Source of the DNA: a virus
Length of the DNA stretch: 64,000 nucleotides
Direction: 5' to 3' (one strand)
Virus record (IMG/VR): IMGVR_UViG_3300012078_000004
Span: 1,788-65,787 of that record
Shown here: piece by piece, positions 1-64,000 of the stretch
Layout: each line of letters starts with the position of its first letter
How positions within the stretch are numbered: the first letter of the stretch is position 1
Translations under genes and position numbers: made by a program
The notes under the pieces: generated by a model
What the model was told of the DNA's origin: nothing
Databases searched by the model: none
The model's input: only the letters and a program-made list of their open reading frames with translations

Positions 1-1672
1 GAACCGGCTGCACGGAATATGGAACCGTGACGGTAATGACCCGCCCGTTCACGCTGGAAACCGTGCGCCCTTCGGACTTTCCGGTCGGCAGGTTTACGAT
101 CAGGCGATCGCCGGCTTTCGCGGTAATATCCCGGTCGACAGTAACACTGCGCCCTGAAACCGCACTGATACGCCCGCCGATAGCCCGGCCTGCATACAGG
201 TTGTTGGCCAACCCAACGACTTTCCCTATACGTGGAATGCCACCCTCAAGGCCGGTCTTCCATTCAAACGCCCCACCTTCTGCGTTCGTCCAGATCGCCC
301 ACAGCAACCGGCGCTGAGCCTCGGTTTCACGCTGACAGCCTACGGCAGTCATTTCCAGAGGGATATACTGGAAGCGCTTCACCAAGTCGTAGACAAATAC
401 CGGCGTCTGATCGTCCTGATAGTTGTTGTCGGGGTTTTTGTAGGTGCACAACCCGCCAGAATAATGCGATTGCACCGTTGTGCCGGCGCGACTGACGCTG
501 CCGTCGACAATATTGGCTCGGGTGAAAATGTAATCCGGGTCCAGTGCTTCAGGCATGTCCGCCTGCACTGTCAGCAGGTTATTCGACCAACTGATCATAC
601 CCCTGAAAATGGATGCCAAATCCATCAGGACCGTCCATGCGTCTGCCTGAGAGCTAATGCAGACATCGCACATAAAACGCGGCTCCATGCCGCCACGGCC
701 GTCAGGAACTGGCTGATCACAATACTGGGCGATGCGGTACATTTCCCAGCGATCAACCTGCTCGACAGAAATGCGTTTACCCAGGCCAAAGCGCGGGTTT
801 GTCACGATGTCGAAGAAAATCCAGGCGGGGTTGTTCGTCCACGCCCACTTCCATTGCCCGCTCCAAACCCCGCTGTACTCACGCGTCTCCGGGTTGTAGT
901 TGTCCGGGACGCGAACCAGCCGGCCTTTGGCCAGTACGGTCACCGTTGGCGTCCGACCTTCGAATAGCTTTGAATCGAACTCGACATACAGCAGTGCGGT
1001 GTGTGGGTACTGCAATTTTGCATCAACGATCTCGGTCATCGAAGCGATCTGCAGTGTATCCGCGTGCTTGCCGTCATTGATGTTTTCAGTCAGCCGGCGG
1101 ATACGGAGCTGCCAGCCGATCTTTGCTTCCGGCAGGTTGATACGATAGTCGCGGGAATATCCCGTGTTGCCTATGCCATCCGCCGCATCGCGACCATATT
1201 CAACATATGCGCCGCCATCGGTCGCGATGTCGATCGCATACTCAACGCGGTGACCGTCTTTCACCCCGTCATCGCGCATCTTGAACAGCCCGGCGGGAAA
1301 TTTAGCGCTGATCCGAACCGCTGATAACTGGGTATTCTGAATCGCTTTAACCCATGGTGTTCCGAACTTCAGCTCGGTGCCGATGGCTATCTCGTTTGAT
1401 GCATTCGGGAACCCTTGAATATACGGCTGGTCCTGAACCCCTGAGCGCCATTCCCAGCGCACGCCGGCAAAGTTCTCATTGCCGTTGGCATCCAGCAACG
1501 GTGTCCCATCCAGAAAAATATGCCGGCCATCAAACCCGCCGGCGATCTCCCCCTCGCCAAGCGCGATCAGCATTTTCATGTACGCGACGGATGCGATTTC
1601 TGACCCGCGCGGCGGTGGCGGGCTACCGCTGCCGCCACCACCTTTCGCGCCGATGATTTCGTTCGTGAGCAT
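1..1672 (-). CDS. Tail tip / central tail fibre protein J (lambda J-like), 3' end runs off window
   Basis: Manual translation from ATG at 1672 gives MLTNEIIGAKGGGG...GEGEI...YPHTALLYVEFDS...WAWTNNPAWIFFD; follows tail L-K-I; absent from ORF track because truncated. Confidence 0.9.
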   Translation of the reverse strand, partial: MLTNEIIGAKGGGGSGSPPPPRGSEIASVAYMKMLIALGEGEIAGGFDGRHIFLDGTPLLDANGNENFAGVRWEWRSGVQDQPYIQGFPNASNEIAIGTELKFGTPWVKAIQNTQLSAVRISAKFPAGLFKMRDDGVKDGHRVEYAIDIATDGGAYVEYGRDAADGIGNTGYSRDYRINLPEAKIGWQLRIRRLTENINDGKHADTLQIASMTEIVDAKLQYPHTALLYVEFDSKLFEGRTPTVTVLAKGRLVRVPDNYNPETREYSGVWSGQWKWAWTNNPAWIFFDIVTNPRFGLGKRISVEQVDRWEMYRIAQYCDQPVPDGRGGMEPRFMCDVCISSQADAWTVLMDLASIFRGMISWSNNLLTVQADMPEALDPDYIFTRANIVDGSVSRAGTTVQSHYSGGLCTYKNPDNNYQDDQTPVFVYDLVKRFQYIPLEMTAVGCQRETEAQRRLLWAIWTNAEGGAFEWKTGLEGGIPRIGKVVGLANNLYAGRAIGGRISAVSGRSVTVDRDITAKAGDRLIVNLPTGKSEGRTVSSVNGRVITVTVPYSVQPV

Positions 1673-1684
1673 GGAGTATCCTGC

Positions 1685-1712
1685 AAAAAAAAAATCCCGC
1701 CGGAGCGGGATT
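1685..1712 (-). terminator. Intrinsic terminator after hok, before J
   Basis: AATCCCGC-TCCG-GCGGGATT hairpin running into a long T tract on minus strand. Confidence 0.85.
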
Positions 1713-1782
1713 CAAAATTGATTGGGCGCTTAAAGCCCTGTGCCTGTTCAACCGAAAGGGCGAGGCGAACCTCGCCCCACGG

Positions 1783-1938
1783 TTAGCTCTTAACTTCGTA
1801 GTTCAAGAACGCCGCGATTTCCGTGCCACCTTGCTTAATTCGGATTTCGCATAGCGAATCCCGGACCATCCAGGTGAACGTCAAAATCGTGATACACACC
1901 ACGATTAAGCCGTACAGAAGTAGCTTTCGCGACATCAT
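1783..1938 (-). CDS. hok: Hok/Gef family type I toxin (in-frame mok-like upstream start at 1992)
   Basis: MMSRKLLLYGLIVVCITILTFTWMVRDSLCEIRIKQGGTEIAAFLNYE: single TM plus LCEI motif; SD GGAGGG. Confidence 0.93.
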   Translation of the reverse strand: MMSRKLLLYGLIVVCITILTFTWMVRDSLCEIRIKQGGTEIAAFLNYEVKS

Positions 1939-1947
1939 TGCCCTCCG

Positions 1948-1976
1948 TTGCATTTCTGCTGTTAAGAGGCTATCCT
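1948..1976 (+). promoter_or_regulatory. sok promoter
   Basis: TTGCAT-17 bp-TATCCT pointing antisense into hok leader. Confidence 0.75.
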
Positions 1977-1982
1977 GATGTT

Positions 1983-2040
1983 GTCTGGACATAGGGTAAG
2001 CCTCAAGTTGATTGGAAAATCGCTTGGGGCTTTCTTCTAT
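1983..2040 (+). ncRNA. sok: Sok-like antisense RNA antitoxin
   Basis: 5' tail GTCTGGACATAGGG complementary to mok start region, then AAGCCTCAAG...CTTGGGGCTT hairpin and U-rich end; same layout as R1 Sok; ends approximate. Confidence 0.8.
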
Positions 2041-2108
2041 CTGCTTCTTACCGAGGCTTGAAACCGATAGCTTCAAGCGCCCGCCAAAACATTACCACGA
2101 TTCAAACA

Positions 2109-2708
2109 TCACTGCTGCTGTTCGACATATGTTTCACCACTGATGACCGGGCCACCTATTAACGTTTTACCGTAGAACGCGGGAACTGGTCTGCCGGCTG
2201 CTGAGTTATTGCTTGCGGAGCCGAAGGAATAACTTTTCCGCGTTTCTTTCGTGTCTGTCATTCCATAGGTCCCCTGCGGGGCCAGCATTTGGGCCACGCC
2301 ACCCAACATCATTGCCGCGCCCGCTTGGTAAAGGAATGGCGATGCAGCAATTGTTGCTGGCGAAAGTGACAAAACGAACCCAGCAGCGACCATCACCGCG
2401 CCCAGAATCGTCTGGAACATGCCCTGCTTTTTACTGCCGATAATCACCGGCACGATGCGGACAACCATCTGTATACCGTCCAGCTGCAACTCAGCCGTGG
2501 ATATGTTGCGAGCGCCGTTGAAAACCGCATACGTCAGGCCATTCCGCTCGCTCCGGTTCAGAAATTGTTCCAGTCCTGGGATCTGGATGCACAATGCTCG
2601 GATGCCCTCACGAACTGATGACACCGACAGCGTGAACTCCCGCCCGAACTCTTTTCCGAGCCGGCCGGAGAGAACGAATTTCGTCAGCGTTTCAGTTCTC
2701 TGCGCCAT
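2109..2708 (-). CDS. Tail assembly protein I
   Basis: LSGRLGKEFGR, VVRIVPVIIGSK, GRPVPAFYG motifs; lambda L-K-I-J order. Confidence 0.9.
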   Translation of the reverse strand: MAQRTETLTKFVLSGRLGKEFGREFTLSVSSVREGIRALCIQIPGLEQFLNRSERNGLTYAVFNGARNISTAELQLDGIQMVVRIVPVIIGSKKQGMFQTILGAVMVAAGFVLSLSPATIAASPFLYQAGAAMMLGGVAQMLAPQGTYGMTDTKETRKSYSFGSASNNSAAGRPVPAFYGKTLIGGPVISGETYVEQQQ

Positions 2709-3405
2709 CGCCGTACCTCAGTTTTTTGATTGTTCGTTCCTGCCAGATCCCGCCATACGGCACAACGCGAGCGCTCTGGCCGTAAAGATGGTGCAACATC
2801 ATTCCATCACCGATATAAACGCCGGCATGGTTAACGACCGATGCCTGATACTGCATCAAGATCACATCGCCGGGCTGCAGCTCTGCATCATGTGCAACGA
2901 AGCCGGCAGCGGCATAATTTTCGATGTACAGGTTTTCACCCTGCTCCCACCATCCATCCGCCCGTTCGAAATTCGGCAGCTCAATACCCCGCTCCTGTTT
3001 GTACCAATCGCGGATCAGACCGTAGCAGTCCCACACGCCATGAACGAACGGGCGGCCAATGATCGGAGCATCACCCTTTGGGGCGATAATCCGAACGTCG
3101 CCCTCAGGCCAGCTGATGATGATCCACGGCAAACCAGACTCGGTGCACAGCGCCTCATCGATCGGAGACGGCTGGGTCGTGGCGTCAGGGTGGGAATGCA
3201 CCACAAACAGGATTTCGCCGGCATCCTCCGCCGCCGCATACTCTTCCGGCGAGATCCGGAAATACTCGGTCGGCTCGGCGTGGGTGTTCTTGCATGGGAT
3301 ATACCGATGCGCCCGGCCATCTTTGATGACCAGCCCGCAGCACTCCTCCGGGTACACCTCGGCGGCATGCTGCTGGATAGCCAGCAGAATGTGTTTTCTC
3401 ATCAT
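2692..3405 (-). CDS. Tail assembly protein K (JAB + NlpC/P60)
   Basis: PEECCG, VHSHPD (JAB); DCYGL, NHAGVY, MLHH (NlpC/P60). Confidence 0.92.
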   Translation of the reverse strand: MMRKHILLAIQQHAAEVYPEECCGLVIKDGRAHRYIPCKNTHAEPTEYFRISPEEYAAAEDAGEILFVVHSHPDATTQPSPIDEALCTESGLPWIIISWPEGDVRIIAPKGDAPIIGRPFVHGVWDCYGLIRDWYKQERGIELPNFERADGWWEQGENLYIENYAAAGFVAHDAELQPGDVILMQYQASVVNHAGVYIGDGMMLHHLYGQSARVVPYGGIWQERTIKKLRYGDGAEN

Positions 3406-3410
3406 CTGGG

Positions 3411-4157
3411 TTATAGCCTTATCAGGGCGATCGCCGGGAAACCGCCGAACGGCAGCTCAGCATCTTTACCGAATCGCAGTTTGCAGGACGCAACCGTCCC
3501 ACCGCACTCGTCCAGCGCAGGGTTATCAACGGGGTTGCCGTCTTTGTCGAAATAATTGGTGCCGGTATAACCGCAATCGGCCTTCCGATAGTCGCCACGC
3601 ATGCACCATGTACACCGGCTGGTCATCTGGCGGTTCGGCAGCTTCTGGCCCTGCACATCGGCTGGGCTGGCCAGTGCGAACTCGACCGATGTATCGTTCT
3701 CCAGCGTCTTGGTATCGATATACCAGGTGTCGATTTGCTCTTTCTCCGGGTCAGCGTTTGGGTTGCCGGCGGGGAAATTTTTTGCGTCCAGAAACTCGGC
3801 GAACGTATTGTGGACCGTGACTTTGGCTAACAGCAGATCGTGGAACGTTTCGCACAATCTGGTGATCGAGTAGTCCAAGTTGGCCACGGCAAGCTTGGGA
3901 CGAGGCGATGTCCCCTCGCTGGATTTTTCCAGTCCTGTAACTTGCGCCGGCCATGCGTCGTAGCGAATGCCCTGCCAATAAATCGGCTTAGCTGGCAACG
4001 AATCAACGTCGCCGGCGGCGAGCAGCTCGTCGGCGGTATAGGGGATCTCGTAATTGTGGAAATACAGCACATCGCCATCGAACGCGGTGCAGTCAACCTC
4101 GATCAACGTGATCGGCGCGCCCGGTTCCAGCGACTGTGAAACAGCGGAAAAACTCAT
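3411..4157 (-). CDS. Minor tail protein L
   Basis: CTWCMRGDYRKADCGY...CKLRFG...FGGFP Cys cluster; start moved to ATG 4157 (SD GAGGT). Confidence 0.92.
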   Translation of the reverse strand: MSFSAVSQSLEPGAPITLIEVDCTAFDGDVLYFHNYEIPYTADELLAAGDVDSLPAKPIYWQGIRYDAWPAQVTGLEKSSEGTSPRPKLAVANLDYSITRLCETFHDLLLAKVTVHNTFAEFLDAKNFPAGNPNADPEKEQIDTWYIDTKTLENDTSVEFALASPADVQGQKLPNRQMTSRCTWCMRGDYRKADCGYTGTNYFDKDGNPVDNPALDECGGTVASCKLRFGKDAELPFGGFPAIALIRL

Positions 4158-4171
4158 GTTGATTACCTCGA

Positions 4172-4187
4172 TGGGACCGTGGTCCCA
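4172..4187. promoter_or_regulatory. sopC/parS-type centromere palindrome 1
   Basis: TGGGACCGTGGTCCCA, matches F sopC / N15 IR core. Confidence 0.85.
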
Positions 4188-4192
4188 ATAAC

Positions 4193-4217
4193 AAAAAACC
4201 CCGCGAAGGCGGGGTTT
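4193..4217 (-). terminator. Moron terminator
   Basis: AAACCCCGC-CTTC-GCGGGGTTT then T tract on minus strand. Confidence 0.8.
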
Positions 4218-4240
4218 GGTGGGGGTGGTAGAGAGGACTG

Positions 4241-4597
4241 CTACACTTGGTATCCTGCATCTCTGCAAATCGGAGCCATCATCTCCTCCATTTCGCCACT
4301 ATCAACCGAAGCTTCCGCAGAGATAATTTCTCCTTTTGGATTGCTTTTGATTGCTACCATCAACAAAGCATTACCAGCATAGCCACCATAAGAGTTTTTC
4401 GCATTGATATGGGCGCAGTAAATTTCCCCGCCTTTGTAGTCCTGCCAAGTGAATTTTGCACTATCGGGATCTTTCAGCTTTGCCCTAGCGACAACCTCAA
4501 TAATCGACTTTTCCTTCGCGCTCAGCTCGCGAGCACTGGCGCTCAGTGCAGTAGTCGCCAAAACTAACGCCATGGTAGCGACGATAAATTTCTTCAA
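4241..4597 (-). CDS. Secreted/periplasmic moron protein, unknown function
   Basis: TTG start with SD GGAGGG; signal peptide ending ASA; NAKNSYGGYAG motif; inserted between tail M and L. Confidence 0.7.
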   Translation of the reverse strand: MKKFIVATMALVLATTALSASARELSAKEKSIIEVVARAKLKDPDSAKFTWQDYKGGEIYCAHINAKNSYGGYAGNALLMVAIKSNPKGEIISAEASVDSGEMEEMMAPICRDAGYQV

Positions 4598-4643
4598 AAC
4601 AATCCCTCCTGTTGGATAAAAACAGCCGCATTATGCCCGATCG

Positions 4644-4982
4644 TTACGACCGGTACCCAGTCGTGAACGTGACTGTTAACGTCCAATTTCCAAACCCCAG
4701 AGGCGTCGGCTTCAACTGCGACGCGCGATACAACCCCAATTCCCCCACAGGATTCACCCATTTGAATGACCGAGATGTGCCGTGCTCCCGCAAAAACTCC
4801 AGAATGGGTTTTATTTCCGCCCATTTATCTGTGAATGTCAGCGGCCAGCTCTGTTTTTCTCGGTGCATCCCCTCATCGATCACCTGCTCATAACCATCAC
4901 CGAACTGCACTGTTCTGGTTTTCCAGCTGATGTCGCCGGTCGGCCCATTGAGTGGCGACCATGTGAACGTTTTTACCGTCAT
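4644..4982 (-). CDS. Minor tail protein M
   Basis: FGDGYEQ, SWPLTF, SFKWVNP motifs; follows tape measure. Confidence 0.9.
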
Positions 4983-7963
4983 GCCAACCCCAATTGCCGT
5001 AAACGCTGATCGATCGCGCCGCCATTGCGCAACGCTTCATCCACCTGTTCCATCGTCTGTTGACGAATCAACTGCCGGGCAGCATTGTCCAATACGTTGT
5101 CCGTTCCTGCCTGCTGCTGACGCTCGTTCGTTTGACCTCGCTCAACGGTGATCGGCATGCTGAGCGATACCTGAACCTGCGTCGTTCGCGTCCCGCTGTT
5201 TGTTGGAACCGGCTCTCGACTCGGCCGCGATACGCTCCCGCCAACCAGACCGCCGTCTGCATACCCCCGGCCATAGGTCAGCTGGTTGAGGAATGGCAGC
5301 ATGCCAGGGCGATTAACGACCTCTTGCGGTACCACCCATTCGCCAGCATGAACGATGCCGGCCACGTCGTGCTTGCCGCCCGGACCTGTGTAACCGCCAT
5401 CTGCAAAACCAAACCACGACTCAACGCCGAGCGCCTTGCTGCCAGCCTTGATCGCCTCAAACATCAGCATCTTGGAAATCATCTGGCCTATATCACCAAT
5501 GATCGATGACGCCATGGTTTTGAAGTCGCCGGTACCTTTGGTGATAAAATTACCAAAGGACGTTCCCATGGCATCCATGGCGCTGACCGCCACGCTTCGC
5601 GTCAAATCAAAGGAGTTCTCCGCAGATTCCTTCCAGTCCTGCAGACCGCGTTTCATGCCAGCAACGCTATCCTGCCGCAGCGCCATCTCATCGGCACTGC
5701 CCTTACGGACAATTCCAAGCTGCTTTGACTCTTCTTCGCTCAGGATCGCTGTCCTTTTCTTGTAAAGTAGTGATGATTTGTCAGAAAAGTCTTTATCCAG
5801 CTGTTCCCGCTTCTGCCGAAACTGCTCACGAATCTGCTGCTCAGCGAGCATTTGGTCATAGGCAGCGCTGCTCATTATCGGCTGAGCAAGCTTGTTGTCC
5901 CATTGTTGCTGCAACTGAGCAGTTTCCGCGACCAGCTCTATATGCTGTTCCTGCATCTTCAACGCCAACTTCCGCTGCTCGTTCGCACGCTCCAACGAGA
6001 CGTTGATCTTCAACTGGGCGCGAAGCTGATCCTCGCTGGCCAAAACGCTCTTCTGCCCAGCGGTCAGGATTTTCTTGGCTTTCAGGTCGGCCATTTCCTG
6101 ATTGAACGCCAGCAGCTTTTTCTCGGAACCGGTCAGCGTTTCAGTGGTGGCGTTCTGCTGCCGTAGCACTGCTTCTTGCTCTTTCAGCTCCTGCAGCCGG
6201 CGCGTCGCAGCATCGTCGGTGTACGCTGCTGATTTTTTCCTGTCTCCGTACTGCTTGTTGATGCCCTTCAGCGCCTGCGCGTATTCCTCGGCAGTCAATT
6301 TCCCTGCTTTATACTGAGCCGAAACAACGCTCGTCAGCCGAGCCTGTTCCTTCTTAGGGTCTGCGCCAGCTTTGATAGCTGCAGCGACCTCATTCTGGAC
6401 CTTGATCTCATTCCGGGCAGCTTCCTGCTCCTTCTGCTGGCGTTGGAAGCGCTCTTCTGCTTCCTTCTTCGCCTTTTGTGCCGGGGCATCGCTGATGTCC
6501 AACTTAACACCAACTGCAAGCGCCTGGGCCTGAGCAGTCTTCATCTGAGCCTGACCGATAATGTCAAACGCGGACCCCACCTCGTTTTTCAGCGACTTCC
6601 AGATCGACGCCAAGCCACTGACGCTGTTCTCCTGCTCAGTGACCTTTTCTTTCACATCATCAAGATATTTTTGCTGCAGGAGAGCCGTCGCTTCACTGGT
6701 TTTTCCCTGCCGAGACAATGTAGCGATATGCTCAATAAACGTGGTGTTAAGCTGGACTCCTTGGTTCGTCAGCGCCTCCAGCCCCTTCAATGGATCTCCC
6801 TTCAAGCTCGACAGAGTGGAAGCCAGATCTTCAGACGACATACCCAGCTCGTTCATCCGGGTGCCGGTTTCTGCTACCTCTGACAGCATGTCTCCGCCAA
6901 ACCCTGCACCTGCAGCATCGGTCACCGCCTTGACTGAGTTCTGCGTATTACCCAGGGTTACTGACAGCGTCCGAAGGTCGTTCGCCGTCAAAATGGCTCT
7001 GTTCCCTGATTTCTGGAGTGCGTCGTTGAACCCTTTGGTCTCGGCTTCGGCTCGCTGATACATCTCATAGAGAGCGGTGGCCCCAGCTGCCGCCGCCATT
7101 ACTCCCAATCCAGGCAAGCCTCCAACCAGCGACATAGCTCCACGAAGCAGGCCTGATGAAGCTGCAGCAGCTCTCTGCTTTATCGTTAGCTCAACGTTGG
7201 CTGCTGCCAAATTTCGGGTGGCCGTTGTAAGCTGCCGCTTGCCGTCTGCTTCAGCAATATCAGCAGCGAGTACTGTTTTAGCCGCGCTGGCAACCTGCTG
7301 CTTCGCGCTGGCCTCAGCGATGTTCGCCTCACGAATTGCACGAGCGTTCTTAACGTGCTCTTCCTGATAGTCAACTGTGACGCCGTACTGCTTGTTGACC
7401 TCCGCTTGCTTGGCATAGTACTCGTCAAGTGCGAACGCCTGCTCCCGCTGAGCGGCGGCGGCGGCTATAGTTTTTTGAGCAGCAACAAATTTGCCCTGCG
7501 CATCCTCGCGGGATGCCTTGGCACTCTCAATCGCAGCCTGTGCAAAATTAACCTGCTCGGCGGCCGCTTCAATCATCACAGCACGCTGCTGATGAATGCT
7601 CCCGGTGCTTTGCTCGATGGCAGTTTTAAAGCCTTCGCCAAGTGCAGGGATCAGCGCGCTGGTGATGGTGCTGCCAGCAACGCTACTGCCAGACACCACC
7701 CCAGCCAACGCCGTTCGCAATTCGCCGAGACCCGTGATGCTGCGTCTTGTGCCCGTGCTGAGTTTCTTAAAGTCAGCGTCAGCCTGACGAGCACCAACAC
7801 CGACCCCCTCAAACGCCGCCTTGGTTTTAAGAGATTCGGCCTGCGCTTGCTGGTTGAACTGCTGAGATTCACGCGCCGCCGACTTCATCGCGTCGCCGAA
7901 CTGCGCTTTGAAGCTGGCCGAGTTGAGGTGGAGCGCCACCGCCAGCGATGCTACGTCAGCCAT
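4979..7963 (-). CDS. Tail tape measure protein
   Basis: About 990 aa Ala-rich coiled coil; C-terminal [12 protein letters not shown]...GIVHAGEWV; start at MADVASL. Confidence 0.93.
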
Positions 7964-8171
7964 TTCCCAAGATTCTCCGGTGGGCTTCGAACAACTCGTC
8001 ATCGGTCATTTCAGCCGGTGGCGGGGTTTCCCGTACCGGTACGTCCGATGCTGGCTCGTTCTGGATGTCGATGAATGCCTGCCAGTGCATAAAAACATCT
8101 GCTGGCAGGTCCATGATTTTTCGCGGATCTATCTCGCCCAAGCGGTAGGCCAACGCATAGGCCATCATCAA
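7956..8171 (-). CDS. Tail assembly chaperone, C-terminal (T) part of G-T frameshift product
   Basis: In -1 frame relative to G; reached via slippery AAAAAAC at 8195-8189. Confidence 0.8.
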
Positions 8172-8185
8172 CTGGGGCGAGTTGA

Positions 8186-8518
8186 TCAGTTTTTTCGCGC
8201 GTCTTCCAGCGTGCCGTAACTGACGCGCTGGACGTCCATGACCGCCTCTTTAAGTGCACCCGGCGAATGTACTGCAAGCAGCTCAGCAACGGATGGAAGC
8301 TCGGTTTTGGCTGGTTTACTGCCATCTTCATTTACCAACGCACCCAGGAACAGTTCAATACTGATTTGGTTGAGTTTATCGGCGTCCTTCTCACCCTCGA
8401 TCGCCTTCAAATAGTCGTCCAGCTCGGTAGAAGTCAAGCGGCGCACAAGAACTGTCTGGCCAAGTGCAGGAATTTCCGTTGGGGCGGTGTTAGGTTTCAG
8501 CAGGGATTTGTAATTCAT
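8186..8518 (-). CDS. Tail assembly chaperone G
   Basis: Between tail tube and tape measure; ends ARKN at slippery site. Confidence 0.82.
   Translation of the reverse strand: MNYKSLLKPNTAPTEIPALGQTVLVRRLTSTELDDYLKAIEGEKDADKLNQISIELFLGALVNEDGSKPAKTELPSVAELLAVHSPGALKEAVMDVQRVSYGTLEDARKN
8189..8195 (-). other. Programmed -1 frameshift site A AAA AAC
   Basis: X XXY YYZ heptamer immediately before G stop; -1 frame reads [12 protein letters not shown] into T ORF. Confidence 0.8.
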
Positions 8519-8579
8519 TGGGATCTCTCAAAGATGGGGCGGGGTAAAACCGCCCGGTCCGGGCGGTAGGGCTATAACA

Positions 8580-9047
8580 TCAGGCGTTGGTCGTCCATTT
8601 GATGTCGTTTTGCTTGGCGTAAACTTCAACCTGCAGGATCTTCCCATCAGGCCCATCAACCGCCTGACGTGCGAAGCCGGCCAACGCCAGCGTCAGATTG
8701 GCGACTTCTTTGTTCGGATATTCGATGAACATCACCGCCGCCTCTTTCTTCACAGCAGATGCCATGAACGCCATCTGATCTTTGTCGCTCGTATCGTCGA
8801 TGAACGTGAACGTCAGGTCCTCACCTTCACCCATATCGCCGATATATTTCGGCGACGTGTCGATCAGGCGGCTGATCTTCAAAAACGAACCTTTTTGCCC
8901 AATGGTGCCGAGCGACATCGCGCTCTGCAGCAGCGCAGCTTTTTCCAGCGTAGTCCCCAACGGCCCCCACGAAACGCGGGTGCCGGCAGGGAATTTCGCA
9001 TACGTTGCAGGGTCCTTAATGACCGGTGGAACTACTGGATCTGGCAT
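8580..9047 (-). CDS. Major tail (tube) protein
   Basis: 155 aa, position after neck genes and before chaperones. Confidence 0.8.
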   Translation of the reverse strand: MPDPVVPPVIKDPATYAKFPAGTRVSWGPLGTTLEKAALLQSAMSLGTIGQKGSFLKISRLIDTSPKYIGDMGEGEDLTFTFIDDTSDKDQMAFMASAVKKEAAVMFIEYPNKEVANLTLALAGFARQAVDGPDGKILQVEVYAKQNDIKWTTNA

Positions 9048-9104
9048 GATTTTTTCTCGTCATACTATGAAAATGAAACGGCTGCAGAGCAGCCGCGGAT
9101 GTGG

Positions 9105-9515
9105 TTATTTGCCTTCCAGCTCCTCCCGGAGCCGGATTGCGAGGATGTTCAGTACCCGTTGCCGGTTGTAATCCAGCGCCGGTCGCATGAACGGCTTGGC
9201 CACCTGTTTCCGCGTCCCGCGCTCCTGTGCCCACGCTTTGATATGGTGCGCACGCGATACACCAACGCGAACAGTGACAGCTGTCGGATAACTGGTGTTT
9301 TTGGTTTGGTCGACGCTGGTGATCTTGATGTCGTTGCGCATGTGCGGCCCGGCGCTTGTTTCATCAAAGCCGGCGTGCTGTTTCATGTCAGCCAGTACTG
9401 GTTCCATGGCATCACGACCAGCTTTACGCAACGCAGCGATCGACACCTTTTTCTCAGCCTCGGCTAACAGCCGGTCGAACTCCTGACCGGAAGGGAACTT
9501 GATCTGCATATCCAT
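9105..9515 (-). CDS. HK97 gp10-like tail component
   Basis: AQERGTRKQVAKPFMRPALD motif. Confidence 0.85.
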   Translation of the reverse strand: MDMQIKFPSGQEFDRLLAEAEKKVSIAALRKAGRDAMEPVLADMKQHAGFDETSAGPHMRNDIKITSVDQTKNTSYPTAVTVRVGVSRAHHIKAWAQERGTRKQVAKPFMRPALDYNRQRVLNILAIRLREELEGK

Positions 9516-9518
9516 GAT

Positions 9519-9899
9519 TCACTCCGCAAACGTCAGAATGTAATCTCGGGCTAGGCTGTAGAGAACGCTCCCGCTGGTCAGCGTTTCCTTGTCAAACGAA
9601 ATGCCATCCCGGCGCACGTACTGGACTGGGTAGCCTTCTATCTGGCCATGAACAACGTCCCGCCATTCATCCCAAATCGCCTTGTCCAGCTTCACCAGTT
9701 TCGTCAGGTCGTTCTCTGCGTACAGCGTGATCTGAAACCGCCCGGCTGTCAGACCCGTTCTCACCATGCCGGCCATAACCTCCGGGTCAGAAACTCGCAG
9801 ATAAGTGCCGCCGTTGTACGTCCCTGTCGGCAGCTGCAGTGGGAATATCTTCATGCCGGTGATCCGCTCGACCGACGCTTTAATCGCTAACTCGATCAT
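9519..9899 (-). CDS. Tail terminator / completion protein
   Basis: RFQITLYA motif, synteny; start uncertain (9899 ATG or 9911 TTG). Confidence 0.7.
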   Translation of the reverse strand: MIELAIKASVERITGMKIFPLQLPTGTYNGGTYLRVSDPEVMAGMVRTGLTAGRFQITLYAENDLTKLVKLDKAIWDEWRDVVHGQIEGYPVQYVRRDGISFDKETLTSGSVLYSLARDYILTFAE

Positions 9900-10230
9900 G
9901 GGCTGGGTCAACCTCCGCCGTAATTACCACTCTGTCACTCTCTGACCGGTCAACGGTGCGCACTGTATAGCTGATGCCGTTGGCAATTACCTTCCAGTCG
10001 CCAACAACATCTGCCCTAGGAAATGTCGTGAACTGCCATGTTTCGACTACAGGAGCCTGATCTGCTGTGCGGATTTTCCGGTGCGAGATCGGCTCCGCTT
10101 TAACCCATGCTTTGCCGGCGGCGATAAACTTTCCCGGCAACGGCTCACCCATCTCGCCTTCACCTGACTCGATGTAACCGAACTGCACGCGGGTCTTCAA
10201 CTCACCAGGGTCCAACGGTTTTACGCTCAT
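9880..10230 (-). CDS. Head closure / head-tail adaptor
   Basis: LDPGELKTRVQF N-terminus; synteny. Confidence 0.8.
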   Translation of the reverse strand: MSVKPLDPGELKTRVQFGYIESGEGEMGEPLPGKFIAAGKAWVKAEPISHRKIRTADQAPVVETWQFTTFPRADVVGDWKVIANGISYTVRTVDRSESDRVVITAEVDPAHDRVSD

Positions 10231-10559
10231 ACCGTGTGCTCCATCAGTGGGAACAGCAGGTAGTCGACACCCAGTTTTTCCGGGGTGTCGCTCTCTGTGT
10301 TCACGCCAACCGGATCGAGATACCAGCGCGCCACCATCATCTTCATCGCCAACTGAATATCCTCGTCAGCAATGAAGCCCCGATCACATTCCGGCATTTT
10401 TTCCAGCTCGTCCTTGTTCGCAACCAGCTTGCAGCTATAACCGCGCTCAATGCTCCGCTGAGCAGCTCTTATCAGAGACTCGATGTGGCCATCGTGTTCA
10501 GTGAATTCTGGCTCGAGCCGCAGCTGGATCTTTACGTCAGATACCGTAAGGATACTCAT
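10227..10559 (-). CDS. Head-tail connector (gp6-like)
   Basis: VKIQLRLE...DGHIESLIRAA...IQLAMKMMVARWY. Confidence 0.85.
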   Translation of the reverse strand: MSILTVSDVKIQLRLEPEFTEHDGHIESLIRAAQRSIERGYSCKLVANKDELEKMPECDRGFIADEDIQLAMKMMVARWYLDPVGVNTESDTPEKLGVDYLLFPLMEHTV

Positions 10560-11091
10560 CGCCGGCGCTCCCCTTCATCAGCTTGTCGGCATCTTTTGGC
10601 CAACACGCATGGCCCCGTTCAACGAGCTGTCTCGCGTACTCAGGGCTAAAGCCCGCCAGATCGCCGCGTGAATAACGCTGATATGGACCGAGGAACACAA
10701 CGCTCACTCGCTCCAGTAGATTTTGCGTCACGTTGTCGCCTTCATTTGCACCTGGGACCGTGGTCCCATCGTTTTCATCATCCGGGTCCGACGCCGACTT
10801 ATCGCCGTTCGGGGCGTTCGGGTCCGACGCCGGCTTATCACCGTCCGGGGCGTTCGGGTCCGGTGCCGGCTTATCACCGTCCGGGGCGTTCGGGTCCGGT
10901 GCCGGCTTGTCGCCGTCCGGTGCGTCCGAGTCAGACGCCGGCTTGTCGCCCTCTGAGGCTTTCGATTTTGGCCCCGGCTGACTATCAACCTGCCCTTCAG
11001 TTACCACTTCTGGTCCATTCGTTGCAGGCGTTTTCTTTTCAGCTTTGGCGTCATTTTTAGCCGCCGGCGGATTCTTGTTCACTGCTGCCAT
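10537..11091 (-). CDS. Capsid-adjacent protein with Pro/Asp tandem repeats
   Basis: 184 aa; five GDKPAPDPNAPD-like units; small globular C-terminus. Confidence 0.75.
   Translation of the reverse strand: MAAVNKNPPAAKNDAKAEKKTPATNGPEVVTEGQVDSQPGPKSKASEGDKPASDSDAPDGDKPAPDPNAPDGDKPAPDPNAPDGDKPASDPNAPNGDKSASDPDDENDGTTVPGANEGDNVTQNLLERVSVVFLGPYQRYSRGDLAGFSPEYARQLVERGHACWPKDADKLMKGSAGDEYPYGI
10753..10768. promoter_or_regulatory. sopC-type palindrome 2 (intragenic)
   Basis: TGGGACCGTGGTCCCA. Confidence 0.85.
10771..10950. repeat. Five imperfect 36-bp tandem repeats
   Basis: GGCTTATCACCGTCCGGGGCGTTCGGGTCCGGTGCC-like units, in frame. Confidence 0.9.
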
Positions 11092-11106
11092 GATTTCTCA
11101 CCTATG

Positions 11107-11131
11107 AAAAAGCCCGCACGCAGCGGGCTTT
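11107..11131 (-). terminator. Terminator after major capsid gene
   Basis: AAAGCCCGC-TGCGT-GCGGGCTTTTT. Confidence 0.75.
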
Positions 11132-11148
11132 AGTTCGTGAAAATGGGA

Positions 11149-12429
11149 TTACCAGATGATGCCAGTACCCAGCACCAGACCTTCAACATGGCGGAAGCCG
11201 ATGTCGTGTTCGGTGACAACGCGGATCACTGACTGGTTGTTCGTGAACGCGGAGATCATGTTGCCTTCGGCATCTGGATACGTCGCCTCTTTCGAGAAGT
11301 CGATCTTCATGATGCCGTCTTCGCCGATGACCACATCGTTGAAGTCCGCAAAATAAACCTCAGATTCGTTCGAACCGGCTCCCAGATTCTGTGGAATGGC
11401 GCTGGTACGCTCGATCGGGTAGCCTTTCAGCATACCGTTTGCCATTTCTGGATAAACCTTATTGCCATTGCCATCGCGCAGGCCGTACAGCTTCATGTAG
11501 GAACGGTTCGACATGCCCCAGCCGCACTTGATCATGTTGCTGTTGCTGTCCATGGCCATCAGCATGATGTTATCCAGATACTGATCGATGGCATCAAGAA
11601 CCGGGTCCCCCGTCCATTTGATCGTGCGACCCGCCGCCGTAGCAACCGCTTTCATGCCTTTCGGCGTATCGCTGCTACCGTCATCTCGCATGAACGCCTT
11701 GTCTTCGCGAACAGCGATCGCTGTCAAGATGTCTTCCAGCACCAGTTGCTCCACATTAAAGCCGGCGCGACCGATCAGCTGGTTGGAGATTGGCACCAGC
11801 GCGATCATGGTCTTCGCGCTCAGCTTCACATCGCCGAACTTCGACTCGCTGGATTTCGCGGCTTTACCTTCACCGATGTAGTGCGCCTGAGCGCCACCGG
11901 ACATCTTCGGCAATGACATGTTGCCGTTAGGGAGCGGCATGGAGCGAGCACCCAACTTACGGACGATAGTGCGAGCGCTCAGCAGTTCAATAACTTCGCT
12001 GTGCATGTTCTGTGGAACCAGCGCGCCGCCGCTGTCCGCCGCTGTGCTGATGGCCATCGACAGATTTTTGTCGTTCAGGTCTTCTGCAGCAAATTTAGAT
12101 GCCTGCACCAAATCGCCTTTGCCGGCAGCAACCGCCATTACCATACGGGCCATGCCCGCGCCGGTGTACTGCTTCGGTTCTGGCTTAATAACAACGCCTG
12201 GGGCGTTGCCGTTAACGGCGCTCACTGGTGTGGCGACTGCCGCAGCCATGCGTTCTGCCGCTTCCAGCCGGCTAATTTGCGCGGTCAGCTCATCGAATTT
12301 TGCCGACAGCTTGTCGAACTCGGCCAGATCTTCAGCATTCAGCGTTTCACCGCCGGCTTCCCGCGCGGCCATAACCTGAACTTGCTGTTGGACACCCGCA
12401 CGCGCACGGCGTAATTCTTCAATATTCAT
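11149..12429 (-). CDS. Major capsid protein, HK97 fold with N-terminal delta domain
   Basis: GGALVPQ, LSAKTMIALVPISNQL motifs; coiled-coil N-terminus; start 12429 (or 12453). Confidence 0.93.
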   Translation of the reverse strand: MNIEELRRARAGVQQQVQVMAAREAGGETLNAEDLAEFDKLSAKFDELTAQISRLEAAERMAAAVATPVSAVNGNAPGVVIKPEPKQYTGAGMARMVMAVAAGKGDLVQASKFAAEDLNDKNLSMAISTAADSGGALVPQNMHSEVIELLSARTIVRKLGARSMPLPNGNMSLPKMSGGAQAHYIGEGKAAKSSESKFGDVKLSAKTMIALVPISNQLIGRAGFNVEQLVLEDILTAIAVREDKAFMRDDGSSDTPKGMKAVATAAGRTIKWTGDPVLDAIDQYLDNIMLMAMDSNSNMIKCGWGMSNRSYMKLYGLRDGNGNKVYPEMANGMLKGYPIERTSAIPQNLGAGSNESEVYFADFNDVVIGEDGIMKIDFSKEATYPDAEGNMISAFTNNQSVIRVVTEHDIGFRHVEGLVLGTGIIW

Positions 12430-12453
12430 GCTTTTTCTCTCGTTTTTAGACAT

Positions 12454-12479
12454 AAAAAAAGCAGCCGATTGGCTGCTTT
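12454..12479 (-). terminator. Terminator between protease and capsid genes
   Basis: AAAGCAGCC-AATC-GGCTGCTTT plus T tract. Confidence 0.75.
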
Positions 12480-12501
12480 CAGGTGACGCGTTTGCGCCGG
12501 G

Positions 12502-13419
12502 TTACATTTTTGCCTGCATGCCCATCGCCGCTGCGCGCATTTGGATGCGGCTCTGCGTTGGTTTCGCCTGATGGTACTTCGCTGCAATCGCGTTGATCGC
12601 CATCTGTGGGTCCGCCAACTCATCAGCAAGGCCTGCTTTGATACCTGCTTCTCCGCTAAAGCAGCGCGCCTGAGTGTCGATAACCGCTTGCAGCTTCATC
12701 CCGCGATATTCCGCGACGGAGTTCGTGAAAAGCTCATAGGCGCTATCGATCATCTGATCGATTTCTGCGCGCGCTGATTCGCTCAGCTTTTCGTGTGGAG
12801 AGCCGGTATTTTTGAAGTCGCCACGGTAGAACGTGGTAAACGTCAGGCCGACCTGATCTTCCCACCGTGACATTTCCATGTGCTCCATGATGACGCCGAT
12901 CGACCCGACGCCAGACGTTTGGCTCATCACGATGCGGCCGCACGCCGACGCGATGAAATACGCCGCCGAATATGCTGAATAATTCACGATAGCGGTGATC
13001 GGCTTGATGCTGCGAGACTGAAAAATATAGTCGGCCAGCTCTTTACAGCCCGACACCATGCCGCCGCCGGAGTTGATGTCCAGTACGATTTCACTGACTG
13101 CGTTATCGTTCAGTGCTGCGTATAACTGGGAGCGGATGCGCTCGTAGCTCGTCAATTCCGTGCAGGTCTCAGTGATCTGGCCACGCCGCGCGACCAGCAT
13201 GCCATGGACAGGAATGACCGCTACAACACCGCTTTCAACTGCCGGCGACGGCTCGGACACGGTATCAGCACCAAACGCCAAAATATCCTGCGTTGCCGCT
13301 ACACCCTTCAGGCGAGGAACCAGAACTGACTTCACAGAGTCGAGCATCTGCCGGGTGGCGTAATGCGGAACCCCAAACACTTCGCTGGCGAGGTGCGGAT
13401 AGTTGATCAACTTTTGCAT
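12502..13419 (-). CDS. S49 family head maturation protease
   Basis: LDINSGGG, AYSAAYFIASAC, GVGSIGVI motifs. Confidence 0.92.
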   Translation of the reverse strand: MQKLINYPHLASEVFGVPHYATRQMLDSVKSVLVPRLKGVAATQDILAFGADTVSEPSPAVESGVVAVIPVHGMLVARRGQITETCTELTSYERIRSQLYAALNDNAVSEIVLDINSGGGMVSGCKELADYIFQSRSIKPITAIVNYSAYSAAYFIASACGRIVMSQTSGVGSIGVIMEHMEMSRWEDQVGLTFTTFYRGDFKNTGSPHEKLSESARAEIDQMIDSAYELFTNSVAEYRGMKLQAVIDTQARCFSGEAGIKAGLADELADPQMAINAIAAKYHQAKPTQSRIQMRAAAMGMQAKM

Positions 13420-13430
13420 TTTTCACCTGT

Positions 13431-13456
13431 AAAAAAGCCCGCTTGCTGCGGGCTTA
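13431..13456 (-). terminator. Terminator between portal and protease genes
   Basis: AAGCCCGCAGCAAGCGGGCTTTTTT. Confidence 0.7.
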
Positions 13457-13588
13457 ACGTGGCTACTTCCAACTGCTCATTGAGCAGCTGAAGTGGAGCA
13501 TTAAAAATCCGGGCCACGTCATTATGAGTAAATGATCGGGCATCAATTTTGCGCAACGTATGCTCGCCCACTGATGCCGGCATCCGGT

Positions 13589-14851
13589 TTATTTTCTGCA
13601 CAGAACGGCCTCTATTTCTCGAATTTGCTGCGGGGATGCCGACGCCATCCCCGGCACCGCGCTGGTATCGATCATGTTGAGCGGGGTTAAATAGGTGTCG
13701 CCACCGGCGATCGGAGGCAGGTTCTCCATCCGGCGGATGTCATTGACCGACAGCCAGCCCCACTGCCGCCCTAGTGCATACGACTCATAGCGCGACTTCT
13801 GGTCCCCCCGTAGCAGCGAGGAGACGTTGAATTCGATATACAAATCGCGCCGCTCGCTCGGTAGCAACAGATCACGCATCATCGCCGACTCATGTCGCTT
13901 CAGCCATGCCAGGAGCGTGTACATCACGTACTGCAGCCCCTGATGCTCGATGTTGTTGTTCGTGCTTTTGTCCAGTAACTGGATCATGTGCGGTGGCACT
14001 TTGTATAACCGGCAAATTTCATTCACTGTCCACTGCCGGCTTTGCAGCAGCTGCGCCTTCTCATTGTCCTGAGAAAGCTGCTTGTACGTCATACCCTCCT
14101 GCAGCATACCGACAGAAAACGCGTTGCGAATACCGCTGTAGCGCTCCGTCCATTTTGAAAGGATTCGGTCGACCGCGTCTTGGCTGGCGATCGCTTTCAC
14201 GTCAGCTGGTCGCTCAATCACGCCGGACATTGTCGTGCCGTGCGAGAACACCTGCGCCGCGTGCTTATCAACCGCCAGCCCCAGCCCAAGAACATCAGCG
14301 TTCGTTTGAATTGGCGAGGTACCCAAATATCCATCGAGCGAAAAATACTTGATGTGGTGCACCATGCGCATCGGCAACGTTTCACCCAAATCGGGCAAAT
14401 GGTAATAGGGCAATGCATCCGGCCCTTTCATTACAATCACTTTCTTGGGGTTAACCGGGATCAGCTCAGTAATCTCGCCGGAGCCGGCGCGATCAATCAG
14501 CGCAAAGCTGTTCCCTTCCAGCCCCAGAACACCCTGGGTCTGTTCGTAATATTCGAACGATGTGTCCTTTTTATTCGGCTGGCTGTGGACGATATCGTAT
14601 AGCGCGTGATCCGTTGCGCGCTCCCGGCCACCGTCTTTGGTTCTGCGGTACAGTTCGCACGGCAGCTGCGCCACAGACTCTGCGAGCAGAGTGACACAGG
14701 CCCGAACTGCACCGATGGCCATCGCCGTTTCGGGCGTGACGATCATTCCAGAACTGCTTTGACTGCTGCTTACACCAGCCGGAACCGTTGTAAAATCTGC
14801 CCGTTTCCCGGCGGGTTGCCGGCGGCTCGATGTGCTGATTGGTAAAAACAT
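13589..14851 (-). CDS. Portal protein, HK97 family
   Basis: VRACVTLLAESVAQLPCELY, ICRLYKVPPHMI, LSVNDIRRMENLPPI. Confidence 0.95.
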   Translation of the reverse strand: MFLPISTSSRRQPAGKRADFTTVPAGVSSSQSSSGMIVTPETAMAIGAVRACVTLLAESVAQLPCELYRRTKDGGRERATDHALYDIVHSQPNKKDTSFEYYEQTQGVLGLEGNSFALIDRAGSGEITELIPVNPKKVIVMKGPDALPYYHLPDLGETLPMRMVHHIKYFSLDGYLGTSPIQTNADVLGLGLAVDKHAAQVFSHGTTMSGVIERPADVKAIASQDAVDRILSKWTERYSGIRNAFSVGMLQEGMTYKQLSQDNEKAQLLQSRQWTVNEICRLYKVPPHMIQLLDKSTNNNIEHQGLQYVMYTLLAWLKRHESAMMRDLLLPSERRDLYIEFNVSSLLRGDQKSRYESYALGRQWGWLSVNDIRRMENLPPIAGGDTYLTPLNMIDTSAVPGMASASPQQIREIEAVLCRK

Positions 14852-15048
14852 CAGTCGCCCTCACTTGCAGGGGCGGCAGGCTGATTTACCGACGCCATCT
14901 TTGCTGTCTGCCACGAAAACAGAAGAGCAAACAAACCGCCGACGATGTAGCCGGCAGGCGGATAAATTGACCATGCGCCGAACGAGATCAACGCAACACC
15001 CAGCAGGCCAATAATGAACCCGCTGATCACAATAATTTTCGTTAACAT
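14851..15048 (-). CDS. Small two-TM membrane protein
   Basis: Hydrophobic 65 aa coupled between terL and portal. Confidence 0.7.
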   Translation of the reverse strand: MLTKIIVISGFIIGLLGVALISFGAWSIYPPAGYIVGGLFALLFSWQTAKMASVNQPAAPASEGD

Positions 15049-16757
15049 GCCACGTCCGATTCGTCGTAGATGGAGCCGCCTGACTCCGTGCTGTGGAGCA
15101 TTGCGCGCCCAATAGCCATCAGGAGTGCAACTGCGCCGTCGATTTTTGATTGGTTATCGCCTTTGGTCGGGCGAACTCTGTCATCGCTACCGGGGACAAA
15201 CGCCCCTATCACGTTGCTGATACACCACTTCAGGATTGGATTACCGTCGTGATGGAATCGCCCCCCAGCCAGCGCCGCTTCCAGCTCCATCATTGGCGGA
15301 GACATATTGGTAAAGTCTTGGCGGATTTCTATTGGCTCAAACCCATTGTCGGCTAACTCATGCGATAACGCCGTCGCCCCGCTCGGGTCGATAGGGATAA
15401 TATTCATCCGCACACCACTTTCCTGTAGGGCCAATACACTGGCAAGAATTTCGCGATAGTCGGCTTCCGCACCATCCGTATCGATCAAGTCACCGCTATT
15501 AACCCATGCCTGGTATTTATCAGCCGCTTTGATGTGCTTCGGATCTGTTGAGTGGACGGTATCTTCTGGTACCCAGAACATAGGGCCGATGCAGTAGTAG
15601 TGCCGCTTCCCCTTAATTTCCCTGACGAACAATGGAATACCAGCGTTCAGGTCGAGTTTTTTCGCCAAATCCAACGCAAATATGCATTCATCCTGCCGGA
15701 AATCCTCAAACCGAAGGCTCTTGTCTTCAGCTGCTTTCCAGTGCTCCATGCTGAAGAACGCCGACGCTGCCGACACCCACATATTGAGGTGCTTGGTTTT
15801 TATTGCGTTAGTCTGACGCGGAACAGTGCGAGCGGTTTCCAGCTTTTTAACCAGATACTCGTAGCCAACCGATACACTTATGTTCGGGTTAGCCTTGATC
15901 AAGTTCGTAGGATCTTGCCAGTCGTCGCCGGGGTCCAGCTCGTAAATCATGCCGAAGATATGATCACCCGGCAGAATTCCGTCCAGTACCTCCTTCACCT
16001 CTTTATCCTTGTCGTAACAAGGTGAGGCGAGGTTGCTACCAGCAGTGGTGATAATAACGGTCAAAGGCTGGCTACGTGCGCCCATACCCGTTGTCATCGT
16101 CTGATATAGGGTGTCTGTCGAGTGTTCGTGATATTCGTCAATGATGGCGCACGACGGGGAGTCACCATCCCCAGGGTCGCCTACTACCGGGGCAAATATC
16201 GAACCATCCTCTCGGGTCAGCTTGTCGACCCAGACTTCTACACCAAAGTGCGAACGCAAGTTCGGCAGCATTCTGGCCATGTGGCGCGCTGGCGTGAAAA
16301 CCTTTTTGGCCTGACGCATTTGCGTAGCGCCGCAGTAGACCTCGGCTCCGTTCTCACCATCAGCACAGAACATATATATTCCAATGCCCGCAGCAAAAAA
16401 CGATTTACCATTTTTACGAGCAACTCGAATATATGCTTCAGTAAAACGGCGCTTTTTATCCTTCTTTCTCAACCAACCAAATATGCATGAGAAGATAAAT
16501 AGCTGCCACGGCTCTGCCTTGAGCTTTTGCCCTTTCAAATCGCCGCTGGAATGGGGGAGCAACTGCACAAAACGGCACGCACGTTCAGCCTTCTCTCGAT
16601 CAAACCGAAACGGGTAATCCTTATCGTTGATGCTCTTTTGCAGATCATCAATGTGGCGGTGGCACGCCATTTTGACGTAATTGCACGCCAGAATTTTCCC
16701 GCTGATGACGTCGCGCGCGTACTGCATCGCCGCGTTCACGTTTGGATATGTCGCCAT
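15042..16757 (-). CDS. terL: Terminase large subunit
   Basis: VARKNGKS Walker A, IIDEYHEH Walker B, KIDGAVA nuclease motif. Confidence 0.96.
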   Translation of the reverse strand: MATYPNVNAAMQYARDVISGKILACNYVKMACHRHIDDLQKSINDKDYPFRFDREKAERACRFVQLLPHSSGDLKGQKLKAEPWQLFIFSCIFGWLRKKDKKRRFTEAYIRVARKNGKSFFAAGIGIYMFCADGENGAEVYCGATQMRQAKKVFTPARHMARMLPNLRSHFGVEVWVDKLTREDGSIFAPVVGDPGDGDSPSCAIIDEYHEHSTDTLYQTMTTGMGARSQPLTVIITTAGSNLASPCYDKDKEVKEVLDGILPGDHIFGMIYELDPGDDWQDPTNLIKANPNISVSVGYEYLVKKLETARTVPRQTNAIKTKHLNMWVSAASAFFSMEHWKAAEDKSLRFEDFRQDECIFALDLAKKLDLNAGIPLFVREIKGKRHYYCIGPMFWVPEDTVHSTDPKHIKAADKYQAWVNSGDLIDTDGAEADYREILASVLALQESGVRMNIIPIDPSGATALSHELADNGFEPIEIRQDFTNMSPPMMELEAALAGGRFHHDGNPILKWCISNVIGAFVPGSDDRVRPTKGDNQSKIDGAVALLMAIGRAMLHSTESGGSIYDESDVAC

Positions 16758-16780
16758 CAGAGGTATCCATGATCAAAAAC

Positions 16781-16796
16781 TGGGACCGCGGTCCCA
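16781..16796. promoter_or_regulatory. sopC-type palindrome 3 between terS and terL
   Basis: TGGGACCGCGGTCCCA; mirror at 62793-62808. Confidence 0.85.
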
Positions 16797-16797
16797 G

Positions 16798-17235
16798 TTA
16801 GTAGCCTGCAAATTCGTTTCCTTTCTCTTCGTCGTTCGCCCCGCTGCCAGCACGCCGAACTCGGCTGGTCGGGTCCAGCCGCAGGACGACGCTGAGTCGG
16901 ATCAGTTGTGAGATGCACTTGTCGCGAGTCTTTATTGCTGCGGACAGCTTCGCGCCGCCGGCGGCAGTTTCATCTGACATGCCATCGTTTTTAATTTCCT
17001 GATTGGCGTCATACAGGATTTGGATTGTGTTGCAGTACTCCATCAGGAGAAAACAATCCTGCATTGCAAAATTACCGCTATCGACCAATATCTTGCACGT
17101 CCGCTTCCACGCATCGACCGCCATTTCCCCCATCAACTCGTCTGGCGGAGAAACTGCGCGAGTCAGCGTCTTTGTTTGAACCCCCGAGTTCACTGGTTTT
17201 GCGCCGGCACCCGGCGAGCGAATCCCTGCCGACAT
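16798..17235 (-). CDS. terS: Terminase small subunit, P27 family
   Basis: PPDELMGEMA...YCNT...LRLDPTSRVR. Confidence 0.88.
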   Translation of the reverse strand: MSAGIRSPGAGAKPVNSGVQTKTLTRAVSPPDELMGEMAVDAWKRTCKILVDSGNFAMQDCFLLMEYCNTIQILYDANQEIKNDGMSDETAAGGAKLSAAIKTRDKCISQLIRLSVVLRLDPTSRVRRAGSGANDEEKGNEFAGY

Positions 17236-17249
17236 CGCAGCACCTCAGA

Positions 17250-17400
17250 TGTTAAAAATGTTCGAAAAAAAAATTCTTATTACACGCGCGTAAAAATCTA
17301 CCTGAAGCGGCAGTCCCGGCGATCGAAAGGGGTTTGGGATTTGATCCCCCCTACCCCCTGAGAGCATTGGCTCAGACGCTCTGGGAGCGCCTGTGGCGAT
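17250..17400 (-). other. Candidate cos/packaging region
   Basis: Non-coding-looking stretch just upstream of terS with GGGGGTAGGGGGG and T-rich runs; HNH plus P27 terS imply cos packaging; cut site not determinable. Confidence 0.5.
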
Positions 17401-17407
17401 GCCATCA

Positions 17408-17587
17408 TCAGTTTGCTGCCAGCTCTGCGCCCAGCAGTGCGAGCGCGATATGCGCCTCACCGTTCGGATGCGCGGCCAACAATTCTCTAATGCTTGCCAC
17501 GCATTTCTTGACGGACTCCTGCGTTTCTGCAGGCAAATCAGCGATAGTGCCTTTGACTAGTAGCAAGGTTGCTTGTTCTTCAGTCAT
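17408..17587 (-). CDS. Hypothetical protein
   Basis: ORF from ATG 17587 (MTEEQ). Confidence 0.5.
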   Translation of the reverse strand: MTEEQATLLLVKGTIADLPAETQESVKKCVASIRELLAAHPNGEAHIALALLGAELAAN

Positions 17588-17636
17588 AACTTCGATCCCT
17601 TTACTCTTACCTGTTTCGTGATCAAAAAAGGTCGCC

Positions 17637-17870
17637 TTAGCGACCTTGGTAGTGATATTCGTAATGCCACGCGTGCGGCGATGTATCGACTCGTTCAAGC
17701 TTATAGACAAGCAAATACACCTTCCTGTTCGGATTTTCGTCCGATACAGGCTTCGTTAAAGGCTCAAGCTTAGGATGCATGTTGAGGTATGGCATCGGGG
17801 GGCTCTGGTTATCGCCATCAACACGAATCCATTCGCCATCATATTGACCGCCTACAAGCATGATATCCAT
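17637..17870 (-). CDS. Hypothetical protein
   Basis: SD GAGG; GGQYDGE N-terminus. Confidence 0.55.
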   Translation of the reverse strand: MDIMLVGGQYDGEWIRVDGDNQSPPMPYLNMHPKLEPLTKPVSDENPNRKVYLLVYKLERVDTSPHAWHYEYHYQGR

Positions 17871-17892
17871 GTACTACCTCGCCTCAGTCTCT

Positions 17893-18273
17893 CTATTGCG
17901 ACTTATTATTCAGGGTCTGTAGCCAGCCTTCAACCTTGTCTGTGTTGTGTGCTGCCATCATGTGGGGGTTGGCGTACTGGCGAACCATCATGTCAGCCCC
18001 ATAGATTAGCCTCATGGTTTCAGTAGCGAAACCCCAAGAATCACCAGTGCAATGCCAACCATCAAGGTACGCTACCCGGTGGATGACCACGTTGATTTCA
18101 ACATCAACCATTCTGATGAACCAATCCGGTGCTCCCTGCTCCTTGGCCTTCAAGCGCCAGTATGCCAACGTCTTCAACCTTGGGCTGCTTTTAATCTGTT
18201 CCGCATAGGACAACGCAATATCAATGCTTTGTTCTTTCGTCAGAGGTACGGCCAGATCTCTTAACCCTCTCAT
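17893..18273 (-). CDS. Hypothetical protein
   Basis: ATGA overlap with HNH stop. Confidence 0.6.
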   Translation of the reverse strand: MRGLRDLAVPLTKEQSIDIALSYAEQIKSSPRLKTLAYWRLKAKEQGAPDWFIRMVDVEINVVIHRVAYLDGWHCTGDSWGFATETMRLIYGADMMVRQYANPHMMAAHNTDKVEGWLQTLNNKSQ

Positions 18274-18635
18274 CGCCTAAACCTCTCCGTCGCAGTCTTC
18301 GCCCTGTGACACGGAGCGCACAGCGACTCAAGGTTGTCGTCTGCATCAGTCCCGCCGTGGGCTTTCGGTATGATGTGGTCGACATGTGTCGCCACGGTTC
18401 CAATGCCCTTTCTCTTACATGCCTGGCATACGTAGTTATCACGCTGCAGGATACGAGGGCGGCGGATGTCCCACTGTCGGCCATAGCCTCGCTCATGCCG
18501 AGACTTGCCGCCTGTATGCCTCTGCCAACCGTCGCCGGCGTGCTGCTCACGATGCTGGTCGCAATACCCAGATCGGTCATTGGTTAATGCCGCGCAGCCT
18601 GTATGGCGGCACGGTCTCTTTGTTCGTGGAGGCAT
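18270..18635 (-). CDS. HNH endonuclease (terminase-associated, HK97 gp74-like)
   Basis: MPPRTKRPCR; CQAC, VDHIIP, NLESLCAPCH. Confidence 0.92.
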   Translation of the reverse strand: MPPRTKRPCRHTGCAALTNDRSGYCDQHREQHAGDGWQRHTGGKSRHERGYGRQWDIRRPRILQRDNYVCQACKRKGIGTVATHVDHIIPKAHGGTDADDNLESLCAPCHRAKTATERFRR

Positions 18636-18821
18636 AGTAATCTCTGGTGTTGTCCGCTCTCTCGCGGGGTCACGCCGCTTCTTCCACCACGGCTGACGTT
18701 GCCGGCTTGATCCAGTTGCCACTGAGGTGTTGCCCGTTACTGACTCAACCAGCGCGCTCTGCATAAAGGAGCGATGCGTCTCTGCTAACGCTGACGGCGG
18801 CGACGGACGGCGCTTGATAGA

Positions 18822-19172
18822 TCAGGCGCCCCTGAGTTCTGGGTAGTTTTTATCGGATAACGTTGTGATTACATGGGTTAGCCGAGCGTTGCTATCACTG
18901 ACTTTTTCGGATAGGCCGTTGACCTCTTGAGCGATATGGTTCAGGCATTGAAGCACCTGATCATCAACTTTCACACCGAGGCTAACCGTCATTTGGCCAG
19001 CTTCATTTTGGCCACGCAATTTTGCGAATGCTGACTTCACCGCTTCAGCTGCCAAGTCGGCGGCAGTTTTATATCGGTCCGGTGACGTGCTGGCACATGC
19101 CTCAATCAGCAGCTTGGATAACGTTTCTTCTTCGATGCTGACCGACGATAGCGCCGTCATTTGGTTTTCCAT
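18822..19172 (-). CDS. Hypothetical protein
   Basis: 116 aa with SD GGAGA. Confidence 0.6.
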   Translation of the reverse strand: MENQMTALSSVSIEEETLSKLLIEACASTSPDRYKTAADLAAEAVKSAFAKLRGQNEAGQMTVSLGVKVDDQVLQCLNHIAQEVNGLSEKVSDSNARLTHVITTLSDKNYPELRGA

Positions 19173-19189
19173 GATGTCTCCGTTAATTA

Positions 19190-19516
19190 TCAGGCGAGCA
19201 GCTCGGCATAGCCGGCCATGTCTGCGCTAGGGATGTTCAGGACTGAAAACGTCTTCAGTCCCAGCTTGTAGGCATAGTGATACTCAGCCGTAGCACCCGG
19301 TGACGCCTTCCACCCAGGGAGCAGCAGAACACCATCAGCAGCCCGAACCATGGCAAAGCAAATGTCCATGTATTCGCCTTGGGTCAGACCAGACGGCAGA
19401 GTTGCCGGGTTGAGAACGACATGCCCGCGGGCTGTCAGGCGCGCGGCTTCTTTGTTGAAGGCATCACGATTGAAGTTCTCATGCCCGGTCATCGGGCCTG
19501 CAATATAGACCTTCAT
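19190..19516 (-). CDS. DUF4406-like protein
   Basis: MKVYIAGPMTG...VLNPA...YMDIC...LLPGWKASPGATAEY. Confidence 0.85.
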   Translation of the reverse strand: MKVYIAGPMTGHENFNRDAFNKEAARLTARGHVVLNPATLPSGLTQGEYMDICFAMVRAADGVLLLPGWKASPGATAEYHYAYKLGLKTFSVLNIPSADMAGYAELLA

Positions 19517-19782
19517 TCTGCCGCCCCTTTGATCGGACCAGTAAGCACAAACCCAGCCAACGGCACATAGCTCGGGTTTAACTTCTTTCGCAACCATTGA
19601 TACGGCAACAGCAGCCATTCAACAGCATCCATGCTCCATTCCGGAACCCAGTTACGTACAGCAACGTCCGGGGCGGCCGGATTACGCATGTTGATGTAAA
19701 CCGGCACCACGCCGCAAAATAGGGCTTGATGGGTGTACATCTCAGTAATTTGCTCGTTGCTGAGCCGCTTAAAAATAGCCAT
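19513..19782 (-). CDS. Hypothetical protein
   Basis: Coupled to downstream gene by ATGA overlap. Confidence 0.6.
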   Translation of the reverse strand: MAIFKRLSNEQITEMYTHQALFCGVVPVYINMRNPAAPDVAVRNWVPEWSMDAVEWLLLPYQWLRKKLNPSYVPLAGFVLTGPIKGAAE

Positions 19783-19788
19783 CTACTC

Positions 19789-20004
19789 TCACTCTTTTTG
19801 AGCAATGCAACCCTGCTCCAGCGCCGCCATGTAACCGGTCAGCTGTGACATGTCTGCATTTGAAATAACGAAATATCCATCCACCTGAGCTGAATCACTC
19901 AGGACCGGCCTTATCGCTGCGCATGGCTCTGGCATCGGTATCGCCGGTGACTTCCCGCACGCGACCAAAGCGGCGCAGGTAATCAGCAGGATTATTCCGC
20001 GCAT
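19789..20004 (-). CDS. Lipoprotein, putative o-spanin
   Basis: Lipobox LVAC, Pro-rich linker, last gene of lysis block. Confidence 0.65.
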   Translation of the reverse strand: MRGIILLITCAALVACGKSPAIPMPEPCAAIRPVLSDSAQVDGYFVISNADMSQLTGYMAALEQGCIAQKE

Positions 20005-20101
20005 AATCAATCCTGCGCTGGCGTTCATCGGCCTCATGCGCCCTTACGCCCCGGATTATCAATTCCAGGGCTATCGCGACTATTCTCAATACGGCTTCCA
20101 C
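19895..20101 (-). CDS. Putative i-spanin-like protein
   Basis: GTG start with SD GAGGGG; hydrophobic N-terminus; overlaps lipoprotein gene. Confidence 0.45.
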   Translation of the reverse strand: MEAVLRIVAIALELIIRGVRAHEADERQRRIDYARNNPADYLRRFGRVREVTGDTDARAMRSDKAGPE

Positions 20102-20483
20102 GAATTTTCCCCTCTGCTTTGGCCGTTTCCACGATCTCACGGAATTTGTCATCGCTGGGACCACGGTCCCAATCGTCACGATCTCCGGCGGGAGCCGGTG
20201 GCACGTTCCGCGCGTGCTTGTAGTTCGCTGCCACCAAATCCAGCAGCTTCATCAAAATCGTCGGGATTCGGTCAGTAATGCGAGGCGGTAACACCGCCCG
20301 CAGCTGCGCCAGCGCATACAGCACGCCCGTAATAACCCCCAACCACGCCGCAAACCCCGGCGGAAGTGCGCTGATAACATCAGCCAGATCGGTGCTCACT
20401 TCGGCGCGGGCTGGGTCCATAACGACGACCAGCAGACCGAATACGCTGACCAGCGTCAGCCATCCTTTGAACATCGCCTTCAT
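20034..20483 (-). CDS. Membrane protein of lysis block
   Basis: Signal-like N-terminus (ARA|E) plus second TM. Confidence 0.6.
   Translation of the reverse strand: MKAMFKGWLTLVSVFGLLVVVMDPARAEVSTDLADVISALPPGFAAWLGVITGVLYALAQLRAVLPPRITDRIPTILMKLLDLVAANYKHARNVPPAPAGDRDDWDRGPSDDKFREIVETAKAEGKIRGSRIENSRDSPGIDNPGRKGA
20156..20171. promoter_or_regulatory. sopC-type palindrome 4 (intragenic)
   Basis: TGGGACCACGGTCCCA, identical to recalled F sopC core. Confidence 0.85.
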
Positions 20484-20484
20484 A

Positions 20485-21003
20485 TCAACCCCCTGCGCCG
20501 AGGCGGCGCTCTTCGGCGAACAGCGCGTCCACATCGCTGCGTTGGCATTTTTCGAGGTAATCTGCTGGCGTGCCTTTGCCAGCAACCGTGTTGTAATACT
20601 GCTTCCAATAGCTGGCGCGGCCTTCTCGCGTAGCCGGGATAACTGTTGGCACTGCCATATAGCGCAGGCGGCAGAACACCATCGCCATCAACGGTGATGT
20701 CCTCAATTCCTGATACACGGTTCGAGATAAGTCGATGCCGAATTCCTTCAGCAAGCGGCTGGCCAACGCCGTGCCCTTGTATTTATCGCGTAACCATTCA
20801 AAGGTGCCTTGATCGACTTGCGTGAGGCCCGTTCCGGCGCTGGTTGGCGTAGGGTCTTTGTAATCCCCCAAAAGCGTCTCAGCTGCTGCTGTCTCAACAA
20901 GCAGCGCTACAGTGCTCTCAGGGTTTTTCCCACCGCCAAGCACGTCACAGGCCGCACGGGCATAGCTAATCGCGTCAATCTTGTTGACGAGTCCGTAATT
21001 CAT
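20485..21003 (-). CDS. Putative endolysin, lysozyme/transglycosylase-like
   Basis: ETAAAET...GLTQVD...YWKQYYNT; directly after holin. Confidence 0.65.
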   Translation of the reverse strand: MNYGLVNKIDAISYARAACDVLGGGKNPESTVALLVETAAAETLLGDYKDPTPTSAGTGLTQVDQGTFEWLRDKYKGTALASRLLKEFGIDLSRTVYQELRTSPLMAMVFCRLRYMAVPTVIPATREGRASYWKQYYNTVAGKGTPADYLEKCQRSDVDALFAEERRLGAGG

Positions 21004-21308
21004 TTCTTTCTCCCGCCGAAGATCCGGCTTAGATTTCGTTTTGCAAAGCCGGTGATGACTTCGGCGGCGTGTGGCCATGCCACTGCCGACAGCCCGGATA
21101 GGACGATCACCTGCGTTATTGAGAACTGGCCCATCAGGCCAAAGGTCCAGAGCGTGATCGCTACGATGACGCCGCGAAGAACATCACCAGTCACGCGCCG
21201 CAAGTTGAGCGGGTCGCTGGAAAGTAGGGCGCTCGAGATAACACCTGCAACGAGCATCAGCAAAACCAGCCAGAGGTCTGGATTTCCGTATTCAATTACC
21301 GTCGTCAT
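21000..21308 (-). CDS. Putative holin
   Basis: 102 aa, three hydrophobic segments, basic C-terminus GGRKK. Confidence 0.7.
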   Translation of the reverse strand: MTTVIEYGNPDLWLVLLMLVAGVISSALLSSDPLNLRRVTGDVLRGVIVAITLWTFGLMGQFSITQVIVLSGLSAVAWPHAAEVITGFAKRNLSRIFGGRKK

Positions 21309-21339
21309 AGCTCCGCCTGCAGCCTCAGCCCGGCGGGCC

Positions 21340-21365
21340 AAAAAAAAGCCCCGGAGACCGGGGCT
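21340..21365 (-). terminator. Terminator after MTase
   Basis: AGCCCCGG-TCT-CCGGGGCT plus T tract. Confidence 0.85.
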
Positions 21366-21371
21366 ACATGA

Positions 21372-22433
21372 TTAAAGACGCCTTATTTCATCGGCAGTTT
21401 GCAAGAACCGCTCTTCCTCTAATTCGACGCCGAGCGACCGCCGACCCAGCATTTCCGCCGCTTTTAGCGTGGCACCCGACCCCATAAAGAAGTCCGCGAC
21501 AAGATCGCCGGGGCGCGTGCTGGCGTTGATGATGTCGAGCATCATAGCCAACGGCTTTTCGCACGGATGTTTCCCTGGGTAGAACTGAACCGGCGGGTAC
21601 GTCCAAACGTTCGTGTGCGGTACCGCCTTAGTCACGTTGAACGGTCGCCGAAGGCTCTCATACTCACCCCGCAGATCGTCGTACTGCCGTAGCAAGCCAC
21701 CGTACTCCTCTGAAAGCCCAGCATATTCACGAGCTAATGAGGCGTGGTCGCTGGCCAGCCCGGTGCTACCCAATTCATCGGCACGACGATTAAACAGCTT
21801 TTGAAGAGCCGCGTACTGGGTTTCGCTCGGCAACTGCCATTGGCTCGCGCTAAACCAATGGCTACACATTTTTGTGCCTGTGACCTCATTGATTTCTTTC
21901 GCTGAAATGCCCAGCCGCTGGCGCGCTGACCTGAAATATTCAATCAGCGGCGCGAATACCTGCTGTTTCAGTTCTTGGCACTTTGATGCATAGCCCGTCG
22001 ATCCTTTCGCAAAGCCGTCCGCACCATAGTGCTCAGCAAAGAGAACGTGCTCGGTCGCGGGGAAATACTGGCGGAATGATTCTTTGTTTGCCCCATTCCA
22101 TCGCCCGCTTGGTTTCGCCCACACGATGTGGTTCAGCACGTTGAAGCGGGCGCGCATCAGTATTTCTGTATCAGCTGAAAGTTTCGGCCCACAAAACAGA
22201 TACAGCGAGCCGCTTGGCTTCAGCACCCGCCAAAATTCAGCGAAGAACTCGTCCAGCCACGCCAAAAATTCAATAGTGGACGACCACTGATTGTCCCAGC
22301 CGTTTGTCTTAACGCGGTAATAGGGCGGATCAGTAATGATGGCGTCAATGCAGTTGTCTGGCAGGGTTTTGATATATTGCAGGGAATCCGCGTGTACTAA
22401 TTTCGCACTGTTTATTTCTACAGTGTTTTTCAT
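21372..22433 (-). CDS. DNA adenine/N4 methyltransferase (N6_N4_Mtase family) with internal HTH-like insert
   Basis: DPPY motif IV, HPCEKP, DFFMGSGAT motif I. Confidence 0.92.
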   Translation of the reverse strand: MKNTVEINSAKLVHADSLQYIKTLPDNCIDAIITDPPYYRVKTNGWDNQWSSTIEFLAWLDEFFAEFWRVLKPSGSLYLFCGPKLSADTEILMRARFNVLNHIVWAKPSGRWNGANKESFRQYFPATEHVLFAEHYGADGFAKGSTGYASKCQELKQQVFAPLIEYFRSARQRLGISAKEINEVTGTKMCSHWFSASQWQLPSETQYAALQKLFNRRADELGSTGLASDHASLAREYAGLSEEYGGLLRQYDDLRGEYESLRRPFNVTKAVPHTNVWTYPPVQFYPGKHPCEKPLAMMLDIINASTRPGDLVADFFMGSGATLKAAEMLGRRSLGVELEEERFLQTADEIRRL

Positions 22434-22572
22434 GGTGTTTCGAGCCGTATTTTGGTAGGCTTCCACCGCTGTTGCGCAATCAGCAATGGGCCTCGGTTCG
22501 CCATGTTTAGCGGCATGGGTCGAATGCTGTGGCCACGTCCAACCGTGGCCGCAGCGCCCATTCTACAGGCAC

Positions 22573-22596
22573 AAAAAAACCGCCTTGTGGGCGGTT
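22573..22596 (-). terminator. tR'-like terminator
   Basis: AACCGCC-CACAA-GGCGGTT plus T tract, about 30-55 nt after late promoter. Confidence 0.8.
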
Positions 22597-22633
22597 GCGA
22601 TATGTCGGCTTACAAAATTGCCAACTTAATGAA

Positions 22634-22662
22634 ACAGTACCTTTTTATTCATTTTTTATCAA
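22634..22662 (-). promoter_or_regulatory. Q-dependent late promoter (pR'-like)
   Basis: TTGATA-17-TACTGT followed by -10-like TAAGTT pause element and short terminated leader. Confidence 0.65.
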
Positions 22663-22942
22663 GCGTTAAATTGGGACCATGGTCCCAATCCATCTGCAGC
22701 CCTAAATTCGTCCCCCGTTTATAGGCCCTATATTCAGGTGTCAGTGCATAGCGGCCCCAGCCATTCTTCGTTGCTATATTGAACTCGACAAACTGCTGCA
22801 GAATAAACTCAACCTCTGGATCTCCCATTCCCAGACTGTCAGCAATATCGACAACCTTCTCCCCATCGGCAGACGGGGCTATAGCCATCAAAATACAGAG
22901 TGCCTGTTCGGTCATACCGGCGCTTAGCTGTTTAAAATTCAT
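22649..22942 (-). CDS. Small winged-HTH-like protein
   Basis: VVDIADSLGMGDPEVEFILQQF...GWGRYALT; SD CAGGAG. Confidence 0.6.
   Translation of the reverse strand: MNFKQLSAGMTEQALCILMAIAPSADGEKVVDIADSLGMGDPEVEFILQQFVEFNIATKNGWGRYALTPEYRAYKRGTNLGLQMDWDHGPNLTLDKK
22672..22687. promoter_or_regulatory. sopC-type palindrome 5, 9 bp upstream of late -35
   Basis: TGGGACCATGGTCCCA. Confidence 0.85.
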
Positions 22943-22985
22943 TGCAACTCCTGCTGTTTCGCGGGTGGCGTCCCGCTGTCAAAAT

Positions 22986-23003
22986 AGCCGCCCGTAGGCG
23001 GCT
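22986..23003 (-). terminator. Hairpin/terminator between two small genes
   Basis: AGCCGCC-TACG-GGCGGCT-ATTTT. Confidence 0.6.
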
Positions 23004-23008
23004 TATAA

Positions 23009-23230
23009 TCAATCTTTGAAAGTATGGTCTAATTCGTTGATTCTGGAATATAACTTGGCAAACTGCTCTTGCACGTCGCTCAATATTTGCCCTGCCAACC
23101 GCTCGACCAGTTGTTCGCTGTTCCAGTGATATTTTTGGCTCAGGGCGCGCAATTTGAGGTGCATTTCACACATCTCGTTTGAAAACTCAGCTACGTCCTT
23201 CCTGACCTCTTCAAAACCTGCGTAGTTCAT
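23009..23230 (-). CDS. Hypothetical helical protein
   Basis: SD CAGGAG; 73 aa. Confidence 0.65.
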   Translation of the reverse strand: MNYAGFEEVRKDVAEFSNEMCEMHLKLRALSQKYHWNSEQLVERLAGQILSDVQEQFAKLYSRINELDHTFKD

Positions 23231-23358
23231 AATAACTCCTGTCTTTTTATTAAGTTAAATGCGGGTGGCGTCCCGCTACGACAAGAACTTTAACTCTGGT
23301 GCCGGCCCAATGCTAGCTTTATATCGCAACTTTTAAGTTATTTTTAATAACATTTGTG

Positions 23359-23386
23359 TTGTGTTTTTTATCTGATTTGTTATCAT
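23359..23386 (+). promoter_or_regulatory. hicAB promoter
   Basis: TTGTGT-16-TATCAT with TGn extended -10; TTAAC-N6-GTTAA palindrome just downstream. Confidence 0.5.
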
Positions 23387-23410
23387 TAACTCGATGGTTA
23401 AGGAGGCCCT

Positions 23411-23593
23411 GTGAAGTACAGCGAGTTCAGACGGTGGCTACTTAAGCAGGGTGCGGAATTTACAAAAGCACCCGGCGGCGGAAGCCACCAGAAAGTGGCA
23501 TTAAACGGGAAGAGGTCAGTTTTTCCAGACCACGGATCGAAAGAAATGCCGGAAGGGTTAAGAAAGAAAATAATGAAGGATCTGGGGCTGTAA
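23411..23593 (+). CDS. hicA: HicA mRNA interferase toxin
   Basis: MKYSEFRRWL...GGSHQKV...VFPDHGSKE; SD AAGGAGG, GTG start. Confidence 0.92.
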   Translation: MKYSEFRRWLLKQGAEFTKAPGGGSHQKVALNGKRSVFPDHGSKEMPEGLRKKIMKDLGL

Positions 23594-23665
23594 GCCCCTG
23601 CCTTTTTAAACGAGGTTACACGCCGCCAAAGACGAAGTACCAAAACGACTATCAAGGAATTTCAT

Positions 23666-24100
23666 ATGTTTAACTATGCGGTAAAATTAGAGCACGACGA
23701 CGCGACAGGCGCTTATATCGTCTCATGCCGTGACCTGCCATTAATGAACTCGGTAGGGTACTCGGTTGATGAGGCACTGATGGAGGCCGTTGACGGTATC
23801 GTCACCGCGCTATCAATCGAAATTGAAGAACGCCGCCCTGTGCCAGCGGCATCACCAAAACAGCCTGGGGAACACGTTGTTGCACTGCCCGTTCTTGTTA
23901 CGATGAAAGCGGCATTGCATAACGCGATGATCGAGACGGGAACGCGCAAGGCTGAGTTGGCGCGCAAGCTGGGGCAGAAGGGGCCTCAGATCGATCGTTT
24001 GCTGGATGTGGAACATTCGTCAAAAGTTGAGACCGTCGAGCTGGCACTACATCAGCTACAACGGCGCGTCGATCTGAATGTCATGCATGACGCACGCTAA
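23666..24100 (+). CDS. hicB: HicB antitoxin with C-terminal HTH
   Basis: YIVSCRDLP...GYSVDEAL; RKAELARKLG...IDRLLD. Confidence 0.92.
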   Translation: MFNYAVKLEHDDATGAYIVSCRDLPLMNSVGYSVDEALMEAVDGIVTALSIEIEERRPVPAASPKQPGEHVVALPVLVTMKAALHNAMIETGTRKAELARKLGQKGPQIDRLLDVEHSSKVETVELALHQLQRRVDLNVMHDAR

Positions 24101-24117
24101 AATGCAGAGCAGAAGGG

Positions 24118-24133
24118 TGGGACCATGGTCCCA
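24118..24133. promoter_or_regulatory. sopC-type palindrome 6
   Basis: GGTGGGACCATGGTCCCACC. Confidence 0.85.
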
Positions 24134-24141
24134 CCTAATTT

Positions 24142-24378
24142 TTAAGCCATGTGCTGTAGAAAATATTTGCTGTTTTTTTGATATATTTGTACGTCCATTT
24201 TTTGACGCAGCAGTAGACACTCGCTAGTGATTTCACCGGCAGACGCTACCAGTTGAATGGTGTCCTGCAAGAAAATGCTGCTTTCATTGCTTTCTAGCGT
24301 CCGCTTTACCGTCCTCAGAATTGCATCCAGTTGAGCCAATTTGCTAGCCATGGCCTCCGATTCACATTGTTGCTTCAC
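24142..24378 (-). CDS. LexA-boxed 78-aa protein, candidate antirepressor
   Basis: SD AAGGAGGT, GTG start; downstream of SOS box; function inferred. Confidence 0.55.
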   Translation of the reverse strand: MKQQCESEAMASKLAQLDAILRTVKRTLESNESSIFLQDTIQLVASAGEITSECLLLRQKMDVQIYQKNSKYFLQHMA

Positions 24379-24479
24379 ATTACCTCCTTACTTTTTAGAG
24401 CTTTACTGACCCGGCGTATTCACAAAAAATATCAACTGATGTTACAAATCAAATGAGAATAGTTTACAAGATTATTATA

Positions 24480-24499
24480 TACTGTATTTTTATACAGTG
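24480..24499. promoter_or_regulatory. LexA (SOS) box overlapping -10 of a minus-strand promoter
   Basis: TACTGTATTTTTATACAGTG (CTG-N10-CAG); promoter TTGGAT(24524-19)-17-TACACT(24501-496). Confidence 0.88.
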
Positions 24500-24545
24500 T
24501 AATTAAGTGGGCTAACTTATCCAAGCGATTTGTTACGATTTAAAT

Positions 24546-25178
24546 TTAAACGCTCGTAAGTTGATCATATCTCATTGTTAATAGTGGATATTTACTGCTC
24601 TCTGCTGTTAAAACTCGCTCACCAATCGATAAGATTTCATCACGCGGCAACGGTAGGCCAGCAGCCATGAACGGATGCTCGCCGGGGATAAATTCAGCGA
24701 CGGCATGATTCTCCGTCTGGTCATCGTCCAGCGCGCCGGTACCGGCATTGACGAACGAAACCCTGCCGACAATGAACCAGATCCGGCTGGCCAACCGCCA
24801 CGGGAACCACTGCTCCCCTGGGCGCGCGCGGAACAACCACATCGAGTACACACCCGACTCGGCCTCGCGGTGGGCTTTCCTGAAGAAATTATCCATGCCG
24901 TTATGCGCGACCGCCGCGCGCGAGTCCTCCTTCGAGAACGGCGGGTTAAAATACAGCGCGCTTTCTACCCCTCGGCGCTCTGCTTCAGCTTTCCAGTCCA
25001 GCTGCAGGCAGTTCATCTCTCGCGTGAAGTAGTCCGGCAGCAAGTGATTCTCATCACTCGCGCATCCGTCAATTGAGCAGGGACGAAGAAGGGAAAACAG
25101 CCCCGCTGCAATTCGAGGATCGGTCCGCCAAATGTCGCGAAGTTCAGCTGGCGTTAAGCTGCGATGATCGAGAATCAT
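24546..25178 (-). CDS. Phage N6-adenine methyltransferase (phage Dam family)
   Basis: DIWRTD, IDGCASDEN, YFNPPFS. Confidence 0.85.
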   Translation of the reverse strand: MILDHRSLTPAELRDIWRTDPRIAAGLFSLLRPCSIDGCASDENHLLPDYFTREMNCLQLDWKAEAERRGVESALYFNPPFSKEDSRAAVAHNGMDNFFRKAHREAESGVYSMWLFRARPGEQWFPWRLASRIWFIVGRVSFVNAGTGALDDDQTENHAVAEFIPGEHPFMAAGLPLPRDEILSIGERVLTAESSKYPLLTMRYDQLTSV

Positions 25179-25414
25179 TGCCCCTCCACTGGACGGTATG
25201 CATGGCGATGGCCAGCAGCTGCTTGGCGATGTTCTACCATGCCATTGGCCGCAGCCGCGTCGAGGTAGCGGCGGATGGCTTGCGTGCTCAAGCCGACATC
25301 AAAACGCAAGCTATCCGCAACAACGAACCCATCACCGCCGGCGGCGGTGCAGCTCTGGCTTTTTCTGGCCAGAACGGCCAGCAGGTTAGTGCGCTGGTGG
25401 TTTACTGGTTGCAT
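25175..25414 (-). CDS. Small winged-HTH protein (FaeA/PapI-like, tentative)
   Basis: VGLSTQAIRRYLDAAAANGMVE. Confidence 0.5.
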   Translation of the reverse strand: MQPVNHQRTNLLAVLARKSQSCTAAGGDGFVVADSLRFDVGLSTQAIRRYLDAAAANGMVEHRQAAAGHRHAYRPVEGQ

Positions 25415-25764
25415 GATTCCTCCGTTGCGAAATATTTGTCCAAATGGTCAGCTTCGCTCGCTGATTTCGATGATTCGAACAGGTCAAGGTGGCGGGCGTC
25501 CCTGTTTACCCAGGCATTTCTGGCTTCGTCAATCAGCTCACCAACGTCAGCTTCGGAATACACCACTTTCTCAACCTCTTCCCCTTGCGCGCCACACTCA
25601 TGGCAGAACACATACGCACCGATGAACAAGCCATCGCTTTCATCGTCGGATAACCGTTCGTCAGGTAAACCAAACGGCGTCCCACTGATTACTTCACGCA
25701 GAAACGTTACTGGTGGCCCAGAACAAAACGGGCATGGGGTAAGATCTGTCTCCCTCGTTTTCAT
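25402..25764 (-). CDS. Lar-family restriction alleviation protein
   Basis: LTPCPFCSG...CHECGAQG...ARNAWVNR. Confidence 0.75.
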   Translation of the reverse strand: MKTRETDLTPCPFCSGPPVTFLREVISGTPFGLPDERLSDDESDGLFIGAYVFCHECGAQGEEVEKVVYSEADVGELIDEARNAWVNRDARHLDLFESSKSASEADHLDKYFATEESCNQ

Positions 25765-26171
25765 GGACTTTCCTTCTTCTTGGCGTTTCTCAGCTTGGTG
25801 ATGCGGGACTTGACCGCGCGCGATTCAGCATCACTCTCTGCTGCCGTCAGCGCGAATTTCAGCGCTTGCAGTGGTGTCGTAAACAGGTCGCTCGGCAACC
25901 CACGTTCGACTGAAAACTGGCGACGGCAACAGGCCGGGATGTTAGGCAGCCACGCACCTTTCTTATCCTGCGTCAACAAAGTGCCACGCTGTGCCACGTT
26001 GACGTATAGGCTCTTGTCTGGGTACGCCTTCGGCACGCCGTAGCGCGTTTGACTATTGCGCTTACGGCGCACGGTGCGTACCTCCCACTCGTCGATAGTG
26101 ATTTCCACTCGGCCATTGTCATCGGTGTACGGCCAGCAGCTGTAAAACACCTTCCCCGGTTTGAATTTCAC
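25761..26171 (-). CDS. Hypothetical protein
   Basis: Coupled ORF in early operon. Confidence 0.6.
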   Translation of the reverse strand: MKFKPGKVFYSCWPYTDDNGRVEITIDEWEVRTVRRKRNSQTRYGVPKAYPDKSLYVNVAQRGTLLTQDKKGAWLPNIPACCRRQFSVERGLPSDLFTTPLQALKFALTAAESDAESRAVKSRITKLRNAKKKESP

Positions 26172-26755
26172 TGGCCATTCCCCTCACTCGTAAAGCCAGC
26201 GGCGATCAGCTCCACTTCCTCTATCGCATCGGCGAATCCAAACCAATTGCTCCACTCAGGCCGCTTCCCTGTTATGGCCTCGTACATGTCATCCAGAGCC
26301 GCGTGGGCACTATCACGTTCATCAATCAGTTGCGTCTCGCTTCTATCCAGTTCGGTAATGCGTTTTTTGTCCTTATCGTTCATGATGATCAGGTGCTTGG
26401 CTGCATCCTGCGCTTTCTGGAATTTATCGGCGTAATCGGTGGCGATGGCTTCCAGCTCGGCGATGCGCTTTTTGTCAGCATCACGTTCAGCAAGCAGTTC
26501 GAGAACGACAGCAGGGTTGGCGGCAGTGATGTACCGCGCGTTTGCCTGCTGCTCGGAGCTGAATGGCTCGTCAAAGCCAGATTCTGAACCACCACCCTCT
26601 ATTTGGGCGATACTGACAATACGGCCGTCGTATCGCTCTTCTGTAGAAACGTTGGCGTTGTCGCCTTCACTCCATGAGTCATCGTCTAAAATCCACGGCC
26701 CCGGAGTAGCGGCCATTGCGGCCGCTTTCAGTTCGCTCAGCTTATTCACAGTCAT
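26168..26755 (-). CDS. Ead/Ea22-like protein
   Basis: LKAAAMAATPGPW, ANARYITAANPAVVLELL, coiled coil. Confidence 0.85.
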   Translation of the reverse strand: MTVNKLSELKAAAMAATPGPWILDDDSWSEGDNANVSTEERYDGRIVSIAQIEGGGSESGFDEPFSSEQQANARYITAANPAVVLELLAERDADKKRIAELEAIATDYADKFQKAQDAAKHLIIMNDKDKKRITELDRSETQLIDERDSAHAALDDMYEAITGKRPEWSNWFGFADAIEEVELIAAGFTSEGNGQ

Positions 26756-26894
26756 CACCCTCGCAATTAATACAAGCGCAATCGTCGCCCATGTCGCAGC
26801 AACTGCATTTTTCCGCTCCGCAATGTGGGCATTTCTCCTTATGTTCTGGGGTTTCAAACCCGCAGCTTTCACATTCTATCTGCTTGTTATCCAC
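26742..26894 (-). CDS. 50-aa Cys-rich protein (11 Cys)
   Basis: GTG start with SD GGAGGA; CESC, CPHC, CSCC, CAC. Confidence 0.65.
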   Translation of the reverse strand: MDNKQIECESCGFETPEHKEKCPHCGAEKCSCCDMGDDCACINCEGDDCE

Positions 26895-27228
26895 GACTTT
26901 CCTCCAGTAAATCCTGCATACGTCGATATAGCTTTGGAGCCCGACCTGTGCTGGACTCCAAACAAAACAGAGCACATAGCTCATCCCAGTTATCGAGTAA
27001 CGGCTTGAATGCAGGGCAAAGCTGGCCAATACGAGAAAACGACGCACGGATAGATGGAGCTTTCTCCAGTAGGCGATAGCATCGCCCGAAGTCGCTGGGA
27101 TCTAACGGTGGGTTAAAGCGGCCTTTTTCCGCGCCAAGATGAATAGCCGCCATTGTTTCAGAGCTGATCCCGGTATCGCGGGAAACAAACCATTCAGCGA
27201 TTACCTTTAATTCTTCTTGCTTATCCAT
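26887..27228 (-). CDS. Hypothetical protein
   Basis: MDKQEE...PLDPSDFGRCYRLL. Confidence 0.65.
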   Translation of the reverse strand: MDKQEELKVIAEWFVSRDTGISSETMAAIHLGAEKGRFNPPLDPSDFGRCYRLLEKAPSIRASFSRIGQLCPAFKPLLDNWDELCALFCLESSTGRAPKLYRRMQDLLEESRG

Positions 27229-27514
27229 TCTTCGACTCCCCAGCCCTGCTGATTGGCCATGCTGCAAATTCACCTTTCGGCAGCTCATCAGTGACATCAC
27301 GATCTGCCCATGAGAGAAACTTATCTCGACTTACTGACGGGTAATGCCGGCCGAACGAAACTGATGGGCTGTCGTATTGCACTGTGGTAGCGCCGACATG
27401 CAGGATCGTTCTGTCGTTAACCAAACCCATCGCGTTGCGAGGGCGCTTTCCGCGATAGGTTCTACCGCTCTGAAGCTTCAGTTCATTTGCTGGCATCACT
27501 GGGCGCTCTTTCAT
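27221..27514 (-). CDS. Hypothetical protein
   Basis: Coupled ORF. Confidence 0.6.
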   Translation of the reverse strand: MKERPVMPANELKLQSGRTYRGKRPRNAMGLVNDRTILHVGATTVQYDSPSVSFGRHYPSVSRDKFLSWADRDVTDELPKGEFAAWPISRAGESKNG

Positions 27515-28140
27515 TTAGCCTCCCGATCCGTATAGGCGAGGTCGTAGAACTGGCCATAGGTCAGCCTCTGGAATTCGGCGGGGATGGTTACGTCGCCGTG
27601 CTTCGCTTCACCTTCACGGTCTTTGGTGTTTGGGATGGCGAACAGCAGGCAGTCATCTCGCCCCGGGCAGCGGCCGCCGTAGGTGCTCAGCAGGGGAATG
27701 CCTCTGGCCGTTCCACGGCCGAAGCCGGTCCGCATTATTCCGTAATGGTCAATGATGAATTTTTGCCACGGCGGTAAATCTGCCAACTCGCTGTTCGCCT
27801 TGGCTATTGCCGCATCCAGAAGCTTGTTGAACGCCCGACCATCCTTGGTGTTACCCTTTCCGCGAGCGAAGAAAACGGGATTACCTTCGAAATAGTCGCG
27901 ATGCTTGATGGTGATCTGGCACGGGAATTCGTGATCGGCCGGCCATGCTAGGGAGCGGACTCGGGTCCCTTTGTCACCGAACCCGGATGAAAGTGAGTGC
28001 GCTACCGCCCCGAACTCATCCTGCAGCGAGCCGATGATAGCCTTGCGCTTGGAGTCGATGGTGCAAAAGCTATCAATCAGGACCTTGACGGATGTCCCTT
28101 CTACTTTGAAATAGTTATAGTGCTTGGCATTATCTGACAT
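27511..28140 (-). CDS. Hypothetical protein
   Basis: From ATG 28140 (MSDNAK), SD GAGGGG. Confidence 0.65.
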   Translation of the reverse strand: MSDNAKHYNYFKVEGTSVKVLIDSFCTIDSKRKAIIGSLQDEFGAVAHSLSSGFGDKGTRVRSLAWPADHEFPCQITIKHRDYFEGNPVFFARGKGNTKDGRAFNKLLDAAIAKANSELADLPPWQKFIIDHYGIMRTGFGRGTARGIPLLSTYGGRCPGRDDCLLFAIPNTKDREGEAKHGDVTIPAEFQRLTYGQFYDLAYTDREAK

Positions 28141-28141
28141 G

Positions 28142-28750
28142 TTATTCCCCCTCCCGCAGCTTGCCGGTAAGAGTGTGATGAGGAGCCAGCAAACGCTGCC
28201 AGATCGCAGAAACATATTCAGCTTGGTGAATGGCGTCTGCCAGCGCATGATGGCGCTCACCGGTGAAGGGGTGATCTCGCTTAGGGTCAAAGCCGATGGC
28301 GCGGCCCAGGGCCACTACTGTGCGAACATCTTGATCATTCCAGAATTTCCAGAACTCAGGGAAGTTGCAGCGGGCATATGCTGATCGCAAGATAACTTGG
28401 TCAAACGACGCACCATTGCCCCATACCTGCAGCCGACCTAACCCCGCGACTGTGCTGTAACCAGTGACAAATTCGGTTAGCTGGGAAAGGGCGTCGACAA
28501 TATGCAGCCGTTCGCCACAGGTGATCGCTCCGCGCGCGGCATCACTCTGCTTCAGCCACCATTCGATTGTGTCCGCGTCAGGCACTGCCCCCATCTGAAG
28601 TTCAGATTTAAGAGTCACAGCACGATAAAAATCAGGGCCAAGCCCACCGGTCATAGGGTCAAAAAATACCGCGCCGATGGCAACGATCGGAGCGTTTGGG
28701 TTCGTCCCCATGGCCTCAAGGTCAACCATGAGATGAGTCATTTTCGCCAT
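28142..28750 (-). CDS. DEDDh 3'-5' exonuclease
   Basis: HLMVDLE, WGNGASFD, HHALADA. Confidence 0.85.
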   Translation of the reverse strand: MAKMTHLMVDLEAMGTNPNAPIVAIGAVFFDPMTGGLGPDFYRAVTLKSELQMGAVPDADTIEWWLKQSDAARGAITCGERLHIVDALSQLTEFVTGYSTVAGLGRLQVWGNGASFDQVILRSAYARCNFPEFWKFWNDQDVRTVVALGRAIGFDPKRDHPFTGERHHALADAIHQAEYVSAIWQRLLAPHHTLTGKLREGE

Positions 28751-28751
28751 T

Positions 28752-28952
28752 TTATTTCCACAATTTCTGTTGATAAGTCCGCGATGGGCGCGGTTTTTTC
28801 TTCATTTCTGGGAGCCGCACATTGACCATGCGCTCACCGATGTTGAACCACTGAATAACGCTGACTTGCCGACCAGCGGCTCGGTATCGATCCGCCAGTC
28901 TCTCCGCTTCATCAGCGCTCATAGGTCCCTGCTGAAACCACCCGAGCGCCAT
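28752..28952 (-). CDS. Small lambdoid-type hypothetical protein
   Basis: WFQQ...EAERLADRYR...PRPSRTYQQKLW. Confidence 0.6.
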   Translation of the reverse strand: MALGWFQQGPMSADEAERLADRYRAAGRQVSVIQWFNIGERMVNVRLPEMKKKPRPSRTYQQKLWK

Positions 28953-28954
28953 TA

Positions 28955-29908
28955 CTATTCCTGCTCGTCATCGCTGTCGTTGGAAACGCCAAAGAACGCT
29001 GCGAGGCTCTGCAAAATGCGCGGGGCTGTCGCTGCAACCAGCAGCATCTCTACGGCATAGCGATGCTGGCCATCCTCGACGTCGTCATTTGCAGGATCGT
29101 CATTGTCATAATCGAAGCGCTTCAGGTGCGGGTTCCCAGACTCAGGGAGGTGGAGGGCAAAATCGGCCACGTTCTCGATCTGGCCATTGGATGGGCGATT
29201 TACCAGCGCCATTTCAGCCGTGCGAATCGTCATGGTTTCCAGTACCGAACGGGCTTCCGGGCTATCATTGCGAACGCCGTCCAACGTGACTTTTAACGAA
29301 GTATCAGAGCCTGTTGCTACCGTTCTACCGAATGGCGAAATAGTCAGGTCATCAGGCAGCTTATACATGCTCTTGTCGGCCCCTCGGGTGAGGTAATCCG
29401 TCAATGCACGTGACTCAAGGCCACAGAATCCCCACGGCACCGACGCTAATCCGCCCAAAATGTGACGCAAATACGACAGCGCAGACTCGCACTTTTTAGC
29501 GTTGCTGCCAGAAACCAAAATCAGCTTCTCTGCCGGGCAAACCAGAATGAACGCAGCCCATTGTTTGATAGGGGCATAGCGGATCACTTCATTTCGTGCC
29601 TGCTCTTCGAACTCATACTGCAGTTGTTCAGTGACGTCTCGACCAGCATCGATCGCCGCTTCAATTCGCTCCTGGGCAAGCTGCTTCACTGCTACTGGGT
29701 TCGCGGTGCGCGAACTCTCCAGATATTTGAACAACGTGCGCCCATCAGAGGACACAACCCGAACATCATCAACGATACGAGCAAAGCCGCCGCCGGCACT
29801 GGCGGAACCCGTCAATCCATCAAAGCCCTTTGCCTCTACCAGCTCAGTGATGTTCGCAGGAATCGGCGTGTCACAGTTGTAGGGGAACAGCGTGCGGAAC
29901 ATCTTCAT
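28955..29908 (-). CDS. rdgC: RdgC-like recombination-associated protein
   Basis: 317 aa; LILVSGSNAKKCESALSYLRHILGGL matches RdgC pattern; divergent. Confidence 0.65.
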   Translation of the reverse strand: MKMFRTLFPYNCDTPIPANITELVEAKGFDGLTGSASAGGGFARIVDDVRVVSSDGRTLFKYLESSRTANPVAVKQLAQERIEAAIDAGRDVTEQLQYEFEEQARNEVIRYAPIKQWAAFILVCPAEKLILVSGSNAKKCESALSYLRHILGGLASVPWGFCGLESRALTDYLTRGADKSMYKLPDDLTISPFGRTVATGSDTSLKVTLDGVRNDSPEARSVLETMTIRTAEMALVNRPSNGQIENVADFALHLPESGNPHLKRFDYDNDDPANDDVEDGQHRYAVEMLLVAATAPRILQSLAAFFGVSNDSDDEQE

Positions 29909-30159
29909 GACTTCACCCCACGCTTACGACTGTTATTGACTGACTTTCTCGCACGATCCATCTCGCGTTCGAACCGCGTTTTAGGTGGCTTCCCAGCAAC
30001 TACTCGCGTGCACTGAACAACCGCCTTAGCTGGCTTTGGGCCGAACCCGCCGCGCAATTGGTGCAGGTATGTAGGGCCAAAATCTATGCTGGTGTCCACG
30101 TAGTGACGCCCGCCGATCACCATCGGCTCATTGAGTGAAAAACTCATGTGACTCTCCAT
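29905..30159 (-). CDS. Hypothetical protein
   Basis: Coupled ORF; start uncertain. Confidence 0.5.
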   Translation of the reverse strand: MESHMSFSLNEPMVIGGRHYVDTSIDFGPTYLHQLRGGFGPKPAKAVVQCTRVVAGKPPKTRFEREMDRARKSVNNSRKRGVKS

Positions 30160-30489
30160 TTACAGTGGGACCGCGGTCCCAGATTTGCAGGAGTCAGATC
30201 GCCGCGCGGCGGTCGCATCCTGTTGTTGTCGCTCATAGCGCTCGATCCAGAGCGATTCGATGTGTTGGTCGCCTTTGCGGTTACATCCGTACCACTCAGC
30301 GATAACGCTTTGCTTGTTCCCATCGGGGTATGTTCGGAACCCACATGTCGGGCAATGCATCAAGAATTCATTACGTGCGGATGAGAACAACAGGCGGGGC
30401 TTGTCAGCCCGGCGACCCATCACCTGTTCACATAGGCACTGCGGAACGTCTGCGAAGACGGCGTTCGTCCCGGTGCTTTTGTTCGGCAT
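30160..30489 (-). CDS. Small Zn-finger-like protein overlapping Q
   Basis: CLC...CPTCG; start uncertain. Confidence 0.5.
   Translation of the reverse strand: MPNKSTGTNAVFADVPQCLCEQVMGRRADKPRLLFSSARNEFLMHCPTCGFRTYPDGNKQSVIAEWYGCNRKGDQHIESLWIERYERQQQDATAARRSDSCKSGTAVPL
30166..30181. promoter_or_regulatory. sopC-type palindrome 7, downstream of Q
   Basis: TGGGACCGCGGTCCCA. Confidence 0.85.
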
Positions 30490-31114
30490 GGATTAATGCC
30501 TCCCGATCTAACGTGGCCACGATCTGCAGTAGCGCCGTCCAACGAGGTTGATAGTTCTGAATCCAGTTGTTCAGCGCTTCGCCGGCCAGCTTTGCAAGAT
30601 CTGAGGACTCATATGAGAAAACACCGCGATTAACTGCCCCCTTGCTCTCCTGCACGGCCAGCCAAACGAAGCGCTGGATCACCTCTTTGGTTTTCTTGCT
30701 CATGCGAGGCGCTCCGATCTCACGCTGGTAAACAAGAAATGCTGACCAGACGTGATGGCATAGCATCACTTGGTGCTCGAACGCCGTGGCATCGCCATAG
30801 CAGTAGCGAACCCACGACTCATAAGCTGGGGGGAGTAGGGAAACGACACGACGCCAGCTCGCCAACCGATAAACCTCCGGGCTGATCAGCAGCTTCCCGC
30901 CTTTGTACGGGCGGGTTTCGCTGCAATGCACTGGGGTCGCCTCGACTCGAATGGTTCGGTCATCCAGCTCTATCTCGCGCATTGGTCTCGCCAGAAAGCT
31001 CTGGTTCGTTTTGTCAGCAAACACACGTGATTCATCGCGTTTCTTGTCACGCGATGAATTTACGCAGAGCAGAGCGCTGGTTAAGCTCGTTCTGACGTAC
31101 TCAAACTGCAGCAT
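30428..31114 (-). CDS. Q: Late antiterminator Q
   Basis: ESWVRYCY...VWSAF...FVWLAVQESK; position after cro as in N15. Confidence 0.75.
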   Translation of the reverse strand: MLQFEYVRTSLTSALLCVNSSRDKKRDESRVFADKTNQSFLARPMREIELDDRTIRVEATPVHCSETRPYKGGKLLISPEVYRLASWRRVVSLLPPAYESWVRYCYGDATAFEHQVMLCHHVWSAFLVYQREIGAPRMSKKTKEVIQRFVWLAVQESKGAVNRGVFSYESSDLAKLAGEALNNWIQNYQPRWTALLQIVATLDREALIHAEQKHRDERRLRRRSAVPM

Positions 31115-31730
31115 CAGAGACCTCCAACAGCGGGCTGTTGCGACCCAGCATCAGCGCTTCTGGAGCGATCCCCGTAGCAGCTTCGATGTTGTTAATCTCA
31201 CGCTTAACCAACGCCGCAAGCTCGAAAAGACGGTTCTGCAACGCCTGTACTGCTGTTCTGCAGTCGTTGTTGTCATACACGCCGTCATGAGCAGGCTCAG
31301 CATGTGCCAACATGTCGCCGAACTTCATCGTGATAGCGTCCAGCTCAGCATCTACCGAGCTGGCAGATCGGCGCGTGTAGCGCGGCACTTGGATAAACAC
31401 TAACCCCTGCAGAGCAGCCATCTTGATTCGGCATTCGCTGCGGAAAGGCTCAGGAAGCGCTGCTGCCCACGTGATCAACCAATCTGCCGGCATACGAACG
31501 TCGCCACACATCACGCGCTCAGTCTGTTTAATGCTGCGATTACGCCACCGCGTGTATGACTCAGCGGTCACACCCTCGGTGCCTGTGTTGATCAGCCCCT
31601 GAATTTCCAGGGCAGGAATCAGGCGCGTTGTAGCAAAGTGAGCGCAGCTTTCGCCGGTGCGCGACAACATCTGCTCTGTGGCTTCAATGACGACTGACGA
31701 CATAGTGTCGCGCGCCGGACATTTACCCAT
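31101..31730 (-). CDS. CII/YdaT-like putative regulator
   Basis: Directly after cro; SD GGAGG; family assignment tentative. Confidence 0.45.
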   Translation of the reverse strand: MGKCPARDTMSSVVIEATEQMLSRTGESCAHFATTRLIPALEIQGLINTGTEGVTAESYTRWRNRSIKQTERVMCGDVRMPADWLITWAAALPEPFRSECRIKMAALQGLVFIQVPRYTRRSASSVDAELDAITMKFGDMLAHAEPAHDGVYDNNDCRTAVQALQNRLFELAALVKREINNIEAATGIAPEALMLGRNSPLLEVSDAAV

Positions 31731-31926
31731 GATTCCTCCGTTTGGCATTCTGCCGTTGCAGCGTGTAATCCGATTTGAGTTTTCCACGCGTCTTTACTTC
31801 CAGTTCGTATTGCCGATGCTCAGGCACTTCCGGCCCCCATTGGTAGATGGAGGAGCGATGACAATCCAAGAAAGCACAGAGCTTTCTCATGCCACCCATA
31901 TAGGCAATAACATCCGTCGTTTTCAT
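31723..31926 (-). CDS. cro: Cro-like repressor
   Basis: MKTTDVIAYMGGMRKLCAFLDCHRSSIYQWGPEVPEHRQYELE; divergent from cB. Confidence 0.88.
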   Translation of the reverse strand: MKTTDVIAYMGGMRKLCAFLDCHRSSIYQWGPEVPEHRQYELEVKTRGKLKSDYTLQRQNAKRRNHG

Positions 31927-31932
31927 CCTTTG

Positions 31933-31980
31933 ATGTTATGCATCCTGAACAAAAATGTCCAGTAAACAGATCATTTTTGT
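31933..31980 (-). promoter_or_regulatory. pR and operator block OR
   Basis: TGGACA-17-TAACAT; 32-bp block 31949-31980 duplicated at 32692-32723; AAACAGATCA-N6-TGATCTGTTT palindrome 31964-31989. Confidence 0.6.
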
Positions 31981-32030
31981 GATCTGTTTTCAATGCCTCG
32001 GCTGTATAGCTGGCTGTACAAAATTGGTTT

Positions 32031-32678
32031 ATGATTTCATCTATGAAAAAACGTGGTGACTGGCTGAAAGAACGCCGCGAGGAGCTAAAGGCCCTCGATA
32101 AAAAGAGATTCTCTGTGCGAGCCGTTGCGGAGCGCGTAGGGATTTCCTACGCTGGCCTGTCTCATTTAGAGAACAATGATGCAATGCCGGCTTTGGATCT
32201 GGCGTTCAAACTGGCAAGAGAACTTGATCGTTCTGTCGAGTGGGTGCTGACTGGCGTAGGCGATGGCAGCTCGATGGGTATCCCTGTTATAGGAACAACC
32301 CTTTCTGGCCCTGACATGGCGTGGTTGGAAAGTAGTGGGCGCGGTTCAACGATCCTTGAGTACGTGAACGTTCCTGTAAAAAGCCATCGCCTGTACGGTT
32401 TGAAGGTCTCTGGCGATCAATCTCTATCTCGCTATTATGAAGGTGAGGTAGTCATTGCAGATCCCGATTTAGATCCAGTCACTGGCGAAGATGTTGTCGT
32501 CGTCACAAAATCAGATAATGGTTCTGTAGTAAAAGTTCTCGCGAGTCAGCGTGATAACAAGGTTTTCCTAGACTCCCCAGATGACCGATCTCAGCGGGTG
32601 ATTAGGGATCTTGACGAAATTATTTTGATGCACCCTGTGGTTTTAGTGGCTAAATCTACAGCGATTAAGGTGAAATGA
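32031..32678 (+). CDS. cB: Prophage repressor CB (HTH + degenerate S24 domain)
   Basis: N-terminal HTH SVRAVAERVGISYAGLSHLEN; C-terminal LKVSGD/VVK; between cro and repA. Confidence 0.88.
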   Translation: MISSMKKRGDWLKERREELKALDKKRFSVRAVAERVGISYAGLSHLENNDAMPALDLAFKLARELDRSVEWVLTGVGDGSSMGIPVIGTTLSGPDMAWLESSGRGSTILEYVNVPVKSHRLYGLKVSGDQSLSRYYEGEVVIADPDLDPVTGEDVVVVTKSDNGSVVKVLASQRDNKVFLDSPDDRSQRVIRDLDEIILMHPVVLVAKSTAIKVK

Positions 32679-32691
32679 AACTGATTTAGAG

Positions 32692-32726
32692 ACAAGTTTG
32701 TCAAGTCAACAGATCAAGGTTATTAT
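32692..32726 (+). promoter_or_regulatory. repA promoter (pL) with operator block OL
   Basis: TTGTCA-17-TATTAT, overlapped by OR-like 32-bp block. Confidence 0.75.
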
Positions 32727-32792
32727 GTGGCGTAATAACCGATTTGCGGCGGCTTGGCTAGGTCAATATTTGAGCAACTCGAATTTTTGACA

Positions 32793-32867
32793 AATAAAAA
32801 GCCCCGGTTGTGGCGACCGGGGCTTCGTATCGGAGGTGTCTACAAAAAACCAACTCTCCTGCAATGT
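32793..32867 (-). ncRNA. Candidate ~75-nt countertranscript in repA leader
   Basis: Minus-strand TTGCGC-18-TACAAT (32903-32874) and GCCCCGGT/ACCGGGGC hairpin with T tract only on minus strand. Confidence 0.55.
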
Positions 32868-32932
32868 GAGTTGATTGTAGCCGCTTCCGCTAATCCTGCG
32901 CAACTGTGCAGCGTGATTTTTTGGCGGAAAAA

Positions 32933-35900
32933 ATGAAAATAACGGATTTCTATCAACAAAAATTTAATTCTGACCCGTTCGAGCTGCTTGACGCAGCCCA
33001 TTCCGAACTGGCTTCAATCGCCGGCGCAGCTGGCATCGACTGGAACGAATGTGCTCCAGAAATCCAGCTAACCACATCACGTGGCACCTCTGAAAAATTC
33101 ACAAAATACACCCGTCATGCACCCGCTGTTACCAATCAGAAGCTGCGCGGCAAAGTTGAGATCTACTCCCGACAAGAAGCCACAACAGACGGCATCAAAT
33201 ACCCATTCGTGAACTTTGTCTCGAAGGGTGCTGATGCTGGTGTTTGGTCAGGCATTCAGTTCCTTTGGGCTGAGTTCCGCCGGTTCATGGAGTCAAGCAC
33301 TGGGACCACGGTCCCAGTATCCCAAGCGGAGATTGAACGCAAAGAGCGGGCAGAGAAAAAACGCCTAGAGCGCGAAGAACACGCGCGAATTGCAGACCTC
33401 ATGAACAACCAACGCCGTGCAGCAGATCTGCAGGAATATCTGGAATTCATGGCTGCGTTCTCGTCTTCTCCCATCGAAGATGGTTCCGCGCCCTATGCAG
33501 TGCAAAAGGGGATTTCGTCGATTTTCTCTCTGTGCAACGTTCGTCGGGTTACTATGTGGGACCGTGGTCGCAGCGGTCAAAATTTAATCAATCGTGAATG
33601 CATGGCAATCCCCTTGTCTCGTATCGACGGCATGCACGATGGCCGCATCGTGGGCTGGCAACGTATTTACCCTGATGGTGGGAAATTCCAGACGCGCGCG
33701 ATTGATGCCGGGGACTTTGCTGGCAGCTGCCACATCATTGGCAAATTACGTGGAGCACGCCGCGTATGCGTTGTTGAGGGGTTCGCAACGGGTGCCTCTG
33801 TCTATATGGCTGCAAAGAAGCGATTTGATGCGGTGATCGTTGCTGTTTCAGCAAACAACGTCATCAAAGTTGTTGAGCAGCTGGACGCCGTATATCCGGG
33901 TGTTGAGGTTTGGTGTGCTCTCGATAACGATATTGAAGCCGCGAGCCAAGGTAAAGGGAACACGGGTATCAAAGTGGGGATCGATGTGATGAAACGATTC
34001 CCCAATGTACGCTGCACCCGCCCGTTATTTTCCGATGGCCAGCTAACACCTGCTGGTAAAATACCAAACGACTTCAACGATCTAGTTGCAATTTCTGGAA
34101 TAACAGAAGCCAACAGGCAGCTATTTTCTAACGACAATCGTGTCAAACTTTCCGCCCATCCATTTGAAGCTGAATTGCTGGCACTCAGCGTCGCTCCAAC
34201 GGGTAAACAACATCGCCGAACTTTCTCCCGACAGCTGATCGCGTGTATCGATGCCGGTATGCTGCTTTGCCCGGCGAAGATGTCGCCGAAAGAACTGATA
34301 GCGGTGATCAGCAGCCAACTGAAAAGCTGCGGTGCTGATGATGCGTTCCGTAATACGGTTATCAGCCGCGTCAAGCGCAGGTTCGAACAGAAGTGCCAAA
34401 AGGCTCAGTCGTTCCGTTCGTTCAGCGATCGCATTACTAATGCAGCGCTTCGCCCGGACCATATCACATACAAGCGATTCAACACGCCACAGATCACCCC
34501 TGAGGTTCTTGCGTATATTAAGTCGCTGCATGGCCCTGTTATCGTTCGCGCCGGAATGGGTTCGGGCAAGTCGAAACACCTGCTGCGACCACTCATGCAT
34601 TCATCAGATCGCGGAGTGTCCGTTGCGCACCGTGTCAGCCTGATCGGTGGGCTGTGGGACATGATGACCCGTGACGATAACGGCCAACGACTGAAAACCG
34701 ATATTCTGCACTATCAGGACCCCGGTGCTACTGATATGGCTCCTCATGCGAATAAAGTGGCCATCTGCATCAACAGCACAGTGAAGGGGTGCTGGAGACC
34801 GCTGATGACAAAACACGACTTCTTCGGGTTAGACGAAGCAACCCAGGGGCTGCGTGCAACACTGTCAGGAAAAGCGATGGCCCACCCGGTCGACGTTTTT
34901 AATAGGCTGATTGAGTCGATTGCGATGACCGACGATCATGCTCTGCTGGTTGATGCTGATGCCAGCGATATTCTGGTCGACCTGTGCGAACTGGCGCTGG
35001 CCAAGCGTGAGCAGATGGGGCTTTCAACATGGACACAGGTACATGTTGTTGAGCTGCCAGTTGATGTGACGTATGAGAAAGAAGGCGCGCGCGCAGCGCG
35101 CCGCGTGCTTTACACCGATACAAACCGGATCATGGTTGAGGTGTTGAAAGCCGTCGAAGCTGGCGAAAAATTCCTGCTGGCTACCGACTCTACAAATTTT
35201 GCCGAGCAGCTGCTGCTGCAGCTGCGCGATCGCTGGCCAGAAAAGAAGTGGCTGTACGTTAGTCAAGACACAAAGCCCGATCAGGAAGTGATCGAGTTTA
35301 CCGACTCCCCCAATACCCGTGCGCCACTGTATGACGGTCTGATTTATAGCCCAGCGATCTCGTCAGGTGTATCGATCGAGACCCGGCATTTCACACGGCA
35401 CTTCGGTTCGTTCTGCGGGCAGGTTGTACCATCTGATGCAATACAAATGCTGCGCCGCGACAGAACCGCGACAGAATTTATGGTTGGGCTGGGGCAAATC
35501 CCAGGGCGCAGAGAAGAAAGCGCAGAAAGCATCAAGCGCGGCTTCCTGCAGGCGCTGCTGGATACAGCAGACATCAACGAAGAATTCACAGATGCCATTT
35601 TTGACGGGGATCGCTTATCGCTTGGTTTGGCCGATACAACCTACGTCAAACTGAAGTTCAAGATCGCCGGCATGGAGGCGCAGGCGCGGAACGACTTTGC
35701 AAATAACTTCATCTGCATCCTGTTCGCCGATGGGTATGACGTCCAGCACCTGTCCGAAAACGAGGCCCTGAGCGATGCCGGGAAAACCCTGCGTAAAGAC
35801 GCCAAGGCGCGCGTTTGGGATATGACCGTGCTGCGACACATCGAAGCTGAAACACCGACAGAAGAAGAGCGCGAAGAGCTGATGTCCAAACGTTCACTCT

Positions 35901-36919
35901 CAGAAACAGAGCAGGCCCAGCTGGCACGCTGGGACATTGAGAACGAACTGAGGCTACCCGTCAATGAGCAATCCCTCGCATTCTTGATGGATCGTGGCAA
36001 GAAAAAACTGACGCTGGCCGAGCTAATGACCATGGACGAAATGGCAGCGGCACGTATTGACCGTGAAGAGCAAGCCATCGTTTTCACATACCAGTTCAAA
36101 CGCGGCCACAAAACCGAGTTCGTAACGATCACAGCACTCAACCGTGAAACCGCAGACGCACAGTTCGCACGAATGCAGCCGGGCGTGACTGGTTATTCAG
36201 TGCAAACGCGTCCGGTGGTAGAAGTCACCCAGCGCACATTTGCCGCGTTACATCGCAAAGCTGCGCGCTCGTATTTCACTACCTGCGGTATCGATCCTGA
36301 TACCGGCACCGGCGAAGCAACACCGGATGGCATGCAAGCTGCCATGGAGCAACTGATGAACGCCGACCGAAAAGACGAATTCAACAACGTCCTACGCTTC
36401 GGTGGCTATATCAGTAAAAATGGCAAGCCAAAACGCCCTGAGACCGTTTTTAAGCAGATATGCGAGGCATTCGGCTATTCAACTGCTAAACGCCGCCAGA
36501 ACCGCGCACAGGGCCTGAAATACGTCTGGTCGATTAACCCTGAGTCGTGGTCATTCATTCATGACATCCTCGCCCGCCGGGCCGAAGCGTCACTTTCGTT
36601 CTGCGCCCATAAACTGGATGTACCGGCGGCAGCGGCTGATGATCTAACTTGTGGATCAGATATAGATGTTAGATCCCAAGTTGGATCACTCGATATGGCC
36701 GCTGCCACTGCCTTTGAGCCAATCGAAGAGGCTCTATCTGGAATGCCTATCCCGGCGGCTTGGGTACGTGCGGCACTGACGCTGGCTGAACTGAAAGACC
36801 TCGCTATGTTACCGGTGAGGCTGATTAAGGCGACGATCTCCGGGTTGTATATGAGCGATAACATGGATCAGCTGACTGCTGGTCAATATGTCGAACTGAA
36901 GCGCCTGCAGGCGGTTTGA
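32933..36919 (+). CDS. repA: N15-type RepA primase-helicase replication protein
   Basis: About 1328 aa; TOPRIM VVEGFATG and ALDND; helicase AGMGSGKS, LDEATQ, YSPAISSGVSI. Confidence 0.92.
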   Translation: MKITDFYQQKFNSDPFELLDAAHSELASIAGAAGIDWNECAPEIQLTTSRGTSEKFTKYTRHAPAVTNQKLRGKVEIYSRQEATTDGIKYPFVNFVSKGADAGVWSGIQFLWAEFRRFMESSTGTTVPVSQAEIERKERAEKKRLEREEHARIADLMNNQRRAADLQEYLEFMAAFSSSPIEDGSAPYAVQKGISSIFSLCNVRRVTMWDRGRSGQNLINRECMAIPLSRIDGMHDGRIVGWQRIYPDGGKFQTRAIDAGDFAGSCHIIGKLRGARRVCVVEGFATGASVYMAAKKRFDAVIVAVSANNVIKVVEQLDAVYPGVEVWCALDNDIEAASQGKGNTGIKVGIDVMKRFPNVRCTRPLFSDGQLTPAGKIPNDFNDLVAISGITEANRQLFSNDNRVKLSAHPFEAELLALSVAPTGKQHRRTFSRQLIACIDAGMLLCPAKMSPKELIAVISSQLKSCGADDAFRNTVISRVKRRFEQKCQKAQSFRSFSDRITNAALRPDHITYKRFNTPQITPEVLAYIKSLHGPVIVRAGMGSGKSKHLLRPLMHSSDRGVSVAHRVSLIGGLWDMMTRDDNGQRLKTDILHYQDPGATDMAPHANKVAICINSTVKGCWRPLMTKHDFFGLDEATQGLRATLSGKAMAHPVDVFNRLIESIAMTDDHALLVDADASDILVDLCELALAKREQMGLSTWTQVHVVELPVDVTYEKEGARAARRVLYTDTNRIMVEVLKAVEAGEKFLLATDSTNFAEQLLLQLRDRWPEKKWLYVSQDTKPDQEVIEFTDSPNTRAPLYDGLIYSPAISSGVSIETRHFTRHFGSFCGQVVPSDAIQMLRRDRTATEFMVGLGQIPGRREESAESIKRGFLQALLDTADINEEFTDAIFDGDRLSLGLADTTYVKLKFKIAGMEAQARNDFANNFICILFADGYDVQHLSENEALSDAGKTLRKDAKARVWDMTVLRHIEAETPTEEEREELMSKRSLSETEQAQLARWDIENELRLPVNEQSLAFLMDRGKKKLTLAELMTMDEMAAARIDREEQAIVFTYQFKRGHKTEFVTITALNRETADAQFARMQPGVTGYSVQTRPVVEVTQRTFAALHRKAARSYFTTCGIDPDTGTGEATPDGMQAAMEQLMNADRKDEFNNVLRFGGYISKNGKPKRPETVFKQICEAFGYSTAKRRQNRAQGLKYVWSINPESWSFIHDILARRAEASLSFCAHKLDVPAAAADDLTCGSDIDVRSQVGSLDMAAATAFEPIEEALSGMPIPAAWVRAALTLAELKDLAMLPVRLIKATISGLYMSDNMDQLTAGQYVELKRLQAV
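33301..33316. promoter_or_regulatory. sopC-type palindrome 8 inside repA
   Basis: TGGGACCACGGTCCCA; one-mismatch copy at 33557-33572. Confidence 0.85.
36641..36687. other. Candidate replication origin / RepA-binding element inside repA
   Basis: Four GATC in 47 bp forming two inverted GATC-YAACTTG-(T)GGATC elements around an AT-rich core. Confidence 0.45.
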
Positions 36920-36928
36920 GGAGGAATT

Positions 36929-37255
36929 ATGTCTACCACCGATTATTTGAAAACACTGGACTATGATCAGCTGAAGTTTTGCCGAGAACGGTGTGATGAG
37001 ATGATCCGCGCTATCCAAGCTGAATCAAAGAAGATTGCTTGGGCGGTTACTGATGGCGTGACTAACCAGGGTTGGTTCCGAACAGAGGACTATCTAAAGG
37101 CGGTTGAATGCATTGCAAAAGTAGCGTCAGAACGCTGGGATGAAGACGAGAAAACTAACCCCGAACCTCGCAATTGGCTGAACCTGTCAATAAGAGGAGA
37201 GCGCCTGCCGGAGTCTGAGTACAACGCGCTATTTTCTGATGATCAGTGGGGGTAA
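36929..37255 (+). CDS. Hypothetical protein
   Basis: SD GAGGAGG after repA. Confidence 0.7.
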   Translation: MSTTDYLKTLDYDQLKFCRERCDEMIRAIQAESKKIAWAVTDGVTNQGWFRTEDYLKAVECIAKVASERWDEDEKTNPEPRNWLNLSIRGERLPESEYNALFSDDQWG

Positions 37256-37258
37256 GCG

Positions 37259-37630
37259 ATGGTTGATATTTGTGTTAAAAAGCTAGACGACAACGATCTC
37301 GAATATCTAAAGCGAGACATTGAACGAGAAATCGAACGCCGCGCTGCCGGCCCGACGAAGGTTGTCTATCAGGTTACCGATTGGGGGAATTTCCGAGTAT
37401 TTACTGATTTTCGCTGCGCAGCATTATGTTTCTTCGATATTGCTGAAAGCCTTCTGAATGATGCAAGGAGTGATGATGGTAAGGAAACGTTCGATTTAAA
37501 TGTAGGCACCTTGCTCTACGGTATTAGACCTATTGAGATCACACAAAATGACTTTGAGGCGAAGATCTCCCAAAAATACTTTGATGACGTTTGCTACGAA
37601 AAACGGTTGTCGGAAGTGTTTGTGCCATAG
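37259..37630 (+). CDS. Hypothetical protein
   Basis: Follows previous gene by 3 bp. Confidence 0.65.
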   Translation: MVDICVKKLDDNDLEYLKRDIEREIERRAAGPTKVVYQVTDWGNFRVFTDFRCAALCFFDIAESLLNDARSDDGKETFDLNVGTLLYGIRPIEITQNDFEAKISQKYFDDVCYEKRLSEVFVP

Positions 37631-37667
37631 AATTTCTTGGTTAGGTGCGTATTGCGTAAAGTGAAGC

Positions 37668-37683
37668 TGGGACCGTGGTCCCA
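37668..37683. promoter_or_regulatory. sopC-type palindrome 9 between convergent rep operon and telN
   Basis: TGGGACCGTGGTCCCA. Confidence 0.85.
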
Positions 37684-37701
37684 GCGTTTTCCTCAACAAA
37701 T

Positions 37702-39585
37702 TTACACGTTTGCTTCCCACGCGCGCTTCATAGCGTCTCTAACGTTCTCAGCATCGCCTTCCCAGCTGTAGTGGCCACCGGCGAAATCGAACTTGATTAA
37801 CCAACGGTTATGGCCTCGGCTGATCGGGGCTGCAAAGCGAGGTTTTTCTTGGCTGACATCTTCTTTCTCTTCGGCTTCGTCATCAACTTCCAGCTCGATT
37901 TCATCCTCATCATCCACATCATCGTCGGCATCGTCATCTGGCTCTTCAGTGTTTGTTACATCGTCAGTTTCGAAAATAACAACTGGTTGAATTTCGTCTT
38001 CAGCAGCTGATTTAAAGCGGCCATCGTCACCGACTTCCATGCCGAGTGCCGGTGCTACATAGTCCAAGTACCGCTTAGCAAACGCAGGGTTGCCGCCATA
38101 CTGCTTTCGGATTGTATACGTGGTGATTTTTGCTGATGGGTCGTTCTCAATGAGTTCCTTCACCCAGGAATGTAGGCGAACGGCAGCATCCCCGTTTGCC
38201 AGCCCAGGCATATCATCGTCTAAGGCTTGCAAGGCCACCAGCCGCGGGTTATCAGTGCTAAACGTTGGACGCCATGCTGTTGAAAAATTGCGTAGCTTAA
38301 ACTGTTTGTAATGCAGCTGTGTGTTCTCATCATCGTGGCCGAGAATCTCAGAGAAGAAAACGTCTTCGTCGCAGTCTTTCCAGCGTGGTTCTGTATTGAA
38401 ATATTGCTCATAAACGATACGGGCATAAATGGCCCGGCTGTCTTTATAAACCCGGCGATCGTCGTTAAAAAAGTCTTTAACGAACGGGTTGAATGCCACC
38501 GATATTCTGGTGTTAACCATGGCATTACCTGACCGCGTTTCGCTCTCAGGAACATTATTCACCAGATCAACAAGGTCTGCGGCAGCTGAGCTGTTCCGTA
38601 AAATCCCCAGTCGTTCAATGAAAATTTTGGGGTCACATAAACAGTAGATACGGCGCCCGTCATCGTCTCCAGTTCGTTTTTTGGCTTGGCCGATAAAGGT
38701 CATTTCATGATCGTTAATAGGTTCAAATTCACCTTGAACCATGATCTCTATCTGGCGTCGGCCAGATACAGCCGCCAAAGCGAATGCCAGTGGAGCCATG
38801 CCAGCGCGAGTGGTCAAATCGAAAGACTGAACAGGGGCGGTCAGTATGTCCATCAGGCGTTGCATATAGGTTGGGTAGTCGATGGTTATTGTGTTTCTCT
38901 TTTTCTCACTGAGAACGGTATCCCACCTGTTTTGAATAGACGTCCTTTCAGCTGTTGAAAGGGTCAAATGATAGAGAATCTCATGGTTTACGCGTAAAGA
39001 CCCCAAATCATCAAGTAGGCGTGACCCCTGTTCCAAAACGGCATATAGGGATTTCTGTGGTGCTTGATAATCCGCTGTGATGCAGTCACGTAGATAGCCG
39101 GCCCAATCCGGGTACTGCTTAGCCAAGCTCTCTAATTTTTTATTGCCGGCAGCGGTACCAAATTTAACTGGTGACGCCTTTTCAGCTACTGTCATGGCTG
39201 ATTTCAGACGCTCAAGAAGGCTGTGGCGACGCTGGCGAACCTCAGCAGCAGGTAGCTGTAGCCATTCACTCAACTCATCGCTATAAGCCGGGTACCGCTT
39301 AATTAAGCGTTCAAGATCGCTATGAAAGTGATGGTGCAACCGGTCATCAAATTTCTTCCGTGCTCGTGAGAGGTACGCGTTAAATGTATTAAGTGTGATC
39401 CGGCGCTTAAGGCCTTGTCCACGATATCTGCGTTTGTCTAAAAATAGGGCGTTGTTAAATTTTCTTGCCTCGGCCTTATATTTCCGCGTCTTTTCACCTT
39501 GAGGAATATCTGATGCATCGATCTGGTTTACTGTGCTGACCAAGGCATTGACCAACTCGCCAAATTTTATCTTCTGGACTGACAT
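37702..39585 (-). CDS. telN: Protelomerase (telomere resolvase)
   Basis: SGRRQIEI (R), GQAKKR (K), DSRAIY (R), EILGHDDENTQLHYKQF (H, Y); acidic C-terminal tract; adjacent to telomere palindrome. Confidence 0.96.
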   Translation of the reverse strand: MSVQKIKFGELVNALVSTVNQIDASDIPQGEKTRKYKAEARKFNNALFLDKRRYRGQGLKRRITLNTFNAYLSRARKKFDDRLHHHFHSDLERLIKRYPAYSDELSEWLQLPAAEVRQRRHSLLERLKSAMTVAEKASPVKFGTAAGNKKLESLAKQYPDWAGYLRDCITADYQAPQKSLYAVLEQGSRLLDDLGSLRVNHEILYHLTLSTAERTSIQNRWDTVLSEKKRNTITIDYPTYMQRLMDILTAPVQSFDLTTRAGMAPLAFALAAVSGRRQIEIMVQGEFEPINDHEMTFIGQAKKRTGDDDGRRIYCLCDPKIFIERLGILRNSSAAADLVDLVNNVPESETRSGNAMVNTRISVAFNPFVKDFFNDDRRVYKDSRAIYARIVYEQYFNTEPRWKDCDEDVFFSEILGHDDENTQLHYKQFKLRNFSTAWRPTFSTDNPRLVALQALDDDMPGLANGDAAVRLHSWVKELIENDPSAKITTYTIRKQYGGNPAFAKRYLDYVAPALGMEVGDDGRFKSAAEDEIQPVVIFETDDVTNTEEPDDDADDDVDDEDEIELEVDDEAEEKEDVSQEKPRFAAPISRGHNRWLIKFDFAGGHYSWEGDAENVRDAMKRAWEANV

Positions 39586-39766
39586 GCTCTTCTCCTTTTC
39601 CCGCCCCAATAACGCTACATATATTCATACAATATCAATCAATAGGGCATTTATCAACCAATTAAAAACAATACACATTAGGATACACGGAAGAGTAAAG
39701 AAGGTCAATAGTAAACAATACATAAATACAAACATGTACCCATATCAATATGTACATATGAATCAA

Positions 39767-39822
39767 TATCGATACACAATAGCCAATTATACGCGCGTAT
39801 AATTGGCTATTGTGTATCGATA
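39767..39822. other. Hairpin telomere / telomere resolution site (telL-type, read as telL-telL)
   Basis: TATCGATACACAATAGCCAATTATACGC|GCGTATAATTGGCTATTGTGTATCGATA; about 23/28 identical to the N15 half-site as I recall it. Confidence 0.93.
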
Positions 39823-40003
39823 TTGATTCATATGTACATATTGATATGGGTACATGTTTGTATTTATGTATTGTTTACTATTGACCTTCTTTACTCTTCC
39901 GTGTATCCTAATGTGTATTGTTTTTAATTGGTTGATAAATGCCCTATTGATTGATATTGTATGAATATATGTAGCGTTATTGGGGCGGGAAAAGGAGAAG
40001 AGC

Positions 40004-41887
40004 ATGTCAGTCCAGAAGATAAAATTTGGCGAGTTGGTCAATGCCTTGGTCAGCACAGTAAACCAGATCGATGCATCAGATATTCCTCAAGGTGAAAAGA
40101 CGCGGAAATATAAGGCCGAGGCAAGAAAATTTAACAACGCCCTATTTTTAGACAAACGCAGATATCGTGGACAAGGCCTTAAGCGCCGGATCACACTTAA
40201 TACATTTAACGCGTACCTCTCACGAGCACGGAAGAAATTTGATGACCGGTTGCACCATCACTTTCATAGCGATCTTGAACGCTTAATTAAGCGGTACCCG
40301 GCTTATAGCGATGAGTTGAGTGAATGGCTACAGCTACCTGCTGCTGAGGTTCGCCAGCGTCGCCACAGCCTTCTTGAGCGTCTGAAATCAGCCATGACAG
40401 TAGCTGAAAAGGCGTCACCAGTTAAATTTGGTACCGCTGCCGGCAATAAAAAATTAGAGAGCTTGGCTAAGCAGTACCCGGATTGGGCCGGCTATCTACG
40501 TGACTGCATCACAGCGGATTATCAAGCACCACAGAAATCCCTATATGCCGTTTTGGAACAGGGGTCACGCCTACTTGATGATTTGGGGTCTTTACGCGTA
40601 AACCATGAGATTCTCTATCATTTGACCCTTTCAACAGCTGAAAGGACGTCTATTCAAAACAGGTGGGATACCGTTCTCAGTGAGAAAAAGAGAAACACAA
40701 TAACCATCGACTACCCAACCTATATGCAACGCCTGATGGACATACTGACCGCCCCTGTTCAGTCTTTCGATTTGACCACTCGCGCTGGCATGGCTCCACT
40801 GGCATTCGCTTTGGCGGCTGTATCTGGCCGACGCCAGATAGAGATCATGGTTCAAGGTGAATTTGAACCTATTAACGATCATGAAATGACCTTTATCGGC
40901 CAAGCCAAAAAACGAACTGGAGACGATGACGGGCGCCGTATCTACTGTTTATGTGACCCCAAAATTTTCATTGAACGACTGGGGATTTTACGGAACAGCT
41001 CAGCTGCCGCAGACCTTGTTGATCTGGTGAATAATGTTCCTGAGAGCGAAACGCGGTCAGGTAATGCCATGGTTAACACCAGAATATCGGTGGCATTCAA
41101 CCCGTTCGTTAAAGACTTTTTTAACGACGATCGCCGGGTTTATAAAGACAGCCGGGCCATTTATGCCCGTATCGTTTATGAGCAATATTTCAATACAGAA
41201 CCACGCTGGAAAGACTGCGACGAAGACGTTTTCTTCTCTGAGATTCTCGGCCACGATGATGAGAACACACAGCTGCATTACAAACAGTTTAAGCTACGCA
41301 ATTTTTCAACAGCATGGCGTCCAACGTTTAGCACTGATAACCCGCGGCTGGTGGCCTTGCAAGCCTTAGACGATGATATGCCTGGGCTGGCAAACGGGGA
41401 TGCTGCCGTTCGCCTACATTCCTGGGTGAAGGAACTCATTGAGAACGACCCATCAGCAAAAATCACCACGTATACAATCCGAAAGCAGTATGGCGGCAAC
41501 CCTGCGTTTGCTAAGCGGTACTTGGACTATGTAGCACCGGCACTCGGCATGGAAGTCGGTGACGATGGCCGCTTTAAATCAGCTGCTGAAGACGAAATTC
41601 AACCAGTTGTTATTTTCGAAACTGACGATGTAACAAACACTGAAGAGCCAGATGACGATGCCGACGATGATGTGGATGATGAGGATGAAATCGAGCTGGA
41701 AGTTGATGACGAAGCCGAAGAGAAAGAAGATGTCAGCCAAGAAAAACCTCGCTTTGCAGCCCCGATCAGCCGAGGCCATAACCGTTGGTTAATCAAGTTC
41801 GATTTCGCCGGTGGCCACTACAGCTGGGAAGGCGATGCTGAGAACGTTAGAGACGCTATGAAGCGCGCGTGGGAAGCAAACGTGTAA
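40004..41887 (+). CDS. telN: Protelomerase (mirror copy)
   Basis: Mirror of 37702-39585. Confidence 0.95.
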   Translation: MSVQKIKFGELVNALVSTVNQIDASDIPQGEKTRKYKAEARKFNNALFLDKRRYRGQGLKRRITLNTFNAYLSRARKKFDDRLHHHFHSDLERLIKRYPAYSDELSEWLQLPAAEVRQRRHSLLERLKSAMTVAEKASPVKFGTAAGNKKLESLAKQYPDWAGYLRDCITADYQAPQKSLYAVLEQGSRLLDDLGSLRVNHEILYHLTLSTAERTSIQNRWDTVLSEKKRNTITIDYPTYMQRLMDILTAPVQSFDLTTRAGMAPLAFALAAVSGRRQIEIMVQGEFEPINDHEMTFIGQAKKRTGDDDGRRIYCLCDPKIFIERLGILRNSSAAADLVDLVNNVPESETRSGNAMVNTRISVAFNPFVKDFFNDDRRVYKDSRAIYARIVYEQYFNTEPRWKDCDEDVFFSEILGHDDENTQLHYKQFKLRNFSTAWRPTFSTDNPRLVALQALDDDMPGLANGDAAVRLHSWVKELIENDPSAKITTYTIRKQYGGNPAFAKRYLDYVAPALGMEVGDDGRFKSAAEDEIQPVVIFETDDVTNTEEPDDDADDDVDDEDEIELEVDDEAEEKEDVSQEKPRFAAPISRGHNRWLIKFDFAGGHYSWEGDAENVRDAMKRAWEANV

Positions 41888-42669
41888 ATTTGTTGAGGAA
41901 AACGCTGGGACCACGGTCCCAGCTTCACTTTACGCAATACGCACCTAACCAAGAAATTCTATGGCACAAACACTTCCGACAACCGTTTTTCGTAGCAAAC
42001 GTCATCAAAGTATTTTTGGGAGATCTTCGCCTCAAAGTCATTTTGTGTGATCTCAATAGGTCTAATACCGTAGAGCAAGGTGCCTACATTTAAATCGAAC
42101 GTTTCCTTACCATCATCACTCCTTGCATCATTCAGAAGGCTTTCAGCAATATCGAAGAAACATAATGCTGCGCAGCGAAAATCAGTAAATACTCGGAAAT
42201 TCCCCCAATCGGTAACCTGATAGACAACCTTCGTCGGGCCGGCAGCGCGGCGTTCGATTTCTCGTTCAATGTCTCGCTTTAGATATTCGAGATCGTTGTC
42301 GTCTAGCTTTTTAACACAAATATCAACCATCGCTTACCCCCACTGATCATCAGAAAATAGCGCGTTGTACTCAGACTCCGGCAGGCGCTCTCCTCTTATT
42401 GACAGGTTCAGCCAATTGCGAGGTTCGGGGTTAGTTTTCTCGTCTTCATCCCAGCGTTCTGACGCTACTTTTGCAATGCATTCAACCGCCTTTAGATAGT
42501 CCTCTGTTCGGAACCAACCCTGGTTAGTCACGCCATCAGTAACCGCCCAAGCAATCTTCTTTGATTCAGCTTGGATAGCGCGGATCATCTCATCACACCG
42601 TTCTCGGCAAAACTTCAGCTGATCATAGTCCAGTGTTTTCAAATAATCGGTGGTAGACATAATTCCTCC

Positions 42670-45600
42670 TCAAACCGCCTGCAGGCGCTTCAGTTCGACA
42701 TATTGACCAGCAGTCAGCTGATCCATGTTATCGCTCATATACAACCCGGAGATCGTCGCCTTAATCAGCCTCACCGGTAACATAGCGAGGTCTTTCAGTT
42801 CAGCCAGCGTCAGTGCCGCACGTACCCAAGCCGCCGGGATAGGCATTCCAGATAGAGCCTCTTCGATTGGCTCAAAGGCAGTGGCAGCGGCCATATCGAG
42901 TGATCCAACTTGGGATCTAACATCTATATCTGATCCACAAGTTAGATCATCAGCCGCTGCCGCCGGTACATCCAGTTTATGGGCGCAGAACGAAAGTGAC
43001 GCTTCGGCCCGGCGGGCGAGGATGTCATGAATGAATGACCACGACTCAGGGTTAATCGACCAGACGTATTTCAGGCCCTGTGCGCGGTTCTGGCGGCGTT
43101 TAGCAGTTGAATAGCCGAATGCCTCGCATATCTGCTTAAAAACGGTCTCAGGGCGTTTTGGCTTGCCATTTTTACTGATATAGCCACCGAAGCGTAGGAC
43201 GTTGTTGAATTCGTCTTTTCGGTCGGCGTTCATCAGTTGCTCCATGGCAGCTTGCATGCCATCCGGTGTTGCTTCGCCGGTGCCGGTATCAGGATCGATA
43301 CCGCAGGTAGTGAAATACGAGCGCGCAGCTTTGCGATGTAACGCGGCAAATGTGCGCTGGGTGACTTCTACCACCGGACGCGTTTGCACTGAATAACCAG
43401 TCACGCCCGGCTGCATTCGTGCGAACTGTGCGTCTGCGGTTTCACGGTTGAGTGCTGTGATCGTTACGAACTCGGTTTTGTGGCCGCGTTTGAACTGGTA
43501 TGTGAAAACGATGGCTTGCTCTTCACGGTCAATACGTGCCGCTGCCATTTCGTCCATGGTCATTAGCTCGGCCAGCGTCAGTTTTTTCTTGCCACGATCC
43601 ATCAAGAATGCGAGGGATTGCTCATTGACGGGTAGCCTCAGTTCGTTCTCAATGTCCCAGCGTGCCAGCTGGGCCTGCTCTGTTTCTGAGAGTGAACGTT
43701 TGGACATCAGCTCTTCGCGCTCTTCTTCTGTCGGTGTTTCAGCTTCGATGTGTCGCAGCACGGTCATATCCCAAACGCGCGCCTTGGCGTCTTTACGCAG
43801 GGTTTTCCCGGCATCGCTCAGGGCCTCGTTTTCGGACAGGTGCTGGACGTCATACCCATCGGCGAACAGGATGCAGATGAAGTTATTTGCAAAGTCGTTC
43901 CGCGCCTGCGCCTCCATGCCGGCGATCTTGAACTTCAGTTTGACGTAGGTTGTATCGGCCAAACCAAGCGATAAGCGATCCCCGTCAAAAATGGCATCTG
44001 TGAATTCTTCGTTGATGTCTGCTGTATCCAGCAGCGCCTGCAGGAAGCCGCGCTTGATGCTTTCTGCGCTTTCTTCTCTGCGCCCTGGGATTTGCCCCAG
44101 CCCAACCATAAATTCTGTCGCGGTTCTGTCGCGGCGCAGCATTTGTATTGCATCAGATGGTACAACCTGCCCGCAGAACGAACCGAAGTGCCGTGTGAAA
44201 TGCCGGGTCTCGATCGATACACCTGACGAGATCGCTGGGCTATAAATCAGACCGTCATACAGTGGCGCACGGGTATTGGGGGAGTCGGTAAACTCGATCA
44301 CTTCCTGATCGGGCTTTGTGTCTTGACTAACGTACAGCCACTTCTTTTCTGGCCAGCGATCGCGCAGCTGCAGCAGCAGCTGCTCGGCAAAATTTGTAGA
44401 GTCGGTAGCCAGCAGGAATTTTTCGCCAGCTTCGACGGCTTTCAACACCTCAACCATGATCCGGTTTGTATCGGTGTAAAGCACGCGGCGCGCTGCGCGC
44501 GCGCCTTCTTTCTCATACGTCACATCAACTGGCAGCTCAACAACATGTACCTGTGTCCATGTTGAAAGCCCCATCTGCTCACGCTTGGCCAGCGCCAGTT
44601 CGCACAGGTCGACCAGAATATCGCTGGCATCAGCATCAACCAGCAGAGCATGATCGTCGGTCATCGCAATCGACTCAATCAGCCTATTAAAAACGTCGAC
44701 CGGGTGGGCCATCGCTTTTCCTGACAGTGTTGCACGCAGCCCCTGGGTTGCTTCGTCTAACCCGAAGAAGTCGTGTTTTGTCATCAGCGGTCTCCAGCAC
44801 CCCTTCACTGTGCTGTTGATGCAGATGGCCACTTTATTCGCATGAGGAGCCATATCAGTAGCACCGGGGTCCTGATAGTGCAGAATATCGGTTTTCAGTC
44901 GTTGGCCGTTATCGTCACGGGTCATCATGTCCCACAGCCCACCGATCAGGCTGACACGGTGCGCAACGGACACTCCGCGATCTGATGAATGCATGAGTGG
45001 TCGCAGCAGGTGTTTCGACTTGCCCGAACCCATTCCGGCGCGAACGATAACAGGGCCATGCAGCGACTTAATATACGCAAGAACCTCAGGGGTGATCTGT
45101 GGCGTGTTGAATCGCTTGTATGTGATATGGTCCGGGCGAAGCGCTGCATTAGTAATGCGATCGCTGAACGAACGGAACGACTGAGCCTTTTGGCACTTCT
45201 GTTCGAACCTGCGCTTGACGCGGCTGATAACCGTATTACGGAACGCATCATCAGCACCGCAGCTTTTCAGTTGGCTGCTGATCACCGCTATCAGTTCTTT
45301 CGGCGACATCTTCGCCGGGCAAAGCAGCATACCGGCATCGATACACGCGATCAGCTGTCGGGAGAAAGTTCGGCGATGTTGTTTACCCGTTGGAGCGACG
45401 CTGAGTGCCAGCAATTCAGCTTCAAATGGATGGGCGGAAAGTTTGACACGATTGTCGTTAGAAAATAGCTGCCTGTTGGCTTCTGTTATTCCAGAAATTG
45501 CAACTAGATCGTTGAAGTCGTTTGGTATTTTACCAGCAGGTGTTAGCTGGCCATCGGAAAATAACGGGCGGGTGCAGCGTACATTGGGGAATCGTTTCAT

Positions 45601-46656
45601 CACATCGATCCCCACTTTGATACCCGTGTTCCCTTTACCTTGGCTCGCGGCTTCAATATCGTTATCGAGAGCACACCAAACCTCAACACCCGGATATACG
45701 GCGTCCAGCTGCTCAACAACTTTGATGACGTTGTTTGCTGAAACAGCAACGATCACCGCATCAAATCGCTTCTTTGCAGCCATATAGACAGAGGCACCCG
45801 TTGCGAACCCCTCAACAACGCATACGCGGCGTGCTCCACGTAATTTGCCAATGATGTGGCAGCTGCCAGCAAAGTCCCCGGCATCAATCGCGCGCGTCTG
45901 GAATTTCCCACCATCAGGGTAAATACGTTGCCAGCCCACGATGCGGCCATCGTGCATGCCGTCGATACGAGACAAGGGGATTGCCATGCATTCACGATTG
46001 ATTAAATTTTGACCGCTGCGACCACGGTCCCACATAGTAACCCGACGAACGTTGCACAGAGAGAAAATCGACGAAATCCCCTTTTGCACTGCATAGGGCG
46101 CGGAACCATCTTCGATGGGAGAAGACGAGAACGCAGCCATGAATTCCAGATATTCCTGCAGATCTGCTGCACGGCGTTGGTTGTTCATGAGGTCTGCAAT
46201 TCGCGCGTGTTCTTCGCGCTCTAGGCGTTTTTTCTCTGCCCGCTCTTTGCGTTCAATCTCCGCTTGGGATACTGGGACCGTGGTCCCAGTGCTTGACTCC
46301 ATGAACCGGCGGAACTCAGCCCAAAGGAACTGAATGCCTGACCAAACACCAGCATCAGCACCCTTCGAGACAAAGTTCACGAATGGGTATTTGATGCCGT
46401 CTGTTGTGGCTTCTTGTCGGGAGTAGATCTCAACTTTGCCGCGCAGCTTCTGATTGGTAACAGCGGGTGCATGACGGGTGTATTTTGTGAATTTTTCAGA
46501 GGTGCCACGTGATGTGGTTAGCTGGATTTCTGGAGCACATTCGTTCCAGTCGATGCCAGCTGCGCCGGCGATTGAAGCCAGTTCGGAATGGGCTGCGTCA
46601 AGCAGCTCGAACGGGTCAGAATTAAATTTTTGTTGATAGAAATCCGTTATTTTCAT
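42670..46656 (-). CDS. repA: RepA (mirror copy)
   Basis: Mirror of 32933-36919. Confidence 0.92.
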   Translation of the reverse strand: MKITDFYQQKFNSDPFELLDAAHSELASIAGAAGIDWNECAPEIQLTTSRGTSEKFTKYTRHAPAVTNQKLRGKVEIYSRQEATTDGIKYPFVNFVSKGADAGVWSGIQFLWAEFRRFMESSTGTTVPVSQAEIERKERAEKKRLEREEHARIADLMNNQRRAADLQEYLEFMAAFSSSPIEDGSAPYAVQKGISSIFSLCNVRRVTMWDRGRSGQNLINRECMAIPLSRIDGMHDGRIVGWQRIYPDGGKFQTRAIDAGDFAGSCHIIGKLRGARRVCVVEGFATGASVYMAAKKRFDAVIVAVSANNVIKVVEQLDAVYPGVEVWCALDNDIEAASQGKGNTGIKVGIDVMKRFPNVRCTRPLFSDGQLTPAGKIPNDFNDLVAISGITEANRQLFSNDNRVKLSAHPFEAELLALSVAPTGKQHRRTFSRQLIACIDAGMLLCPAKMSPKELIAVISSQLKSCGADDAFRNTVISRVKRRFEQKCQKAQSFRSFSDRITNAALRPDHITYKRFNTPQITPEVLAYIKSLHGPVIVRAGMGSGKSKHLLRPLMHSSDRGVSVAHRVSLIGGLWDMMTRDDNGQRLKTDILHYQDPGATDMAPHANKVAICINSTVKGCWRPLMTKHDFFGLDEATQGLRATLSGKAMAHPVDVFNRLIESIAMTDDHALLVDADASDILVDLCELALAKREQMGLSTWTQVHVVELPVDVTYEKEGARAARRVLYTDTNRIMVEVLKAVEAGEKFLLATDSTNFAEQLLLQLRDRWPEKKWLYVSQDTKPDQEVIEFTDSPNTRAPLYDGLIYSPAISSGVSIETRHFTRHFGSFCGQVVPSDAIQMLRRDRTATEFMVGLGQIPGRREESAESIKRGFLQALLDTADINEEFTDAIFDGDRLSLGLADTTYVKLKFKIAGMEAQARNDFANNFICILFADGYDVQHLSENEALSDAGKTLRKDAKARVWDMTVLRHIEAETPTEEEREELMSKRSLSETEQAQLARWDIENELRLPVNEQSLAFLMDRGKKKLTLAELMTMDEMAAARIDREEQAIVFTYQFKRGHKTEFVTITALNRETADAQFARMQPGVTGYSVQTRPVVEVTQRTFAALHRKAARSYFTTCGIDPDTGTGEATPDGMQAAMEQLMNADRKDEFNNVLRFGGYISKNGKPKRPETVFKQICEAFGYSTAKRRQNRAQGLKYVWSINPESWSFIHDILARRAEASLSFCAHKLDVPAAAADDLTCGSDIDVRSQVGSLDMAAATAFEPIEEALSGMPIPAAWVRAALTLAELKDLAMLPVRLIKATISGLYMSDNMDQLTAGQYVELKRLQAV

Positions 46657-46910
46657 TTTTTCCGCCAAAAAATCACGCTGCACAGTTGCGCAGGATTAGC
46701 GGAAGCGGCTACAATCAACTCACATTGCAGGAGAGTTGGTTTTTTGTAGACACCTCCGATACGAAGCCCCGGTCGCCACAACCGGGGCTTTTTATTTGTC
46801 AAAAATTCGAGTTGCTCAAATATTGACCTAGCCAAGCCGCCGCAAATCGGTTATTACGCCACATAATAACCTTGATCTGTTGACTTGACAAACTTGTCTC
46901 TAAATCAGTT

Positions 46911-47558
46911 TCATTTCACCTTAATCGCTGTAGATTTAGCCACTAAAACCACAGGGTGCATCAAAATAATTTCGTCAAGATCCCTAATCACCCGCTGAGA
47001 TCGGTCATCTGGGGAGTCTAGGAAAACCTTGTTATCACGCTGACTCGCGAGAACTTTTACTACAGAACCATTATCTGATTTTGTGACGACGACAACATCT
47101 TCGCCAGTGACTGGATCTAAATCGGGATCTGCAATGACTACCTCACCTTCATAATAGCGAGATAGAGATTGATCGCCAGAGACCTTCAAACCGTACAGGC
47201 GATGGCTTTTTACAGGAACGTTCACGTACTCAAGGATCGTTGAACCGCGCCCACTACTTTCCAACCACGCCATGTCAGGGCCAGAAAGGGTTGTTCCTAT
47301 AACAGGGATACCCATCGAGCTGCCATCGCCTACGCCAGTCAGCACCCACTCGACAGAACGATCAAGTTCTCTTGCCAGTTTGAACGCCAGATCCAAAGCC
47401 GGCATTGCATCATTGTTCTCTAAATGAGACAGGCCAGCGTAGGAAATCCCTACGCGCTCCGCAACGGCTCGCACAGAGAATCTCTTTTTATCGAGGGCCT
47501 TTAGCTCCTCGCGGCGTTCTTTCAGCCAGTCACCACGTTTTTTCATAGATGAAATCAT
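46911..47558 (-). CDS. cB: CB repressor (mirror copy)
   Basis: Mirror of 32031-32678. Confidence 0.87.
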   Translation of the reverse strand: MISSMKKRGDWLKERREELKALDKKRFSVRAVAERVGISYAGLSHLENNDAMPALDLAFKLARELDRSVEWVLTGVGDGSSMGIPVIGTTLSGPDMAWLESSGRGSTILEYVNVPVKSHRLYGLKVSGDQSLSRYYEGEVVIADPDLDPVTGEDVVVVTKSDNGSVVKVLASQRDNKVFLDSPDDRSQRVIRDLDEIILMHPVVLVAKSTAIKVK

Positions 47559-47662
47559 AAACCAATTTTGTACAGCCAGCTATACAGCCGAGGCATTGAA
47601 AACAGATCACAAAAATGATCTGTTTACTGGACATTTTTGTTCAGGATGCATAACATCAAAGG

Positions 47663-47866
47663 ATGAAAACGACGGATGTTATTGCCTATATGGGTGGCAT
47701 GAGAAAGCTCTGTGCTTTCTTGGATTGTCATCGCTCCTCCATCTACCAATGGGGGCCGGAAGTGCCTGAGCATCGGCAATACGAACTGGAAGTAAAGACG
47801 CGTGGAAAACTCAAATCGGATTACACGCTGCAACGGCAGAATGCCAAACGGAGGAATCATGGGTAA
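47663..47866 (+). CDS. cro: Cro (mirror copy)
   Basis: Mirror of 31723-31926. Confidence 0.87.
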   Translation: MKTTDVIAYMGGMRKLCAFLDCHRSSIYQWGPEVPEHRQYELEVKTRGKLKSDYTLQRQNAKRRNHG

Positions 47867-48474
47867 ATGTCCGGCGCGCGACACTATGTCGTCAGTCGTC
47901 ATTGAAGCCACAGAGCAGATGTTGTCGCGCACCGGCGAAAGCTGCGCTCACTTTGCTACAACGCGCCTGATTCCTGCCCTGGAAATTCAGGGGCTGATCA
48001 ACACAGGCACCGAGGGTGTGACCGCTGAGTCATACACGCGGTGGCGTAATCGCAGCATTAAACAGACTGAGCGCGTGATGTGTGGCGACGTTCGTATGCC
48101 GGCAGATTGGTTGATCACGTGGGCAGCAGCGCTTCCTGAGCCTTTCCGCAGCGAATGCCGAATCAAGATGGCTGCTCTGCAGGGGTTAGTGTTTATCCAA
48201 GTGCCGCGCTACACGCGCCGATCTGCCAGCTCGGTAGATGCTGAGCTGGACGCTATCACGATGAAGTTCGGCGACATGTTGGCACATGCTGAGCCTGCTC
48301 ATGACGGCGTGTATGACAACAACGACTGCAGAACAGCAGTACAGGCGTTGCAGAACCGTCTTTTCGAGCTTGCGGCGTTGGTTAAGCGTGAGATTAACAA
48401 CATCGAAGCTGCTACGGGGATCGCTCCAGAAGCGCTGATGCTGGGTCGCAACAGCCCGCTGTTGGAGGTCTCTG

Positions 48475-49161
48475 ATGCTGCAGTTTGAGTACGTCAGAAC
48501 GAGCTTAACCAGCGCTCTGCTCTGCGTAAATTCATCGCGTGACAAGAAACGCGATGAATCACGTGTGTTTGCTGACAAAACGAACCAGAGCTTTCTGGCG
48601 AGACCAATGCGCGAGATAGAGCTGGATGACCGAACCATTCGAGTCGAGGCGACCCCAGTGCATTGCAGCGAAACCCGCCCGTACAAAGGCGGGAAGCTGC
48701 TGATCAGCCCGGAGGTTTATCGGTTGGCGAGCTGGCGTCGTGTCGTTTCCCTACTCCCCCCAGCTTATGAGTCGTGGGTTCGCTACTGCTATGGCGATGC
48801 CACGGCGTTCGAGCACCAAGTGATGCTATGCCATCACGTCTGGTCAGCATTTCTTGTTTACCAGCGTGAGATCGGAGCGCCTCGCATGAGCAAGAAAACC
48901 AAAGAGGTGATCCAGCGCTTCGTTTGGCTGGCCGTGCAGGAGAGCAAGGGGGCAGTTAATCGCGGTGTTTTCTCATATGAGTCCTCAGATCTTGCAAAGC
49001 TGGCCGGCGAAGCGCTGAACAACTGGATTCAGAACTATCAACCTCGTTGGACGGCGCTACTGCAGATCGTGGCCACGTTAGATCGGGAGGCATTAATCCA
49101 TGCCGAACAAAAGCACCGGGACGAACGCCGTCTTCGCAGACGTTCCGCAGTGCCTATGTGA
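48475..49161 (+). CDS. Q: Antiterminator Q (mirror copy)
   Basis: Mirror of 30428-31114. Confidence 0.75.
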   Translation: MLQFEYVRTSLTSALLCVNSSRDKKRDESRVFADKTNQSFLARPMREIELDDRTIRVEATPVHCSETRPYKGGKLLISPEVYRLASWRRVVSLLPPAYESWVRYCYGDATAFEHQVMLCHHVWSAFLVYQREIGAPRMSKKTKEVIQRFVWLAVQESKGAVNRGVFSYESSDLAKLAGEALNNWIQNYQPRWTALLQIVATLDREALIHAEQKHRDERRLRRRSAVPM

Positions 49162-49680
49162 ACAGGTGATGGGTCGCCGGGCTGACAAGCCCCGCCTGTT
49201 GTTCTCATCCGCACGTAATGAATTCTTGATGCATTGCCCGACATGTGGGTTCCGAACATACCCCGATGGGAACAAGCAAAGCGTTATCGCTGAGTGGTAC
49301 GGATGTAACCGCAAAGGCGACCAACACATCGAATCGCTCTGGATCGAGCGCTATGAGCGACAACAACAGGATGCGACCGCCGCGCGGCGATCTGACTCCT
49401 GCAAATCTGGGACCGCGGTCCCACTGTAAATGGAGAGTCACATGAGTTTTTCACTCAATGAGCCGATGGTGATCGGCGGGCGTCACTACGTGGACACCAG
49501 CATAGATTTTGGCCCTACATACCTGCACCAATTGCGCGGCGGGTTCGGCCCAAAGCCAGCTAAGGCGGTTGTTCAGTGCACGCGAGTAGTTGCTGGGAAG
49601 CCACCTAAAACGCGGTTCGAACGCGAGATGGATCGTGCGAGAAAGTCAGTCAATAACAGTCGTAAGCGTGGGGTGAAGTC

Positions 49681-50634
49681 ATGAAGATGTTCCGCACGCT
49701 GTTCCCCTACAACTGTGACACGCCGATTCCTGCGAACATCACTGAGCTGGTAGAGGCAAAGGGCTTTGATGGATTGACGGGTTCCGCCAGTGCCGGCGGC
49801 GGCTTTGCTCGTATCGTTGATGATGTTCGGGTTGTGTCCTCTGATGGGCGCACGTTGTTCAAATATCTGGAGAGTTCGCGCACCGCGAACCCAGTAGCAG
49901 TGAAGCAGCTTGCCCAGGAGCGAATTGAAGCGGCGATCGATGCTGGTCGAGACGTCACTGAACAACTGCAGTATGAGTTCGAAGAGCAGGCACGAAATGA
50001 AGTGATCCGCTATGCCCCTATCAAACAATGGGCTGCGTTCATTCTGGTTTGCCCGGCAGAGAAGCTGATTTTGGTTTCTGGCAGCAACGCTAAAAAGTGC
50101 GAGTCTGCGCTGTCGTATTTGCGTCACATTTTGGGCGGATTAGCGTCGGTGCCGTGGGGATTCTGTGGCCTTGAGTCACGTGCATTGACGGATTACCTCA
50201 CCCGAGGGGCCGACAAGAGCATGTATAAGCTGCCTGATGACCTGACTATTTCGCCATTCGGTAGAACGGTAGCAACAGGCTCTGATACTTCGTTAAAAGT
50301 CACGTTGGACGGCGTTCGCAATGATAGCCCGGAAGCCCGTTCGGTACTGGAAACCATGACGATTCGCACGGCTGAAATGGCGCTGGTAAATCGCCCATCC
50401 AATGGCCAGATCGAGAACGTGGCCGATTTTGCCCTCCACCTCCCTGAGTCTGGGAACCCGCACCTGAAGCGCTTCGATTATGACAATGACGATCCTGCAA
50501 ATGACGACGTCGAGGATGGCCAGCATCGCTATGCCGTAGAGATGCTGCTGGTTGCAGCGACAGCCCCGCGCATTTTGCAGAGCCTCGCAGCGTTCTTTGG
50601 CGTTTCCAACGACAGCGATGACGAGCAGGAATAG
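49681..50634 (+). CDS. rdgC: RdgC-like (mirror copy)
   Basis: Mirror of 28955-29908. Confidence 0.65.
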   Translation: MKMFRTLFPYNCDTPIPANITELVEAKGFDGLTGSASAGGGFARIVDDVRVVSSDGRTLFKYLESSRTANPVAVKQLAQERIEAAIDAGRDVTEQLQYEFEEQARNEVIRYAPIKQWAAFILVCPAEKLILVSGSNAKKCESALSYLRHILGGLASVPWGFCGLESRALTDYLTRGADKSMYKLPDDLTISPFGRTVATGSDTSLKVTLDGVRNDSPEARSVLETMTIRTAEMALVNRPSNGQIENVADFALHLPESGNPHLKRFDYDNDDPANDDVEDGQHRYAVEMLLVAATAPRILQSLAAFFGVSNDSDDEQE

Positions 50635-50838
50635 TAATGGCGCTCGGGTGGTTTCAGCAGGGACCTATGAGCGCTGATGAAGCGGAGAGACTGGCGGATC
50701 GATACCGAGCCGCTGGTCGGCAAGTCAGCGTTATTCAGTGGTTCAACATCGGTGAGCGCATGGTCAATGTGCGGCTCCCAGAAATGAAGAAAAAACCGCG
50801 CCCATCGCGGACTTATCAACAGAAATTGTGGAAATAAA

Positions 50839-51447
50839 ATGGCGAAAATGACTCATCTCATGGTTGACCTTGAGGCCATGGGGACGAACCCAAACGCTCC
50901 GATCGTTGCCATCGGCGCGGTATTTTTTGACCCTATGACCGGTGGGCTTGGCCCTGATTTTTATCGTGCTGTGACTCTTAAATCTGAACTTCAGATGGGG
51001 GCAGTGCCTGACGCGGACACAATCGAATGGTGGCTGAAGCAGAGTGATGCCGCGCGCGGAGCGATCACCTGTGGCGAACGGCTGCATATTGTCGACGCCC
51101 TTTCCCAGCTAACCGAATTTGTCACTGGTTACAGCACAGTCGCGGGGTTAGGTCGGCTGCAGGTATGGGGCAATGGTGCGTCGTTTGACCAAGTTATCTT
51201 GCGATCAGCATATGCCCGCTGCAACTTCCCTGAGTTCTGGAAATTCTGGAATGATCAAGATGTTCGCACAGTAGTGGCCCTGGGCCGCGCCATCGGCTTT
51301 GACCCTAAGCGAGATCACCCCTTCACCGGTGAGCGCCATCATGCGCTGGCAGACGCCATTCACCAAGCTGAATATGTTTCTGCGATCTGGCAGCGTTTGC
51401 TGGCTCCTCATCACACTCTTACCGGCAAGCTGCGGGAGGGGGAATAA
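50839..51447 (+). CDS. DEDDh exonuclease (mirror copy)
   Basis: Mirror of 28142-28750. Confidence 0.85.
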   Translation: MAKMTHLMVDLEAMGTNPNAPIVAIGAVFFDPMTGGLGPDFYRAVTLKSELQMGAVPDADTIEWWLKQSDAARGAITCGERLHIVDALSQLTEFVTGYSTVAGLGRLQVWGNGASFDQVILRSAYARCNFPEFWKFWNDQDVRTVVALGRAIGFDPKRDHPFTGERHHALADAIHQAEYVSAIWQRLLAPHHTLTGKLREGE

Positions 51448-52833
51448 CATGTCAGATAATGCCAAGCACTATAACTATTTCAAAGTAGAAGGGACATCCG
51501 TCAAGGTCCTGATTGATAGCTTTTGCACCATCGACTCCAAGCGCAAGGCTATCATCGGCTCGCTGCAGGATGAGTTCGGGGCGGTAGCGCACTCACTTTC
51601 ATCCGGGTTCGGTGACAAAGGGACCCGAGTCCGCTCCCTAGCATGGCCGGCCGATCACGAATTCCCGTGCCAGATCACCATCAAGCATCGCGACTATTTC
51701 GAAGGTAATCCCGTTTTCTTCGCTCGCGGAAAGGGTAACACCAAGGATGGTCGGGCGTTCAACAAGCTTCTGGATGCGGCAATAGCCAAGGCGAACAGCG
51801 AGTTGGCAGATTTACCGCCGTGGCAAAAATTCATCATTGACCATTACGGAATAATGCGGACCGGCTTCGGCCGTGGAACGGCCAGAGGCATTCCCCTGCT
51901 GAGCACCTACGGCGGCCGCTGCCCGGGGCGAGATGACTGCCTGCTGTTCGCCATCCCAAACACCAAAGACCGTGAAGGTGAAGCGAAGCACGGCGACGTA
52001 ACCATCCCCGCCGAATTCCAGAGGCTGACCTATGGCCAGTTCTACGACCTCGCCTATACGGATCGGGAGGCTAAATGAAAGAGCGCCCAGTGATGCCAGC
52101 AAATGAACTGAAGCTTCAGAGCGGTAGAACCTATCGCGGAAAGCGCCCTCGCAACGCGATGGGTTTGGTTAACGACAGAACGATCCTGCATGTCGGCGCT
52201 ACCACAGTGCAATACGACAGCCCATCAGTTTCGTTCGGCCGGCATTACCCGTCAGTAAGTCGAGATAAGTTTCTCTCATGGGCAGATCGTGATGTCACTG
52301 ATGAGCTGCCGAAAGGTGAATTTGCAGCATGGCCAATCAGCAGGGCTGGGGAGTCGAAGAATGGATAAGCAAGAAGAATTAAAGGTAATCGCTGAATGGT
52401 TTGTTTCCCGCGATACCGGGATCAGCTCTGAAACAATGGCGGCTATTCATCTTGGCGCGGAAAAAGGCCGCTTTAACCCACCGTTAGATCCCAGCGACTT
52501 CGGGCGATGCTATCGCCTACTGGAGAAAGCTCCATCTATCCGTGCGTCGTTTTCTCGTATTGGCCAGCTTTGCCCTGCATTCAAGCCGTTACTCGATAAC
52601 TGGGATGAGCTATGTGCTCTGTTTTGTTTGGAGTCCAGCACAGGTCGGGCTCCAAAGCTATATCGACGTATGCAGGATTTACTGGAGGAAAGTCGTGGAT
52701 AACAAGCAGATAGAATGTGAAAGCTGCGGGTTTGAAACCCCAGAACATAAGGAGAAATGCCCACATTGCGGAGCGGAAAAATGCAGTTGCTGCGACATGG
52801 GCGACGATTGCGCTTGTATTAATTGCGAGGGTG

Positions 52834-53421
52834 ATGACTGTGAATAAGCTGAGCGAACTGAAAGCGGCCGCAATGGCCGCTACTCCGGGGCCGTGGATTT
52901 TAGACGATGACTCATGGAGTGAAGGCGACAACGCCAACGTTTCTACAGAAGAGCGATACGACGGCCGTATTGTCAGTATCGCCCAAATAGAGGGTGGTGG
53001 TTCAGAATCTGGCTTTGACGAGCCATTCAGCTCCGAGCAGCAGGCAAACGCGCGGTACATCACTGCCGCCAACCCTGCTGTCGTTCTCGAACTGCTTGCT
53101 GAACGTGATGCTGACAAAAAGCGCATCGCCGAGCTGGAAGCCATCGCCACCGATTACGCCGATAAATTCCAGAAAGCGCAGGATGCAGCCAAGCACCTGA
53201 TCATCATGAACGATAAGGACAAAAAACGCATTACCGAACTGGATAGAAGCGAGACGCAACTGATTGATGAACGTGATAGTGCCCACGCGGCTCTGGATGA
53301 CATGTACGAGGCCATAACAGGGAAGCGGCCTGAGTGGAGCAATTGGTTTGGATTCGCCGATGCGATAGAGGAAGTGGAGCTGATCGCCGCTGGCTTTACG
53401 AGTGAGGGGAATGGCCAGTGA
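52834..53421 (+). CDS. Ea22-like (mirror copy)
   Basis: Mirror of 26168-26755. Confidence 0.83.
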   Translation: MTVNKLSELKAAAMAATPGPWILDDDSWSEGDNANVSTEERYDGRIVSIAQIEGGGSESGFDEPFSSEQQANARYITAANPAVVLELLAERDADKKRIAELEAIATDYADKFQKAQDAAKHLIIMNDKDKKRITELDRSETQLIDERDSAHAALDDMYEAITGKRPEWSNWFGFADAIEEVELIAAGFTSEGNGQ

Positions 53422-53824
53422 AATTCAAACCGGGGAAGGTGTTTTACAGCTGCTGGCCGTACACCGATGACAATGGCCGAGTGGAAATCACTATCGACGA
53501 GTGGGAGGTACGCACCGTGCGCCGTAAGCGCAATAGTCAAACGCGCTACGGCGTGCCGAAGGCGTACCCAGACAAGAGCCTATACGTCAACGTGGCACAG
53601 CGTGGCACTTTGTTGACGCAGGATAAGAAAGGTGCGTGGCTGCCTAACATCCCGGCCTGTTGCCGTCGCCAGTTTTCAGTCGAACGTGGGTTGCCGAGCG
53701 ACCTGTTTACGACACCACTGCAAGCGCTGAAATTCGCGCTGACGGCAGCAGAGAGTGATGCTGAATCGCGCGCGGTCAAGTCCCGCATCACCAAGCTGAG
53801 AAACGCCAAGAAGAAGGAAAGTCC

Positions 53825-54187
53825 ATGAAAACGAGGGAGACAGATCTTACCCCATGCCCGTTTTGTTCTGGGCCACCAGTAACGTTTCTGCGTGAAGTAA
53901 TCAGTGGGACGCCGTTTGGTTTACCTGACGAACGGTTATCCGACGATGAAAGCGATGGCTTGTTCATCGGTGCGTATGTGTTCTGCCATGAGTGTGGCGC
54001 GCAAGGGGAAGAGGTTGAGAAAGTGGTGTATTCCGAAGCTGACGTTGGTGAGCTGATTGACGAAGCCAGAAATGCCTGGGTAAACAGGGACGCCCGCCAC
54101 CTTGACCTGTTCGAATCATCGAAATCAGCGAGCGAAGCTGACCATTTGGACAAATATTTCGCAACGGAGGAATCATGCAACCAGTAA
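53825..54187 (+). CDS. Lar-like (mirror copy)
   Basis: Mirror of 25402-25764. Confidence 0.75.
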   Translation: MKTRETDLTPCPFCSGPPVTFLREVISGTPFGLPDERLSDDESDGLFIGAYVFCHECGAQGEEVEKVVYSEADVGELIDEARNAWVNRDARHLDLFESSKSASEADHLDKYFATEESCNQ

Positions 54188-54410
54188 ACCACCAGCGCAC
54201 TAACCTGCTGGCCGTTCTGGCCAGAAAAAGCCAGAGCTGCACCGCCGCCGGCGGTGATGGGTTCGTTGTTGCGGATAGCTTGCGTTTTGATGTCGGCTTG
54301 AGCACGCAAGCCATCCGCCGCTACCTCGACGCGGCTGCGGCCAATGGCATGGTAGAACATCGCCAAGCAGCTGCTGGCCATCGCCATGCATACCGTCCAG
54401 TGGAGGGGCA

Positions 54411-55043
54411 ATGATTCTCGATCATCGCAGCTTAACGCCAGCTGAACTTCGCGACATTTGGCGGACCGATCCTCGAATTGCAGCGGGGCTGTTTTCCCTT
54501 CTTCGTCCCTGCTCAATTGACGGATGCGCGAGTGATGAGAATCACTTGCTGCCGGACTACTTCACGCGAGAGATGAACTGCCTGCAGCTGGACTGGAAAG
54601 CTGAAGCAGAGCGCCGAGGGGTAGAAAGCGCGCTGTATTTTAACCCGCCGTTCTCGAAGGAGGACTCGCGCGCGGCGGTCGCGCATAACGGCATGGATAA
54701 TTTCTTCAGGAAAGCCCACCGCGAGGCCGAGTCGGGTGTGTACTCGATGTGGTTGTTCCGCGCGCGCCCAGGGGAGCAGTGGTTCCCGTGGCGGTTGGCC
54801 AGCCGGATCTGGTTCATTGTCGGCAGGGTTTCGTTCGTCAATGCCGGTACCGGCGCGCTGGACGATGACCAGACGGAGAATCATGCCGTCGCTGAATTTA
54901 TCCCCGGCGAGCATCCGTTCATGGCTGCTGGCCTACCGTTGCCGCGTGATGAAATCTTATCGATTGGTGAGCGAGTTTTAACAGCAGAGAGCAGTAAATA
55001 TCCACTATTAACAATGAGATATGATCAACTTACGAGCGTTTAA
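54411..55043 (+). CDS. Phage Dam-type MTase (mirror copy)
   Basis: Mirror of 24546-25178. Confidence 0.85.
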   Translation: MILDHRSLTPAELRDIWRTDPRIAAGLFSLLRPCSIDGCASDENHLLPDYFTREMNCLQLDWKAEAERRGVESALYFNPPFSKEDSRAAVAHNGMDNFFRKAHREAESGVYSMWLFRARPGEQWFPWRLASRIWFIVGRVSFVNAGTGALDDDQTENHAVAEFIPGEHPFMAAGLPLPRDEILSIGERVLTAESSKYPLLTMRYDQLTSV

Positions 55044-55210
55044 ATTTAAATCGTAACAAATCGCTTGGATAAGTTAGCCCACTTAATTACACTGTATAAA
55101 AATACAGTATATAATAATCTTGTAAACTATTCTCATTTGATTTGTAACATCAGTTGATATTTTTTGTGAATACGCCGGGTCAGTAAAGCTCTAAAAAGTA
55201 AGGAGGTAAT

Positions 55211-55447
55211 GTGAAGCAACAATGTGAATCGGAGGCCATGGCTAGCAAATTGGCTCAACTGGATGCAATTCTGAGGACGGTAAAGCGGACGCTAGAAAGC
55301 AATGAAAGCAGCATTTTCTTGCAGGACACCATTCAACTGGTAGCGTCTGCCGGTGAAATCACTAGCGAGTGTCTACTGCTGCGTCAAAAAATGGACGTAC
55401 AAATATATCAAAAAAACAGCAAATATTTTCTACAGCACATGGCTTAA
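55211..55447 (+). CDS. LexA-boxed candidate antirepressor (mirror copy)
   Basis: Mirror of 24142-24378; SOS box at 55090-55109. Confidence 0.55.
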   Translation: MKQQCESEAMASKLAQLDAILRTVKRTLESNESSIFLQDTIQLVASAGEITSECLLLRQKMDVQIYQKNSKYFLQHMA

Positions 55448-55488
55448 AAATTAGGTGGGACCATGGTCCCACCCTTCTGCTCTGCATT

Positions 55489-55923
55489 TTAGCGTGCGTC
55501 ATGCATGACATTCAGATCGACGCGCCGTTGTAGCTGATGTAGTGCCAGCTCGACGGTCTCAACTTTTGACGAATGTTCCACATCCAGCAAACGATCGATC
55601 TGAGGCCCCTTCTGCCCCAGCTTGCGCGCCAACTCAGCCTTGCGCGTTCCCGTCTCGATCATCGCGTTATGCAATGCCGCTTTCATCGTAACAAGAACGG
55701 GCAGTGCAACAACGTGTTCCCCAGGCTGTTTTGGTGATGCCGCTGGCACAGGGCGGCGTTCTTCAATTTCGATTGATAGCGCGGTGACGATACCGTCAAC
55801 GGCCTCCATCAGTGCCTCATCAACCGAGTACCCTACCGAGTTCATTAATGGCAGGTCACGGCATGAGACGATATAAGCGCCTGTCGCGTCGTCGTGCTCT
55901 AATTTTACCGCATAGTTAAACAT
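55489..55923 (-). CDS. hicB: HicB (mirror copy)
   Basis: Mirror of 23666-24100. Confidence 0.9.
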   Translation of the reverse strand: MFNYAVKLEHDDATGAYIVSCRDLPLMNSVGYSVDEALMEAVDGIVTALSIEIEERRPVPAASPKQPGEHVVALPVLVTMKAALHNAMIETGTRKAELARKLGQKGPQIDRLLDVEHSSKVETVELALHQLQRRVDLNVMHDAR

Positions 55924-55995
55924 ATGAAATTCCTTGATAGTCGTTTTGGTACTTCGTCTTTGGCGGCGTGTAACCTCGTTTAAAAAGGCAGGGGC

Positions 55996-56178
55996 TTACA
56001 GCCCCAGATCCTTCATTATTTTCTTTCTTAACCCTTCCGGCATTTCTTTCGATCCGTGGTCTGGAAAAACTGACCTCTTCCCGTTTAATGCCACTTTCTG
56101 GTGGCTTCCGCCGCCGGGTGCTTTTGTAAATTCCGCACCCTGCTTAAGTAGCCACCGTCTGAACTCGCTGTACTTCAC
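55996..56178 (-). CDS. hicA: HicA (mirror copy)
   Basis: Mirror of 23411-23593. Confidence 0.9.
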   Translation of the reverse strand: MKYSEFRRWLLKQGAEFTKAPGGGSHQKVALNGKRSVFPDHGSKEMPEGLRKKIMKDLGL

Positions 56179-57155
56179 AGGGCCTCCTTAACCATCGAGT
56201 TAATGATAACAAATCAGATAAAAAACACAACACAAATGTTATTAAAAATAACTTAAAAGTTGCGATATAAAGCTAGCATTGGGCCGGCACCAGAGTTAAA
56301 GTTCTTGTCGTAGCGGGACGCCACCCGCATTTAACTTAATAAAAAGACAGGAGTTATTATGAACTACGCAGGTTTTGAAGAGGTCAGGAAGGACGTAGCT
56401 GAGTTTTCAAACGAGATGTGTGAAATGCACCTCAAATTGCGCGCCCTGAGCCAAAAATATCACTGGAACAGCGAACAACTGGTCGAGCGGTTGGCAGGGC
56501 AAATATTGAGCGACGTGCAAGAGCAGTTTGCCAAGTTATATTCCAGAATCAACGAATTAGACCATACTTTCAAAGATTGATTATAAGCCGCCTACGGGCG
56601 GCTATTTTGACAGCGGGACGCCACCCGCGAAACAGCAGGAGTTGCAATGAATTTTAAACAGCTAAGCGCCGGTATGACCGAACAGGCACTCTGTATTTTG
56701 ATGGCTATAGCCCCGTCTGCCGATGGGGAGAAGGTTGTCGATATTGCTGACAGTCTGGGAATGGGAGATCCAGAGGTTGAGTTTATTCTGCAGCAGTTTG
56801 TCGAGTTCAATATAGCAACGAAGAATGGCTGGGGCCGCTATGCACTGACACCTGAATATAGGGCCTATAAACGGGGGACGAATTTAGGGCTGCAGATGGA
56901 TTGGGACCATGGTCCCAATTTAACGCTTGATAAAAAATGAATAAAAAGGTACTGTTTCATTAAGTTGGCAATTTTGTAAGCCGACATATCGCAACCGCCC
57001 ACAAGGCGGTTTTTTTGTGCCTGTAGAATGGGCGCTGCGGCCACGGTTGGACGTGGCCACAGCATTCGACCCATGCCGCTAAACATGGCGAACCGAGGCC
57101 CATTGCTGATTGCGCAACAGCGGTGGAAGCCTACCAAAATACGGCTCGAAACACC

Positions 57156-58217
57156 ATGAAAAACACTGTAGAAATAAACAGTGCGAAATTAGTACACGCG
57201 GATTCCCTGCAATATATCAAAACCCTGCCAGACAACTGCATTGACGCCATCATTACTGATCCGCCCTATTACCGCGTTAAGACAAACGGCTGGGACAATC
57301 AGTGGTCGTCCACTATTGAATTTTTGGCGTGGCTGGACGAGTTCTTCGCTGAATTTTGGCGGGTGCTGAAGCCAAGCGGCTCGCTGTATCTGTTTTGTGG
57401 GCCGAAACTTTCAGCTGATACAGAAATACTGATGCGCGCCCGCTTCAACGTGCTGAACCACATCGTGTGGGCGAAACCAAGCGGGCGATGGAATGGGGCA
57501 AACAAAGAATCATTCCGCCAGTATTTCCCCGCGACCGAGCACGTTCTCTTTGCTGAGCACTATGGTGCGGACGGCTTTGCGAAAGGATCGACGGGCTATG
57601 CATCAAAGTGCCAAGAACTGAAACAGCAGGTATTCGCGCCGCTGATTGAATATTTCAGGTCAGCGCGCCAGCGGCTGGGCATTTCAGCGAAAGAAATCAA
57701 TGAGGTCACAGGCACAAAAATGTGTAGCCATTGGTTTAGCGCGAGCCAATGGCAGTTGCCGAGCGAAACCCAGTACGCGGCTCTTCAAAAGCTGTTTAAT
57801 CGTCGTGCCGATGAATTGGGTAGCACCGGGCTGGCCAGCGACCACGCCTCATTAGCTCGTGAATATGCTGGGCTTTCAGAGGAGTACGGTGGCTTGCTAC
57901 GGCAGTACGACGATCTGCGGGGTGAGTATGAGAGCCTTCGGCGACCGTTCAACGTGACTAAGGCGGTACCGCACACGAACGTTTGGACGTACCCGCCGGT
58001 TCAGTTCTACCCAGGGAAACATCCGTGCGAAAAGCCGTTGGCTATGATGCTCGACATCATCAACGCCAGCACGCGCCCCGGCGATCTTGTCGCGGACTTC
58101 TTTATGGGGTCGGGTGCCACGCTAAAAGCGGCGGAAATGCTGGGTCGGCGGTCGCTCGGCGTCGAATTAGAGGAAGAGCGGTTCTTGCAAACTGCCGATG
58201 AAATAAGGCGTCTTTAA
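57156..58217 (+). CDS. DNA methyltransferase (mirror copy)
   Basis: Mirror of 21372-22433. Confidence 0.9.
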   Translation: MKNTVEINSAKLVHADSLQYIKTLPDNCIDAIITDPPYYRVKTNGWDNQWSSTIEFLAWLDEFFAEFWRVLKPSGSLYLFCGPKLSADTEILMRARFNVLNHIVWAKPSGRWNGANKESFRQYFPATEHVLFAEHYGADGFAKGSTGYASKCQELKQQVFAPLIEYFRSARQRLGISAKEINEVTGTKMCSHWFSASQWQLPSETQYAALQKLFNRRADELGSTGLASDHASLAREYAGLSEEYGGLLRQYDDLRGEYESLRRPFNVTKAVPHTNVWTYPPVQFYPGKHPCEKPLAMMLDIINASTRPGDLVADFFMGSGATLKAAEMLGRRSLGVELEEERFLQTADEIRRL

Positions 58218-58280
58218 TCATGTAGCCCCGGTCTCCGGGGCTTTTTTTTGGCCCGCCGGGCTGAGGCTGCAGGCGGAGCT

Positions 58281-58589
58281 ATGACGACGGTAATTGAATA
58301 CGGAAATCCAGACCTCTGGCTGGTTTTGCTGATGCTCGTTGCAGGTGTTATCTCGAGCGCCCTACTTTCCAGCGACCCGCTCAACTTGCGGCGCGTGACT
58401 GGTGATGTTCTTCGCGGCGTCATCGTAGCGATCACGCTCTGGACCTTTGGCCTGATGGGCCAGTTCTCAATAACGCAGGTGATCGTCCTATCCGGGCTGT
58501 CGGCAGTGGCATGGCCACACGCCGCCGAAGTCATCACCGGCTTTGCAAAACGAAATCTAAGCCGGATCTTCGGCGGGAGAAAGAAATGA
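58281..58589 (+). CDS. Putative holin (mirror copy)
   Basis: Mirror of 21000-21308. Confidence 0.7.
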   Translation: MTTVIEYGNPDLWLVLLMLVAGVISSALLSSDPLNLRRVTGDVLRGVIVAITLWTFGLMGQFSITQVIVLSGLSAVAWPHAAEVITGFAKRNLSRIFGGRKK

Positions 58590-59104
58590 ATTACGGACTC
58601 GTCAACAAGATTGACGCGATTAGCTATGCCCGTGCGGCCTGTGACGTGCTTGGCGGTGGGAAAAACCCTGAGAGCACTGTAGCGCTGCTTGTTGAGACAG
58701 CAGCAGCTGAGACGCTTTTGGGGGATTACAAAGACCCTACGCCAACCAGCGCCGGAACGGGCCTCACGCAAGTCGATCAAGGCACCTTTGAATGGTTACG
58801 CGATAAATACAAGGGCACGGCGTTGGCCAGCCGCTTGCTGAAGGAATTCGGCATCGACTTATCTCGAACCGTGTATCAGGAATTGAGGACATCACCGTTG
58901 ATGGCGATGGTGTTCTGCCGCCTGCGCTATATGGCAGTGCCAACAGTTATCCCGGCTACGCGAGAAGGCCGCGCCAGCTATTGGAAGCAGTATTACAACA
59001 CGGTTGCTGGCAAAGGCACGCCAGCAGATTACCTCGAAAAATGCCAACGCAGCGATGTGGACGCGCTGTTCGCCGAAGAGCGCCGCCTCGGCGCAGGGGG
59101 TTGA
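58586..59104 (+). CDS. Putative endolysin (mirror copy)
   Basis: Mirror of 20485-21003. Confidence 0.65.
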   Translation: MNYGLVNKIDAISYARAACDVLGGGKNPESTVALLVETAAAETLLGDYKDPTPTSAGTGLTQVDQGTFEWLRDKYKGTALASRLLKEFGIDLSRTVYQELRTSPLMAMVFCRLRYMAVPTVIPATREGRASYWKQYYNTVAGKGTPADYLEKCQRSDVDALFAEERRLGAGG

Positions 59105-60953
59105 TATGAAGGCGATGTTCAAAGGATGGCTGACGCTGGTCAGCGTATTCGGTCTGCTGGTCGTCGTTATGGACCCAGCCCGCGCCGAAGTGAGCACCGA
59201 TCTGGCTGATGTTATCAGCGCACTTCCGCCGGGGTTTGCGGCGTGGTTGGGGGTTATTACGGGCGTGCTGTATGCGCTGGCGCAGCTGCGGGCGGTGTTA
59301 CCGCCTCGCATTACTGACCGAATCCCGACGATTTTGATGAAGCTGCTGGATTTGGTGGCAGCGAACTACAAGCACGCGCGGAACGTGCCACCGGCTCCCG
59401 CCGGAGATCGTGACGATTGGGACCGTGGTCCCAGCGATGACAAATTCCGTGAGATCGTGGAAACGGCCAAAGCAGAGGGGAAAATTCGTGGAAGCCGTAT
59501 TGAGAATAGTCGCGATAGCCCTGGAATTGATAATCCGGGGCGTAAGGGCGCATGAGGCCGATGAACGCCAGCGCAGGATTGATTATGCGCGGAATAATCC
59601 TGCTGATTACCTGCGCCGCTTTGGTCGCGTGCGGGAAGTCACCGGCGATACCGATGCCAGAGCCATGCGCAGCGATAAGGCCGGTCCTGAGTGATTCAGC
59701 TCAGGTGGATGGATATTTCGTTATTTCAAATGCAGACATGTCACAGCTGACCGGTTACATGGCGGCGCTGGAGCAGGGTTGCATTGCTCAAAAAGAGTGA
59801 GAGTAGATGGCTATTTTTAAGCGGCTCAGCAACGAGCAAATTACTGAGATGTACACCCATCAAGCCCTATTTTGCGGCGTGGTGCCGGTTTACATCAACA
59901 TGCGTAATCCGGCCGCCCCGGACGTTGCTGTACGTAACTGGGTTCCGGAATGGAGCATGGATGCTGTTGAATGGCTGCTGTTGCCGTATCAATGGTTGCG
60001 AAAGAAGTTAAACCCGAGCTATGTGCCGTTGGCTGGGTTTGTGCTTACTGGTCCGATCAAAGGGGCGGCAGAATGAAGGTCTATATTGCAGGCCCGATGA
60101 CCGGGCATGAGAACTTCAATCGTGATGCCTTCAACAAAGAAGCCGCGCGCCTGACAGCCCGCGGGCATGTCGTTCTCAACCCGGCAACTCTGCCGTCTGG
60201 TCTGACCCAAGGCGAATACATGGACATTTGCTTTGCCATGGTTCGGGCTGCTGATGGTGTTCTGCTGCTCCCTGGGTGGAAGGCGTCACCGGGTGCTACG
60301 GCTGAGTATCACTATGCCTACAAGCTGGGACTGAAGACGTTTTCAGTCCTGAACATCCCTAGCGCAGACATGGCCGGCTATGCCGAGCTGCTCGCCTGAT
60401 AATTAACGGAGACATCATGGAAAACCAAATGACGGCGCTATCGTCGGTCAGCATCGAAGAAGAAACGTTATCCAAGCTGCTGATTGAGGCATGTGCCAGC
60501 ACGTCACCGGACCGATATAAAACTGCCGCCGACTTGGCAGCTGAAGCGGTGAAGTCAGCATTCGCAAAATTGCGTGGCCAAAATGAAGCTGGCCAAATGA
60601 CGGTTAGCCTCGGTGTGAAAGTTGATGATCAGGTGCTTCAATGCCTGAACCATATCGCTCAAGAGGTCAACGGCCTATCCGAAAAAGTCAGTGATAGCAA
60701 CGCTCGGCTAACCCATGTAATCACAACGTTATCCGATAAAAACTACCCAGAACTCAGGGGCGCCTGATCTATCAAGCGCCGTCCGTCGCCGCCGTCAGCG
60801 TTAGCAGAGACGCATCGCTCCTTTATGCAGAGCGCGCTGGTTGAGTCAGTAACGGGCAACACCTCAGTGGCAACTGGATCAAGCCGGCAACGTCAGCCGT
60901 GGTGGAAGAAGCGGCGTGACCCCGCGAGAGAGCGGACAACACCAGAGATTACT

Positions 60954-61319
60954 ATGCCTCCACGAACAAAGAGACCGTGCCGCCATACAGGCTGCGCGGC
61001 ATTAACCAATGACCGATCTGGGTATTGCGACCAGCATCGTGAGCAGCACGCCGGCGACGGTTGGCAGAGGCATACAGGCGGCAAGTCTCGGCATGAGCGA
61101 GGCTATGGCCGACAGTGGGACATCCGCCGCCCTCGTATCCTGCAGCGTGATAACTACGTATGCCAGGCATGTAAGAGAAAGGGCATTGGAACCGTGGCGA
61201 CACATGTCGACCACATCATACCGAAAGCCCACGGCGGGACTGATGCAGACGACAACCTTGAGTCGCTGTGCGCTCCGTGTCACAGGGCGAAGACTGCGAC
61301 GGAGAGGTTTAGGCGATGA
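60954..61319 (+). CDS. HNH endonuclease (mirror copy)
   Basis: Mirror of 18270-18635. Confidence 0.9.
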   Translation: MPPRTKRPCRHTGCAALTNDRSGYCDQHREQHAGDGWQRHTGGKSRHERGYGRQWDIRRPRILQRDNYVCQACKRKGIGTVATHVDHIIPKAHGGTDADDNLESLCAPCHRAKTATERFRR

Positions 61320-62353
61320 GAGGGTTAAGAGATCTGGCCGTACCTCTGACGAAAGAACAAAGCATTGATATTGCGTTGTCCTATGCGGAACAGATTAAAA
61401 GCAGCCCAAGGTTGAAGACGTTGGCATACTGGCGCTTGAAGGCCAAGGAGCAGGGAGCACCGGATTGGTTCATCAGAATGGTTGATGTTGAAATCAACGT
61501 GGTCATCCACCGGGTAGCGTACCTTGATGGTTGGCATTGCACTGGTGATTCTTGGGGTTTCGCTACTGAAACCATGAGGCTAATCTATGGGGCTGACATG
61601 ATGGTTCGCCAGTACGCCAACCCCCACATGATGGCAGCACACAACACAGACAAGGTTGAAGGCTGGCTACAGACCCTGAATAATAAGTCGCAATAGAGAG
61701 ACTGAGGCGAGGTAGTACATGGATATCATGCTTGTAGGCGGTCAATATGATGGCGAATGGATTCGTGTTGATGGCGATAACCAGAGCCCCCCGATGCCAT
61801 ACCTCAACATGCATCCTAAGCTTGAGCCTTTAACGAAGCCTGTATCGGACGAAAATCCGAACAGGAAGGTGTATTTGCTTGTCTATAAGCTTGAACGAGT
61901 CGATACATCGCCGCACGCGTGGCATTACGAATATCACTACCAAGGTCGCTAAGGCGACCTTTTTTGATCACGAAACAGGTAAGAGTAAAGGGATCGAAGT
62001 TATGACTGAAGAACAAGCAACCTTGCTACTAGTCAAAGGCACTATCGCTGATTTGCCTGCAGAAACGCAGGAGTCCGTCAAGAAATGCGTGGCAAGCATT
62101 AGAGAATTGTTGGCCGCGCATCCGAACGGTGAGGCGCATATCGCGCTCGCACTGCTGGGCGCAGAGCTGGCAGCAAACTGATGATGGCATCGCCACAGGC
62201 GCTCCCAGAGCGTCTGAGCCAATGCTCTCAGGGGGTAGGGGGGATCAAATCCCAAACCCCTTTCGATCGCCGGGACTGCCGCTTCAGGTAGATTTTTACG
62301 CGCGTGTAATAAGAATTTTTTTTTCGAACATTTTTAACATCTGAGGTGCTGCG

Positions 62354-62791
62354 ATGTCGGCAGGGATTCGCTCGCCGGGTGCCGGCGCAAAACCAGTGAA
62401 CTCGGGGGTTCAAACAAAGACGCTGACTCGCGCAGTTTCTCCGCCAGACGAGTTGATGGGGGAAATGGCGGTCGATGCGTGGAAGCGGACGTGCAAGATA
62501 TTGGTCGATAGCGGTAATTTTGCAATGCAGGATTGTTTTCTCCTGATGGAGTACTGCAACACAATCCAAATCCTGTATGACGCCAATCAGGAAATTAAAA
62601 ACGATGGCATGTCAGATGAAACTGCCGCCGGCGGCGCGAAGCTGTCCGCAGCAATAAAGACTCGCGACAAGTGCATCTCACAACTGATCCGACTCAGCGT
62701 CGTCCTGCGGCTGGACCCGACCAGCCGAGTTCGGCGTGCTGGCAGCGGGGCGAACGACGAAGAGAAAGGAAACGAATTTGCAGGCTACTAA
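62354..62791 (+). CDS. terS: Terminase small subunit (mirror copy)
   Basis: Mirror of 16798-17235. Confidence 0.87.
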   Translation: MSAGIRSPGAGAKPVNSGVQTKTLTRAVSPPDELMGEMAVDAWKRTCKILVDSGNFAMQDCFLLMEYCNTIQILYDANQEIKNDGMSDETAAGGAKLSAAIKTRDKCISQLIRLSVVLRLDPTSRVRRAGSGANDEEKGNEFAGY

Positions 62792-62831
62792 CTGGGACCG
62801 CGGTCCCAGTTTTTGATCATGGATACCTCTG

Positions 62832-64000
62832 ATGGCGACATATCCAAACGTGAACGCGGCGATGCAGTACGCGCGCGACGTCATCAGCGGGAAAATTCTG
62901 GCGTGCAATTACGTCAAAATGGCGTGCCACCGCCACATTGATGATCTGCAAAAGAGCATCAACGATAAGGATTACCCGTTTCGGTTTGATCGAGAGAAGG
63001 CTGAACGTGCGTGCCGTTTTGTGCAGTTGCTCCCCCATTCCAGCGGCGATTTGAAAGGGCAAAAGCTCAAGGCAGAGCCGTGGCAGCTATTTATCTTCTC
63101 ATGCATATTTGGTTGGTTGAGAAAGAAGGATAAAAAGCGCCGTTTTACTGAAGCATATATTCGAGTTGCTCGTAAAAATGGTAAATCGTTTTTTGCTGCG
63201 GGCATTGGAATATATATGTTCTGTGCTGATGGTGAGAACGGAGCCGAGGTCTACTGCGGCGCTACGCAAATGCGTCAGGCCAAAAAGGTTTTCACGCCAG
63301 CGCGCCACATGGCCAGAATGCTGCCGAACTTGCGTTCGCACTTTGGTGTAGAAGTCTGGGTCGACAAGCTGACCCGAGAGGATGGTTCGATATTTGCCCC
63401 GGTAGTAGGCGACCCTGGGGATGGTGACTCCCCGTCGTGCGCCATCATTGACGAATATCACGAACACTCGACAGACACCCTATATCAGACGATGACAACG
63501 GGTATGGGCGCACGTAGCCAGCCTTTGACCGTTATTATCACCACTGCTGGTAGCAACCTCGCCTCACCTTGTTACGACAAGGATAAAGAGGTGAAGGAGG
63601 TACTGGACGGAATTCTGCCGGGTGATCATATCTTCGGCATGATTTACGAGCTGGACCCCGGCGACGACTGGCAAGATCCTACGAACTTGATCAAGGCTAA
63701 CCCGAACATAAGTGTATCGGTTGGCTACGAGTATCTGGTTAAAAAGCTGGAAACCGCTCGCACTGTTCCGCGTCAGACTAACGCAATAAAAACCAAGCAC
63801 CTCAATATGTGGGTGTCGGCAGCGTCGGCGTTCTTCAGCATGGAGCACTGGAAAGCAGCTGAAGACAAGAGCCTTCGGTTTGAGGATTTCCGGCAGGATG
63901 AATGCATATTTGCGTTGGATTTGGCGAAAAAACTCGACCTGAACGCTGGTATTCCATTGTTCGTCAGGGAAATTAAGGGGAAGCGGCACTACTACTGCAT
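62832..64000 (+). CDS. terL: Terminase large subunit (mirror copy, truncated by window end)
   Basis: Mirror of part of 15042-16757. Confidence 0.93.
   Translation, partial: MATYPNVNAAMQYARDVISGKILACNYVKMACHRHIDDLQKSINDKDYPFRFDREKAERACRFVQLLPHSSGDLKGQKLKAEPWQLFIFSCIFGWLRKKDKKRRFTEAYIRVARKNGKSFFAAGIGIYMFCADGENGAEVYCGATQMRQAKKVFTPARHMARMLPNLRSHFGVEVWVDKLTREDGSIFAPVVGDPGDGDSPSCAIIDEYHEHSTDTLYQTMTTGMGARSQPLTVIITTAGSNLASPCYDKDKEVKEVLDGILPGDHIFGMIYELDPGDDWQDPTNLIKANPNISVSVGYEYLVKKLETARTVPRQTNAIKTKHLNMWVSAASAFFSMEHWKAAEDKSLRFEDFRQDECIFALDLAKKLDLNAGIPLFVREIKGKRHYYC

What the first reader, a model, noticed from the sequence alone, without database searches (positions are those of the whole stretch)
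15589..64000. Whole sequence folds back at a protelomerase site: hairpin-ended linear phage-plasmid
Seen: inverted duplication of 24.2 kb centred on ACGC|GCGT, about 210 bp from the protelomerase start; no differences found where checked. Known: N15-group prophages are linear plasmids with covalently closed ends and replicate through head-to-head dimers with telL-telL junctions. Inference: either the reads or assembler ran round the hairpin, or a dimer intermediate was captured. The real element is one copy, probably a new member with HK97-type head, distinct lysis genes and an N15-like telomere.
Basis: partly seen in the sequence, partly recalled or inferred. Interest (0 to 1): 0.8.

Follow-up and report, generated by a model that had tools for sequence, protein, structure and literature searches.

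The report
Assembly fold-back at phage hairpin telomere
The 83-kb contig is a perfect mirror image of itself because the assembler walked round the closed hairpin end of a linear N15/PY54-type phage-plasmid (probably of Serratia) and back along the same DNA, so the duplication is an artefact that pinpoints a real telomere of an otherwise ordinary new member of a known phage group.

Summary
The whole 83,162-bp contig equals its own reverse complement: two arms of 41,581 bp with no mismatch. The centre lies between window bases 39794 and 39795.

The centre is the dyad of a tel site, CCAATTATACGC|GCGTATAATTGG. It shares an 18-bp core with the N15 and phiKO2 telRL sites and lies 209 bp upstream of a complete TelK/TelN-type protelomerase gene.

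The outer contig ends are not a second telomere. They fall in a near-repeat inside the lambda-J-like tail-tip gene.

A near-identical single-copy contig of 51,975 bp from another assembly starts 30 nt past this tip and ends 60 nt past a second, closely similar tip (telR). The real unit is therefore about 51.9 kb with two hairpin ends.

Contigs from other public runs show the same site in three states: as a contig end, as a small 406-nt fold-back, and joined to the telR arm (intact telRL).

The same doubling occurs in RefSeq "circular" plasmids. One Salmonella record has two mirror centres exactly one unit length apart. At least five IMG/VR contigs are doubled too.

Verdict: this is an assembly fold-back at a real telL hairpin. 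The element is a new species-level relative of PY54, phiKO2 and N15. A captured replication dimer is unlikely but not excluded, because no raw reads were available. Interest is low to moderate.

The parts
1..39794 (-). Left arm of the palindromic contig. This is one copy of the phage-plasmid, running from the telL tip at 39794 outward, with genes mostly on the minus strand. It continues 1,787 bp beyond the window start to the contig end.
   Evidence: Whole contig equals its reverse complement.
39795..64000 (+). Right arm. This is the exact reverse-complement copy of window 15589-39794. It continues beyond the window to contig base 83162.
   Evidence: 0 mismatches in 24,206 mirrored positions; whole contig checked.
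39771..39818 (.). telL|telL fold-back junction, equal to the replicated-telomere form of the tel site. The 24-bp core CCAATTATACGC|GCGTATAATTGG lies at 39783-39806 and is flanked by CACAATAG / CTATTGTG.
   Evidence: Aligned with N15 telRL (annotated cut at 24802/3), phiKO2 telRL and a Salmonella plasmid; the 18-bp core ATTATACGCGCGTATAAT is identical in all. Contigs of other assemblies end or fold back exactly here.
40004..41887 (+). Protelomerase (telomere resolvase), 627 aa. The mirror copy is at 37702-39585 on the minus strand.
   Evidence: Pfam TelK_N, TelK_muzzle, ResT-TelK_cat and TelK_stirrup, all above cut-off. TelK structure 2V6E matched at E=2.9e-198 over residues 3-536. The catalytic blocks SGRRxIEI, GQAKKR, RAIYARI, LGHDD and LHYKQFKL are conserved.
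41959..42330 (-). DUF5448 protein, 123 aa, in the same position as in the Salmonella plasmid relatives; phiKO2 also encodes a DUF5448 protein between tel and repA. Mirror copy at 37259-37630 on the plus strand.
   Evidence: Pfam PF17526; DUF5448 genes between tel and repA in relatives.
42670..46683 (-). RepA-type replication protein, 1337 aa at the longest start. Mirror copy at 32906-36919 on the plus strand.
   Evidence: NCBIfam NF042913 CyRepA1, 237.5 bits against a cut-off of 200. About 71% nucleotide identity to PY54/P840 repA.
46911..47558 (-). CI/CB-like prophage repressor (HTH_3 domain plus a weak S24-like C-terminal domain). Mirror copy at 32031-32678 on the plus strand.
   Evidence: Pfam; lies under the 'prophage repressor' annotation of PY54/P840.
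48475..49161 (+). Q-type antiterminator. Mirror copy at 30428-31114 on the minus strand.
   Evidence: Pfam PF06323, 123 bits.
49681..50634 (+). RdgC-like protein. Mirror copy at 28955-29908 on the minus strand.
   Evidence: Pfam PF04381; the same gene is present in the Salmonella relatives.
21372..22466 (-). DNA methyltransferase, 364 aa. Mirror copy at 57123-58217 on the plus strand.
   Evidence: PHROG 67, E=1e-90.
19789..21341 (-). Putative lysis cassette of five overlapping small ORFs: the first (113 aa) and third (183 aa) have hydrophobic stretches, the second is 197 aa, and the last (82 aa) has a lipobox-like N-terminus. No known family was recognised. Mirror copy at about 58248-59800 on the plus strand.
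   Evidence: ORFs and translations. No Pfam or NCBIfam hit. The 197-aa ORF hits only PHROG 3108, of unknown function. The lysis function is inferred, not shown.
18270..18764 (-). HNH endonuclease upstream of the terminase genes. Mirror copy at 60825-61319 on the plus strand.
   Evidence: PHROG 144, E=8e-41.
15042..17235 (-). Terminase small subunit (16798-17235) and large subunit (15042-16757).
   Evidence: PHROG 83 and PHROG 9, the latter at E=3.5e-171.
11149..14851 (-). HK97-type head module: portal (13589-14851), S49 maturation protease (12502-13419) and major capsid protein (11149-12453).
   Evidence: PHROGs 12, 53 and 10. Pfam Phage_portal, Peptidase_S49 and Phage_capsid PF05065. 68-69% nucleotide identity to the PY54, P840 and phiKO2 head modules.
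2109..10559 (-). Head-tail connector genes and a lambda-like siphovirus tail module. It comprises Ad1, Hc1, tail terminator, Neck1, major tail protein (8580-9047), chaperone (8186-8518), tape measure (4979-8002), and M-, L-, K- and I-like proteins.
   Evidence: PHROG hits; Pfam labels of the identical genes on the sibling contig.
1783..2076 (-). hok/gef-family toxin ORF between the I-like and J-like tail genes.
   Evidence: PHROG 251 'MokW-like host killing', E=1.7e-19. Pfam HOK_GEF on the identical gene of the sibling contig.
1..1672 (-). 5' part of the J-like central tail fibre gene. It runs off the window, and the contig ends inside it at codon 1153, within a ~150-nt internal near-repeat.
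   Evidence: PHROG 31, E=1e-222. The contig end coincides with a repeat that recurs at 91-96% identity in the J genes of the sibling contigs, which are 1581 and 1758 aa long.

Best explanation
The element is a temperate siphovirus of the N15/PY54/phiKO2 'telomere phage' group. As a prophage it lives as a linear plasmid of about 51.9 kb with covalently closed hairpin ends, made by its own protelomerase at a telRL site. In the sequenced sample the DNA was in this hairpin-ended form. Once denatured, the two strands of a hairpin end form one continuous strand, so some reads run through the telL tip from one strand into the other. These reads give the assembly graph a path that leaves the arm, turns at the tip and re-enters the same arm in reverse complement. 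The assembler followed that path in both directions until it met the same graph branch, a near-repeat in the J tail-tip gene. It then emitted a contig that is an exact palindrome of 2 x 41,581 bp. The duplication is therefore not part of the molecule. The centre marks the telL tip to the base, and the real genome is one arm plus about 10.3 kb more: the rest of J, the tail fibres, sopBA, a Bro-N gene, a second hok and telR. Shown here: the palindrome, the protelomerase, the tel-site homology, the single-copy sibling contig with two tips, and the recurrence of the doubling in other assemblies. Inferred: the physical hairpin, and that read-through rather than a dimer supplied the junction reads.
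For: (1) The contig is a perfect whole-contig palindrome with the centre at its exact midpoint and both ends at the same place in J. That place is a near-repeat whose copy number differs between relatives, which is a typical graph branch.
(2) The centre is the dyad of a tel site that shares the 18-bp core ATTATACGC|GCGTATAAT with N15 (annotated cut at 24802/3), phiKO2 and a Salmonella plasmid. It lies 209 bp upstream of the tel gene; the same distance is 140-194 bp in the relatives measured.
(3) The protelomerase is complete. It has four TelK domains, matches 2V6E at E=2.9e-198, and keeps the catalytic blocks including the Tyr aligned with TelK Y425.
(4) Contig k141_72547 from assembly ERZ27241879 (51,975 bp) is 99.7-100% identical to this arm over the three stretches fetched. 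It is single-copy, starts 30 nt past the telL tip, and ends 60 nt past a second tip with the same 12-nt half-core. SopA and SopB equivalogs lie near that end.
(5) Logan contigs of four runs were laid on the centre. In X1 the arm contig stops 4 nt before the centre. In X2 a 406-nt contig is itself a perfect fold-back, at depth 3.4 against 19.5 for the arm, so the last ~200 nt are under-represented as expected at a physical end. In X4, a relative 95-99% identical, two contigs each end 12-15 nt past the core. In X3 the contig crosses from the telL arm into the telR arm, which is the uncut telRL.
(6) The same doubling occurs in other assemblies of this phage group. NZ_CP082957.1 (99,702 bp, 'circular') has a telL|telL centre and a telR|telR centre exactly 49,855 bp apart, which is the length of its single-copy counterpart NZ_CP117191.1. 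NZ_CP082016.1 (107,713 bp) has two head-to-head tel genes. In IMG/VR, four contigs are mirrored around a tel site at their midpoint, one carries tel at both ends, and 13 end in fold-back stubs of 9-52 nt.
(7) Palindromic contigs are a reported short-read assembly error (PMC9455707). Long reads that continue round a hairpin into the other strand are documented for protelomerase-bearing replicons (PMC13293297).
Against: No raw reads of the source sample could be examined, because all runs offered were stored as contigs. Read-pair geometry and a true depth profile at the centre are therefore unknown. Junction words of the telL|telL type are also produced by a replicated, not yet resolved telomere, so their mere presence does not tell hairpin read-through from a dimer. 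The depth argument rests on one run and on per-contig mean depths, which the tool itself warns are crude. The assembler and library type of the source metagenome are unknown.
Confidence: 0.88

Rival explanations
1. A real head-to-head (telL-telL) dimer, the replication intermediate of N15-type plasmids, was abundant in the sample, for example during induction or lytic replication or when protelomerase was limiting. It supplied the junction reads, so the contig would reflect a physical duplex.
For: After replication of the ends, N15-type plasmids carry a duplicated palindromic site at each telomere, which TelN then cleaves. Unresolved dimers accumulate when TelN is insufficient (PMC2847241). 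The junction sequence expected from such a dimer is identical to the one observed. Run X3 shows that forms other than the hairpin (uncut telRL) exist in some samples.
Against: The element carries an intact tel gene and an intact site, so junctions should be short-lived. In X1 the arm contig stops before the centre. In X2 the terminal ~200 nt have about one sixth of the arm's depth, which suggests a physical end in most molecules. The near-identical sibling contig is single-copy with stubs at both tips. A de Bruijn assembler collapses the two arms of a dimer anyway, so the doubled output is a path artefact whichever molecule supplied the junction reads. The identical outcome in many unrelated assemblies, including one with both centres exactly one unit apart, fits read-through of hairpins.
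Confidence: 0.08
2. The fold-back is a random library or amplification chimera, such as an inverted chimera from multiple-displacement amplification, or an assembler error unrelated to any telomere.
For: Palindromic contigs do arise as general assembly errors (PMC9455707).
Against: The centre coincides to the base with the dyad of a conserved tel site beside the tel gene. Independent assemblies end or fold back at exactly the same base. A random chimera would have no reason to fall there.
Confidence: 0.02
3. The inverted duplication is a stable feature of a larger real replicon, for example a giant palindromic plasmid or very long terminal inverted repeats.
For: Nothing beyond the contig itself.
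Against: The near-identical element is single-copy at 51.9 kb, and related capsid-bearing contigs cluster at about 51 kb. An uncut perfect tel palindrome beside an intact tel gene should be resolved. There are no flanking chromosomal genes or att sites.
Confidence: 0.02

Closest known systems
Yersinia telomere phages PY54 and vB_YenS-P840
   Same: They are the best nucleotide matches. The tel-repA-cI-cro region covers 65-70% of the 8-kb query at about 71% identity. The terminase and HK97-type head module covers 86% at about 68% identity. The overall plan is the same: tel next to telRL, RepA, a cI/cro/Q immunity region and a siphovirus tail (PMC10612081).
   Different: The protelomerase is only 48% identical in protein. 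The tel core differs: PY54 has CATACTACGC|GCGTAGTATG, this element CCAATTATACGC|GCGTATAATTGG. No record in the plasmid collection was found by megablast. The host is probably Serratia, not Yersinia.
Escherichia phage N15 (Ravinvirus N15) with TelN and telRL
   Same: TelN is 53% identical. The 18-bp tel core ATTATACGCGCGTATAAT and the flanking CACAAT/ATTGTG repeats are shared, and the dyad matches the annotated N15 cut site. SopAB lies next to telR and tel next to telL. The hairpin resolution and replication cycle is the same (PMC2847241).
   Different: Nucleotide similarity is limited to parts of tel and repA, 22% of the query at 68% identity. N15 did not appear among the twelve best nucleotide matches to the head module, whereas PY54, P840 and phiKO2 did. 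From my own knowledge, not tested here, N15 head genes are lambda-like rather than HK97-like.
Klebsiella phage phiKO2 and its protelomerase TelK (PDB 2V6E)
   Same: TelK aligns over residues 3-536 at E=2.9e-198, with all four structural domains and the active-site Tyr. The head module is 69% identical in nucleotides over 73% of the query. The tel core is shared.
   Different: Protein identity is 51%. phiKO2 carries an antirepressor operon between tel and repA that is absent here.
Doubled public assemblies of N15-type linear plasmids (NZ_CP082957.1 Salmonella, NZ_CP082016.1 Klebsiella, IMG/VR UViGs 2667527966_000002, 2703718687_000004, 3300045988_113976, 2609459977_000002 and 2791355284_000001)
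   Same: They show the same artefact: mirror-image arms meeting at the tel dyad with two head-to-head tel genes. In the IMG/VR cases the centre is at the contig midpoint.
   Different: The long-read Salmonella record went round both hairpins and closed into a 'circle' of twice the unit length, with indel errors between the arms. The present contig turned only at telL, is error-free and is incomplete.

Membership tests
N15/PY54/phiKO2-type telomere phages (linear plasmid prophages with hairpin ends) | Encodes a TelN/TelK-type protelomerase | tested here: met
   Four TelK Pfam domains above cut-off. 2V6E matched at E=2.9e-198. 48-54% protein identity to PY54 Tel, N15 TelN, phiKO2 TelK and a Salmonella plasmid Tel.
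N15/PY54/phiKO2-type telomere phages (linear plasmid prophages with hairpin ends) | Palindromic telomere resolution site immediately upstream of the tel gene | tested here: met
   The dyad is 209 bp upstream of tel. The core is shared with N15, phiKO2 and the Salmonella plasmid, and the dyad matches the annotated N15 cut.
N15/PY54/phiKO2-type telomere phages (linear plasmid prophages with hairpin ends) | Prophage is physically linear with covalently closed ends at telL and telR | not testable with these tools
   There is only indirect support. A single-copy sibling contig ends in 30-nt and 60-nt fold-back stubs at two tips. In run X4 two contigs end 12-15 nt past the core, and run X2 has a 406-nt fold-back contig. 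Proof needs exonuclease, snap-back or long-read evidence.
N15/PY54/phiKO2-type telomere phages (linear plasmid prophages with hairpin ends) | Uncut telRL (telR joined to telL) exists in the phage form, whose map is circularly permuted relative to the plasmid | tested here: inconclusive
   One contig of run X3 crosses from the telL arm into 64 nt that match the telR arm of the sibling contig. This is consistent with an intact telRL. It is a single contig and the cos ends were not mapped.
N15/PY54/phiKO2-type telomere phages (linear plasmid prophages with hairpin ends) | Large multidomain RepA replication protein | tested here: met
   NCBIfam CyRepA1, 237.5 bits against a cut-off of 200. About 71% nucleotide identity to PY54 repA.
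N15/PY54/phiKO2-type telomere phages (linear plasmid prophages with hairpin ends) | SopAB-type partition system | tested here: inconclusive
   It is absent from this contig, which stops in J. SopA (747 bits, cut-off 725) and SopB/ParB (437 bits, cut-off 274) lie next to telR on the 99.7-100% identical sibling contig. It is therefore very probably part of the element but was not seen in the window's own assembly.
N15/PY54/phiKO2-type telomere phages (linear plasmid prophages with hairpin ends) | Lambdoid immunity region (repressor, cro, Q) and complete virion genes | tested here: met
   An HTH/S24-like repressor and a Q antiterminator were found. Terminase, portal, protease, HK97-type capsid, connector, tape measure and J-like tip genes are present. 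The small cro-like ORF at 47596-47769 has no family hit.
Tyrosine-recombinase-like telomere resolvases (TelK/TelN/ResT) | Catalytic domain with the conserved active-site blocks and the nucleophilic tyrosine | tested here: met
   PF16684 at 76 bits. The blocks SGRRxIEI, GQAKKR, RAIYARI, LGHDD and LHYKQFKL are identical or near-identical to N15 and phiKO2. Y426 aligns with chain residue 445 of 2V6E, which is TelK Tyr425 after the 20-residue tag. That Tyr425 is the nucleophile is from my own knowledge.
Unresolved head-to-head replication dimer | Duplex DNA continuous through the telL|telL junction at full depth, with fragments placed at random across it | not testable with these tools
   Only contigs were available. 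Where there is information, it points the other way: the X1 contig stops before the centre, and the X2 terminal contig has depth 3.4 against 19.5 for the arm.

The most novel reading that the evidence does not exclude
The sample really contained abundant telL-telL head-to-head dimers of this phage-plasmid, for example the dimer proposed as an intermediate on the way to lytic replication (my own recollection of the N15 literature, not checked here). If so, whole-contig palindromes in metagenomes would report the replication state of telomere phages in nature rather than merely an assembly quirk.
Probability: 0.07. Interest if true: 0.5.

Novelty: new member of a known kind. Interest (0 to 1): 0.3.

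Why it matters
As biology it is modest. It is a new species-level relative of PY54, phiKO2 and N15, probably from Serratia, with its telL and telR half-sites now mapped to the base.

The practical value lies in three points:

1. The 83-kb "genome" is twice too long over the part it covers and also incomplete. Size, gene counts and completeness estimates based on it are therefore wrong.
2. The same doubling sits uncorrected in public collections. At least two RefSeq or PLSDB plasmids labelled "complete, circular" and at least five IMG/VR contigs show it.
3. A contig that equals its own reverse complement is a cheap and exact signature of a hairpin telomere. Screening assemblies for whole-contig palindromes and short fold-back stubs would map telomere resolution sites, and could find hairpin-ended replicons without experiments.

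Tried and rejected
- **Second telomere at the outer ends.** I looked for a second telomere at the contig's outer ends. There is none; the ends lie in a J-gene near-repeat.
- **Raw reads.** All 24 runs offered were stored as contigs, so pair geometry and a real depth profile could not be obtained.
- **Near-identical named record.** Megablast of 24.8 kb against the plasmid collection found nothing. The representative species genomes hold only relatives with about 50% identical Tel. The host could not be named directly. The only lead is the capsid protein's 90%-identity cluster, which contains Serratia marcescens proteins.
- **Reaching the sibling record by handle.** I walked along it with three exact-protein look-ups instead.
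- **Literature on doubling of N15-type plasmids.** None of the telomere-phage papers I opened mentions it. I found only general statements on palindromic contigs and on reads running round hairpins.
- **NCBIfam model for the protelomerase.** No model matched it; Pfam and the solved structure did.
- **Rouxiella badensis pSP2 (116,582 bp).** It looked like another doubled record, but only 259 nt are mirrored before a rearrangement, so I did not count it.
- **Random chimera and real giant palindrome.** I considered both and rejected them, for the reasons given under the rival explanations.

Full report
**Observation.** The mirror symmetry is real and exact. With the centre between window bases 39794 and 39795, all 24,206 base pairs that can be compared inside the window are complementary. 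Every other centre within ten bases either side gives about 75% mismatches. The window is bases 1788-65787 of a single 83,162-bp contig. That whole contig is identical to its own reverse complement, has no N, and has the centre at its exact midpoint. The arms are therefore 41,581 bp each. The two outer ends of the contig show no resemblance to the centre and read as coding sequence.

**What lies at the centre.** The sequence is ...CACAATAGCCAATTATACGC|GCGTATAATTGGCTATTGTG.... An ORF of 627 aa starts 209 bp to the right, and in mirror image to the left.
- It carries all four Pfam domains of the phiKO2 protelomerase (TelK_N, muzzle, catalytic, stirrup), each above the curated cut-off.
- It aligns with the solved TelK structure 2V6E over residues 3-536 at E=2.9e-198.
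- It is 53% identical to N15 TelN, 51% to TelK, 48% to PY54 Tel and 87% to an IMG/VR relative.
- The active-site blocks are conserved, including the tyrosine aligned with TelK Tyr425.

I extracted the annotated telRL sites of N15 (cut annotated at 24802/3) and phiKO2, and the equivalent palindromes of PY54 and a Salmonella plasmid. The dyads coincide, and the 18-bp core ATTATACGC|GCGTATAAT is identical in N15, phiKO2, the Salmonella plasmid and this element. The CACAAT/ATTGTG flanking repeats are identical in N15, with variants in phiKO2 and the Salmonella plasmid. PY54 has a different core. In five further relatives from species genomes the dyad lies 186-194 bp upstream of tel. The centre of the giant palindrome is therefore the dyad of a real telomere resolution site, not an arbitrary point.

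**The element.** Reading outward from the tip, one arm encodes the following.
- Replication and immunity: protelomerase, a DUF5448 protein, a small ORF, a 1337-aa RepA (NCBIfam CyRepA1 above cut-off), a CI-like repressor, a small cro-like ORF, a Q antiterminator and RdgC.
- An early or accessory region with a HicB-like protein and a DNA methyltransferase.
- A group of small overlapping ORFs that look like a lysis cassette but match no Pfam or NCBIfam family.
- Packaging and head: an HNH endonuclease, small and large terminase, portal, S49 protease and an HK97-family capsid protein.
- Connector genes and a lambda-like tail: major tail protein, chaperone, tape measure, M-, L-, K- and I-like proteins, a hok/gef gene, and a J-like tip protein in which the contig ends.

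The order tel-DUF5448-ORF-RepA-repressor-cro-ORF-Q-RdgC is the same as in the Salmonella N15-type plasmids, and PY54/P840 match the same tel-repA-repressor-cro stretch. The best nucleotide matches are PY54 and vB_YenS-P840, at about 71% over the replication and immunity region and 68% over the head module, followed by phiKO2. Megablast found nothing in the plasmid collection. The capsid protein's 90%-identity cluster contains proteins that NCBI names from Serratia marcescens, on contigs of about 41-52 kb. That is the only host lead.

**The true unit.** An exact-protein look-up of the protelomerase found contig k141_72547 of assembly ERZ27241879, 51,975 bp long. Over the stretches I could fetch it is 100%, 99.7-99.9% and 100% identical to the arm. 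It starts exactly 30 nt to the left of the centre, so it holds a 30-nt fold-back stub and then the arm once. Walking along it with two further look-ups reached its other end. After J (1581 aa) come two tail-fibre genes, then sopB and sopA (NCBIfam equivalogs above cut-off), then a Bro-N gene and a second hok. The contig then ends 60 nt past a second dyad...CTCAATAACCAATTATACGC|GCGTATAATTGGTTATTGAG.... The two half-sites are identical for 12 nt from the tip and differ at three of the first 25 positions, like the imperfect telRL of N15. The unit is 51,975 - 30 - 60 = 51,885 bp with a tel tip at each end. That is what a hairpin-ended linear plasmid gives in a graph assembler. The present contig therefore lacks about 10.3 kb.

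**Why the contig ends where it does.** The last 150 nt of the arm recur at 91-96% identity further along J in the sibling contigs. Those contigs differ from each other by one repeat unit, with J of 1581 against 1758 aa. A Logan contig of another run also breaks in J, 93 nt earlier. This is a standard graph branch. A walk that leaves a seed in both directions, one of them through the hairpin, would stop at this same branch twice. That explains both the exact midpoint and the symmetric ends.

**Other datasets at the same base.** I laid the Logan contigs of four runs on window 39735-46000.

| Run | What its contigs show at the centre |
|---|---|
| X1 | The arm contig begins 4 nt to the right of the centre and does not cross it. 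|
| X2 | A separate 406-nt contig is itself a perfect fold-back (203 nt each side) at mean depth 3.4, against 19.5 for the arm contig. It is a small-scale copy of the artefact and a hint that the terminal ~200 nt are under-represented, as at a physical end. |
| X4 | In this 95-99% identical relative from an isolate, one 27.7-kb contig starts 12 nt left of the centre. A second, 21.0-kb contig shares only 39 nt around the core and then runs into unrelated sequence: two arms, each ending just past the core. |
| X3 | The arm contig crosses the centre, and its 40 unaligned letters match the telR arm of the sibling contig, ending 24 nt from that tip. With 31-nt words this requires real reads that join telL-specific to telR-specific bases, that is, an uncut telRL (phage or circular form). 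|

Across samples the same site is thus seen uncut, as an end, and folded back. That is the expected repertoire of a telomere resolution site.

**The artefact is recurrent.** The Salmonella plasmid NZ_CP082957.1 is deposited as 'circular, complete' at 99,702 bp.
- It has two head-to-head tel genes around a telL|telL centre that is perfectly mirrored for 4,587 bp, after which long-read indels shift the register.
- It has a second, telR|telR centre between two sopA genes.
- The two centres are 49,855 bp apart, exactly the length of the single-copy record NZ_CP117191.1 from a strain with nearly the same name (S499V against S499), in which telR and telL are joined.

That is the single-stranded circle of a hairpin-ended duplex read round both tips. 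Klebsiella plasmid NZ_CP082016.1 (107,713 bp) likewise has two identical head-to-head tel genes.

Among 62 IMG/VR loci encoding relatives of this protelomerase:
- four contigs are perfectly mirrored over all the flank I fetched (2.8 kb each side), with the tel dyad at the contig midpoint;
- one 92,470-bp contig has tel at both ends, so it folded back at telR;
- 13 contigs end in perfectly mirrored stubs of 9-52 nt;
- many more stop within a few bases of the tip.

Palindromic contigs are reported as short-read assembly errors (PMC9455707). Long reads that run past a hairpin into the other strand are documented for protelomerase-bearing replicons (PMC13293297).

**Hairpin read-through or captured dimer?** N15-type plasmids do pass through a replicated telomere with this same sequence, and unresolved dimers accumulate when TelN is limiting (PMC2847241). 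I could not examine raw reads, so this is not excluded. Five points argue against it as the source here.
- The tel gene and the site are both intact.
- The X1 contig stops before the centre.
- The X2 terminal contig has low depth.
- The sibling contig is single-copy with stubs at both tips.
- A graph assembler collapses the two arms of a dimer in any case, so the doubled output is a path artefact whichever molecule supplied the junction reads.

I put hairpin read-through at 0.88 and a dimer at 0.08. Random chimeras and a real giant palindrome get 0.02 each. The first is contradicted by the exact coincidence with the tel dyad, the second by the single-copy sibling.

**Comparison and novelty.** The element meets the sequence-testable criteria of the N15/PY54/phiKO2 telomere-phage group: protelomerase, an adjacent tel palindrome, RepA, lambdoid immunity genes and virion genes. 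SopAB was seen only on the sibling contig. The physical hairpin cannot be tested here. The element is closest to PY54 and P840 in gene content but has an N15/phiKO2-type tel core. The HK97-type head is shared with PY54 and phiKO2, so it is not a distinguishing trait. It is a new member of a known kind. The palindrome itself is an assembly artefact, though an informative one.

**Verdict.** Interest is low to moderate (0.3). The main use is for curation and as a screening signature for hairpin telomeres.

Noticed in passing
window 1783-2076 (-), mirror outside the window; also L006 16124-16276: A hok/gef-family toxin gene sits between the I-like and J-like tail genes (PHROG 251; Pfam HOK_GEF on the identical sibling gene). 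The sibling contig carries a second hok-family ORF near telR.
   Followed up: partly
window 1-1672 (-) and L006 2927-7672, L007 2396-7672: The J-like tail-tip gene contains internal near-repeats of ~150 nt at 91-96% identity. It varies in length between near-identical elements (1581 against 1758 aa). Three assemblies break there.
   Followed up: partly
window 19789-21341 (-): A putative lysis cassette of five overlapping small ORFs has no Pfam or NCBIfam match. The 197-aa ORF hits only PHROG 3108, of unknown function, so the endolysin may belong to an undescribed family.
   Followed up: partly
window 53788-54914 (-), mirror 24675-25801 (+): Two adjacent ORFs of 242 and 133 aa run opposite to the surrounding early genes and have no PHROG hit. 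A HicB-like protein lies nearby at 55489-55923 (-). This may be an accessory or defence island.
   Followed up: no
L012 1-75 (Erwinia tasmaniensis NZ_JBLREF010000012.1) and L020 1-40 (IMGVR_UViG_2855172416_000003): Both contigs start with Nextera adapter sequence (…AGATGTGTATAAGAGACA…) fused directly to the tel half-site, 19 nt past the tip in one and starting about 10 nt inside the arm in the other. Untrimmed adapter survives at contig ends that are real telomeres.
   Followed up: partly
L001 and L084 (NZ_CP082957.1), L019 (NZ_CP082016.1): Two plasmid records in the PLSDB copy (RefSeq accessions) labelled complete and circular are doubled N15-type linear plasmids. The Salmonella record has telL|telL and telR|telR centres exactly one unit length (49,855 bp) apart.
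   Followed up: yes
L047, L048, L066, L075/L078, L034/L035 (IMG/VR): Four IMG/VR contigs (62,207, 51,926, 56,122 and 44,156 bp) are mirrored around a tel dyad at their midpoint. One 92,470-bp contig has a tel gene at both ends. All are probably the same fold-back artefact. Only 2.8 kb either side of each centre was checked.
   Followed up: partly
L016 (Rouxiella badensis pSP2, CP114059.1, 116,582 bp): A 127-bp perfect half-palindrome lies upstream of tel. The mirrored arm matches for only about 259 nt and then jumps 2.1 kb. This may be a mis-assembled fold-back or a rearranged telomere region.
   Followed up: partly
run X3, laid on window 39771-46000: One isolate run (depth 283) holds a contig joining the telL arm to the telR arm, an uncut telRL. 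This suggests phage-form or circular DNA in that culture. It differs from the window by one base at 41200 (A to T).
   Followed up: partly
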